Shown here: piece after piece, positions 1 through 64,000 of the stretch
How positions within the stretch are numbered: position 1 is the stretch's first letter
How the letters are laid out: every line of letters begins with the position of its first letter
DNA from: Macrostomum hystrix
Taxonomy: Eukaryota > Animalia > Platyhelminthes
NCBI GenBank assembly: GCA_950097015.1
Contig: CATNEN010000007.1
Coordinates: 12,338,001 to 12,402,000, forward strand
Length of the DNA: 64,000 nucleotides
Reading direction: 5' to 3'
Position numbers and translations under genes: made by a program
Notes under the pieces: model-generated
Database searches by the model: none
What the model saw: the letters and a program-made list of their open reading frames with translations, nothing else
Told to the model about the DNA's origin: nothing

Positions 1-4
1 GCAT

Positions 5-378
<374 letters not shown>

Positions 379-1933
379 TTAGCTGAACTGTCAAATATTT
401 AATTACTATAAGTATTTTTAAGTTGTAGAAATGTAATGTTATGTAATAATGTTTTATTTTGCACATACCTAATTTAGAGTGTCTGAAAAAGACATTAAAA
501 AACTGTTTACTACTTAATATAAAAATGAGAAACAAAAATGTAAATAAAAAAGCTACTAGCTACTTTTCTTACAGAACAAGCATTTTTCAAATATATAGTT
601 TGGCTACAATTAGTCAACCAAAATTAAGTAACTTCATTTTTTCTTAAATATGTATAATTGCTTTGTTCTATTAGTTCCAATGATTTACACTAATGTGCTT
701 AGGAATAAGTAAACTTGGCTCTTTTTATGAAAATTACATATAATTCACTAATTCAGGTAGAACAAAAGTATTGTCATTGAAGCTATAAATTTGCTAAAAT
801 AGCTATAATCCCATAATTCTTCAATTAAATCACCAATTGTCATTGACAACAAACAGGCTTTGATACTAGAAAACTCACTTTTCAGACTTTTCAGAGTCAA
901 ACTAAAAACCATTGAATTAGCCTAGGAAAAGTAGAGTCAAAGTATTGAGCCTCTGTCACCATGATTTGGTGGAGCACCTACCTCCCAATCTGAACCTATG
1001 TGACCAATTTATGTTCCTTTGGCTGAAGAACACACTCTAGGACATAAACTTCAATAGCTGTCAAGAGGTTGCAAAGTATCTCCAAAAGTGACTAGTTGGA
1101 TCAGCTCTTAGACCATTGCTAGTGCATGATTGCAAACAAAGAACACTATGTTACTTAGTGTTACTATGTTAGAGTTTACTAGTTTGTTTATCAGGAGGTA
1201 CCAACAACAAAACTTTTATTCCATGTGTAGAATAACTTTTACCAAGCAGCCTTCTTACTAGGCCTATCCTTCTTTGTATTTTAGCTATGCTTTTCTATAA
1301 CTAAACTACTTAACAACTTATCTAAAAAATTATATAACTAAATAGATTATAAAAGCAGTAGCATATAACTTTAAAAAACTATTATTTAAAAAAGTAGAAA
1401 ATTTAAATAGGCCTAATCTGATTAAGTTTTGGGATAATAATGTTTTAGATTAACTTATCAGAAATACAACTTAAAATTAAATTTAAAAAATGTTTTTTAC
1501 TGGCAGCAACTGTCAGTAATATTCAGGGATATTATTTTAATTATTTTAATTTGTTAAAATAAAAATAAGATAACAAAGCTATTATGTTTTTTTATGATAA
1601 CCATTGGCTATTGGCAAATTGGAACATTATAAATTAGTGGCATTTCTCAAAGCAAAAGGCAATTAAATGCTTGCTTGATTAAAAATATTGTAGCTTACAA
1701 TATACTACCCTCATTGGTGAGGTTTAAAATATAATTGGGGAAAATAAACAATAAAAAACTAGTTAGTAACAGTAACAGTAATACATGCATTAAAGTTAAT
1801 GCAGAAGAGTAAAAACTGAAAAAAAGAAGTAAATTGGCAAGTTTTTGTATACTATAGATGTTTAAAAAGGTTTAATAAGGGGGCTTGACTTTTGAAACCC
1901 AGCTCAAAAGTAAAATTAAAAAATTATATCTAA

Positions 1934-2465
1934 CGTATCTATGTATGTATAAGTATGAGCTAGGCTCAGGCCTAACTTGTTAGAAATATCTGAATTATAA
2001 AGTATTACGAACTAAATAAGAGTTTAAGGACGAACATGCTATTAAATATCTCAACGATACCAATAAGTTGACTAGCAACTTTCTGCGACTTTTATAGTGT
2101 AGTAGTCTTCACAAAAAAACAAATTGCGTGGTCGCCAACTAGACCCTAAGATAAAATATTGAAGAAAGTCACACGAGACTCGAAATAAAAGTGCACATTA
2201 CTTGTAAACAAGAGGCTTCGTCACAAATAGATTGCAAATGCTAGTAAAATAGTTTTAAATAGGTTTTTAGTTTAAAATTACTTGATGTTTTAGCTGTTAA
2301 AGTAACATATTTTCTCGTTTAAATTGGATTTGTTAATATTTTCAAACCTCGAAGTTGCATTAACTTTTGTGCGTGATTTGAATTTCACTTTTTGCAAGAA
2401 ACAGACGCATAATTATTTAAAACATAGTAGTATAACATTTCTTCATCACATGTAAAGTTTTTTAA
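1934..2465. promoter_or_regulatory. Putative bidirectional AT-rich promoter between AMPK (minus) and NECAB (plus)
   Basis: Lies between divergent genes. AT-rich but CpG-containing, unlike the CpG-free block to its left. A possible AMPK 5'UTR donor (caa|gtaatg on the minus strand) lies near 2199. Confidence 0.5.
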
Positions 2466-5400
2466 ATGGCCTTTAAAAAAGATTGTCACACGAAGGCTGA
2501 TCTCGATCTTTGCATTTTTCATGACATCTTTCGTCGAGCTGATAAAAATGGTGAGTTTTTGTACATCAAGTGATGTTGAGCGTTCGATCGTTAGCCACAT
2601 TGCCCAAGTGTGACACATTTCCACTTGAACAGTGAATATGACTCATCATCCCGTTTCTGTAAGAATAAAATCGGCAAAAAGGCTATATATTACGAAAAAA
2701 ATACATATTCTACTCATTTAAAGAAGCGAAAATGAATTTGTTTCTTTAGTGCGGCAAGTGGGTTGAATAAATTATGCTAATGCTTGCAGTTAATTAGTGA
2801 AATTCACATCACGCATTCACCCATCACGCATTCACCCATCACGCTCTCGAAGATGATGGTGCGATCTCATGGGCCGAGTTTGTTTGTTACTTCTCTGACG
2901 GAATCATGACTGACGATGGCATGCGGGCGCTCTTCAGTGAGATTGACACTCACCATTCCAAGTAAGATAATGCTTTCTTCGAGCCAGTTGCTAAAACTTT
3001 CAGTAAATTTTATAACTTCATTGAAGCCCCACGTGGAACCTTCCAGCAACATCGACACCCAAGAGCTGTGCAGCTACTTCTCATCCCATCTCGGCACGCA
3101 TGCTCCGGTGTTCAAGGCCGCAGCGGCACTGTGTAACGCTGTCTCGCTGTCCATGAAGTCTCTGGCTGAGACCCACCCAACAGTCAGCCCGGCCGCCCAG
3201 TTCATCGACCGCTTCCTACTGCGCGAGATCTGTGCCCACCTGGAGGCTCAGCACCGCGTCCTTAGGAACGCCCTTGACAGCCTAGAAAGCCAGGGCCGCG
3301 CCAGAGCTTCCATCGGCACTGGCGAGGCACCAGAAGCTTCAGCGGCCGCTTCCATAGCCGCTGCTGCTTCTGCCAACTGTCAAGGCGTTGTTCTGCCTTA
3401 CAAGCGGCTGATGTCAGCGCCCTCCAGCCTACAGCAGCATCAGGACTCGCAGAAGCAGCAGCTGCACCTTCCGATGTCACAGGTCGAGTCTGCCGGCCGG
3501 CTTCAGCAGGAGGTACAGAAGCTGCAGCAGCTGGTGGACAGGATGGAAGCCAAGACCGCCTTCTTCACTGGCCGAAGCGAGGAGACCGTCATGGACGAAG
3601 AAGAGCCTGTGGTGAGTGCACGGTTCAGCAGTGCTCCAGAATTCGGTGAAAACCAGATTTCTTTTCAAGCCGAAATATTCTGCGCTTGAATCAATCATGC
3701 CATCTACATCTGCAAATCCACTCCCAGATTAAAAGAGCCAGAACATGCTTTTGCTGTCTTTCTCAATCCACTTGAAGCCCAGCAGGTCTGTGTCTCGGGA
3801 TTAGAAGAGTTTAGAAGAGAGCAGCTAATCCACAACCCGAGTCCTGATCCTCATTCGCCCTTGGGCGAAGCCTCGCCCATGCAGCCTCTCCATTGCAGTC
3901 TGGCGAAATCCATTTTTCGAAAAAAACTTACTGAGCGCCTTTTAGCAAACGGTGCGGGAGGATCCTTGCGCGCGCTGTCACTGACTAAGTTTTTAACAAA
4001 ATTCAGTTCCTCGAGCGGCTCGGCTGCTGATTAGCCGTGCGGCCAGTCAGCCCGCCTAATTAGAAAATTGCCCTGCCGCTCATCCAGTCACCCCGCCTCG
4101 TCTCATTTTGCGTCCGTCTCGACTTTCTCTTCTCGAGCGCTCGATTGCTGCGGCCCGTGAAGCAAATTCAATTTTCCCTTTCCAACGGGAGTGTCAAAAC
4201 CTGCCTCCGGGAAACTTGTTAGTACGGCCTGCTCCCCGCCCAGCCACCGCTCCAGCGGATTAGGGATGAGACCGCGGCTGAATCAAGGGGTCCACGGTTC
4301 GAACTCACGGGGAGCGGAGCGGCTACTCACGAATTTGCAAGAATTTTGAGCGGTCGCTGCATTGCTGTCAGCTGGTCACTACACGGCACAGCACTTAGCC
4401 CGCCCTCCCTGTCCTCTTTATCGCCGGCCACCGCTGCCCAGAGACCCCGAATTCGGGCCTCCAGGCCAGCCTGGAGGGAAGGCCGAATCAATTTCCCGCT
4501 TGAAAAAGTCCCCGAGATCTTTCGCCATCCGCCCAAGACCGACGCGCGACCGCCTCGCGACGGTCGCAGGCAGGCAAAGTTCGAAGCCCCTTTTGATCAA
4601 TAAATAATTGATCGACATGGGGACGGACGGGCCGCTCAGCTCCTGTCCCTTTCCGCCTCCTCACAGAAGTTGCAGCAGCCGCCACGCCAAGCCAGTACCC
4701 AAGCAGCCACTGCCTTCAACGAGAAACAAGAATTGATTAGCAGCGGCGGCTGGCGTGTGGAAAACGGCCTCCAATTTCTCTTCCCGCCCTCGTAAAACTT
4801 CTGCAAGCGGTTTCAATCCCCGCTTGCTACTCGAATGAGCCGCCACGAGACTGCACCGCCCGGCTGGCTGTCTGTTGCCGCGCCCGTGTCTCCCGGCCGT
4901 GTTAAGTCCGCTTGACTGGAGCCTTGTGGGGAAGTCGCATTCGGGAAGTGAAGGGACGGTAGGCAGGAACAGGTAGGCGGTGCGGGTGGCAATTAGGCGC
5001 TCCAACTGTCCTTCGTGAGAGTGAGCCCGTCCAGATCAAGCCACCCCTGCCCCACTTTATGTCGCCTTTGCCTCGGCCCGCCCGCTTCCTTCCCGGATCC
5101 CCTCTGATCCCTGCCCGTCTCTAATTGCGCCAGCGAGTCCCGCAAACTCCCCAGTGCGAGCTCGTACAGCGTGCGAGCAGGGCTGCCGCTCAGTCCGCAC
5201 CGCGGCTTGTTGACCCAACAGATTTTCTGTCTGGCCATCGTCTGCAGGCCTCTCAAAGCTGGCGGGGGTCGCAGCCGGCCTCCGGCTCCCTCTTCTCTCT
5301 TTGATCTGCAGGTCCAGGAGGGCGCAGCGAGGGCGCAGGAGAGAACGCCCGGCAACGAGCCTTCGAGCCTCTTGCCCAGATTTTTTCCTGCCCGCCCAGT

Positions 5401-7714
5401 TTGTTTGCGGGGCCGGCTGAAGTAGCGATTTCTTGGAAAATGCAGCGGGCGGAGCCCGCGGCGGCCAGTGGGTGAAAGCCGAGCGCCGGCCCCGAGCGAG
5501 TCGGAAAATGTGAAGCCGCCCTGCCCTCATCTCCGTTTCTCTTTCTGCAGCTCCCTGCCAGCCTGTTAAAAGGGCCGCCCGCGCCCCCCGCCTTTCAGAG
5601 GCCTTCTCCGCGCTGCTCAGACTCCAAATCAGCTCACGCGACTGACGGCTCTTGTTTGCCCGGCGTTTTTATCCTCCCCGCTTCTCTGCCCCTCACTGTC
5701 TCTGAGAGATTGCCTGCCGAGCTTCATATTGCAGACCCATCTAGGCCATCTCCTGGCTCATCAAAACTGCCAGCTCAGTTGGGGCGGAATCTGAGAACTC
5801 CATGACAGGGAGAGCGGAGGAAGGGTCAACAAGGACCAGTGCCAGGGCGTGAAAAAGGGCCGACTGAATAACAGGGTAGCACGTTAATCCAGCTGCCGGG
5901 TCATTAGCCCTACTACCCGTTGATAATCCCTAACTGCAGGGTGATAATCCCCACGGCCGGGTGATAATCCCAACTGCCGGGTGATAATCCCAACTGTCGG
6001 GTGATAATCCCAACTTTTGGTTGATAATCCCCACTGCTGGGTGATAATCCCCACTGCTGGGTGATAATCCCCACTGCTGGGTGATAATCCCCACTGCTGG
6101 GTGATAATTCCCACTACCGGGTGATAATCCCAACTGCCGTGGGATAATCCCTAATGCTGTGTCATGATCCCCAATGATGTGCGGTATTGTATAACCTATT
6201 AGATATCCCTACGTCAATGTGATAGCAGTGCCGCATCCCACCTGTTCCGCTGCAGTCCTACCCCAAGCAATAATCCCCAGGCTAAGTAAGTCCGTGCACT
6301 TTAGCGCAGCCGGTGGCCCTCAGCAGTGCAGCAGCGCGGACTGCCGCAGCTTGATTGACATCGGCCTGGAGCAGCGCTAATAGCCGTGCATTCCCAGGCC
6401 TACCAAATTTTTCCATTATCTGAAAGCCAGCAGCCGTTCCCAACTGCCTCATCGATGCCCCCATGCGCTGACCGGCCTTGCAGCTTCCGCGGCCAGTGGC
6501 CCGAATCGCCGCTTTTTCTTCTAGCATTGTTGCTGTTGTGCGGCTTGCGAGACAGCTAAGTCACTCAGCACGAATCAATGCTTGTTTGTGACCCCGGCTG
6601 TGACCATGAGCGTATTTAATGACCATGAGCATTTTTTATGACCATGACTTTTCTCTGATCATCCTATGATCTTCAGCTCCCGTTCATGATCCTGAGCTCC
6701 CGTTCATAATCCTGGGCTCCTGTTCATGATCATGGGCTCTCGATTATGATCCTGGGCTCCCGTTCATGATCCTGGGCTCTTGCTTATGACCCTGAGCTCC
6801 AGTTAAGTTTTTTATCTGCGTTTGATAGCAGAATGCTGTTTCTATGGTCTGTTTTCAGCCGTGCTCTCTGACCCCTTTTCAATCCACTTTCCGCGACCTC
6901 CCGCAGATTCTGGTGGTGCGGCGCCGCGTGACGGTGCAGGACGAGCAGCTGAGCAGCCTCCGGGCGGCGCTGAAGAAATACGCGGCTGAGCTGGACGGCC
7001 GCGTGCCTCAGTGCCTGTTGTGCGTTTTTTCTCGCGGTCGCGGTTCCCTGAAGTCCCCGGTCCCCGATTTCCAACATTCCCCTATTCGGTCGATCATGAG
7101 TTTTCCCATCGCTTTGTTATCACACAATTTTTCCCAATTTCCAGAGTTGAGAACCGAACATCCAAGTATTTTTTATTTCAACAAGTCCCTAATCGGTCCG
7201 GTCGGAGTCTTCGATCCCGTGGCCAGAGTTGTCAGCTGCCTCAGGGCAATGCAATCCCCATCCTCCCCTAACCCCATTGTTCCCTAGCCATATCCCCACC
7301 CAGGCAAGGTGAGGGGGAAACTTCACACCCCCACTCGCAACGGCGTCTCCAGAACTGGCTGGCGGGTTGGGTGCAGAATGAGAAAGTGGAGAAGGCGACG
7401 GGGAGAGGGCGGTGCGGAGCAGACAATGAGAGACAGCTGCCCCTTGGCTTCTCCTATCGATTACTGATGCTCCCCTTCCTTTTCCGTGCCCTCTCCGCCA
7501 CCGCCTTGGCGCTGCTCGGTGCACTTTTATCCAGCAGCTGGCGTGGCTGTCAGTCCGGTGATCCGGTGGCTGGGGCGGGTCGGGCAGCTCGAACACTTTT
7601 TTTCACGCGTGTTGACTGCACCAGAGAGAGCAAACTAACTGAGCGCCGGCTGGCACTTGCCGCTTCTGCTGCTACTGCTGCTGTTGCTTCTGCTCTTGCT
7701 GCTGTTGCTGTTGC

Positions 7715-7746
<32 letters not shown>

Positions 7747-7816
7747 TTGCTGTTGCTGCTGCTGCTGCTGCTGCTGCTTCTACTGCTGCTGCTGTTGCTG
7801 CTGCTGTTGCTGTTGT

Positions 7817-7869
<53 letters not shown>

Positions 7870-10800
7870 TTGTTGTTGTTCGCCGCCACCTCGGCATTGC
7901 GGTCCCCCGGTCACTGGGGGACCTTGGAGGCTCGGGCCGCACAAGGTACGGCCCGGCCCATTGTCCCGCCCGTCCAACAGTGGTCCCAGCCGTGGTGGTT
8001 GCACCGGCGCAAGGCTCACAGTTGTTATCCTCACGGCTGAGACTTGTGGGTGGGCTTGCCGCTGGGCCACCGGGATCATCCCCTGCTGCAGGTGACGGTA
8101 ATTCCGGCGTTCGTGTCCTTAGCCAGAGGACCTCCCACCCGACACCTGACAATCCAGCTCCAGCGGCCAGCCCCGTTGGGGTCTAGCTGGAGTCTGGAAC
8201 TGCTCGGAGGTCAACCGGAAGTCGGGCTGTTGCTGCTGCTGCTTTTGCTGCTGCTGCTTTTATGGGAAACGAAGACACGCTCTCTTGGAGAGAGCAAAAA
8301 GCTGATCCTGCAAATGCACTGCGGACATCGTAATCAGGACTCACCGCGGCAGCTGCACTGTGTAGCAGCATTGTGGGAGGTTGCTTGACAGAGAGAGGCT
8401 GCTTGACAGATGAGAGTAGCTGCTTGACAGTGTCAAACAGTCCGTGAGTTTGCTCAGCCATCTCACCCTGGCAACTCGGCTTGAGCAGCGTCGCTGTAGA
8501 CCCCGTTGGCCCCAGTTGCCAGCCAATAAATTTTTGCATTTATTAATTTCGAGCCGGGCTGCTCACGCGGGGGTCGCGAAATAAACGAATGCGTGACCGA
8601 ATCCCCCGAGCAGCCAGTGGCATCGGCCACATCAAACTGAAATCCCACAGGAGGCCCCTGAGCCTAATGTAATTCCGCAGCGTAATCCCTTCAAAATACT
8701 CTGCGGGCTGTGCACAGGGGACGGGGCAGATTTTTGAGGCACCGAGACCCGCTGCCAGTCAGCCGGGCAGGGGGCGATGAGAGAGGATTTCAGAGCGACT
8801 GGGCCAGTGGGATCGGGGGGCGACAGTCGAGTGCCGAAAAACTGGGGCCCGCAGCCTCCGTCAGGTCGGGGCGCATTGTGGGCAGCCCAGCTGTCGTCGG
8901 CCAGGGGAAAGCGGGGAGTTCGGGGCAGTTGCTGATTTCCATTTTCCCTGACTGTCCCCTTCACTCCGCGCTGTCTGTCTCCTCGCTGCCCCGTCTCATT
9001 CTCCCCCCTTTAACTTTTCTCCCTCGCTCTCAAATTTTCCGGTTCTTTCGAGGGTGCATTTTCCCGCATCCAGCCGGCCCCCTGGAAGCAGGGGATTCCT
9101 GCAGGCCCGGCAAAGCAGAAAAAGGCTTTGACGAGGGCAGTTCCGGCGGCCGTTGTGAGCGAAATTGCGCCTACGAATTATCATAATTAGTGGGGAATCG
9201 AAGTCCCCTTCCTGTGGCCAACTGGCCTCAACCCCCTCCCTCTTATCTCTTAAAGAATACTCCGCGGGGAATCCCCAAGGGAAGGCGACGTCGGGAAGAA
9301 AGTTGAGGTTAGCGATCCCAAAAGCGCACGCAATCCGCCGCGGCTCGTTTGCATCCGCTGAGAAATCCCAACCCGAAATCCCGAGCTGCTCAAGGTGCGC
9401 CCGGTGGGAGTTTTATCCTCAGCCCTGCCTCGCTGCACGGGGAGAAGCGGGAAGAAACAAACTAAAAAAGACAAGTCAGACGGAGGGGAAGACAGCGGAG
9501 AAAACCCGCGCAAACCGCCCGCCTGGCTTCGCTGTCGGCCCCGACCTGGTCCGGGCGCGTTTCTAGGAAAACAAAGCACTTTTCAGGCGCCCCGGAATCC
9601 CCGCGGCCTTCCAGCTAGCCCGAGCCGCTGCTTAACTGCCCACAGGTGCTGGCCCAGCCTTGGAGTTTTTCCCCTCTCTCAATCCCTGGGCTCCGATGGG
9701 ACGCGAACCCGGGCCGCCTGTTCCAGTCCATTTTGTTTGCGCAAAACCTTTTTTACATTTATTCTTCGTTTTTCAGAAAAAGAATGCTGCCCTCAGTCTG
9801 ATGGCAGCAATGGGTTTCTGAAGTAGCGACTTTCCTGGCCCCATTGTCGGTAGGAATTGCCGCTCATTTTCCCGGAAGGGAAGCAGCCAAAATATAAAAA
9901 TTCCCTGGAACGACAAAAATGGCTTAAGTGCCACTTTTGAGTTCCTTTCGCACCTTGCACCTGAGACTAGCTCTGAGACTCCGGATTGTTTCCGCCATGC
10001 TCTCAATGCTAAATCCCACATCCCCTCCTCCCTCACCGGTCTCTGGGCGCGCTTCCGCAGCTCTCAAAGAGAGTCTGTGCTCAACTGCTTCTCACACTGC
10101 CCCCTACTTCGGCCCGCACTGTAGCCTGAGCTGTCGCGTCTACCGCGAGACCGGCGGCCTCGTCATGTACGAGTTCTGGGAGTCGCTGGGCAGCTGGCGG
10201 AAGTTCCTGCCCTGCCCGGTCAGCAAGGAGCTGCGGAAGTGCATTGTGGACTGCTCGGAGGCCCCTGAGAGCACCGAGACTCTCCTGCTGCCGTGTAAGT
10301 GCGCCAGTCGAATAAGACATCAACTACTCATAGTAGAGAGTTAGGGTGCGAATCCAGTCTATAATCAGTGTGCGACAGGCAAGTGTGCTTGCACTTTTCG
10401 TAGCAGAAGTTTTATGCAAGGCCCATTGCAGCACAAGGACATTGCACTGGAGATCGCATCGGACATCAGTGGGGGAATCTTGGAAGACCAACCCTCCCTC
10501 CCCACCTCACCCTTCTCTCGCTATCAATCTCACCTTCTCTACCTCTACACTCACCCTTCTCTCCCACCCCATCTCTCCCTTCTCTCCCTCCCCATCTCTC
10601 CCTTCTCTCCCTCCCCATCTCTCCCTTCTCTCCCTCCCCATCTCTCCCTTCTCTCCCTCCCCATCTCTCCCTTCTCTCCCTCCCCATCTCTCCCTTCTCT
10701 CCCTCCCCATCTCTCCCTTCTCTCCCTCCCCATCTCTCCCTTCTCTCCCTCCCCATCTCTCCCTTCTCTCCCTCCCCATCTCTCCCTTCTCTCCCTCCCC

Positions 10801-11124
10801 ATCTCTCCCTTCTCTCCCTCCCCATCTCTCCCTTCTCTCCCTCCCCATCTCTCCCTTCTCTCCCTCCCCATCTCTCCCTTCTCTCCCTCATCTCACACAC
10901 CTCACACACCTCACATACCTCACATACCTCACACACCTCACATACGTCACACACCTCACATACCTCACATACGTCACGCACCTCACATGCTCAATTAGTC
11001 GTGATTCCTGTGTTTCCTAGATTCACGCAGAACTTCTCTCGCGCGCTCTGCTACTCACAGTAGTCTAAATGGAATTATTTTAACTGGCCTTTCAGTGGAA
11101 TGGTGGAAGCAGCTGGAGCACTGA
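2466..11124 (+). CDS. NECAB: NECAB-family N-terminal EF-hand calcium-binding protein (2 EF-hands, coiled region, C-terminal ABM domain); join(2466..2550,2853..2961,3047..3611,6907..7019,10125..10294,11096..11124), 356 aa
   Basis: Exons splice in phase with GT-AG introns (1071 nt). Product: MAFKKD...[29 protein letters not shown]...[27 protein letters not shown]...QFIDRFLLRE...LQQLVDRMEAK...ILVVRRRVTV...VMYEFWES...ETLLLPLEWWKQLEH*. These match NECAB1-3 motifs as I recall them ([39 protein letters not shown], WW near the C-terminus). Confidence 0.92.
5920..6151. repeat. ~20-bp minisatellite (gggtgataatccccactgct) in NECAB intron 3
   Basis: About 11 copies, degenerate at the edges. Confidence 0.9.
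6600..6800. repeat. Degenerate ~20-bp minisatellite (atgatcctgggctcccgttc)
   Basis: Repeated catgatcct/gagctcc units just upstream of NECAB exon 4. Confidence 0.7.
7665..7880. repeat. Interrupted (GCT/GTT)n trinucleotide tract in NECAB intron 4
   Basis: About 70 triplets; produces spurious poly-A/L/Q/S ORFs. Confidence 0.95.
10555..10890 (+). repeat. 23-bp polypyrimidine minisatellite (ccccatctctcccttctctccct), followed by a 9-bp cacacctca repeat to ~10990
   Basis: About 14 near-perfect copies in NECAB intron 5. Confidence 0.95.
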
Positions 11125-11316
11125 GCAACTGAACTCGCTGGAGACGCTGGAACTCGTGCAGCTAGAATTTAACTGAGTCTGGCTACCAGAGCTCGCAGCC
11201 AGCAGTCCTGAGGTGGCCGGACTGAGTAGGACTGCTCCAGTTGATATTTGTCTGCTTAGACGACTGCGCCGCTGTGACTCGATGACAATCAAGACTTTTG
11301 CTTTTGTTTCATGCCT

Positions 11317-11322
11317 AATAAA
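11317..11322 (+). other. Candidate polyadenylation signal of NECAB
   Basis: AATAAA about 190 nt after the stop codon. Confidence 0.55.
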
Positions 11323-11417
11323 TGCAGCCTCAGTTGAAACAAATTCCCCAATCCCTTAGGGAGTCTTGTAAGCAGGCTTTAGACAAAATATAGAGATAAG
11401 TGTGGGAAGTAAAGTGT

Positions 11418-12410
11418 AGAGAAGGGTGAGATGGGGTGGGAGAGAAGGGAGAGATGGGGAGGGAGAGAAGGGAGAGATGGGGAGGGAGAGAAGGGTGAGA
11501 TGGGGTGGGAGAGAAGGGAGAGATGGGAGAGATGAGGAGGGAGAGAAGGGAGAGATGGATAGGGAGAGAAGGGTGAGATGAGGAGGGAGAGAAGGGTGAG
11601 ATGAGGAGGGAGAGAAGGGAGAGATGGATAGGGAGAGAAGGGTGAGTTGAGGAGGGAGAGAAGGGTGAGATGAGGAGGGAGAAAAGGGTGAGTTGCGGAG
11701 GGAGAGAAGGGAGAGATGGATAGGGAGAGAAGGGTGAGTTGAGGAGGGAGAGAAGGGTGAGATGAGGAGGGAGAAAAGGGTGAGTTGCGGAGGGAGAGAA
11801 GGGAGAGATGGATAGGGAGAGAAGGGTGAGATGAGGAGGGAGAGAAGGGTGAGATGAGGAGGGAGAGAAGGGTGAGATGAGGAGGGAGAGAAGGGAGAGA
11901 TGGATAGGGAGAGAAGGGTGAGATGAGGAGGGAGAGAAGGGTGAGATGAGGAGGGAGAGAAGGGTGAGATGAGGAGGGAGAGAAGGGAGAGATGGATAGG
12001 GAGAGAAGGGTGAGTTGAGGAGGGAGAGATGGGAGAAATGAGGAGGGAGAGAAGGGTGAGATGAGGAGGGAGAGAAGGGAGAGATGGATAGGGAGAGAAG
12101 GGTGAGATGAGGAGGGAGAGAAGGGTGAGATGAGGAGGGAGAGAAGGGTGAGATGAGGAGGGAGAGAAGGGAGAGATGGATAGGGAGAGAAGGGTGAGTT
12201 GGAGAGGGAGAGAAGGGTGAGTTGAGGAGGGAGAGAAGGGTGAGTTGAGGAGGGAGAGAAGGGTGAGATGCGGAGGGAGAGATGGATAGGGAGAGAAGGG
12301 TGAGTTGAGGAGGGAGAGAAGGGTGAGATGCGGAGGGAGAGAAGGGAGAGATGGATAGGGAGAGAAGGGTGAGATGAGGAGGGAGAGAAGGGAGAGATGA
12401 GGAGGGAGAT
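11418..12410 (-). repeat. 23-bp polypurine minisatellite, reverse complement of the 10555-10890 array
   Basis: Units gggagagaagggagagatgggga / gggagagaagggtgagatgagga, about 40 copies. Confidence 0.95.
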
Positions 12411-13155
12411 CAGTAGCAGTGGAAGGCATGCACTGTGAAGCGCAGGGGATGGCTTTGAAAGCGAGGCGGATGAAGGCAGGCGGAGGCTGGGAGCAGCGCC
12501 AGCGGAGCGGGCCATCGTACGCATCGCTGGCTGCTCAGCCTTGGAGGCCAGCCAGCCGGCTGCAGGCCAGAGCCGCGCAGCTTTTGACATGGCGGAGCCG
12601 GCAGCAAAGAAGCCGATGAGAACCTGCCCCTTGTTCACCGGCACTGCTGCTTAATTAATGCCTTTTTCCCCTAAAAGAGAAAAAGCAACGCAAACAGGCC
12701 AGAGGCAGCTTCAATCGAATCTTTGCCGGGATCGAGTCCGCGTCCCGCCCCGCTCCGCTGCGCGAGTTGAGCAGAATGTCGGGGTGGAGAGCCTTCAGTG
12801 CCGCCCCCGGCTTCCGCCACAAAAGCTGCCGCCTCTGCCAGGGAAATGAGGCCCGCAGATTGCATCGGTACAGGCGGGCAACAATGAGTCTGAGAGCTTT
12901 GATCTACGCGCCACTGCGGGCTCTGTGGGACAGGCTGTCATTGATTTGCAAAATATAATCTTTTTTCTCTGTTTAATTTCTCCAGTTGATTGCCGCCAGA
13001 TTAAACAAACGGATTTAGGCCCATTCGGGACAGAAGTCTGAGCTCCACCAGCTGACAAGATCTCCTATTAATTGGGCTTGGAACAGGGGACTCCCACAGA
13101 TGCGGCGATAGCACTCCATCCAGCAATGCTGCTTGCCTAGACCAACGCTCACAAT

Positions 13156-13331
13156 AGCTCACTGACAGCCAGCTCACTGACAGCCAGCTCACTGACAGCA
13201 AGCTCACTGACAGCCAGCTCACTGACGCCCAGCTCACTGACAGCCAGCTCACTGACAGCCAGCTCACTGACAGCCAGCTCACTGACGCCCAGCTCACTGA
13301 CACCCAGCTCACTGACACCCAGCTCACTGAC
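13156..13331. repeat. 15-bp minisatellite (cagctcactgacagc)
   Basis: About 11 copies. Confidence 0.95.
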
Positions 13332-13914
13332 TATCACAAATGTGGACTCAGAGAAGCAGATTCTGCAAGCTCAAAAGCTTGAGCTAACCCGCCCAGGAGA
13401 CGCAATCCAGAAAAGTGCTCAGTCGGCCATTGCATCGGCTCGTAAACAAATCCCGACAGGGATTTTAATCCCTCTTTAGTTCAGAGCTGTGCATTGCTCA
13501 CGGATTCTACAATTCAGGCCTCAAGGTGGGCGTGGGTGGGTGGTGTCCCAGCCTCCGCTCACCATGCAATAATTAATGCCACCTCGGCCCAGGTGCGTTA
13601 GTGCCGGTGTGAAGTGGGCACGCAGGACTGCGCGGAATTCAAACACGTCAGCTGGATCCGCAGCTGCCTTCTTCTAGGAGTGAAATTTCGCTGATTGTTT
13701 TCGCTTTTCTCGCAAATCGGCTCGCCCGTCTACCGGGAAAAAGTGCTCAGGCCGCGTTTGAGCAGCAGGCAAAATGGTTAAAGACGATTAGGAGAGATTC
13801 TGGGCCAGCTCTAGCAGCCCGCTTTGCTGACTGCAGCTCCCAGAAGCCACATGTCATCGTAGAATGCAGCTGTATCAGTTTTTCCGTTGTCACTTTGCCT
13901 GCAAAGTTGAATCA

Positions 13915-15065
13915 CAGCTGACAGTTTTAGGCGACAACTGACTGCATTCAGACAGTTTTAGGTGACAGCTGACTGCATTCAGACAGTTTTAGGTGACAGC
14001 TGACTGCATTCAGTTTTAGGTGACAGCTGACTGCATTCAGACAGTTTTAGGTGACAGCTGACTGCATTAAGACAGTTTTAGGTGACAGCTGACTGCATTC
14101 AGACAGTTTTAGGTGACAGCTGACTGCATTCAGTTTTAGGTGACAGCTGACTCCATTCAGACAGTTTTAGGTGACAGCTGATTGCATTCAGACAGTTTTA
14201 GGTGACAACTGACTGCATTCAGACAGTTTTAGATGACAGCTGACTCCATTCAGACAGTTTTAGGTGACAGCTGACTGCATTCAGACAGTTTTAGGTGACA
14301 GCTGATTGCATTCAGACAGTTTTAGGTGACAACTGACTGCATTCAGACAGTTTTAGATGACAGCTGACTCCATTCAGATAGTTTTAGGTGACAGCTGACT
14401 GCATTAAGACAGTTTTAGGTGACAGCTGACTGCATTCAGACAGTTTTAGGTGACAGCTGACTGCATTCAGTTTTAGGTGACAGCTGACTGCATTCAGACA
14501 GTTTTAGGTGACAGCTGACTGCATTCAGTTTTAGGTGACAGCTGACTGCATTCAGACAGTTTTAGGTGACAGCTGACTGCATTCAGTTTTAGGTGACAGC
14601 TGACTCCATTCAGACAGTTTTAGGTGACAGCTGACTCCATTCAGACAGTTTTAGGTGACAGCTGACTGCATTCAGACAGTTTTAGGTGACAGCTGACTGC
14701 ATTCAGACAGTTTTAGGTGACAGCTGACTCCATTCAGACAGTTTTAGGTGACAGCTGACTGCATTCAGACAGTTTTAGGTGACAGCTGACTGCATTCAGA
14801 CAGTTTTAGGTGACAGCTGACTCCATTCAGTTTTAGGTGACAGCTGACTCCATTCAGACAGTTTTAGGTGACAGCTGACTCCATTCAGACAGTTTTAGGT
14901 GACAGCTGACTGCATTCAGACAGTTTTAGGTGACAGCTGACTCCATTCAGACAGTTTTAGGTGACAGCTGACTCCATTCAGACAGTTTTAGGTGACAGCT
15001 GACTGCATTCAGACAGTTTTAGGTGACAGCTGACTGCATTCAGACAGTTTTAGGTGACAGCTGAC
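13915..15065. repeat. 31-bp minisatellite with 27-bp variants (gacagttttaggtgacagctgactgcattca)
   Basis: About 38 copies; period 31 checked (13921 to 13952). Confidence 0.97.
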
Positions 15066-15595
15066 GCCTCAGACGTATTAAAGAAAAAAAATTGTTTCTA
15101 AGAATCCAGGTGTCTGTAAATCATTCGGACATATTTAGGCAGGTGTGGTAGTTTCTGTCTGCTAAATTCTTCATTGTCGCAGTTTGCAAAACGATTAGCG
15201 ATCTTGGCGATTCCCTGGCCGATAATTAGAAAAGGCCGAACGGCAGCCCGCGGTAGCCAAGCGGAAATTCAGGCAGAGAAGTGCAGCCTGTTTGTTTTGG
15301 TTCTGGCTCTCTGACTACCGGCGCCGCCCGGCCCAGCAGCCGAAGTCACACTGGCGCGGGCCAGGTTTATCAGCACTGACACGGCGGAACTTGCCAAAGT
15401 GTGCACTGCACCCTGCACTGTCTGCCCGGCTGCCGAAAATAACTCCGCAGCAACTTTTAGATCTTTGCCGCCATTGTGCGAGCCGCTGTTTTTTGGCTCG
15501 GTTTACCAGGGTCGGCATGCCAGCTCGATGGCTCCGCGATGACTCACTCACTGTGGTCCGCCATCAGTTGCACTGACAACACTGCCTGTTTACTA

Positions 15596-15721
15596 CATTT
15601 ATTTCATTTCCATTTCATTTCCATTTCATTTCCATTTCATTTCCATTTCATTTCCATTTCATTTCCATTTCATTTCCATTTCATTTCCATTTCATTTCCA
15701 TTTCATTTCCATTTCATTTCC
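15596..15721. repeat. (CATTT/CATTTC)n simple repeat
   Basis: 11-bp atttcatttcc units. Confidence 0.9.
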
Positions 15722-16347
15722 CTGATTGCCTGATTCCTTGATTCATGTGGCGTCTGTCTCATTGCCTTGTTGCCATGGTTACGGAACAATGATGAAGAAA
15801 CTGCCTGAGGATCGGCAGCAGCAGCAGCGGCAGCAGCGGCAGCAGCGGCAAGTTAAAACAGGCAGCAACAGTGAATTAAAATAACCGATTAGTTGGCCCT
15901 ATAAACTAGCGGTGGCTTTGCCAACAGGCCGCAGGTCCATTTGCTATTCATAGCGCTGCCAGAATCGGCCTGTGCCTGGAGAGGCCCTAAATGTGGCCTA
16001 GCGGCTCACGGAACTCGAATAAGCGGCAAAATTGTTCTTTAATTGCAGATCAAGGCAGTGCAGCATCCTGAACTTGGGCCTCCACTTATGCACATTTATT
16101 TTCGGTTGCTGTCGGCTCTATTAATGATTTATCTAGACAGGTAAAGGTGTGATATAATGCCTAGGCTGCTGCTGCTGCTGCTGCTTCTTCTGCTGCGCGC
16201 CATTCAGCCTAAAACACCTTCGCGGAGGCAACTAAGGATCTAAACTGTACAGATAGGAAGGTGAGCAATGTCAACAGCTGCTCAAAGCTTTGAGTCCGAG
16301 TCTATGAGTTGTTTTGGCAAATTAAACTATGTTTTTAGCGTGTTTAG

Positions 16348-18193
16348 CAGTACAGAAGGCAGTACAGAAGGCAGTACAGAAGGCAGTACAGAAGACAGTG
16401 CGGAAGACAGTACATAAGGCAGTACAGAAAACATTACAGAAGGCAGTACAGAAAACATTACAGAAGACAGTACAGAAGACATTACAGAAGACAGTACAGA
16501 AGACAGTACAGAAGACAGTACAGAAGACAGTACAGAAGACAGTACTGAAGGCAGTACAGAAGGCAGTACAGAAGACAGAACAGAAGGCAGTACAGAAGGC
16601 AGTACAGAAGGCAGTACAGAAGGCAGTGCGGAAGACAGTACAGAAGGCAGAACAGAAGGCAGTACAGAAGGCAGTACAGAAGGCAGTACAGAAGACAGTG
16701 CGGAAGACAGTACATAAGGCAGTACAGAAAACATTACAGAAGGCAGTACAGAAAACATTACAGAAGACAGTACAGAAGACATTACAGAAGACAGTACAGA
16801 AGACAGTACAGAAGACAGTACAGAAGACAGTACAGAAGGCAGTACAGAAGGCAGTACAGAAGGCAGTACAGAAAACATTACAGAAGACAGTACAGAAGGC
16901 AGTACAGAAGGCAGTACAGAAGGCAGTACAGAAGACAGTGCGGAAGACAGTACATAAGGCAGTACAGAAAACATTACAGAAGGCAGTACAGAAAACATTA
17001 CAGAAGACAGTACAGAAGACATTACAGAAGACAGTACAGAAGACAGTACAGAAGACAGTACAGAAGACAGTACAGAAGACAGTACTGAAGGCAGTACAGA
17101 AGGCAGTACAGAAGACAGAACAGAAGGCAGTACAGAAGGCAGTACAGAAGGCAGTACAGAAGGCAGTGCGGAAGACAGTACAGAAGGCAGAACAGAAGGC
17201 AGTACAGAAGGCAGTACAGAAGGCAGTACAGAAGACAGTGCGGAAGACAGTACATAAGGCAGTACAGAAAACATTACAGAAGGCAGTACAGAAAACATTA
17301 CAGAAGACAGTACAGAAGACATTACAGAAGACAGTACAGAAGACAGTACAGAAGACAGTACAGAAGACAGTACAGAAGGCAGTACAGAAGGCAGTACAGA
17401 AGGCAGTACAGAAAACATTACAGAAGACAGTACAGAAGGCAGTACAGAAGGCAGTACAGAAGGCAGTACAGAAGACAGTACAGAAGACAGTACAGAAGGC
17501 AGTACAGAAGGCAGTACAGAAGGCAGTACAGAAGACAGTACAGAAGGCAGTACAGAAGACAGTACATAAGGCAGTACCGAAGACAGTACAGAAGGCAGTA
17601 CAGAAGGCAGTACAGAAGGCAGTACAGAAGGCAGTACAGAAAACATTACAGAAGACAGTACAGAAGACAGTACAGAAGACAGTACAGAAGACAGTACAGA
17701 AGGCAGTACAGAAGGCAGTACAGAAGGCAGTACAGAAAACATTACAGAAGACAGTACAGAAGACAGTACAGAAGACAGTACAGAAGACAATACAGAAGGC
17801 AGTACAGAAGGCAGTACAGAAGGCAGTACAGAAAACATTACAGAAGACAGTACAGAAGGCAGTACAGAAGGCAGTACTGAAGACAGTACAGAAAACATTA
17901 CAGAAGACAGTACAGAAGACAGTACAGAAGACAGTACAGAAGACAATACAGAAGGCAGTACAGAAGGCAGTACAGAAGGCAGTACAGAAAACATTACAGA
18001 AGACAGTACAGAAGGCAGTACAGAAGGCAGTACTGAAGACAGTACAGAAGACAGTACAGAAGACAGTACAGAAGGCAGTACAGAAGGCAGTATAGAAGAC
18101 AGAACAGAAGGCAGTACAGAAGACAGTACATAAGGCAGTACAGAAGACAGTACAGAAGACAGTACAGAAGGCAGTACAGAAGACAGTACAGAA
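16348..18193. repeat. 12-bp minisatellite (cagtacagaagR) with a 540-bp higher-order duplication
   Basis: About 150 units; 16381-16920 is repeated identically at 16921-17460. Confidence 0.97.
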
Positions 18194-21061
18194 ACTGCTA
18201 AAATATCTTCGAATAATGCACTCGAAGTGTTTCGATGGACAGCTAGTTTCTATCCAGTGATGTTGAAGCAAACGGAATTTCCAAACAGAAAATGAGTTGC
18301 TAACCGAGTCGTGATTTGGATTTCTCATTCACGGCTGGTCCCAGTGGAATCAGCCTCACTCCATTTACCTTTCGAGTCCCGAAATCTCAGTTGCACTTTA
18401 TCGCAATATCCCCTTCTTCCCCCGACCCACCGGTCCAAATCCCATCTGGTCATACCGTTGGCAGTCGCACAGCAAGTTTAGAACCTGTCAAACCCTGTCA
18501 AAAAACTGTCACGTGCATTGTTTTTGGAAAAGCAGAGAAAGCTATACTATTTTCAAAATAAATGTCCCAAAATTCCAGGATCCGCCCTTTATCCCCAAAT
18601 CACGTGACCCGCAGTTGAACAGAGAGCGCGTAGGCGGAGCCGATGGGATTTCTGCTCCTAGGAGCCCAGGGCCCCTCTGTGTGGTCCCTCCCACCTGGAC
18701 TTAGGCTCCATGGAATGGAATGCTCTTCAAACTGCAGTCCTTGCCGTGGGACCCAAGCCCAAGACCCATGGGTGTCTCATATGCTACTGAGTCAGCCGCC
18801 CCCGCACGTACACAGCGGCTCCTCAGTCTCATGGGGTGGAGCTGCTGGTCCCGCGAATCTAATTTTAGTCACAGGGGCACAGACGCATGCGCCAAGTTGA
18901 ATAACAAACCGTCAGCCCGCCACCCTAGCGGAGGGGGGGTGGCGCATCTTCAGTGCTTCTTGTCCATTTCCAGTGCAAACGCAACAAACTCCAGCTGGGG
19001 GTCTTTGGTTGGCTGGCCTGCTAGGAAAATGAACTGTTTTTTGGCCGACACCCGGCTCGCCCCACCCCGGCCCGAGTGCGAAGTGTTGGGCGCCCACCCC
19101 CAACTATTCTGTTTTGCGGTTAAAGAACTGGCCGAATTAAGACAGCGGCGTCTCCCCAGCTGCTGCAGCCAGAGCCCAGACACAAAACTGCTGCTTTTTG
19201 GGGGCCTGAGCTCCTCAGTCTTCAAGCCTGCTGCATTAGGAAAAAAATCCAACAACTTGTCGCTGTAGAGAACGGTGAGTTCGTCTTTCTTACCATTGCT
19301 AGGCAGGGCAGTCGCCACCCCAAGGCCGGCTGCTCAAACTCAGAAATAGCCAAATTAGGCCCCATGCCGCTTTTAGACTTGCCGGCCTATTTTTAAAATG
19401 GCCTATCAATAGGCTATCAATAAGCCAAGCTGTCAATCAATCCCCAATGTCCTGAGGGCTGCAGGTGCCGGCCTCCCATAGCTCCGGTGACTGCGGAGGA
19501 AGCCAGGAAGGACATTGTGCTAAATGCGGACTCTAGGCGTCTCCCCGGGTGGTCAGTCTCTGCCCTGCTGTGTGGATGCACTTTAATTTCTTTTCTTAGC
19601 TTCGGTGTCATATTTGGAGAGTTTCGAATCAGTCGCTGGGATTCCACAGCTTCCGAATGCCATCGTAGGATCCGTGGACAGGTTAGTTCTTGCGCAATTT
19701 TGCCTCAGCGCAGTGGCTAAATTCCTCGTCCATTTAGTCTATAAATAAGCGTAGACGATTGCGCTTCGAGTTCGAGGGAGAATCCCGAGCAGCCGGTCCT
19801 GTCAAATTAATCCCAGCCAGTCAGCTTCCCACTAGAACAGGGAGACCGGGAGGGGGAGGGAGGCGGCACTTGATGTCATTAATCTCGCATCTGCAGCATC
19901 AGTAGCTTCCTGCGAAAATGACTGCGCAGAAGCTTCAAAGGCAGCCGGCCGCGCTCAGATGCGGGCGGATTGTTCGCGGACTCTGGCTGCAGCGGGCCGA
20001 GGACAATGGGCTCCCAGATTTTGGGGAATCCAGCCGTGCCTAGGAGCAGGTGAAACAAACAGTTTCGCTCTGTTGATTCTGGCCTAGCAACTCAGTCATT
20101 GTTCGTCCCTAGCAACCGTGCTCGGAGGGATTCCTGAACAATGGGGATCAGAGTCTCCTGCAAGCGCACGCGAAACTGGGAGCCGGCTGGCTGCTGCGAC
20201 TTTGTTTGGGGAGTTTTGGGAGCTGAAGCAGTTTTGTCCCAAAGCATCCAAGCGAACACTTCGAGCTGGCGGCTTCTCTTGCAACCAGGAGATGGGGAAA
20301 TTGGGGATTCGAGAGGCCGGGAACAATGCGAGAGGCTGAGGAAGAGAGAGTAACGGAGAATGGGAGAGAAACTGGATTATACTCGTAGAGTGACAGGGAG
20401 AGTGACAGAGAAAGGAATGAGCGAAGGTAATGACCAGAGTGACGAGAGCTACAGGGAGAGAGTGACAGAGTGAGGAAGATAGTAGAGGATGCGGAGGCAG
20501 GTGAGATTGGAAGGCCCGTGGAGACAATGGTCAGTGAGGCTGTCAGAGCAGGGCAATGGCCCGGTCACGGGCTGGCGGCATGCAAATTGCACCTTCCACC
20601 GAAAGACGCTGAAAAACAGGCAAAGTTTTCCGCAAATTGCCTGCCCTGGTTGCCATTTAGCGGCAGGAAGTGGAAACAGTCGGGCACTCCGCTTTCCTGC
20701 TCGAGTGCCGCAGCCAGGGCTAATTTGGCCTCGGTGCATTGGCTGCGGCCGAGCTGCCGTCCCGCTCACCGCACGACCTTCCCGCTTGGCTGCGCCGGGG
20801 GCTCCTTGGCCGGGCCGTGGAAGCGGCGGTCCGCAACGGCTGACGTGACACCTGCCAAATTATCGCTTAGTTGACAGGCTGCACTGCCTGACTTTCTCAT
20901 CTGAATTCTCAACTGGGCTCTGCGTTTTGCTCAAATTGAATTTTTCCTGCCCACCCAGTTTAAGCCTGCATTGTCCAGTTCTCGTTAGCGCAATCTGCCT
21001 GTGGTCTGGCCCTGGATGCGGCCTGTACTTTGGATACTGAGTCTGTGCAGAACATGTCTTT

Positions 21062-21730
21062 GCTATCCTGTCCTGTCTGTGCCATCCTGTCCTGTCTGTG
21101 CCATCCTGTCCTGTCTGTGCTATCCTGTCCTGTCTGTGCCATCCTGTCCTGTCTGTGCTATCCTGTCCTGTCTGTGCTATCCTGTCCTGTATGTGCTATC
21201 CTGTCCTGTCTGTGCCATCCTGTCCTGTCTGTGCCATCCTGTCCTGTCTGTGCCATCCTGTCCTGTCTGTGCCATCCTGTCCTGGCTGTGCCATCCTGTC
21301 CTGTCTGTGCCATCCTGTCCTGGCTGTGCCATCCTGTCCTGTCTGTGCCATCCTGTCCTGTCTGTGCCATCCTGTCTGTGCCATCCTGTCCTGTCTGTGC
21401 CATCCTGTCTGTGCCATCCTGTCCTGTCTGTGCCATCCTGTCCTGTCTGTGCCATCCTGTCCTGTCTGTGCCATCCTGTTCTGTCTGTGCCATCCTGTCC
21501 TGTCTGTGCCATCCTGTCCTGTCTGTGCCATCCTGTCCTGTCTGTGCCATCCTGTCCTGTCTGTGCCATCCTGTCCTGTCTGTGCCATCCTGTCTGTGCC
21601 ATCCTGTCCTGTCTGTGCCATCCTGTTCTGTCTGCTCGTTCCTGTTCTGTCTGCTCATTCCTGTTCTGTCTGCTCGTTCCTGTTCTGTCTGCTCATTCCT
21701 GTTCTGCCTGCTCATTCCTGTTCTGTCTGT
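21062..21730. repeat. 19-bp minisatellite (tgtgccatcctgtcctgtc), drifting to tgctcattcctgttctgtc at the 3' end
   Basis: About 35 copies with 14-bp variants. Confidence 0.95.
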
Positions 21731-22746
21731 GTGCCCCGTTGCTCACCCAGTCGCTGAGAGCATCATTTCCAGTCTGAGTCGGGATCATTCAGTCCGTGTG
21801 CATGCCCATTGTGAAGCCGCCTCCTTTCTGTTGCGTCCCTTAATTGCTCTCCGCTTGTCAGCTCTAGTATTTTCCCTTGAACTCAGATCAGACTAAGGTC
21901 TGCCTAGCATTGACCTGCTACCTCGCTCTCCGCTTGTCACAAACTGAGTCTAAGTTTGTTTGAGAAGTTACATAAGCGTTGCCGATACAGAGTGAGTGAG
22001 AGAGAATGCTGAGTCCTGAGCTGTCATCATCAGCTGAAACATGCAGTGGGACCCGCACACCTGTAGTCAGAGCAGACAATGCGACACCTCAGTGTGGGGA
22101 ATTCTCCCATGTTTTCCCACCCTTCCCGCCGATTCAGACACGCCGGGAAGTCATTGTCCCCCGGGACTCGCCGCTTAAGAATCCACCGGCTGGCTCGTGC
22201 ACTTTTTGCCCGTCCTCCTGCACTTCCCCTGGAGACGGGAGCGGAGACTCGGATACGCTTTCTCCCTGCCTGCCCGCCGCCGGCCCTAGCTTCCCCTTGT
22301 CCAAAAATGGCAACCCGGCTACCCGCTGGCGCCCTCCCCGCCTCCCCAACTTGAGTCTCCGGCCGGCTCGGGTAGGCGCACGGAGACGACGTACGGGAAG
22401 AAAATCCCTTCAGGCCGGACCCCGGGAGTAAAGGGGGCGCAGCAGCCGGGGGATCCGCTTATTGATCGCAGGCGGGGACGCGGCTATTTTTAGCTGCAGT
22501 GGGATCAGTGCGTGGGCAGCGCTTTGCCCTCTGCCCGCTTCTGCTCGTGTTTGAAGAAGCAGCTAAGAAAAGGGATATTGATGGGCCGGGGGGGGAGGAG
22601 AGGGCAGCAGACGGAAGGCTCGGTGTGCCGGTTGCTAGGCAACGCTGGCCTGCAGAGCCAATGACGGCCCGGGAAGGGAAAATCCGCTCTGGCGGCCACC
22701 CCCCGCAGAGGAGGACAAAAATAGCTTTGGGGCGCCTCCCCAGCCA

Positions 22747-22911
22747 TATAAATGCGGCAGCCCTGCGCCCTGAGCCGCCTCCTCCCCGGCACCGAACAGC
22801 AGAAGAAAGAGTTCCTGGAAAAAAACAGCTAGAAATAAGAGGCCAGCTTTCTCCGACTCACTCGAGTTGAACCTGCTCGAAGCATCCGAGACCCGCTGCC
22901 AAGCAAGCACT
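22747..22911 (+). promoter_or_regulatory. Candidate Runx TATA box and non-coding first exon
   Basis: TATAAA at 22747; strong donor t|GTAAGT at 22912; acceptors at 23565 and 23622 upstream of the ATG at 23632. Confidence 0.4.
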
Positions 22912-23631
22912 GTAAGTTCCTTTTGTAGCTTATCTGAGACCATCTAATTGTAGAGGCACTTGAGACAGGGCTGCCCAATAAAGACCTTATCTGCCCGTCT
23001 TTGTTCTCGCTTCCCATAGAAAATAGAAGAAAAACTCCAGTGGCTTTACCTGGCCAAGCAGGCCAGCAGCGCCAGTTTTGATTACGAGCAAAGGTGCACG
23101 CAGGGGGGCATTGTAAAACTAAACAGATTGCACGCCTGTAGTACAACTGGTGCAGTTTTATTGGGCCCGGGCCGAATCCGCTTTGATCATTCGCACAGTT
23201 GGCTCTTTCATTTTGCCGCGCGGCCAGTCTTTGATCATTCCCCAGTTGTTTCAAGTGAGCGGGAACCCGATGACCCGGTCCCTCCGGTCAGCGACAAGGC
23301 CGCATCCCCTTCATCTATGCTGGTCCCCCTCCTCCACGCGTGTTTGCCGCTGCCCCCGCGGTGGCCGCACTTTAAAATGGCATATATGGCTGAGCAGTGG
23401 GCGGTGCCAGCGTGGGATCTGGCTGATCCCGCATCCCAACCTGCAGCAGCGGGAGAACAATGAGCTTGCTTGCCCTGGGACATTTAACTTTCTGGCTGTG
23501 GATGAGGGGCTTGTGTTCTGCGCTTTCTGCAGTCACCTCCGCCCCCTCGCCAACATTGTTTGCAGGCCAGCCAGCCACCGCCGCCGCCGCCGTTCCACTC
23601 CGCTGGCCATAGACTAAACCAGCTCAACACA

Positions 23632-27802
<4,171 letters not shown>

Positions 27803-28612
27803 GCGGCTCAGCTGGCAGCCACTCAGACTCTGCGGACAATGTCCTAGGCTTGGTTCTCACTTGTCGCTCCGTAAATTTCATCCTTTCGACTTCCCCATCT
27901 GTTCCGTCTGTCCATCTGTCTGTCTACTGGTCACTGTCCAGTTGTTCGTGACAATTGTTGTGTGCAAAAGAAAATAATTTTGCTATTTTATAGACCCTGC
28001 GCCCCCCACCCGATCGTTCAACGCTGCCTACTTTATAGAGGCTTCTAGAAAAGCGAGCGCAGCCCTTCTGCATCTCAGCCTACCGTCATTTCCTGTGCAT
28101 TTACTCGGCCTCCGATGCGTCCCTGCTTCGCTCTCGTTCAATTAAAAAATGAAAACTTTCCGACAAAAACTGTTTCTTTCGTACTACTCACTCCACGGAC
28201 ACACTACTTGCCGCGAGTAGCCAGCTACGCGTGCGTGCGCGCGAGCGTGCCAGACTTTGCTAACCAGCTTATACATTCGCAATCCTTTGCATACAAGTAA
28301 ATCCATTGTCTATATGTTAATTTATTTATTTACGATTGTCCAGTGAACTCCGCCTGCGATTGCAATAATAGCGGCTTGTCTGTGTTGTCCGCGCCGACTC
28401 CCCCGCACTGCCAGCCCCGCAATGTTCGACGGTGCAGAAATAGAGCACAAGTTTGAGAACTACTCATACTGCATCGCTAACTGTCACCGCGAGCACCAGC
28501 AGATCCTGCTGTCACACTGACTTGCTTTGCTCTATTATACACAAAATACTGCTCTTCATACACTAACGACTGTCCGTCTGTCTGTTCAGGGTGGCTGTCT
28601 GTCCATCTGTCT

Positions 28613-29397
28613 GTCTGTCCGTCTGTCTGTCTGTCTGGGTGTCTGTCTGTCTGTGCTGGGTGTCTGTCTGTCTGTGCTGGGTGTCTGTCTGTGCTGGGTG
28701 TCTGTCTGTGCTGGGTGTCTGTCTGTGCTGGGTGTCTGTCTGTCTGTGCTGGGTGTCTGTCTGTGCTGGGTGTCTGTCTGTCTGTGCTGGGTGTCTGTCT
28801 GTCTGTGCTGGGTGTCTGTCTGTGCTGGGTGTCTGTCTGTGCTGGGTGTCTGTCTGTGCTGGGTGTCTGTCTGTCTGTGCTGGGTGTCTGTCTGTGCTGG
28901 GTGTCTGTCTGTCTGTGCTGGGTGTCTGTCTGTGCTGGGTGTCTGTCTGTCTGTGCTGGGTGTCTGTCTGTGCTGGGTGTCTGACTGTCTGTGCTGGGTG
29001 CTGTCTGTGCTGGGTGTCTGTCTGTGCTGGGTGTCTGTCTGTCTGTGCTGGGTGTCTGTCTGTGCTGGGTGTCTGTCTGTCTGTGCTGGGTGTCTGACTG
29101 TCTGTGCTGGGTGCTGTCTGTCTGTGCTGGGTGTCTGTCTGTCTGTGCTAGGTGTCTGTCTGTGCTAGGTGTCTGTCTGTGCTGGGTGTCTGTCTGTCTG
29201 TGCTGGGTGTCTGTCTGTCTGTGCTGGGTGTCTGTCTGTCTGTGCTGGGTGTCTGTCTGTCTGTGCTGGGTGTCTGTCTGTGCTGGGTGTCTGTCTGTGC
29301 TGGGTGTCTGTCTGTCTGTGCTGGGTGTCTGTCTGTCTGTGCTGGGTGTCTGTCTGTCTGTGCTGGGTGTCTGTCTGTCTGTGCTGGGTGTCTGTCT
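28613..29397. repeat. Minisatellite gtgctgggtgtctgtct(gtct) with 4-bp length variants
   Basis: Direct inspection; downstream of Runx. Confidence 0.95.
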
Positions 29398-30129
29398 GGA
29401 TTCTGTCTGGCTGGGTGTGTTGTTATATTTCTAGAATTTTTATTAAGTTTTTGGCTTTCAACAATTTTTTGACCTCTTGCTGTACAATTCATGCCTTCCA
29501 TCAGCGACTTTGAGTGAAAGTGACGAGCACTAGCATGAGTTCAGTCCCAAGGCAACAATAGGATCGTAGAAACACAATTTTGGCCTGCGCGCAAAGTACA
29601 GCTGGTGAAGCGGTGTCACCCGACACTCAGTGGGCCACCGGCCAGCCATAGCTTGTGCACCGGCCATCCGATACCCCAGGTGGGCTTCATTTGCCCAGTT
29701 GGCAGTGCGGCCTCTGTTTATCTGAGGCCAATGATGCGTGCCTTCAGAGCCGCTGCGCCGCTGAAGCTGCTGACTCCGGCGCTTGCGAGCGGGCCCTCGC
29801 GACAAGTGGAAGCCGAGTGGCCAGTAACTGGTCGAGTGGCTGCAAGTCAAGCGGCTTCTCGAACAGATCACAGATGAGGGCCTTAGAGTTTGCGCAAGAA
29901 GCTGATGCGAAAATGGCTGAAATTTGTCCTTTTGCCATTGTCAGCGGAGTCGGGGCAACAGAATAAAAATTTGCTCTCGATAACTACACTTTCAGCATCC
30001 ATTTCGACTCTAGCAGCACTGTTAAAGGATCTATTGAGACTAGTCACATTAAGACTTAGGAGGCCAGATATTATTAGAACCTTGCTGTCTACAGTCATTG
30101 TGTATGCAACAATACACACCGCTAAAGTC

Positions 30130-31093
30130 ACAGCAATACACACTGTTGAAGACACAGCAATACACACTGTTGAAGACAGACACAGCAATACACACTGTTG
30201 AAGACACAGCAATACACACTGTTGAAGACACAGCAATACACACTGTTGAAGACACAGCAATACACACTGTTGAAGACACAGCAACACACACTGTTGAAGA
30301 CACAGCAATACACACTGTTGAAGACACAGCAATACACACTGTTGAAGACAGCAATACACACTGTTGAAGACACAGCAATACACACTGTTGAAGACAGCAA
30401 TACACACTGTTGAAGACAGACACAGCAATACACACTGTTGAAGACACAGCAATACACACTGTTGAAGACAGCAATACACACTGTTGAAGACACAGCAATA
30501 CACACTGTTGAAGACAGCAATACACACTGTTGAAGACACAGCAATACACACTGTTGAAGACACAGCAATACACACTGTTGAAGACACAGCAATACACACT
30601 GTTGAAGACACAGCAATATACACTGTTGAAGACAGACACAGCAATACACACTGTTGAAGACAGACACAGCAATACACACTGTTGAAGACAGACACAGCAA
30701 TACACACTGTTGAAGACAGACACAGCAACACACACTGTTGAAGACACAGCAATACACACTGTTGAAGACACAGCAATACACACTGTTGAAGACACAGCAA
30801 CACACACTGTTGAAGACACAGCAATACACACTGTTGAAGACACAGCAATACACACTGTTGAAGACAGCAATACACACTGTTGAAGACACAGCAACACACA
30901 CTGTTGAAGACACAGCAATACACACTGTTGAAGACACAGCAATACACACTGTTGAAGACACAGCAATACACACTGTTGAAGACACAGCAACACACACTGT
31001 TGAAGACACAGCAATACACACTGTTGAAGACACAGCAATACACACTGTTGGAGACACAACAATACACACTGTTGAAGACACAGCAATACACAC
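30130..31093. repeat. 24-bp minisatellite (cacagcaatacacactgttgaaga) with 22- and 28-bp variants
   Basis: About 40 copies. Confidence 0.96.
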
Positions 31094-31347
31094 GGTAGAG
31101 GCAGAACAAATTCAAAAAAATCTAAATGCAAGTCGCAGCTTTGTGTTACTAAGCTTGAAGCTTTTATGAAAATTGTCGCACAAATTCGTTGACATGGATC
31201 ACCGACCTTTCAAATCCCAGCTCGGAGCAGTGTACTTTCGGCTAATAAAGGCTGTTGCGAGATCCAAAAAGTCTAGAAAATAAATAGAACCTAGTGACAG
31301 GCCTAATTCTCAGTGCTTTTCGAGTAACTGACAGTAACAAAATATAA

Positions 31348-32268
31348 GTCTCTGACGCCTGAAGCGTTCGTTCAGTGGCAGATGAGTCTCTGACGCCTGA
31401 AGCGTTCGTTCAGTGGCAGATGAGTCTCTGACGCCTGAAGCGTTCGTTCAGTGGCAGATGAGTCTCTGACGCCTGAAGCGTTCGTTCAGTGGCAGATGAG
31501 TCTCTGACGCCTGAAGCGTTCATTCAGTGACAGATGAGTCTCTGACGCCTGAAGCGTTCGTTCAGTGGCAGATGAGTCTCTGACGCCTGAAGCGTTCGTT
31601 CAGTGACAGATGAGTTTCTGACGCCTGAAGCGTTCGTTCAGTGACAGATGAGTCTCTGACGCCGGAAGCGTTCATTCAGTGACAGATGAGTTTCTGACGC
31701 CTGAAGCGTTCGTTCAGTGACAGATGAGTTTCTGACGCCTGAAGCGTTCGTTCAGTGACAGATGAGTTTCTGACGCCTGAAGCGTTCGTTCAGTGACAGA
31801 TGAGTTTCTGACGCCTGAAGCGTTCGTTCAGTGACAGATGAGTTTCTGACGCCTGAAGCGTTCGTTCAGTGACAGATGAGTTTCTGACGCCTGAAGCGTT
31901 CGTTCAGTGACAGATGAGTTTCTGACGCCTGAAGCGTTCGTTCAGTGACAGATGAGTTTCTGACGCCTGAAGCGTTCGTTCAGTGACAGATGAGTCTCTG
32001 ACGCCGGAAGCGTTCATTCAGTGACAGATGAGTTTCTGACGCCTGAAGCGTTCGTTCAGTGGCAGATGAGTTTCTGACACCTGAAGCGTTCGTTCAGTGG
32101 CAGATGAGTTTCTGACGCCTGAAGCGTTCGTTCAGTGGCAGATGAGTTTCTGACGCCTGAAGCGTTCGTTCAGTGGCAGATGAGTCTCTGACGCCTGAAG
32201 CGTTCGTTCAGTGGCAGATGAGTTTCTGACGCCTGAAGCGTTCATTCAGTGATAGATGAGTCTCTGAC
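31348..32268. repeat. 38-bp minisatellite (gatgagtYtctgacgcctgaagcgttcgttcagtgRca)
   Basis: About 24 head-to-tail copies with no spacers. Confidence 0.96.
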
Positions 32269-32388
32269 TTACTTATCATCAATCGATTGAAAATCAGACT
32301 ATGGGCAAGTAGGGGCTTTCGAAAACTGTCAATGACATGCATTGTAAGTCTTTGTCAATAGCCTCAATGACAGGCATTGTGATATTTA

Positions 32389-32623
32389 TGACAGACAAAC
32401 CCCATGACAGCCATTGTTAATTGATGTCAATGACCGGCAAACCCCATGACAGGCATTGTTAATTGATGTCAATGACAGACAAACCCCATGACAGGCATTG
32501 TTAATTGATGTCAATGACAGACAAACCCTATGACAGGCATTGTTAATTGACGTCAATGACAGACAAACCCCATGGCAGGTATTGTTAATTGACGTCAATG
32601 ACAGACAAACCCCATGACAGGCA
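32389..32623. repeat. 42-bp minisatellite (atgacagacaaaccccatgacaggcattgttaattgatgtca)
   Basis: About 5.5 copies, 3' of the stomatin stop codon. Confidence 0.92.
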
Positions 32624-32758
32624 TCCTCGTCAATAACAGCCAACCCGAGACATCAAGTTCCATAAGGCAACGCAAACTGGCTTTCAGCAGCCAGATGCTC
32701 CCTAAGAGTGCATTGGGACTCCACACTTGCTCATCAGTCTGAGCAGGCCTCCGCGACG

Positions 32759-33938
32759 TCACTCCGTGCGGAAGTGCGCCAGGAACTCCATTGGCAGCGG
32801 GAAGATGATGGTGGAGTTCTTCTCCGCCGAGATTACATTCAGCGTGTGCAGGTAGCGCAGCTGCAGGGCGAATGGCGACTCCTGGATGACCAGCGCCGCA
32901 TCGCGCAGCGCCCGGCTGGCCTTCTTCTCGCCCTCGGCCATGATCACCTTGGCCCGGGCCTCCCTGGCCGCCTCCGCCTCCGCAGCCATCGCCCGCTGCA
33001 GCTGCACGGGCAGCCGGACGTCTTTAATCTCGACGCGCTCCACCTTGACACCCCAAGGATCCGTGGCCAGGTCTAGGCACTCCTGCATCATGCAGCTGAT
33101 CTCCTCGCGCTCCGACAGAATCTCCGACAAGTTCTTCGTGCCCAGCACGTTGCGCAGGGTGGTTTGCGCCAGCAGCCGCGTGGACCGGTCCGCGTCCTCC
33201 ACATTCGTCACACTGATCACCGGGCTGAAGATCCGGTAGTAGACCACCGCGTCCACAGCCACCGTCACCGAGTCCTTCGTCAGGACCTCCTGCGGCGGCA
33301 CATCGAAGGTAACGGTGCGCAGGTCCACGGTGCGGACGCTGTCACAGCAGGGAATCACAAAGAAGAGGCCGGGCCCCTTGCCCTGCTGGCCGCGCACGCG
33401 GCCTAGACGGAACACAACGGCGCGCTCGTACTCGGCCACCACGCGGAGGCAGAAGAACAGCGAGAACGGGACCGTCAGCGCGATAAGCACCAGGCTGCAG
33501 ATGTACAGGCAAGTGGAGCAGGTGCTGTCCGGAGTGGCTGCGGCCGACTGCCACGGATCATTGCCTGCTCCCTGAGACTGCTGCTGCTGCTGCGATGGTG
33601 ACGGTCCTGGCTTCAGGATGCCCTGTGGTGGCACCGGCGGCACCGGCGGCGACGGCGGCGACGACTCGTGCGCCCAGGCGACGGAGCGGCGCTGCCTCCG
33701 CTGGCGAGGTGGCAGCGGCTGCTGCGGGCTCAGTGGCGAATGTGATTCCTCATCATCTTCCACTGCGGGATGGCTGGAGCCCGGGTCCGACCTGCGGGCC
33801 GTCGAGTGCGAATAAGTTGGACAAAAACCGACAAGCTGACAAGCTCATAAACTCATAAACTCACTTCTCCGTTGAGACCAGCATCAGCGCCTGGGGCAGC
33901 GGTGCAGCGGACTCAAAGGCCGACAGGCTTGAGAACAT
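32759..33938 (-). CDS. Stomatin/band-7 (SPFH) family, MEC-2/stomatin-like; complement(join(32759..33791,33865..33938)), 368 aa
   Basis: Hydrophobic hairpin (LYICSLVLIALTVPFSLFFCL), then EYERAVVFRLGR, GPGLFFVIPCCD, DLRTVTFDVPPQEVLTKDSVTVAVDAVVYYR, AQTTLRNVLG, QRAMAAEAEAAREARAK, ALQLRYL and SAEKNSTIIFPLP. A 73-nt GTGAGT...CAG intron joins the upstream ATG exon in phase. Confidence 0.95.
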
Positions 33939-34569
33939 GGCCAGCACGAGGCTGCACTGAGACGCTCGGAGGTAATCGCGCGAGACAAGGGCGGCGGAGG
34001 CGGCGGGAGCAACGGCAGCCTCATTAATGTTGCATGCCCGAAGCCTCCGCTAAGCCCATTGGTCCGGTCTGTCAGGGGGTAGCCCAGCCTGTGAATGGCT
34101 TTTGGCGGTGAATTCCTGGGAATTCCTGGCGGCCTGCCCCCGCCCCGGGAAGCACCTTGCCTCCCCGGCCTCCCCTCGGGGAAGCATTTTCATCAACAGC
34201 ATTTTCGCGATCCGCCTCCCCATGCTGCTAATCGGCCGGAGACTGGAATAAGCCCGCCAGTAATGCGCGAGTAATGCGGCGCTGCTCTTATCGCTGCCCT
34301 CTGTCTCTCATGCCAGCCTGACAGATCGATGGGCTCCATTTGCAGCAGAGGCTGCCGAGCAATGCAATAGTTCCATTCCGTGTCGAGTACTCCCGAGCCT
34401 GTGGGCTGGAACTGCCGACTTCAATACGCTGATCCGCTCTCCGCTTAAACATTTTCTTGTGCTAGAAATATCCGTGTCTCATCACTCCATCTTCCTGTCT
34501 GTAATCAGCTAGATCAAATCTTAATTGCTCACCTCTATCTTATCTGCTCCTTGCTCTCTCCCGTCTATC

Positions 34570-35220
34570 TCCTCTCCTCTCCTCTCCTCTCCTCTCCTCT
34601 CCTCTCCTCTCCTCTCATCTCCCTTCCTCTCCTCTCCTCTCCTCTCCTCTCCTCTCCTCTCCTCTCCTCTCCTCTCCTCTCCTCTCCCTTTCTCTCCTCT
34701 CCCTTCCTCTCCCGTCTATCTCCTCTCCTCTCCTCTCCTCTCCTCTCCTCTACTCTCCTCTCCACTCCTCTCCTCTCCTCTCCTCTCCTCTCCTCTACTC
34801 TACTCTACTCTCCTCTCCTCTCCTCTCCTCTCCTCTCCTCTCCCTTCCTCTCCTCTCCCTTCCTCTCCTCTCCTCTCCTCTCCTCTCTTCTCCTCTCCTC
34901 TCCACTCCTCTCCACTCCTCTCCTCTCCTCTCCTCTCCCTTCCTCTCCTCTCCTCTCCTCTCGTCTCCTCTCCTCTCCTCTCTTCTCCTCTCCTCTCCTC
35001 TCCCTTCCTCTCCTCTCCCTTCCTCTCCTCTCCTCTCCTCTCCTCTCCTCTCTTCTCCTCTCCTCTCCACTCCTCTCCTCTCCTCTCCTCTCCCTTCCTC
35101 TCCTCTCCTCTCCTCTCCTCTCCTCTCTTCTCCTCTCCTCTCCACTCCTCTCCTCTCCTCTCCTCTCCCTTCCTCTCCTCTCCTCTCCTCTCGTCTCCTC
35201 TCCATTTCCTCTCCTCTTCT
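34570..35220. repeat. (CCTCT)n pentanucleotide microsatellite
   Basis: Direct inspection. Confidence 0.97.
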
Positions 35221-35241
35221 CTGTCTAATTGAAGTGACAAT

Positions 35242-36244
35242 GAGCCTTGAGCAGCCTTGAGCCTTGAGCCTTGAGCAGCCTTGAGCCTTGAGCAGCCTTG
35301 AGCCTTGAGCAGCCTTGAGCCTTGAGCAGCCTTGAGCAGCCTTGAGCCTTGAGCAGCCTTGAGCAGCCTTGAGCAGCCTTGAGCCTTGAGCAGCCTTGAG
35401 CAGCCTTCAGCAGCCTTGAGCCTTGAGCAGCCTTGAGCAGCCTTGAGCCTTGAGCAGCCTTGAGCCTTGAGCAGCCTTGAGCAGCCTTGAGCCTTGAGCA
35501 GCCTTGAGCAGCCTTGAGCAGCCTTGAGCCTTGAGCAGCCTTCAGCAGCCTTGAGCCTTGAGCAGCCTTCAGCAGCCTTGAGCCTTGAGCAGCCTTGAGC
35601 AGCCTTGAGCCTTGAGCAGCCTTGAGCCTTGAGCAGCCTTGAGCAGCCTTGAGCCTTGAGCAGCCTTGAGCAGCCTTGAGCAGCCTTGAGCCTTGAGCAG
35701 CCTTGAGCAGCCTTCAGCAGCCTTGAGCCTTGAGCAGCCTTCAGCAGCCTTGAGCCTTGAGCAGCCTTGAGCAGCCTTGAGCCTTGAGCAGCCTTGAGCA
35801 GCCTTGAGCCTTGAGCAGCCTTGAGCAGCCTTGAGCCTTGAGCAGCCTTGAGCCTTGAGCAGCCTTGAGCCTTGAGCAGCCTTGAGCAGCCTTGAGCCTT
35901 GAGCAGCCTTGAGCAGCCTTGAGCAGCCTTGAGCCTTGAGCAGCCTTGAGCAGCCTTCAGCAGCCTTGAGCCTTGAGCAGCCTTGAGCAGCCTTGAGCCT
36001 TGAGCAGCCTTGAGCCTTGAGCAGCCTTGAGCAGCCTTGAGCCTTGAGCAGCCTTGAGCAGCCTTGAGCAGCCTTGAGCCTTGAGCAGCCTTCAGCAGCC
36101 TTGAGCCTTGAGCAGCCTTCAGCAGCCTTGAGCCTTGAGCAGCCTTGAGCAGCCTTGAGCCTTGAGCAGCCTTGAGCCTTGAGCAGCCTTGAGCAGCCTT
36201 GAGCCTTGAGCAGCCTTGAGCAGCCTTGAGCCTTGAGCAGCCTT
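35242..36244. repeat. Compound array of 7-bp (gagcctt) and 10-bp (gagcagcctt) units
   Basis: Direct inspection. Confidence 0.97.
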
Positions 36245-37100
36245 GTTGAGCGTGGGTGTTCCCAGTGAAGCCGGGCACAGTGCATTGTGCCACAGCGGGC
36301 ATGCGGGCATTGTCAAATCATTTGCAGCCATGCGATGAAACCGGTTCCGGATGCAACAAGTGAGCATTTTTAGCAGAATTTGATTTACAAAAGCCGAAGC
36401 GGATCTGTCATCATCCTCCACCCACCGGCGACACAATGCGGCAGAGACAGCCGCTTTTCGTCTATTTTGCATCGATGCGCCCTCACAATGGGGAGGGTGC
36501 GGTGGGTGGGGTGGTGGCCCCAGCAACAGTCGATCGATCCGCTGGCATGGCTGACGATTCCGATGGAAACTGCTCAGCTTATCTCAAAGCTGAGTTAAGC
36601 TGGCGAGCTGTCTCCCACTCACAGATCCTGATCTGTGATAGCTGAGCCTGTGCTACTGCAAACACAGCTGGGTTTGCCACTGTTCTCTGGGTTGCTAAGC
36701 ACAACAGGAGCCCGTGTGGCAGGCAGGCTGTAGGACCAGCTGCAGTCAGGCTGAGAATGCCACTGAGACCAATTCTTTGTTTCAATTTTGCCAACTGATT
36801 AATCAGGCCACAGTGACTGGCCCGCCACCAAATACCTGCCTATCCACCTGCGGCCCGCAGCTGCTAGAATAGACAGAAAACTACACCTGACTCGGAGTGA
36901 AGCAGTGGACTGCGATAAATCCCAAACGCAGCGCTAATCCCAGTTTATGGCCCCGCGACTACTTGGCCAGGTCACACCTCCCACCTAAAAATCACGGAAC
37001 AGGGAAAGGGCTGCAGCTGCGACTTCTGTGCCGAAATTCAGCCATGCATTTCTAGGAGGCCAAAGTTCAGAAATACATGAAGCCTTACATGGGGTAGCAA

Positions 37101-37890
37101 GAGTGAGGGTGAGAGTGAGGGTGAGGGTGAGAGTGAGGGTGAGAGTGAGAGTGAGGGTGAGAGTGAGAGTGAGGGTAAGAGTGAGGGTGAGAGTGAGGGT
37201 GAGAGTGAGGGTGAGGGTGAGAGTGAGGGTGAGAGTGAGAGTGAGGGTAAGAGTGAGGGTGAGAGTGAGGGTGAGAGTGAGGGTGAGAGTGAGGGTGAGG
37301 GTGAGAGTGAGAGTGAGGGTGAGAGTGAGGGTGAGGGTGAGAGTGAGAGTGAGGGTGAGAGTGAGAGTGAGGGTAAGAGTGAGGGTGAGAGTGAGGGTGA
37401 GAGTGAGGGTGAGGGTGAGAGTGAGGGTGAGTGTGAGAGTGAGGGTGAGAGTGAGGGTGAGAGTGAGGGTGAGAGTGAGGGTGAGAGTGAGGGTGAGAGT
37501 GAGGGTGAGGGTGAGAGTGAGAGTGAGGGTGAGAGTGAGGGTGAGAGTGAGGGTGAGGGTGAGGGTGAGAGTGAGGGTGAGAGTGAGGGTGAGAGTGAGG
37601 GTGAAAGTGAGGGTGAGAGTGAGGGTGAAAGTGAGGGTGAGAGTGAGGGTGAGAGTGAGCGTGAGAGTGAGGGTGACAGTGAGAGTGACAGTGTGAGTGA
37701 CAGTGAGAGTGAGAGTGACAGTGAGAGTGAGAGTGACAGTGTGAGAGACAGTGAGAGTGAGAGTGACGGTGAGAGTGACAGTGAGAGTGACAGTGAGAGT
37801 GACAGTGACAGTGAGAGTGACGGTGAGAGTGACAGTGAGAGTGACGGTGAGAGTGACGGTGAGAGTGACAGTGAGAGTGAGAGAGAGAGA
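37101..37890. repeat. (GAGTGA/GGGTGA)n hexamer array grading into GACAGT variants
   Basis: Direct inspection. Confidence 0.96.
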
Positions 37891-38443
37891 GCGGCCAGAG
37901 AGTGGTTAAGCAAGAGTGAGTGTGAGCAGTTGCATTAGTTGCAGGATAAAAGGGATAAATTGGGGCTAAATGAGCATGCAGTCGGGTCGGTGGGGAAAGT
38001 GTTCGGTCCCTCATTGGGCAGCTCCTGTATGTCAGGGACGTAATTGTTTTCTTAAATATTTCAGTGAATTCAGGGTCCTGAGGCCCTGCAAATGTGGGCC
38101 GGGCTTCAAATATTTTATGACCAGAGAGAAGAAAATTGCTTTCCAGCTGCTCGGCTGTCGCGACATTCGCGCAAAACAAATTGAAGCGTCCGGCGGCGCC
38201 TGCCTAAGTGGCAGCGTGTTCTGGCTAAGTCTTGGCCTCCTCGGCAGTGGACAGTCAAATGAATTGCTGCGAGATACCTCCGCATTGCCGTCTGCTTTTT
38301 GGGACAGAGACAATAACGGAGCCGCGAATTTGGGATTTTATAGCATGAAATTGCACGGAGTGAAAATCGCTTGCCCATCTCAAACCTCAAACTCATGTGG
38401 ATTTTCTCCCCCTAACCTCAAACTGCAGTCTCAGGACTCCGGA

Positions 38444-38940
38444 AGGATTCTCCCATCCAAACTGTTGCCCTGGGAGGATTCTCCCATCCAAACTGTTGCC
38501 CTGGGAGGATTCTCCCATCCAAACTGTTGCCCTGGGAGGATTCTCCCATCCAAACTGTTGCCCTGGGAGGATTCTCCCATCCAAACTGTTGCCCTGGGAG
38601 GATTCTCCCATCCAAACTGTTGCCCTGGGAGGATTCTCCCATCCAAACTGTTGCCCTGGGAGGATTCTCCCATCCAAACTGTTGCCCTGGGAGGATTCTC
38701 ACATCCAAACTGTTGCCCTGGGAGGATTCTCACATCCAAACTGTTGCCCTGGGAGGATTCTCACATCCAAACTGTTGCCCTGGGAGGATTCTCCCATCCA
38801 AACTGTTGCCCTGGGAGGATTCTCACATGCAAACTGTTGCCCTAGGAGGATTCTCCCATCCAAACTGTTGCCCTGGGAGGATTCTCCCATCCAAACTGTT
38901 GCCCTGGGAGGATTCTCACATCCAAACTGTTGCCCTGGGA
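38444..38940. repeat. 31-bp minisatellite (ggaggattctcccatccaaactgttgccctg)
   Basis: About 16 copies with an internal gggag-gatt-ctccc inverted repeat. Confidence 0.96.
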
Positions 38941-39849
38941 GAATTTTCTCCCCATAAATGCTGACCAGGAGGATTCTCGCCCCACCAAACTACCGTCAAG
39001 GGAGGATTCTCCCCCAAACTGCTGTTACAACGAGTATTTTCCCTTAGGACTGCTCTCCCTAGTTCCATTCAGTCGGCACAATGACTAGCTGCAGATACCG
39101 AGTTATCGCACCAGAAGGCACTTATGATTTTGCAGTCCTAGGTGGGCAGCAGGTGGCTATTATTTGTTAGATTAATTTTATTATAGCACGCAGTTTGCAC
39201 CATTAAATCCCATGGCCCAGCGAGCCGTGATTAAAAGCAGCAATAAGTTGGCACAGGGCACAGTTCTGGGCAAGCATCGGCAGCCTCGCAGAGCAAGGTC
39301 CAATTATTTTTCATCTCAGCCGGCAGTCGGCAGGGAGGTGCGGCCATCTTTAGCGCATTCTTCATGGCGATGGCCAAACGGGAGGGCTTTGCCATAAGCC
39401 GCGGGGCGACGTCCACGCCTGGCAAAGGAAATGAGGCCGGGCTTGGTTTTGGCGGAGCCTGGAAGACAGCGGAGGGAGGAGCCAGGCGGGGCTGCTGGTG
39501 GCCGGATTAAAGGCTGCGAGATGCCACGGGCTGATGAGAAAAATGATCCAGCCCCAGTTTGAGCAGTCGCGGGATCTGGGTTTTAAGTATGAGCAACCTC
39601 AGGGAGCACTCAATCATGCTGGCGCCTGTTGCTTCCCAGGGAGTTGTGACCCCGGAGTCTGGAAGGCTGAGGGATATCTAAACAGGCACTTATTCTTCAT
39701 TAGCTCCGCCTTTTGTTGACGCGGCTTGACGGGAAATGAACAGCGGCGCACTTGGTGGCAGCCGGACTGTTGGAGCTGGTTCTGAGCAGGGTTCACTAGA
39801 AACTTCACAGAGAATGAATAATGGATAGCAATTAAGCAGAGCAGGACTC

Positions 39850-41560
39850 GTTAATTGTATAACTTGCTGCATTTATCAAGTTTTGTACATCATTTTATTG
39901 ACCATCAGCTTTCTCACAGCGTAAATTGTATAGCCCAGGTCTATGACTCTTTTGGCATTGCAGTCAATGCACCACATAAGAAAACTGAGTGATCGGACAG
40001 AAGTAAAAATCGCTCATATAAATACAAGATACAAGGAAATGTATCGCTTATAGATGATACTACTTAAGTAGTCGTTAATAAAATGCACTTGATGCCTAAG
40101 ACGATTAAAAAGTTCGGCTGAATACAAATTATAGCCAAGGACTACTAAAGTAGTAACTATACTTAGTGGTCCTTGATTATAGATGGTACAAAAAGTACAC
40201 AAATTACATGTATTACACAATTTATCAATATTTATAATTTTAGTGTATTGCCGAACAGCAGAATAGTACCTACGACGAACAGCCTTTTTACAAAATTTAT
40301 ACATAAATATTCTGCAAATTTAGTCGCCCGAACCAATAACTTAATTATGAGCTTTTTACCTTTTTATGTATAAATTTGTATTTATATGGTTCGCGAATCT
40401 GTTTAGTTTTTATCTTATACAATCCGCAGTGACAAGTAAAACATAATTTATACATGTCATGTTTATTGTAGGGTAATTCTAGCCAGCCTTAACACGGGTG
40501 TTCTAGCTGCTGCGTAGAGATAGAGAAGTTATCACGACAAGTTGGTACACACAATACATTCGGTTGTAGCAAGAAGATTATTTGAAGCAAATCTTTAACC
40601 TCGTTAGGCTGCATTTAATAGTTTTATCTAATAACTAAAAGCAATCTGATACTGTAACAAAAATTTGTTTAATTACAAGCTGATATTGACACAAACGCTA
40701 AGGTACGGACGCGTTAACTAATTTCAAATTTCGCAAAATTTAGTCTTTTTTCATACGATCCAGTGCAATGCACACAGTTCAGAAGCCTTGTTCTGAAGGC
40801 ATAGCGTAGAATTATTAAATTTTATTTTACTTAGCTTTATTTATTTAATGTTTAGGAAAAATGGAGCACATTCTAGCTTTTTACGCAGTCTGATTTTTAA
40901 TGCATTTTGTGTTGCTAACTTGGTAAAAAAACTTTTGACAGTCTTTGAAGCTAAGTGCCTTTGTGAAAATTATGGTTTAAGTGCTATTGTTTAGAAGCTA
41001 AATATAAAAAAATATATTTTTGAATCAAGTAAAGGAAACATTCACTTAGGCTAAGAACAAGTTACTTGATATAGTTTTTTATGCTTATAGAAAGATATGT
41101 GAAACAAGTGTTTTTATAATTTGATTCGACTCTGTCCTTTCTACTCACAAAACAGTATATATTATAAAATTAGATTTTATGGAGCTTCAATCTTTTATTA
41201 GTTTGGTTTATTTCATTTAATGTAGAGAAAATGTTGTTAAATGTCCTAAGAACTGAATGTACGAATGTACTCGAGTATAAGAATAGTCCCGGGCGCGGCT
41301 TGTAGGTTGTTGTAAGTCGAATAAACAATAGTTCTATTACCTGAGTCACATTTTTTATGCTAAACTGTAGCTCTCTATTTAGCGGTTTATCCAAGTGCAA
41401 TTCAATCCTTTAAAATGTTTTGGATGAAAGAAAAAAATATGCACATTTCTATGTCCACTTTTGCTTTCTCGGAACTTCTTTACATGACATGAAATCTTGC
41501 TCAGATTGGACATTTTTTAAATTGAGTTCTCGTATTTTGCAGCCTGGACCAGCTTTCCAA
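39850..41560. promoter_or_regulatory. AT-rich island upstream of the giant gene (putative promoter region)
   Basis: Sharp drop in GC just upstream of the ATG at 41597, similar to the AMPK/NECAB intergenic region. Confidence 0.45.
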
Positions 41561-41596
41561 ATCCCATAGGAGAGTGACGGCCATTTTGCATTGCCC

Positions 41597-44500
41597 ATGG
41601 GATCCGCGCCATCGCAAGAGCAACGGCCGCCTGGGTCGAGTGACGCGGCTGGCGGCGGTGCCAGCAAAGACAGGGGCGGCAGGGCAGCGCCAGACGCGCA
41701 AAAGGCGAGCGCGGCGCCGACCCTGGCCTCGGAGGGCGGTGGCGCTGCCTCCACAAAGGCTGGTGGCCGCGTGGGGCCTTCGCTGATGGCGAAGCGACCG
41801 CAGCCGGAGAAGAGCCTGCTGAAGGAGCGGTTCAAGTGGAGAAAAGGTGCGAGGCTGTTGTTGAATTAGGGGGTTTATAACCCAAACACAATAAAATATA
41901 AGCCCTTGCGTTACTTGAGGATACTTGCTTTAATACTAAAAGAGCTCATTCTTCTTCATTCACAACCAAGACCCGACCGAGGTCGCCACAGTCAGCATCA
42001 GCCAGGCGGGCTTCTCCAAGACGCAGGTTAATGTCTGCGCTGGTCAGGTGAGCACATTGATTGCTCGATAGCAGTTCAATTTTCTGATATCTTTTATTTC
42101 CGCAGAAATTACAGAGGCAGAATGAAAGTTGCAGAAAACTCAAGTGGAGAATGTATAATTGATGTGTATTTTGTGGCCTCCTGGTCAAACAAAGAAACTT
42201 AGGTAGAAAGTTGCGAAACTCCGGTTAAATGGCTGGCAAGTCACATTGAGCAAGCGAGACGTTGGCGAATCTCTGTTCTCTCTGTTCGCCACGACCCGCA
42301 GTTCGTGGTGTTCGTCTGGGAGGCTGGCGAAGGCGCCGGCCAGGGCTACAACGTGACGCAGGTCGTGCACGACGGCGACCAGTTCCGGCCGGTGCCGGGC
42401 GGCATCCACTCCGGCGCGCTCTCTGCCAAGGGCAGCTTTGAGTACCAGTTCAACCTGCCTGGCGAGTACAAGTTTGTCAGCGCTGGCATCCGCTGCACCC
42501 CCCTGACTGTGACAGTTGGCGACAGGCGAGAGATCTTCGCCAAGCTGGAGGATGACGGGTTCGCGCCGCGAGTCCTGCACCTGGAGGTGGGCGAGAGCGT
42601 GAAGTGGAGCTGGACCCACTGCACCGTGCCGCACCTCGTGCAACAGGCTACCTACTGCGCGGTGCACGGCGGCCTCAAGAAGCTCGGCGTCGAGAAGTGA
42701 GCAGCCCCGAGCCAACTACTCACGGCCTCTCAAACCTGTGAAATTAGAGTCTGTACATATGCCAGCTCCAATCCCCCCAGCTATCCGCTCTGATCTACCC
42801 AGCTACCCGCTCTGATCTACCCAGCTACCCGCTCTGATCTACCCAGCTACCCGCTCTGATCTACCCAGCTATCCGCTCTCAGCGAGCCGTCAAAGCCGTC
42901 AAATGCTTGGCTCCGCTGCAGTCCTCCTTGCAGGAATGCCGTCAAGCCCTCTTCCAGCATGGCTGGCGCAGTCAAATCTCAGTGTCAGCAAACAAGGCAA
43001 ACTCTGTCTGATTTGGCATTTGGCAGGCCGCACCTTCTCTCCCTCCTCAGCCTCTCCCCAATTGTTCGATGCTCGCCAGCCGGCAGTTGGCATAATCCCG
43101 CAACTGCCGTCTCTATTGGCAACCATGGCGTGTGTCACTGGGCTGGCAAGTGTTTCACCAGCGGGCAAACATGCCTGGCTTGGTGTGTGTGGACTCGCCG
43201 GGTCGGTTGCCAGGGGCAACAGATTGGGATGCATTGGGGATCGCAGGGAGTGAGTCGACAGATGAAGGAGTAAGTGAGAGTTTGGGGCAGTGAGGCAGGC
43301 GCGGGCAGCCTGAATAATTAATATCTGCCAGGCTGCAATCGGCTTGAGCTCATCTTGAGCTCATCCTGAGCTGCGGCCCACTGCGAAGTCAGCGAGAGAG
43401 AGAGAGGGGGGAGTTTGAGTTCCACGGTCTCTGTAAAGAGCTCACTCGCACAGCAGTAGTATGCCGCGGATCTCAAGTGGCTGATTTCGGGTCCCCAGCG
43501 CTTTTGTTCTTGGCCGATTGGGTGAGTCATCCTGCATGCACTTTAAGCTGCTGGGTGGAGGTCCCTGGTCTGAAATCAGTGCTCACTAGTTCACGGCTTT
43601 CATTTCCCGGTTTTACTCCCTGTAAACAATTAATCCAGTCCATGCTACTCGTATATGTACTTTGACAGCAATGGAATTCTCCGCATTTCAGAGGCGAGAT
43701 CGCCACGCTGACAGGCAGCTACGTGCACTCCTTTAAGTAAGCAGCCCCGGACTGCCTGCCCATAGACTATTGTTAGCCACCTCAGTCCCTGATGCCATAT
43801 CGAATGTACTTTTAACCCCCGGCTCTGCGCCCCGCAGACACCCGGGCCTGTTCTACTTCATGGCCAGCGGCAACACTCCGGCTGAGTATCATCTGTGCAT
43901 TGTGCACGTGCACGACTCCTTTGGGTGAGTCCCCCATGCACTCACAGCTGTCAGGAAGCTGTCAGGAAGCTGTCAGGAAGCTGTCAGGAAGCTGCTTGGC
44001 TGAACAAGATTTGCCTGCTTAACAACTTCCTGAGCTGTCTGAGCACTGTCCGGCATGCCACTCTTCAACCTCTGTGCCTCAATTAAAGTCTTGCTTAAGC
44101 TTCCTTTCCTTTGTCCTGATCTCCTCCATATCACCTCCACTCTCACCCCACCTCTCACCTCCACTTCTCACCTCCACCACTCAGCTTCATCTCCTACCCC
44201 TGATTATAACAATAACTAAACCGAAACACTGTTCCGCCGCAGCGAGCACCGCGTAGAGATCACCGACCGCAGCTTCGAGCCGCCCATCCTGGTGATCAAC
44301 GCCGGCGACCGGGTCTGGTTTCAGTGGAGCAAGGCCGCCTGTCAGAAGAAACACAACCCATACGAGATCGCCTTGCCCGCCAGGGGCGCCCGCCGAGAGG
44401 AGTCTTTTAAGGTAACCCTACTCACTGACCCACCCAACTCACTGACCCACCCTACTCACTGACCCACCCTACTCACTGACCCACCCTACTCACTGACCCA

Positions 44501-47500
44501 CCCTACTCACTGACCCACCCAACTCACTGACCCACCCTACTCACTGACCCACCCTACTCACTGACCCACCCTACTCACTGACCCACCCTACTCACTGATC
44601 CACCCTACTCACTGATCCACCCTACTCACTGACCCACCCTACTCACTGACCCACCCTACTCACTGACCCACCCTACTCACTGACCCACCCTACTCACTGA
44701 CCCACCCTACTCACTGACCCACCCTACTCACTGACCCACCCTACTCACTGATCCACCCAACTCACTGACCCACCCTACTCACTGACCCACCCTACTCACT
44801 GACCCACCCTACTCACTGACCCACCCTACTCACTGACCCACCCTACTCACTGACCCACCCTACTCACTGACCCACCCTACTCACTGACCCACCCTACTCA
44901 ATGACCCACCCTACTCAATGACCCATCCTATACTCACTGACCCACCCTACTCACTGACCCACCCTACTCAATGACCCACCCTACTCACTGACCCACCCTA
45001 CTCACTGACCCACCCTACTCACTGACCCACCCTACTCACTGACCCACCCTACTCACTGACCCACCCTACTCACTGACCCACCCTACTCAATGACCCATCC
45101 TATACTCACTGACCCACCCTACTCACTGACCCACCCTACTCAATGACCCACCCTACTCACTGACCCACCCAACTCACTGACCCACCCTACTCACTGATTA
45201 ACCCGCAGCTGAAGAAGCAGGGCTTTCGCTGGCCGCAGCCCAGCCGCAGCGGTCTGATGGCGAACGACTTCCTGGAGCCCGGCGTGTACCACTACTCAGA
45301 CTTCAACCACCAGGAGGCCGCCGCCTACATCGGCACTATCATCGTGAAGGTAAAGCCGCAGGAGCACCGGGTCCAGCTGAACTCCGACGGCTTCACGCCA
45401 GACCTGCTGCAGCTGGCGGTGAACGAGCGGGTCTGGTGGGTCTGGGACCCCAAAGAGATGCCGCCGGCCTTCAGCATCGCTGAGGCTGGCCTGGCCCTTG
45501 CCGGCGGGGAGTCGCTCAGCTCCGGCGAGGGATGCGACGAAGGTGAGTCGTTGGAGCGGATTCCAGGGAGGGACGATGCCCCTACCTGCTAAATGAGATG
45601 CAGGGAGGTCAGAATCGAGAGATGCAGGGAGGTCAGTATTGAGAGATGCAGGGAGGTCAGAATCGAGAGATGCAGGGAGGTCAGAATCGAGAGATGCAGG
45701 GAGGTCAGAATCGAGAGATGCAGGGAGGTCAGAATCGAGAGATGCAGGGAGGTCAGAATCGAGAGATGCAGGGAGGTCAGTATCGAGAGATGCAGGGAGG
45801 TCAGAATCGAGAGATGCAGGGAGGTCAGTATTGAGAGATGCAGGAAGGTCAGAATCGAGAGATGCAGGGAGGTCAGAATCGAGAGATGCAGGGAGGTCAG
45901 AATCGAGAGATGCAGGGAGGTCAGTATCGAGAGATGCAGGGAGGTCAGAATCGAGAGATACAGGGAGGTCAGTACCGACATATGAAGGGAGGTCAGTACC
46001 GAGAGATTAAGGGAGGTCAGTACCGTGAGATTAAGGGAGGTCAATAGCGAGATATGAAGGGAGGTCAGTACCGTGAGATGCAGGGAGGTCAGTACCGAGA
46101 GATGCAGGGAGGTCAGTACAGAGAGAGAAATAGGTATTATGAAGTACAGAGAGCGATAATGTCAGTACCGAGATGTGAAGGCAACATCGACCTGCATTCT
46201 CCCCGCCAGGTCAGTGCCAGCAGTTGGACGACGCATCTCTGGAGGCTTTCGCCAGCATGGGCGCCCTGATGGTGACGCCCGCCCACGCGTCGGTGCAGCA
46301 CTTCAAGCTGAACAATGCGCCCAACAGTCTCGCCTCCTCCACCCTCATTGCGGTGCCGGGGCCTCGGGTGAGCTGACGGACTGAGGCGGGTTCAAGGTGG
46401 TGTTCAGGGATTAGCTGACGGACTGAGGCGGGTTCAAGGTGGTGTTCAGGGATTAGCTGAGGGACTGAGACGGGTTCAAGGTGGTGTTCAGGGATTAGCT
46501 GAGGGACTGAGACGGGTTCAAGGTGGTGTTCAGGGATTAGCTGAGGGACTGAGACGGGTTCAAGGTGGTGTTCAGGGATTAGCTGACGGACTGAGGCGGG
46601 TTCAAGGTGGTGTTCAGGGATTGGCTGAAGGACTGAGGCGGGTTCAAGGTGGTGTTCAGGGATTGGCTGAAGGACTGAGGCGGGTTCAAGGTGGTGTTGG
46701 GAGCTTCAGGGATGAGTTCAGGAAAGTTTTGCTTACACATTGTGGAACCCGCCCGCCGCAGAACCACACCGTCACCATCACGGAGACGGGCTTCGAGCCC
46801 AAGAAGCTGTCCGTATGCAGCGGAGACCTGGTCTGGTGGGTCTGGCAGCGCCCGGACCGCCTGCACAATGTGCTGCAGGTGTCGCCGGAGGGCCGTCCGC
46901 TGGACGACGGCTTCCAGAGTGGCGCCGTGTCGGACCCGCCCTGCGCCTTCATGCACCGCTTCGAGCGCCCGGGCCTCTATCACTTCAGCAGCGAGGGGCT
47001 TCAGGGCATCCTAGGCACCGTGGTCTGCCGCTCAGCCTGCCGGGTTCACCAGGTTCAGGTGGGCAGCACCGGACTCAGCCCCGACCCCGTGGTGGCCACC
47101 GTGAATGACCTGGTAGCCTGGGTGTTTCGCGGCCTGCGCACCCACGATGTAGTGAACATCGCCGCAATGGGCGACCTTATGGATGCGCAGCACCGATCTC
47201 AGGTGAGATGGGTCACGGGTGAGCAGGTGGTCAGCTGGTGAACTGGGTTGTGAATGCAGGTGGTCAGCTGTTGAACTGGGTTGTGAATGCAGGTGGTCAG
47301 CTGTTGAACTGGGTTGTGAATGCAGGTGGTCAGCTGGTGAACTGGGTTGTGAATGCAGGTGGTCAGCTGGTGAACTGGGTTGTGAATGCAGGTGGTCAGC
47401 TGGTGAACTGGATCCAAAAACTACCGCACCCGTCCCGCAGGGTCTGACACCGCGCCGGTGCATGGAGCGCGCCTTCGCGGAGGTCGGCACCTTCAACTTC

Positions 47501-50500
47501 ACCAGCCGCGCCTTCCTGCAGCTGGGCGCCAACAAGGAGGCCCCGATGGACGAGACTCGCATCAGCTCCGTGATCGTCTGCGAGCCGCAGGACCACACCA
47601 CCGTGCGCCTGACAGCCGGCGCCGGCTTCTTCCCGGCCGCCGTCACAGTCGTTCTGGGCGACAGCGTTCTTTGGGACTGGAGCGATGCGCCCGAGACTGA
47701 GGAGCACAACATCGTGAATGTGAACCCACCTAACAGTGCTGTGAGTACCTGCTGGCACCTGCTGGCACCTGCTGGCTCCACTCCCGAACCCTTTAGTCCC
47801 ATCGGACACTCTCTAAACTTGGCAGCCATCGCCCTCCACGCAGGCGCCTCTCAGCACCGTGAACGGCGACTTATCCTTCAACAGCGGTCGCGCCAGCCGC
47901 CGCAGCAGCTTCCTGTACACCTTCACCCGGCCCGGCATGTTCTGCGTGGCCTCCGTTGGCGCACCCGGCCGTAGCGGCTCCGTGCTGGTGCTGCCCGAGT
48001 CGGACAGGACCCCTGCGCCCAAGATAGTCTCTTTCCACGAGGGCGGCACGGTTGCCATGGGAACCGTGGTTCGGCTCGAGTGTCGCGACCCCAAAGCTGT
48101 CATTCTCTACACAATGGACGGCACGCCGCCGCTGATGCACCGACCCGGAGTGAAGGTGCGAGAGAAAATTTGAATTCAGCTTGAGGTTGCTTGAGGCGTG
48201 ACCTGAGGTTGCTTGAGGTGTGACCTGAGGTTGCTTGAGGTGTGACCTGAGGTTGCTTGAGGCGTGACCTGAGGTTGCTTGAGGTGTGACCTGAGGTTGC
48301 TTGAGGCGTGACCTGAGGTTGCTTGAGTTGGGGCTTGAGAACAAACAAAATTTTTAAGCTCAGCTCTCCACCTGTCCTACCGGTGTGCTAACAAATTTTG
48401 AGCACCATCTACATGCATCCACCGTGCTCAGGAAGTTGAGAGTCGATCCGGGACAGACTCTGATCCGCTATTTCAGATGCTGAAAGGCGAGCGGCCGCTT
48501 GCCAGCGACGATGACCCGTCGGCCAGTGTAAGGACTGGGTCAAGGCCCGCCTTCCCTCTCTTGTCACCTGGAGAACATTGCCTAGCACGCACAGTGTTTG
48601 CGAGGCCCAGCTTTTTTGGCCCTGGCCGTGTGCTGCAATTCACTGCCTTGCTCACCTGCAGAGTGCAGTTTAGCATCCGGTTTCTCATGTTTGTTTTACT
48701 CGTAATCAAACAAAACAATCTCACTTTCTTGAATTCTCACTTTCGACGTTGTCTATGGCATCTCCTTCAAGTGACAGGTTGTGCAAGGAAATTTATCCCC
48801 GTTCGCTGGCCATTCGCAGGTGTACCAGACCTGGGAGCCGCTGAAGTTGCGCAAGCTGGGCATTGTGTTCGTCAGGGCGATGGCGGTGGCGCCCAACCGA
48901 CAGCCGTCTGACATTTTCACCTCCCGGTGAGTGACATTGCGGATTAGTGAAATAAGTTCATCAGCATTTCACCCAGCATTTCACCCAGCATTTCAACCAG
49001 CATTTCACCCAGCATTGCACCCAGCATTTCACCCAGCATTTCACCCAGCATTTCACCCAGCATTTCACCCAGCATTTCACCCAGCAATTGAACCAGCATT
49101 TCAACCCATCCTTGCACCGCATTAGCCGGTTCTGGGTGGTGGACTCTGGAGCCGGAGGCGAAGAAGACGCCGAGTCCGAGGTCGAGTCCGAGGTGCCCGT
49201 GGCTGAAGCGGTCGGCAAAGTGGAGCCAGGCCCTATGGTGAGTGACAATGGGAGTGACATTCTCCTCTAGAATTATAGACAGCAAAGAGTGATAGTCTGA
49301 GTGACATTATCCATATATAATCCTATGAATATTCTAGACAGTGAAGAGTGACAATGGGTGTGACATTAGCAATGAATATCTAGACAGTATCTAGACAGTG
49401 AATGAAATCTAGACAGTGAAGAGTGACAATGGGAGGGATTCTTTATGAGAGAAATCTAGACAGTAGGGATTGAGATCAGTTGCGATTTGTCCGAGAGAAA
49501 TCTGAGCAGTACACTGACAGCCTGTGGCCCGCCTTGCCGCTGACCCTCAGAGCGAGTCCTGGAAGTGGTTCAACTGCGTGCCCTCCGTGAAGATGCTGCA
49601 CGTGGTGGACGGTACGGTGGAGATATTCTGGCAGCCGATGGCCGACGGCCTCACGGAGATGCTGGCAGGCTACCGCCTGATGCTCAACGGCGTCTCCTAC
49701 GGCGGCGTCCTGTTGCCTAGCAACAGCTGCCTGCAGGCGTCTGGCCTGGCGGCCGGCCAGATCTACAGCATCTGGCTTGAAGCCCTGCCAAGGGATGGCG
49801 TGGCCTACCAGCCTCACAAATCTAACAAACTGGTGAGCCGCTACGGCTGCAACTGGTGCAGCTGGAGATTTAATTGTTGCAGCTGGAGATTTAATTGTTG
49901 CTGCTGGAGTTTTAATTGTTGCAGATGGAGATTTAATTGATGCAGCTGGAGATTTAATTGATGCAGCTGGGGTTTTAATTGATGCAGCTGGAGTTTTAAT
50001 TGATGCAGCTGGAGATTTAATTGTTGCAGCTGGAGATTTAATTGTTGCTGCTGGAGTTTTAATTGTTGCAGATGGAGATTTAATTGTTGCAGCTGGAGAT
50101 TTAATTGATGCAGCTGGGGTTTTAATTGATGCAGCTGGAGTTTTAATTGATGCAGCTGGAGATTTAATTGTTGCTGCTGGAGTTTTAATTGTTGCAGATG
50201 GAGATTTAATTGTTGCAGCTGGAGATTTAATTGATGCAGCTGGAGTTTTAATTGTTGCAGATGGAGATTTAATTGTTGCAGCTGGAGATTTAATTGATGC
50301 AGCTGGGGTTTTAATTGTTGCAGTTGGGGTTTTAATTGTTGCAGTTGGGGTTTTAATTGTTGCAGATGGAGATTTAATTGATGCAGCTGGGGTTTTAATT
50401 GTTGCAGCTGGAGTTTTAATTGTTGCAGCTGGGGTTTTAATTGTTGCAGCTGGGGTTTTAATTGTTGCAGCTGGAGTTTTAATTGTTGCAGCTGGAGATT

Positions 50501-53500
50501 TAATTGATGCAGCTGGAGTTTTAACTGTTGCAGTTGCAACTGTTGCAGCTGGATTTCCATTATCAAATCATTACACATATGATCCGGGTTTTAATTGCGA
50601 TTTCATTTCAACTCAATCCGCTCACTTTCAACCTTCTCAGGCCTTCGAGTGTCCCCTGGCCACCTCAGTAAACGGGCCGCTGGTGTCTCTGCAGCTGAGC
50701 AGCAAGCCCAGCACCATCACTCTGGTGTGGGGGGCGCTCGCAGCCTCCGACTACTCGCTGCGGGGCTACAAGGTGACGCTGAACGGGCGGCAGTGCGGCA
50801 AGCTGGTCACGCCTGAGGCGGGCAACAAGCGCTGCAAGGTAGTCATCGAGGGCTGCACCCTCAATGCCGACTACTCGATCATTGTGTCCGCAGTCAGGGC
50901 TGATGCCTCCGGTGAGCAGGCCTCTCTCTGTTGCTTCATTATTGAGAGATTAATAAGATCAGGCTGTAGATTAAGACAAGAGAAATGAGTGGGAAAATTG
51001 CGACACGCAACTTAACAAAAAAGACGGATGAAAGGATTATTTAGATGATGCGATGATAAGTGAGGCAAGTGATGGGATTAGTGACACAGATGATGGGATT
51101 AGTGAGACAGATGATGGGATTAGTCAGACAAGTGATGAGATTAGTGAGACATGTGATGGGATTAGTGAGACATGTGAGAGTATTAGTGAGACAGATTATG
51201 GGATTAGTGAGACAGATGATGGGATTAGTGAAACATGTGATGGGATTAGTGAGACAGTTGAGACATTTCCTAAGGCTGAATCACCCCCTGGACCCCCTGG
51301 CCTCCGAACCAGGCGAGATTTCAGAGCTGCCGTCGAACAAGCTGGAGTTTCGCCTGCCTCTGAACACGGAGTCCGTGGTGCCACCAGCCGGAGCCAGCCT
51401 GCTGCAGTCCGACGAGCTGTCCGAGTTCGTCTTCGTGGCCGAGGGCGTCGGCTACCACCGAATGCCGGCGGAGCAGCTGGAGGCCATCCAGAACGCCGAC
51501 AGGCGGGCCATCGAGAAGGAGAAAGTGGCCGAAGAGGCGGGTGGCGAACCCAGCAACAGCAGCGGCAGCAGCAGCCGAAGAAGCTCCATCGCTGTGCAGA
51601 AGCCGGTCGAAGAGGCTGATGAAGGTGAGCAGTGCTCAGTCGAACTTAGCTGCTTAAAGTGGCTTCTGAGCTAACCATAAATCTTAATTTGAGCATTTTC
51701 GAAAATCACGGGCTAATCAATCATGCTGCTCGATGCCTCCTGTTTCTTAGTAACTGTTCCTCATCAACAGGCGTTTGAGAGTTTACTGAAGTTCTCGCTT
51801 CTTTTGCTATAGATTTCTGAAATCCTTTACTAACAGCACAATTGATACCCAATAACTCTATTAATTTCACTGAACCTTTGCACTCTAGTTTGGTGTGGGA
51901 ATGTTTCGCAATGCGCATTGCAGAGAACCTGCAGCAGCAGCAGCAGCAGCAGCAGCAGCCGCAGCAGCAGCAGCAGCAGATCAAGAGAGAGGCCAGGCCT
52001 TCGGATAGTGAGTTTAGTTCTGAGAGCGACTCTGAGGGTGCGAATGCCGAAACCAAAGTCAAGAAGCAGCAGCAGCAGCAGCCGACATCCCAGATTGAGG
52101 AAGTGCCGCTGATGGAGGACGCGGAATTCAACAAGCGGGAACTGCCGCCGCACGCCAGATTCAGCAGCAACAGCAGCAGCAGCGGTAGCAGCTCGCCCCG
52201 CTCATTGTCGCCCCCGCCGCCGCAAAAGAATCAGGAGAAAAAAGACAAGAAAAATAAAAGTGCGGTCGCTGCGCCGTCACTCTCGCCGTCTCCTCCGCCG
52301 CTGCCAGCCGCGGCTGTTTTGGTAAGCCAGCAGCAGCAGCAGCAGCAGCAACTGAAACATTCTTCACATGCCAAGGAAGCAGGTAAGAAAACTGTCACAA
52401 ACTGACCTTCATTTCTAGAGTTCCCGGTTACGAAATCACTAAAGCAGTAACAAATTTCTAATCCTACTAGCGCAAAATGTGTATTGCCTTCTTTGTATTT
52501 GCGTGGAGAAGCTTTTGATAAATGAATTTCATTTAGAATGTGCAGAACTGTACACATTTGTCTATGGTCCCAACGCAGTCCCGACTGAGATCCAGGTCGC
52601 GCTGGACGACGAAGCCTTCGACGTTGTGGCGACTCCAGCGTCATCGTCGGCGAGAAAGCCGCGCCCGCGCGGTGCCTCTCAGAAGCCGCCGATTTACAGG
52701 GCAGCGCACAGGAAATTCGGCGCTGCCCTGGTCACAGGTATCCCCCACATGTCCGCTCAGCACCTGCTTCACTTCAGTGCAAATTGGTTGCCTGAGGGCA
52801 CGCCTGATCCCTCAAAAGAATAAAAACTTTAGTTTATTTTGTCATCACAGTTAAGCCCTTGCTGTCACCAATGGCTTGCACCAGTGTTGTTTTAATTGAG
52901 ACTGGTTTGTGTGCAAAATGGCCCGATGAAGTGCCATATTAGTTGGTGCTTATTTTCTGAGTGAGGCGGGTGTATACATAGTGAGGTGGGTGTATACAGA
53001 GTGAGGTGGTGTATTCGGAGTAAGGTGGGTGTATACATAGTGAGGTGGGTGTATACAGAGTGAGGTGGGTGAATGCGGAGTGAGGTGGGTGTATACATAG
53101 TGAGGTGGGTGTATACAGAGTGAGGTGGGTGAATACGGAGTGAGGTGGGTGAATACGGAGTGAGGTGGGTGTATACAGATTGAGGTGGGTGTATTCGGAG
53201 TGAGGTGGGTGTAGATGGAGTGTGGTGGGTGAGTATGAAGGGAGGTGGTTAAAAAGGGATCTAGGTGGCTGAAAACTGGTTGCTTTAAGCACTAATATAA
53301 ACGATTTGTACAAATGATAGTTTTTCATGCTACAATCAAATTTTCTGTCAGTTTTTTTAGTCTACCACAAGAAATGATTAGGATCAGCCTTCCTGGATTC
53401 TGCGTCACTGTCACATTTAGTAATTAGACTCAACCATGCCTTTTAAGTCTTAAATAGTTATGCTAATTATTACTTCGCAGACACCGTGGTGGAGCTCGCA

Positions 53501-56500
53501 GATGCTGAGCCAGCGAAGGAGACCCTGGCATCCAGCGGAGCGGCTGTCGGAGTCACGGCCTTGGCGGCGGCTGCAGTTGCGCCAACGATGGAGTCGGCAA
53601 CCGCGCTGCCGGTGCCGGTGGTGCAGGTGCTGGCTGACGCGGACCACCCGGATTGGGTGCGCGTGGCCTGGGAGTTCTCTCGCCCGCTGGCGCACCAGTT
53701 CAGGCACGAGGTCAGCACTGTCAGCGTGACCGGCCGCGCCTTCTCGTCACGGGTGAACTCGGACATGAGCTTCACCTCGGAGGCGGACGGCGTGGTGCAC
53801 ACTTGGAACTGCACGGGCGGCGAGCGGGACTGCCTGTGCCGCGGTCTGGCCATCGGCTGCGACTACAGGTGCGACCCGGGATTGAAAAAGCCCTCAGATA
53901 CCTTCCCTAAAGACTGATATTCATGGAAAAGACCCCAACGAGGCCTACCCTCCGCCCGCCTCTGCGCAGGATCTTCGTAACGGCCAGCTTCTCCCAGCTG
54001 GACAGCTCCGGCGTCGGGCAGGCGGAGCTCAGCACGAAGTCGGCCGTCTGCGACTTCACCACGGCCGGACCGCCGGACCCGCCGATTCTCACCGTCCAGA
54101 GCGTGGACGTCAACCAGGTGGTGGTGGCCTGGCGGCCCGGCCGGGCCTACGGCGGCGAGGACCTGGTGGGCTATCGGCTGCTCATTGACGGCGAGCCGCA
54201 GGGCGGGCAGCTGCCTGCGCAGACTACACAGACGACACTGGAGCCGCTGCAGCCGGGCCGGACAGTGTCCGTGTCGGTGGTGGCGGTGGCCGGCCGGTCC
54301 AAGCGGGCCAGCCAGCCGTCCAACTCTGTCCGGGTCAGCTGTCCGAGACGCCCGGAGCCGCCGGAGCTGTCCGAGCAGCCGGCCAGCGCCGAGGGCGCCG
54401 TCATCGTGGCCTGGCCGGGCGAGGCGGCCACGGGGCCTCAGGAGGAGGACGTCAGCAAGTACAGGTGCACAGGGGCTCGGCAGTGGGGGCACATTTTCCC
54501 TGGGGGCAGGTTTTTCTGCGACTAAAGACATAATCGGGAAATTTCTGGAATTCCCCTTCCCTGTTACTTCGCCCTTGCAATCAAAGCTTGAAAGCCAGTT
54601 TTTCCACAATTTTCTCCATTCAGGGTGTTCGTCGACGAGAAATGGCACGGCGAGCTGAAGGCCTCCCCAGGCCGGCGCACCTACACTTATTACCTGTCCG
54701 ACCTGCAGCCCGGCGTGGTCTACGATGTGCAGGTCAAGGCGATCGCCGGTCACAAAAATGTAAGCACCGAGCATGCTACTCATAGTAGTTTGCAGTTGGA
54801 AGCTTCTGAAACATTCCCGCACTGCCGTGAAAATCAGGTGGACTCCGGCTCGGATCACGTGTTCTGCCTGTGCGAGAGCGAGCTCAGCGCCCCGCTGAGC
54901 GTCAGCTGCTCCGCCCCGCCTATCAGCCCGGCGCTGCGAGTCGAGTCCATGACGGAGGAGGGCCTGGAAGTATCCTGGTCCGTGCCGCAGCAGTTCGGCG
55001 AGGCCCAGATCTCGGTGAGTCCAAGATGCGGCCCACTTGCGGTTAAAATAACTGTTGGAAGCAAGGTGGAGTGAGGTGGCTGACTAGGAGGTGGCTGTCA
55101 AGGGAGCAAGGCGGAGTGAGGTGACTGACAGGGAGTGAGATGGCTGTCTAGGGAGTGAGGTGGCTGTCTAGGGAGTGAGGTGGCTGTCTAGGGAGTGAGG
55201 TGTCTGTCTAGGGAGTGAGGTGTCTGTCTAGGGAGTGAGGTGTATGTCTAGGGAGCGAGTGGCTGACTAGGAGGTGGCTGTCAAGGGAGCAGGGCGGAGT
55301 GAAGTGACTGACTAGGGAGTGAGGTGGCTGTCTAGAAAGTGAGGTGGCTGTCTAGAAAGTCAGGCGGCTGTCTAGGAAGCGAGGTGGCTGACAAAGGAGC
55401 GGTCAGTGATATTATCAACTGAATCGCTGGACCAGGGCTATCAAATGCTTCGCGACGGTGAGCCCTACGGCTCAGTGCTGCCTCCGGACGCCACCTCCTT
55501 CCGGCTGCGCGACCTGACGCTCGGCCAGCGGCTGACGCTGCAGTTGGTGGCGTTGACGGCTCACGCGGTGGGCCGCGGCGAGGAGTCGGCCGAGGGCGCC
55601 GTGGAGCTCGGCCAGTTCAACCGGTGCACGCCGGGCCCAGCCTTGGTGGTGAACTACACGGGCCTGGTGCTGGCGCCCGCAAGGGTCTGGTGCGATGACG
55701 TCACCGGCCACTCGGCCACCGTGGCCTGGACGAGAAGTGAGTTTGGCGATGCTGGAGCCTAAAAGTTGCTGCTGATTTTCTATATTCACGATCAAAAAGA
55801 CAAAAATAATTTTAAAGCACAGTAAAAATCATTTTGAGAGAAACGAATGATTGCTCTTTAGTTAAAACACATCGACCGGTTCAGAACCGAGGTCCTGAGC
55901 TCGAATCCGTGGCGAGGCCACACATTTGGGGCGCAGTCGCGTAGGAAGAGCTTGGGGGCTTGTCGTGCAATTTACGCCCTCTTAGAATTAAGCTTGCCAA
56001 AGCACAGTGAGAGTGCACACTGCCTGACAATGAGAAAGTCGGGGCAGATGGACACACCCTGGGTTGTTATTATTATGAGCGTAGTTTTGTTATTTTTTGC
56101 ATGCAGCGTAGCCTACTAACAAGTAGTGCCTAAAGAAAGTACTAAAACAATCAGTCTGCGGTGCCGCTAACAGTCTTCATCTTTCACTGGGCAGTTCACT
56201 TGTGTGCTTTTTGCATTTTCTAATCACTAACTTTCACAGACAAGCGATTGAGGTCTGCTAAGCCTGCCAGACGAAAGTAGACATGACTCAGGACTTGAGA
56301 TGCTCGGCCCGACCAAATATTGCTGACAACCATTACAAACAGGCACTCTGACCCGCCTGACAACAGGAACACACTCGCTGCTCTGCAAACTGTTCCAGAA
56401 GGGTTTTCACCATAGACTAGTGGCTCATTCGTGCATTCGCAAAAGAACCGTTTTGGACATGGATGAGATAAGAGAGGTCGAGATTAGAAAGTGTGAGATT

Positions 56501-59500
56501 AGATATGGTGAGATTAGATAGGGTGAGATTAGATAGGGTGAGATTAGATAGGGTGAGATTAGATAGGGTGCGATAGGGAGATAGGGAGATTAGAGAGGTG
56601 GAGATTAACGCACATTTTATCAGATAGAATTGAAATGCGATCATTGTCAATGAGCAGTTGAGCAGCGGGTTGTTCCTCCATTCTGAGCACTGAAATTTCC
56701 GTTCTGCCTATTTATGCAAGAAGTCTTGCGGACACCTTTGCGTTGCTTAGCATTTTCGCACCTCTGTCTTCCTCCGAACCCAAAGCCTTGTTTGCTAGCT
56801 CAATAAAACCATTCAATAAAAGCTGCACATTGCGGCAGCCAGGCTTCATGTCTATGGTCAAAACCGGCTGTTAAAAATAGGCACACAGAGTTGCCAGTCT
56901 CTCAGTGCTAGAGTTGCATTCTTGAGGCTGCGGGTGGGGTTGCTGGCTGGTTGCCATGGCGACTGGTGAGAGCCGCCCGCTATTCCTTTGTGCTCGAGTG
57001 CTCAGGGTGAGAATTCTCTGCGCTGTCGCACCTGCAGCTCCTGGCCAGAGACTATTTCATTGATGCTGGAGTGAGCCGGTGAGGGGGTGTAAAGGTGGCC
57101 CTCGTTAAACTGTTCATTTTTTGCACCCCCTAGAGCGAATAGCACGGGCCTTACAGCCCAAGCACAACACACACCTGTGCACTGGAGGCATTCAGATTAA
57201 TACTCGTAATACTAGCTGACAATCTGAGACTAAGTCAGGGCTGCAGAGTGCACAAGCTCAAAACTCGAGCCTTATTCTGTTTTGAGTCCTTCTGAGCAGC
57301 AAATTGGTGAGTATAAAACAGAATTTCAATGGGCCATCGTTGACATTTCACTTGACATTGCCTCCTGCTTAACTCCGTTCACATTAGCCAGTGTTTGCCA
57401 ACCACAGCAAGCTTTTCCTTAGAACCTGCTTCTGCCATTGCTTTGCCAATTGACACTTGATTGACTGCTTTGAAAGCTCTGCTACTTATTTGCTTATTAT
57501 ATACTATTTTCCTCGCGGGGAGCTTTGGTGATTGATGGTCACAGCGAGTCAGGGGTGATGGTCACTGAAGTGTAAGGTGTGACAGACACAGAAGTGTCAG
57601 GTGTGGTGTCAGGTGTGGTGGTCCCTGAAGTGTCAGGTGTGGTGGTCCCTGAAGTGTCAGGTGTGGTGGTCCCTGAAGTGTCAGGTGTGGTGGTCCCTGA
57701 AGTGTCAGGTGTGGTGGTCCCTGAAGTGTCAGGTGTGGTGGTCCCTGAAGTGTCAGGTGTGGTGGTCCCTGAAGTGTCAGGTGTGGTGGTCCCTGAAGTG
57801 TCAGATGTGGTGGTCCCTGAAGTGTCAGGTGTGGTGGTCCCTGAAGTGTCAGGTGTGGTGGTCCCTGAAGTGTCAGGTGTGGTGGTCCCTGAAGTGTCAG
57901 GTGTGGTGGTCCCTGAAGTGTCAGGTGTGGTGGTCCCTGAAGTGTCAGGTGTGGTGGTCCCTGAAGTGTCAGGTGTGGTGGTCCCTGAAGTGTCAGGTGT
58001 GGTGGTCCCTGAAGTGTCAGGTGTGGTGGTCCCTGAAGTGTCAGGTGTGGTGGTCCCTGAAAAGTATTCAACGCCAGTCCTGCGATCCCGCAGGCTCCGC
58101 CGGCAAGCTACACTTCATCCCGCCCACGCACTATCAAATCACCTGGTGGCCCGGTAGCTCGCCAGATCGCGAGGTCAACAGCGCCAGCACCCCGGAGGAC
58201 TTCGCCCTGCTCGAGGGCCTCGCCCCGGCCACAGTCTACACCGTGGTTGTCGAAGCCCGCTGCGAGCAGCGCCAGGACTCGGGAAGCACCGTCATCGTCA
58301 GCAGCCGGCCGCAGCGGCTGACCCTGCGCACCGCCGAGCCGCCGCTGCCGCCCAGCAACCTCGGCGTCGCTGCCACAACCTGCTGCAGCCTCCTTGTGGC
58401 CTGGGACCCTCCCGTTGAGCGCGGCTCGGAGGTCATCGGCATCCGGGTTGAGTGCGCGCCGACTTCCGGTGTCAGCTCTGCCAGCGGCGACTTGCAGGTG
58501 CGGTGTCCATCAGTCGCAGTCCATCAGTCCCAGTCCATCAGCCCCAGTCCATCAGTCCCAGTCCATCAGTCGCAGTCCATCAGTCCCAGTCCATCAGTCC
58601 CAGTCCATCAGTCCCAGTCCATCAGCCCCAGTCCATCAGTCCCAGTCCATCAGTCGCAGTCCACCAGTCCCAGTCCATCAGTCCCAGTCCATCAGTCCCA
58701 GTCCATCAGTCCCAGTCCATCAGTCCCAGTCCATCAGTCCCAGTCCATCAGTCCCAGTCCATCAGTCGCAGTCCACCAGTCCCAGTCCATCAGTCCCAGT
58801 CCATCAGTCCCAGTCCATCAGTCCCAGTCAATCAGTCCCAGTCCATCAGTCCCAGTCCATCAGTCCCAGTCCTGTACTTTACCCTCACCGCTCGCAGGTG
58901 CTGGAGTTGATGCCCGACGCCACCCGGGCCCTCATCGAGAACCTCAGAGAGCACACCGACTATTCTGTCCGCGTCTGCGCCGTCACCGAGGAGGCCCTGC
59001 AGTCGCTCCCGCCGCGTCATCCGGCCCGCCTGGCCCGCAAGCTGCCCGTCGATCTCGCCGAGCTGTCCGGCCTCGTGGACGTCGCCTGGATGCCTTCGGC
59101 CCACCTGCTGGCAACCACCAGCGGCACGCAGCCGCCCAGCCGCATCCGCCTGGCCAGCCTCACCGACCAGAGCGTCAAGCTGCGCTGGCAGCCGCCCTCC
59201 GTCACCGGTTCCAACCGGCTAAAGGGCCAGGTGGTGCGCTGGACTGAAGTGCCCGACGCTGGCAAGTCGGCCACCCGCTCCTCCGACTGGGACGGACCGT
59301 CAGCAGCTGACTATGTCTCGCTAGACCCTAAGGACAGCAAGGTGAGTAGGATTACAAACTCATGAGGGTATGAAATCATGCAATGGAACAGCTGACACTA
59401 GAATGGCTGACACAATAGAACAGCTGACAATATAGAACAGCTAACAATATAGAACAGCTGACAATATAGAACAGCTGACAATATAGAACAGCTGACAATA

Positions 59501-62500
59501 TAGAACAGCTGACAATATAGAACAGCTGACAATATAGAACAGCTGACAATATAGAACAGCTGGCAATATAGATCAGCTGACACTAGAACAGCTGACAATA
59601 TAGAACAGCTGACAATATAGAACAGCTGACAATATAGAACAGCTGACAATATAGAACAGCTGACAATATAGAACAGCTGACAATATAGAACAGCTGACAA
59701 TATAGAACAGCTGACAATATAGAACAGCTGACACTAGAACAGCTGACAATATAGAACAGCTGACAATATAGAACAGCTGACAATATAGAACAGCTGACAA
59801 TATAGAACAGCTGACACTAGAACAGCTGACAATATAGAACAGCTGACAATATAGAACAGCTGACAATATAGAACAGCTGACAATATAGAACAGCTGACAA
59901 TATAGAACAGCTGACAATATAGAACAGCTGACAATATAGAACAGCTGACACTAGAACAGCTGACAATATAGAACAGCTGACAATATAGAACAGCTGACAA
60001 TATAGAACAGCTGACAATATAGAACAGCTGACACTAGAACAGCTGACAATATAGAACAGCTGACAATATAGAACAGCTGACAATATAGAACAGCTGACAA
60101 TATAGAACAACTGACAATATAGAACAGCTGACAATATAGAACAGCTGACAATATAGAACAGCTGACACTAGAACAGCTGACAATATAGAACAGCTGACAA
60201 TATAGAACAGCTGACAATATAGAACAGCTGACAATATAGAACAACTGACAATATAGAACAGCTGACAATATAGAACAGCTGACAATATAGAACAGCTGAC
60301 AATATAGAACCGCTGACAATATAGAACAGCTGACAATATAGAACAGCTGACAATATAGAACAGCTGACAATATAGAACAACTGACAATATAGAACAGCTG
60401 ACAATATAGAACAGCTGACAATATAGAACAGCTGGCAATATAGATCAGCTGACAATATAGAACAGCTGACACTAGAACAGCTGACAATATAGATCAGCTG
60501 ACACTAGAACAGCTGACACTATAACAGCTGACATTTTTAAACAGAAGTCTATGCCCCGATCTCCGAGCAGGTGACTCTGGAGGGTCTTCGCCCCGGCACC
60601 AAGTACCGAGTGGTTGTGGAGGCCGTTGTCAGCGTGAAGACAGCGCTGGACCCGCAGTCGGACCGCGCCACAGCGGAGGAGGAGCAGCGCAACCGGCGCA
60701 CCGCGCACGTGTCCAGCGACCCAGTGTTTGTGCGCACCAGGTGTCACGTGACCCAGCCGCGCCTCATGGTGGCCGCGGTGCGGCCGGACTCCATCCTGCT
60801 GCACTGGGAGCGGCCCTACACACTGGCGGTCGTGCGGCTGGAGCAGGCCAGCGAGAGGCGCTACGTGCGCTGCCACATCGAGGGCTACCGCCTGGAGATC
60901 AACGGCAAGCCGTACGTCAGCCTGCGCCCGGACGCCCAGACCTGCCGGCTGGTGAAATGCCGGCCCGGCAAACTCTACAGCGTTGTGCTGGTGGCCGTCA
61001 CCCAGACTGACGCAGCCAAGAAGGAGGCCAGACGGCTGCGCAAGAGCCGCAGCTCCGAGCAGCAGCAGCAGCAGCAGATCTGCCTGTACCCGGAGGAGCC
61101 TGATGAGACCTTCAGCGAGCCTGTGGAGGTGAGCGGTGGCGACTTTTGTATGGAATTCGGATAGAAATTGTGTGCCAAACTTGGGCTAAATGACCGCCGC
61201 TTGCATCCCCGGCAGGTCCGAGTTCCCGGCGGTCAGCTGGCTGCAATCCGCGAACTGTCCGCCGAATTTCACCTGCCAGACCGAGGCGAAGCCGGCGACG
61301 GCACTGGCGTCGGCGAGGTGCGGCTTCGCTGGAGTCTGGACGACGAGTTCCAGGGCCAGGTGAAGCAGTTCAACGTCACGTGGTGCACCGACCGCGAGGG
61401 CGCCGGTAAGGCGCAGCGGCGGGTCCTGGACGCGGTGGCCACATGCGCTGCGCTGGAGTGCGGCGAGCAGGGCTGCACGGTGACTGCCAGGCTGGAGTGC
61501 GTGCTGACCCGAGAGACCCGCGAGCCAATCGAGATGCAGGTCCAGCTGACCACGCCGGGCCCGCCGTCGACGCCGCAGATCTTCCTGGACGCCCTGTCAG
61601 ACAAGGAGATTCTCATCGAATGGTCGGAGCCGCCCCTGACAGGCGGGGTGGGCGTGGCTGGCTACCAGCTGATCGTGAACGGCAAGAAGGCCGGCGACCC
61701 GCTGGAGCCGACCCACCGGCGCGCGGTGATCCCCTGCCGGCCCAACCGGCACTACCGGGTGCAGCTGGTGGCGCTGTCCGCACACCGCGACTTCCCCGAC
61801 TCCCCGGCCTCCAAGCCGCTGTTCGTCAGCACCCACCCCAACATGCCGGCGGCGTCCGAGGCGCCGCCGCCCGACTTTGTCGATGCCGACGCCCCCGATG
61901 AAGCAGCCGGCGCCGGTGACCAGTCGGAGATACCGTTAAGCGTCAGCGCCCGCACCGACATGACCCTGACGGTGGAGTGGATGGCCTACCAGCCGCCTGA
62001 CGGGGTCCACAGCTTCGCCCTGCAGTGGTCCAGTCCCGCACAGCCGGCTGAGCGCACGGAGACGCTGGCGCATCAAGAGCGCTCCTGTCTGCTGCAGAAC
62101 CTGCTGCCAGGCACCGTGTACTCCCTGCGCCTCAGCTCACTTGACTCCGGCCGCGCCGTGGTGGAGAAAAGCCGCGCCCTTCGTGTCCAGACCTGCGCGC
62201 CTATCGACACCCCCGTGCTGAACCTGCGGGCCTGCAACTTCTCCTACATCGCAGTGAACTGGAACACCCCGAAGCACTACGGCGACGCGCCGGTGGCCGG
62301 CTACAAGGTCTTCATCAACGGCGTCGTGGAGGAGACCCTGGGAGCCGGCGAGACCAGCTTCACCTACTGCAAAGGCCGCTGGTGCCAGGACTACAGCTTC
62401 CAGGTACTCAGCAGCACTCTTGATCCCCAAACTGTACTCAGAAATCCCACTGGATCATTAATTTGAGCATAACCAAATCGCACACTGCCAGGTGCAAGCT

Positions 62501-63046
62501 GTGAGCAGCAACCCGCGCTTCAACAGCAAACCCAGCGACAGCCTGCTGGTCACGTGGCCTGGCTGCCTGCCCGGCGAGCTGCGGCCGCTGGTGGCCACCG
62601 TCAGCGGCGCCGCCAGGGTCGGCTGGCAGGCGCCCTACCTGACGGAGGGCGTCAAGTTGAAGCAGTTCCGGCTGATCTGCAAGCTGGCGGACACCGGCCA
62701 GGTGGTGCGGGTGGTCGGGCCGCTGCACCCGGAGACGCGGGAGGCGGAGGTGACTGGCCTGCGGTCCGGCACCTACCACCTGCAGCTGGAGGTGCAGCTG
62801 CACGGCACCCAGATGGCGGTGCTGTCCGCGGCCTTGACAGTGCAGCCGACGCTGACGCCGGACCCGCCGACAGTGTCGGTGACGGTGGTCGGCCTGGAGC
62901 AGCGCAGGCAGCTGGAGGCAGCGGTCTGCCGGCTGGTGAACAAGCGGGACAGGCATGTGCGGCTGATCCACAACATCCACATGCTGCCCACCAAGACGCT
63001 GGAGGAGACCCAGCTGCTGGCCCGCTTCACCGAGGCATACAACCAG
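41597..63046 (+). CDS. Giant uncharacterised cupredoxin-like repeat + Fn3-associated + fibronectin type III repeat protein (at least 2972 aa, 3'-incomplete)
   Basis: 28 phase-consistent GT-AG exons: 41597-41846, 41971-42047, 42302-42696, 43692-43736, 43838-43924, 44243-44411, 45209-45542, 46210-46367, 46762-47202, 47441-47740, 47844-48155, 48820-48926, 49126-49237, 49551-49832, 50641-50911, 51313-51624, 51924-52382, 52579-52737, 53481-53868, 53970-54464, 54624-54759, 54838-55014, 55436-55736, 58094-58497, 58898-59341, 60571-61128, 61216-62403, 62492-63046. Total 8916 nt with no stop. Confidence 0.88.
42778..42878. repeat. 23-bp minisatellite (cagctacccgctctgatctaccc) x4
   Basis: Intron 3 of the giant gene. 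Confidence 0.9.
43947..43994. repeat. 11-bp repeat (gctgtcaggaa) x4
   Basis: Intron 5. Confidence 0.85.
44416..45197. repeat. 17-bp minisatellite (cctactcactgacccac)
   Basis: About 45 copies filling almost all of intron 6. Confidence 0.96.
45595..46120. repeat. 24-bp minisatellite (gagatgcagggaggtcagaatcga)
   Basis: About 21 copies, intron 7. Confidence 0.95.
46371..46698. repeat. 42-bp minisatellite (agctgacggactgaggcgggttcaaggtggtgttcagggatt)
   Basis: About 8 copies starting at +4 of the intron 8 donor. Confidence 0.95.
47223..47411. repeat. 33-bp minisatellite (gcaggtggtcagctggtgaactgggttgtgaat)
   Basis: About 5.7 copies, intron 9. Confidence 0.93.
48181..48327. repeat. 22-bp minisatellite (gtgacctgaggttgcttgaggY)
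   Basis: About 6.5 copies, intron 11. Confidence 0.93.
48962..49108. repeat. 12-bp minisatellite (cagcatttcacc)
   Basis: About 12 copies, intron 12. Confidence 0.93.
49855..50552. repeat. 21-bp minisatellite (gcagctggagatttaattgWt)
   Basis: About 33 copies, intron 14. Confidence 0.95.
51060..51257. repeat. 21-bp minisatellite (gatgggattagtgagacagat)
   Basis: About 9 copies, intron 15. Confidence 0.9.
52959..53235. repeat. 20-bp minisatellite (gtgaggtgggtgtatacaga)
   Basis: About 14 copies, intron 18. Confidence 0.92.
55068..55395. repeat. 20-bp minisatellite (gggagtgaggtggctgtcta)
   Basis: Degenerate array, intron 22. Confidence 0.88.
55845..56077 (+). mobile_element. Possible degenerate tRNA-derived SINE
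   Basis: B-box-like ggtcctgagctcgaatcc at about 55891-55908 in a tRNA-like context, then a ~150-nt body and a ttgttattattat tail. Confidence 0.35.
56478..56600. repeat. 15-bp minisatellite (gggtgagattagata)
   Basis: About 7 copies, intron 23. Confidence 0.85.
57590..58060. repeat. 24-bp minisatellite (gtgtggtggtccctgaagtgtcag)
   Basis: About 19 near-identical copies, intron 23. Confidence 0.96.
58505..58872. repeat. 14-bp minisatellite (cagtccatcagtcc)
   Basis: About 26 copies filling intron 24. Confidence 0.95.
59386..60533. repeat. 17-bp minisatellite (gaacagctgacaatata) with 15-bp variants
   Basis: About 68 copies filling intron 25. Confidence 0.97.
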
Positions 63047-63059
63047 GTGGGCGGCGCGG

Positions 63060-63160
63060 AGTGGAACGGAATAGAATGGAATAGAATAGAGAAGAATAGA
63101 TGGGAATAGAATTTAATAGTGGAGAATAGAAAAGAAAACAATAGAATGGAATAAAATGGA
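63060..63160. repeat. Degenerate (GAATA/GAATG)n pentamer repeat
   Basis: Just after the exon 28 donor. Confidence 0.75.
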
Positions 63161-63585
63161 TTATGTCATAAAAGAACTGCGCTTGCTACTTGCAGTGTCA
63201 GTAGAGAGGCGGGCATGTGAGTTGCTCTTTGAGAAGAAAGCCATCGAGAAATGAAATGGTGAAATTACGGAATGCTTTAATGAGCCTCTTCACTGCTCTC
63301 AGCCTCTGAGGGTACCCCGCCGGCTGAGTCTGAGACACAGTTTGTGAATGAGTTAAACGCCTGGCTGCCTTTCAATAGTTGCATTCCAGGTGCTGTCACT
63401 GTTGGCGCCAGCCTTCTCTCTTCGAGTCCCTTGATTTCATGGCGCATTCATTTTTCTAGCACTTTCGCTTCTAACAATGTCAAGCGACAAAGGCCGAGTT
63501 AGATCCTTTGTTCTACTCTTTGCACTAACTTTTATCCGACAAACACATATAGGCAATGAACTTAGCTTAAAATGAATAAATAAAT

Positions 63586-63691
63586 GGATTGCTAGTCTAT
63601 CCAGTGAGGAACAGAGTGGATTGCTAGTCTATCCAGTGAGGAACAGAGTGGATTGCTAGTCTATCCAGTGAGGAACAGAGCAGATTGCTAG
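63586..63691. repeat. 32-bp tandem repeat x3 (ggattgctagtctatccagtgaggaacagagt)
   Basis: Period 32 checked (63586, 63618). Confidence 0.92.
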
Positions 63692-64000
63692 CATAGTTTA
63701 CAGAAGCCTTTGAAAGTGTATTCCATCTGCTTTGAATACTCCAAGCACTGTAATTCTCGCAGTTCATTGCTCAATAATCCGTTATCAAAGTCGCCGCAGA
63801 TGAGCAGAAAAGTATAATGAAAGCCACCTTAAAAATGCCTGATGAAAAAGCGGGGATCGCATTGTTGCTGAGTACGGCGAATCTAAAGATTCCCGGAAAA
63901 ATTTCCCCGTTGAAATTAAGCATCGATGTCATCTGCAGGCAGGAGGAGGAGGTTGCGGGGACACGCATCCACTGTCTCTTCAGCTTCTAAAAATAGCTTT

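What the first reader, a model, noticed from the sequence alone, without database searches (positions are those of the whole stretch)
41597..63046. Giant myristoylation-motif protein: 7 copper-ligand-less cupredoxin repeats, an Fn3-associated domain and ~15 FN3 domains
Seen: 28 exons splice in frame to at least 2972 aa. The N-terminus is MGSAPS (G2/S6 N-myristoylation consensus), with no signal peptide and no obvious transmembrane helix in the window. Seven plastocyanin-fold-like repeats follow. Several keep the first His (HNV, HNP, HDV, HNI), but none has the C-x2-H-x2-4-M loop of a type-1 copper site (they read PGEYKFVS, PGLFYFMA, PGVYHYSD, PGLYHFSS, VGTFNFTS, PGMFCVAS). Known: cupredoxin and CHB_HEX/Fn3-associated domains are typical of secreted or bacterial surface proteins, and I recognise no characterised animal protein with this architecture. 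Inference: a membrane-tethered intracellular beta-sandwich filament or scaffold (ciliary or cortical, titin-like) built from repurposed redox domains.
Basis: partly seen in the sequence, partly recalled or inferred. Interest (0 to 1): 0.82.

Follow-up and report, generated by a model that had tools for sequence, protein, structure and literature searches.

The report
Giant lipid-anchored protein with copper-less cupredoxins
This flatworm gene really encodes a protein of about 3,200 amino acids with a lipid-anchor signal, seven copper-less "blue copper" domains, sixteen FN3 domains and a thioredoxin-like end; the same unstudied protein occurs from choanoflagellates and sponges to sea urchins.

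Summary
A single + strand gene starts at ATG 41597. It has about 29 exons in the window and six more beyond it, with the stop about 6.5 kb past the window end. In total: 35 exons, 3,237 codons, no internal stop.

- **Cupredoxin repeats.** A profile of the seven N-terminal repeats hits plastocyanin at E=2e-7. AlphaFold plus Foldseek returns only cupredoxins. No repeat keeps the Cys-His-Met copper loop.
- **Other domains.** CHB_HEX_C/Fn3_assoc and 15 FN3 domains in the window are confirmed.
- **Relatives.** It is single-copy here. Full-length "uncharacterized" orthologues exist in hemichordates, echinoderms, molluscs, annelids, a nemertean, an orthonectid and sponges. A shorter choanoflagellate homologue has the same N-terminal motif and cupredoxin-like repeats, CHB_HEX_C, and an intact CxxC.
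- **Conserved features.** None of the 203 orthologue repeat loops that could be aligned keeps copper ligands. M1, G2 and S6 are invariant in 17 aligned sequences.

Best reading: a cytoplasmic, N-myristoylated, membrane-anchored modular scaffold. That location is inferred, and the cellular role is unknown.

The parts
41535..41569 (+). TTTTGCAG acceptor-like site (41535-41542) followed by an in-frame TAG (41567-41569) just upstream of the start codon
   Evidence: Read directly from the sequence. No ATG lies between the acceptor-like site and 41597, so an upstream coding exon spliced in here would run into the stop.
41597..41846 (+). Exon 1: start codon, MGSAPS (Gly2/Ser6 N-myristoylation consensus) and a disordered Ala/Gly/Ser-rich leader
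   Evidence: M1, G2 and S6 are invariant in the 17-sequence alignment A4. The first 41 residues of the Diadema orthologue model have pLDDT below 50.
41971..42523 (+). Cupredoxin-like repeat 1 (exon 41971-42047 plus the first part of exon 42302-42696). First-His position reads YNV; loop reads PGEYKFVSAGIRCTPLT
42524..43924 (+). Cupredoxin-like repeat 2 (rest of exon 42302-42696, exon 43692-43736, exon 43838-43924). First-His position reads HLV; loop reads PGLFYFMASG
   Evidence: (M. lignano supports the 45-nt exon).
44243..45361 (+). Cupredoxin-like repeat 3 (exon 44243-44411 plus the first part of exon 45209-45542). First-His position reads HNP; loop reads PGVYHYSDFNHQ
45362..46367 (+). Cupredoxin-like repeat 4, the most divergent (rest of exon 45209-45542 plus exon 46210-46367). 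It has no first His
   Evidence: In the Diadema model the equivalent stretch folds as a beta domain with an inserted helix.
46762..47034 (+). Cupredoxin-like repeat 5, the only repeat complete in one exon. First-His position reads HNV; loop reads PGLYHFSSEGLQGILG (Cys to Ser, His to Leu, Met to Ile)
   Evidence: Profile against PDB. AlphaFold2 pLDDT 87. Foldseek top hits are pseudoazurin, plastocyanin and amicyanin.
47035..47587 (+). Cupredoxin-like repeat 6 (rest of exon 46762-47229 plus the first part of exon 47441-47740). First-His position reads HDV; loop reads VGTFNFTSRAF
   Evidence: the Ptychodera alignment supports junction 47229/47441.
47588..48002 (+). Cupredoxin-like repeat 7 (rest of exon 47441-47740 plus the first part of exon 47844-48155). 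First-His position reads HNI; loop reads PGMFCVASVG
48003..48926 (+). CHB_HEX_C_1 / Fn3_assoc-type beta-sandwich (end of exon 47844-48155 and exon 48820-48926)
   Evidence: Pfam PF13290 at E=4.3e-6, 27 bits against a 22-bit cut-off. The same domain sits at the same place in the Ptychodera, Anneissia, Intoshia, Strongylocentrotus and Didymoeca proteins.
49126..49237 (+). Short acidic linker exon
   Evidence: Supported by the M. lignano protein.
49551..50911 (+). FN3 domains 1 and 2 (exons 49551-49832 and 50641-50911)
   Evidence: Pfam fn3 at E=0.008 on the second exon. Collinear tblastn with the M. lignano and Ptychodera proteins.
51325..52671 (+). Disordered acidic, Gln- and Ser-rich spacer. 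Exon boundaries are uncertain (candidates 51325-51540, 51924-52007, 52059-52184, 52579-52671)
   Evidence: Dynamic-programming model only. The M. lignano protein supports 51390-51629. Orthologues have a long low-complexity acidic region at this place.
53481..55736 (+). FN3 domains 3-6 and the start of 7 (exons 53481-53868, 53970-54458, 54624-54759, 54838-55014, 55436-55736)
   Evidence: Pfam fn3 at E=3e-8, 6e-5 and 0.014. Collinear with Ptychodera residues 1737-2151. Acceptor 55436 was chosen from the orthologue consensus.
58094..59345 (+). FN3 domains 7-9 (exons 58094-58497 and 58898-59345)
   Evidence: Pfam fn3 at E=1e-10 and 2e-8. Ptychodera residues 2173-2429.
60548..62403 (+). FN3 domains 9 (end) to 14 (start), in exons 60548-61147 and 61280-62403
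   Evidence: Pfam fn3 at E=1.5e-8 and 5.8e-17, three stretches. Ptychodera residues 2453-3062.
62492..63046 (+). Last exon in the window: end of FN3-14, FN3-15, and the start of a conserved helical segment (about 62900-63046). The gene continues past the window end
   Evidence: Next exons, in window-equivalent coordinates (subtract 63000 for L004): 64691-65031 (FN3-16); 67234-67634, 68761-68835 and 68919-69059 (thioredoxin-like domain); 69243-69339; and 70401-70551 (tail and stop).

Best explanation
This is the Macrostomum orthologue of an unstudied, single-copy giant protein family shared by animals, with a shorter homologue in a choanoflagellate. The product has about 3,237 aa from 35 exons, 29 of them in the window.

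**Shown**
- The order of modules is: Met-Gly-x3-Ser start and disordered leader; seven tandem plastocyanin-type cupredoxin domains, all without the Cys-His-Met copper loop; one CHB_HEX_C/Fn3_assoc sandwich; two FN3; a long acidic, Gln-rich disordered spacer; thirteen FN3; a conserved helical segment; one more FN3; a thioredoxin-fold domain with FWTRWCVAS (CxxS, cis-Pro loop GVPF); and a basic Ser-rich tail with a conserved RPYS motif.
- There is no signal peptide and no membrane helix.

**Inferred**
- Gly2 is N-myristoylated, so the N-terminus sits on the cytoplasmic face of a membrane.
- The cupredoxin array is the best-conserved part (36-52% identity between phyla over 900 aa). It probably acts as a membrane-proximal protein-binding platform, much as ephrins use a copper-less cupredoxin fold for binding.
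- The spacer and the FN3 string form a long flexible arm. At about 4 nm per domain, 24 domains give a rough figure of 100 nm.
- The single-Cys thioredoxin head at the far end probably holds or senses a partner through a mixed disulfide or redox-dependent binding. It is unlikely to turn over as an oxidoreductase.

Overall I read it as a membrane-anchored cytoplasmic tether or scaffold. The cell type and partners are unknown.
For: - **One gene.** The 35-exon model is in frame with no internal stop. Ptychodera residues 65-3481 align collinearly with it.
- **Cupredoxin homology and fold.**. Six tandem domains in the Diadema orthologue fold with pLDDT 80 and pTM 0.76.
- **Copper ligands lost throughout the family.** Among 35 orthologue models, 0 of 203 aligned loops keep C..H..M. 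Among the other hits, mostly prokaryotic tandem cupredoxins, 234 of 326 loops keep it.
- **N-terminal motif.** M1, G2 and S6 are invariant. 24 of 35 models start MGxGxS or a close variant. The choanoflagellate starts MGSGSS and has a WW domain.
- **No hydrophobic segment**.
- **Thioredoxin fold.** Every hit above rank 37 in a profile search of the PDB is a thioredoxin-superfamily protein, with StoA 3erw best at E=3e-5. Pfam Thioredoxin_8 scores E=0.012 on the window-adjacent exon and 8e-4 on the sea urchin protein.
- **Active site.** CxxS is seen in the ten metazoan orthologues whose active site was matched and in this gene, whereas the choanoflagellate has WCTPC.
- **Single copy in this genome**.
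- **Precedent.** Ephrins are copper-less cupredoxins used for binding (PMC6485061).
Against: - No expression, localisation or lipidation data exist for any member, so the cytoplasmic location rests on sequence motifs alone.
- CHB_HEX_C/Fn3_assoc, FN3 and cupredoxin domains are mostly known from extracellular or periplasmic proteins.
- About a third of the database orthologue models start differently. They are probably truncated or mispredicted, but I did not check this.
- Position 5 in Macrostomum is Pro, where nearly all other orthologue models starting MG have Ala, Cys or Val.
- Two lineages, Dimorphilus and Intoshia, have lost the thioredoxin Cys, so a thiol-based role cannot be universal.
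- The exons in the disordered spacer (51.3-52.7 kb) are uncertain.
- The arm length is arithmetic, not a measurement.
Confidence: 0.6

Rival explanations
1. It is a secreted or cell-surface adhesion or matrix protein. Either the true start lies in an unseen upstream signal-peptide exon, or export is unconventional, and the beta-sandwich string works outside the cell as in bacterial surface proteins.
For: Cupredoxin, CHB_HEX_C/Fn3_assoc and FN3 modules are typical of extracellular proteins. The prokaryotic tandem cupredoxin hits include T9SS-sorted surface proteins.
Against: - An in-frame stop lies between the only nearby acceptor-like site and the ATG.
- Independent gene models in more than 20 species, and a complete choanoflagellate transcript ORF, all start with Met-Gly.
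- No exon holds a hydrophobic leader or membrane helix.
- The choanoflagellate homologue has a WW domain.
- Many unpaired cysteines and a poly-Gln/acidic spacer fit a cytoplasmic protein better.
Confidence: 0.1
2. It is a working redox or metal protein. The cupredoxin domains would bind copper or another metal through non-canonical ligands, and the thioredoxin domain would pass electrons, giving a membrane-bound electron-transfer or metal-handling chain.
For: The first His (the HN motif) is kept in five of the seven repeats (2, 3, 5, 6, 7). The nucleophilic Cys and the cis-Pro loop of the thioredoxin domain are kept. Ambulacrarian repeat 3 has a Cys at the ligand position, and their thioredoxin domains carry Cys/His-rich inserts.
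Against: - No repeat in 35 orthologue models has the Cys-His-Met loop, against 72% of loops in the other hits.
- One His cannot make a type-1 site.
- The resolving Cys of CxxC is Ser or Ala in animals, and even the first Cys is lost in two lineages.
- The Cys-rich inserts are absent from Macrostomum.
Confidence: 0.07
3. It is a cytoskeletal elastic or ruler filament of the titin/twitchin/obscurin kind, working in muscle or another contractile structure rather than at a membrane.
For: It has a long string of FN3 domains, a disordered spring-like spacer and giant size. Weak word-based hits of the C-terminal FN3 region to flatworm titin-like kinases appeared.
Against: - Pfam found no Ig (I-set) domains, kinase or other sarcomere-binding modules.
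- The family is present in a choanoflagellate and in sponges, which have no muscle.
- The conserved lipid-anchor motif points to a membrane.
- The titin-like hits cover only 6-20% of the query and reflect generic FN3 similarity.
Confidence: 0.08
4. The model merges two neighbouring genes, an N-terminal cupredoxin gene and a C-terminal FN3/thioredoxin gene, or else the locus is a decaying pseudogene.
For: The M. lignano database protein stops at 1,269 aa inside the disordered spacer. The exons between 51.3 and 52.7 kb are poorly defined.
Against: - Full-length single ORFs of 3,200-4,000 aa with the same domain order exist in more than 20 species.
- The window gene is collinear with them across the spacer.
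- The 35-exon model has no stop or frameshift.
- Exon GC is 0.67 against 0.49 in introns, and the gene is 81-92% identical to M. lignano in most of the domain exons (68-76% in three).
Confidence: 0.05

Closest known systems
Uncharacterised orthologues in public databases, for example Ptychodera flava XP_070557721 (3,697 aa), Strongylocentrotus purpuratus LOC577931 (3,882 aa), Anneissia japonica LOC117115100, Capitella CAPTEDRAFT_219540, Oopsacas minuta KAI6653272 and Macrostomum lignano A0A1I8IHZ5 (partial)
   Same: They have the same order of modules from the Met-Gly start to the thioredoxin-like end and the RPYS tail. Alignment is collinear. The seven repeats have no copper ligands.
   Different: The spacer length varies. 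Ambulacraria carry Cys/His-rich inserts in the thioredoxin domain. Macrostomum has Pro at position 5 of the N-terminus. None has a name or a known function, so membership says nothing about function.
Plastocyanin, amicyanin and pseudoazurin (type-1 blue copper proteins, Pfam PF00127/PF13473)
   Same: Homologous at sequence-profile level (E=2e-7, full length) and same fold (TM up to 0.81). The HN motif of the first ligand is partly kept.
   Different: The Cys, second His and Met ligands are absent from all seven repeats. There is no signal peptide. The domains are strung seven in a row in a protein predicted to be cytoplasmic.
Prokaryotic tandem cupredoxin proteins (metagenomic models labelled 'plastocyanin' or 'halocyanin-like', 5-12 repeats)
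   Same: Several plastocyanin-type domains in a row. They are the next-best hits of the repeat profile.
   Different: They keep the Y[YF]CxPHxxxGMxG copper loop in most repeats. The eight I scanned have no CHB_HEX_C, FN3 string or thioredoxin end.
Ephrin receptor-binding domain
   Same: An animal cupredoxin-fold domain that lost its copper site and became a protein-binding module attached to a membrane (PMC6485061).
   Different: Ephrins are single-domain, extracellular, disulfide-bonded and anchored by GPI or a membrane helix. No specific sequence relationship to them was seen here.
TlpA/ResA/StoA-type and other thioredoxin-fold proteins, including monothiol (CxxS) variants
   Same: Thioredoxin-fold profile match (StoA 3erw, E=3e-5), with the FWxxWC motif and the cis-Pro loop in register.
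   Different: The second Cys is Ser or Ala in animals. There is a long variable insert, and the domain sits at the end of a 3,000-aa arm. Catalysis is untested.
Ceruloplasmin and coagulation factors V/VIII (six-cupredoxin animal proteins)
   Same: Multiple cupredoxin domains in one animal protein. They are the top Foldseek hits for the six-domain model by E-value.
   Different: The global TM-score is only 0.12-0.14, with rmsd about 27 Å, so the compact three-fold packing of multicopper oxidases is not reproduced. This array looks like separate beads. Those proteins are secreted.

Membership tests
Unnamed holozoan family: Myr-Gly / 7x copper-less cupredoxin / CHB_HEX_C / FN3 string / thioredoxin-like | Collinear similarity over the whole length to full-length members | tested here: met
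   tblastn: Ptychodera residues 65-3481 align in order from 42299 to window-equivalent 67585. The M. lignano protein is 68-92% identical exon by exon.
Unnamed holozoan family: Myr-Gly / 7x copper-less cupredoxin / CHB_HEX_C / FN3 string / thioredoxin-like | N-terminus Met-Gly-x-x-x-Ser | tested here: met
   MGSAPS at 41597. M1, G2 and S6 are invariant in A4.
Unnamed holozoan family: Myr-Gly / 7x copper-less cupredoxin / CHB_HEX_C / FN3 string / thioredoxin-like | Seven cupredoxin repeats without the Cys-His-Met loop, followed by CHB_HEX_C/Fn3_assoc | tested here: met
Unnamed holozoan family: Myr-Gly / 7x copper-less cupredoxin / CHB_HEX_C / FN3 string / thioredoxin-like | C-terminal thioredoxin-like domain with FWTxWCxxS and GVP[TF], then an RPYS tail | tested here: met
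   Exons in L004, beyond the window, align with six orthologues. The tail motif is in the terminal exon.
Type-1 blue copper proteins (plastocyanin family) | Cupredoxin Greek-key beta-sandwich fold with detectable sequence homology | tested here: met
   PDB profile hit at E=1.9e-7. AlphaFold2 pLDDT 87 with Foldseek top hits all cupredoxins.
Type-1 blue copper proteins (plastocyanin family) | Copper ligands His, Cys, His, Met | tested here: not met
   Only the first His remains, in five of seven repeats. Cys, His and Met are replaced in all repeats.
Type-1 blue copper proteins (plastocyanin family) | Export signal (periplasm, thylakoid lumen, cell surface) | tested here: not met
   No hydrophobic N-terminal segment.
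Thioredoxin-superfamily thiol-disulfide oxidoreductases (TlpA/ResA/StoA-like) | Thioredoxin fold | tested here: met
   Profile A3 against PDB: every hit above rank 37 is a thioredoxin-superfamily protein, best E=3e-5. No structure model was made of this domain.
Thioredoxin-superfamily thiol-disulfide oxidoreductases (TlpA/ResA/StoA-like) | CxxC active site | tested here: not met
   The window-adjacent exon reads WCVAS. Animal orthologues read WC-x-x-S/A. Only the choanoflagellate has WCTPC.
N-myristoylated proteins | Met1-Gly2, a small uncharged residue at position 3, Ser/Thr at position 6 | tested here: met
   The sequence motif is present and conserved.
N-myristoylated proteins | Actual attachment of myristate by N-myristoyltransferase | not testable with these tools
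   Needs metabolic labelling or mass spectrometry.
High-affinity UNC119 cargo (USC motif; delivered to cilia or the immune synapse) | Small or medium residues at positions 3, 4 and 5 after the myristoylated Gly (PMC8246649) | tested here: inconclusive
   Orthologues read [STANC]-G-[ACV] at positions 3-5, all small. This gene reads S-A-P. The rule is also met by non-ciliary proteins, and no binding was measured.
Titin/twitchin/obscurin-type giant filament proteins | Ig (I-set) domains mixed with FN3, and a kinase or sarcomere-binding module | tested here: not met
   Pfam finds FN3-type domains only. No I-set or kinase appears in the exons or in three full-length orthologues.

The most novel reading that the evidence does not exclude
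The family may be a component of the flagellar or ciliary membrane region, or of the collar-cell apparatus, that was already present in the common ancestor of choanoflagellates and animals. In this reading it is delivered by the UNC119/ARL3 route through its conserved Myr-Gly plus small-residue N-terminus. A row of copper-less cupredoxins docks it under the membrane, and a 100-nm arm holds a redox-sensing single-Cys thioredoxin head. It was not seen in vertebrates, arthropods or nematodes.
Probability: 0.12. Interest if true: 0.78.

Novelty: new variant of a known kind. Interest (0 to 1): 0.55.

Why it matters
Every module here is a known fold, but I found the combination described nowhere. 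A predicted lipid-anchored cytoplasmic protein starts with seven plastocyanin-type domains that have all lost copper, and ends, after sixteen FN3 domains, in a one-cysteine thioredoxin.

The family is single-copy here, large, and well conserved from sponges to echinoderms and flatworms, with a shorter homologue in a choanoflagellate. I did not see it among the vertebrate, arthropod or nematode proteins that the searches listed. It has no name and no paper.

It is a second, independent case, after ephrins, of animals turning an electron-transfer fold into something else. The choanoflagellate CxxC against the animal CxxS gives a dated step in the loss of redox chemistry.

Macrostomum is open to RNAi, in situ hybridisation and transgenesis, and sea urchins to antibodies and morpholinos. 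The function is therefore directly testable.

Tried and rejected
- **Pfam on single exons.** It gave no cupredoxin hit even at E up to 10, because introns split six of the seven repeats. An alignment of exon fragments solved this.
- **Word-index protein search.** The repeat-5/6 exon found nothing. The tool only sees proteins of 86-273 aa for that query, so this says nothing about relatives.
- **ESM Atlas.** Closed to new sequences.
- **Compact ceruloplasmin-like packing of the repeats: rejected.** The six-domain model matches factor VIII and ceruloplasmin only domain by domain (TM 0.12-0.14).
- **Bacterial cassette by horizontal transfer (cupredoxin array plus CHB_HEX_C): not supported.** None of eight prokaryotic tandem cupredoxin proteins has CHB_HEX_C. 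I built no tree.
- **Relatives without cupredoxins.** A search with the C-terminal FN3 plus thioredoxin region of the Ptychodera protein returned only ambulacrarian orthologues and generic FN3 matches to titin-like kinases.
- **Literature.** Six searches on architecture terms, locus names, flatworm, choanoflagellate/sponge terms and UNC119 cargo found no paper on the family. One survey of animal cupredoxins set multidomain proteins aside (PMC6485061).
- **Joined model.** The joined product was never printed, stored, searched or folded. One script computed only its length and stop count.
- **Structure of the thioredoxin domain.** Not predicted. It is split over three exons, and I did not hand in cut pieces of database proteins to the structure tool.
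- **Human-contig rule.** It did not apply. The contig is from a flatworm.

Full report
**Where and what.** The window is G000:C7:12338001-12402000, + strand. Earlier notes of this scan call the genome a Macrostomum-type flatworm. That fits: a partial Macrostomum lignano protein (UniRef A0A1I8IHZ5) is 68-92% identical to the exons found here, 81-92% in most of the domain exons. The contig is not human, so the rule on human contigs did not apply.

**Is the gene real?**
- Open frames with strong coding bias lie in order on the + strand from 41.6 kb to the window end.
- A simple exon-chaining model, started at the ATG at 41597, gives 28 exons at a medium intron penalty.
- I refined junctions with the M. 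lignano protein and the orthologue consensus.
- The gene does not stop in the window. I fetched 30 kb downstream and found six further exons and a stop at window-equivalent 70549-70551.
- The final model has 35 exons, 9,714 nt and 3,237 codons. It is in frame with no internal stop. Exon GC is 0.67 against 0.49 in introns.
- The joined product was only counted, never printed, searched or folded.
- The four exons in the disordered spacer (51.3-52.7 kb) are the weak part of the model.
- An in-frame TAG at 41567-41569 follows the only acceptor-like site upstream (TTTTGCAG, 41535-41542). ATG 41597 is therefore the first usable start.

**N-terminus.**
- The product starts MGSAPS. No exon has a hydrophobic stretch that could be a signal peptide or membrane helix.
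- In an alignment of 17 orthologues, M1, G2 and S6 are invariant.
- 24 of 35 orthologue models start MGxGxS or a close variant. The rest look truncated or differently predicted; I did not check them.
- A complete transcript ORF from the choanoflagellate Didymoeca costata starts MGSGSS.
- The first 41 residues of the sea urchin (Diadema) model are disordered.
- This is the sequence signature of N-myristoylation. The modification itself is inferred.

**Cupredoxin repeats.**
- Pfam sees nothing in single exons, because introns cut six of the seven repeats.
- I aligned the one complete repeat (46762-47034) with eleven exon fragments of the others.
- The resulting profile hits plastocyanin 1m9w at E=1.9e-7 across the whole domain, followed by amicyanins, pseudoazurins and nitrite reductases.
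- AlphaFold2 on repeat 5 with that alignment gives pLDDT 87. Foldseek against the PDB returns only cupredoxins at the top, with TM up to 0.81.
- In the alignment to plastocyanin, the ligand Cys is Ser, the second His is Leu and the Met is Ile in repeat 5. The other six repeats are likewise substituted.
- The first His, in an HN-type motif, survives in repeats 2, 3, 5, 6 and 7.

**Other domains.**
- CHB_HEX_C_1/Fn3_assoc follows repeat 7 (E=4e-6, above the Pfam cut-off).
- Pfam fn3 matches occur in most later exons. From the exon translations and the orthologue alignment I count two FN3 before the spacer, thirteen after it within the window, and one beyond it.
- Between FN3-15 and FN3-16 lies a conserved helical stretch (about 62900-63046 plus the next exon).
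The exon at L004:4234-4634 reads FWTRWCVAS, and later exons read GVPF and AWRGR.
- An alignment of this region with six orthologues gives a profile whose PDB hits above rank 37 are all thioredoxin-superfamily proteins: StoA 3erw at E=3e-5, then the Grx3 thioredoxin domain, thioredoxins m and f, and ResA.
- Pfam Thioredoxin_8 is weak on the exon (E=0.012) and better on the sea urchin protein (8e-4).
- The active site is CxxS, not CxxC.
- The last exon ends in a basic Ser-rich tail with an RPYS motif that is conserved in the alignment.

**Relatives.**
- The exhaustive profile search with the repeat alignment found 2,508 proteins at E up to 1e-3.
- The top hits fall into two groups.
  - *Orthologues.* These are giant animal proteins with seven hits each: M. 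lignano (partial), Ptychodera, Patella, Elysia, Anneissia, Argonauta, Bulinus, Diadema, Intoshia, the glass sponge Oopsacas and a Sycon fragment.
  - *Prokaryotic tandem cupredoxins.* These are metagenomic proteins labelled plastocyanin or halocyanin-like.
- A word search with the first 900 residues of the Ptychodera protein added full-length models of 3,200-4,000 aa. They come from Glandiceps, Acanthaster, Asterias, Lytechinus, Strongylocentrotus (LOC577931), Antedon, Owenia, Lineus, Haliotis, Gigantopelta, Mya, Capitella, Babylonia, Pomacea, Plakobranchus, Dimorphilus, Ostrea and Physella. Nearly all are named 'uncharacterized' or 'hypothetical'; one Plakobranchus model is labelled 'fibronectin, partial'.
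- The Ptychodera protein aligns collinearly with this locus from residue 65 to 3481.
- The gene is single-copy here. A separate gene on contig 11 carries one similar domain.
- The choanoflagellate protein (1,646 aa) has a WW domain, cupredoxin-like repeats, CHB_HEX_C/Fn3_assoc and a thioredoxin domain with a canonical WCTPC. A homologue therefore predates animals.
- I saw no vertebrate, tunicate, cephalochordate, arthropod, nematode, cnidarian, ctenophore or placozoan member in the lists shown. Those lists are capped, so this is not proof of absence.

**Conserved loss of redox chemistry.**
- Across 35 orthologue models, hmmsearch finds 229 repeats. Of 203 with the ligand loop aligned, none has a Cys...His...Met pattern, and 150 of the 229 keep the first His.
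- In the 135 other hits, 234 of 326 loops keep the pattern.
- The thioredoxin motif is WC-x-x-S/A in animals, WCKSS in the sponge, and has lost its Cys in Dimorphilus and Intoshia.

**Shape.**
- The Diadema N-terminal fragment (616 aa, six repeats) folds with pLDDT 80 and pTM 0.76.
- It resembles factor VIII, ceruloplasmin and multicopper oxidases only one domain at a time (TM 0.12-0.14, rmsd about 27 Å).
- The compact oxidase packing is therefore not reproduced, and a beads-on-a-string array is more likely.

**How it most likely works.**
- *Shown:* the module order, the lost ligands, the conserved Met-Gly...Ser start, and the lack of export or membrane-spanning signals.
- *Inferred:* a myristoylated N-terminus holds the protein on the cytoplasmic face of a membrane. 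The highly conserved copper-less cupredoxin array is a binding platform next to that membrane. The spacer and FN3 string form a long arm. The single-Cys thioredoxin head binds or senses a partner.
- Ephrins are the precedent for a copper-less cupredoxin used for binding (PMC6485061). That paper surveyed animal cupredoxins but left multidomain ones aside.
Positions 3-5 of the family's N-terminus are small residues, which is the published rule for high-affinity UNC119 cargo, released by ARL3 at cilia or the immune synapse (PMC8246649). Non-ciliary proteins also fit that rule, and Macrostomum has Pro at position 5.

**Novelty and verdict.**
- The family is already in sequence databases with automatic domain labels. 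However, I found no name, no paper and no functional data.
- This scan's notes hold no earlier mention of cupredoxin or plastocyanin.
- I rate it a new variant of known kinds (modular beta-sandwich giants; repurposed cupredoxins), with moderate to good interest.
- The mechanism is plausible but untested.

Noticed in passing
window 41000-64000 (for example 44415-45197, 45595-46116, 49857-50533, 57606-58061, 59386-60533): Many introns of this gene hold their own minisatellites, with periods of 12-60 bases and up to 69 copies. There are about 16 distinct arrays in 23 kb. Exons are 67% GC and introns 49%.
   Followed up: partly
window 32762-33763, - strand: A 334-codon uninterrupted ORF encodes a stomatin-type protein (Pfam Band_7, E=3e-39). 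It is apparently intronless and lies about 8 kb upstream on the other strand.
   Followed up: partly
G000:C11:5215627-5215980, - strand: A second locus encodes a domain 51% identical to the repeat 1/2 exon. It probably corresponds to M. lignano proteins labelled 'REJ domain-containing' or 'Ig-like domain-containing' (cluster of P0016). Those proteins match the repeat profile but no Pfam family.
   Followed up: partly
window 47152-47521: The M. lignano database protein A0A1I8IHZ5 skips the equivalent of this stretch, which removes half of repeat 6. It also stops at 1,269 aa inside the spacer. The Ptychodera alignment supports the longer form. This is either a misprediction or an alternative splice.
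   Followed up: partly
orthologues P0018, P0127, P0200, P0012 (no window coordinates): The thioredoxin active site changes stepwise across lineages. It reads WCTPC in the choanoflagellate, WCKSS in the glass sponge and WC-x-x-S/A in most animals. The Cys is absent in Dimorphilus and Intoshia.
   Followed up: partly
orthologues P0002, P0181, P0183, P0188 (no window coordinates): Hemichordate and some echinoderm (sea star, sea urchin) copies keep a Cys at the ligand position of repeat 3 (YYCD...). Hemichordates and echinoderms also carry Cys/His-rich inserts (CCC ... HCCSCH) inside the thioredoxin domain. Both features are absent from Macrostomum. A metal or palmitoylation site is possible.
   Followed up: no
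window 2916-3689 and 27125-27802, + strand: Two long ORFs have no Pfam match. The second is rich in Pro and Gln. They may be exons of other genes.
   Followed up: no
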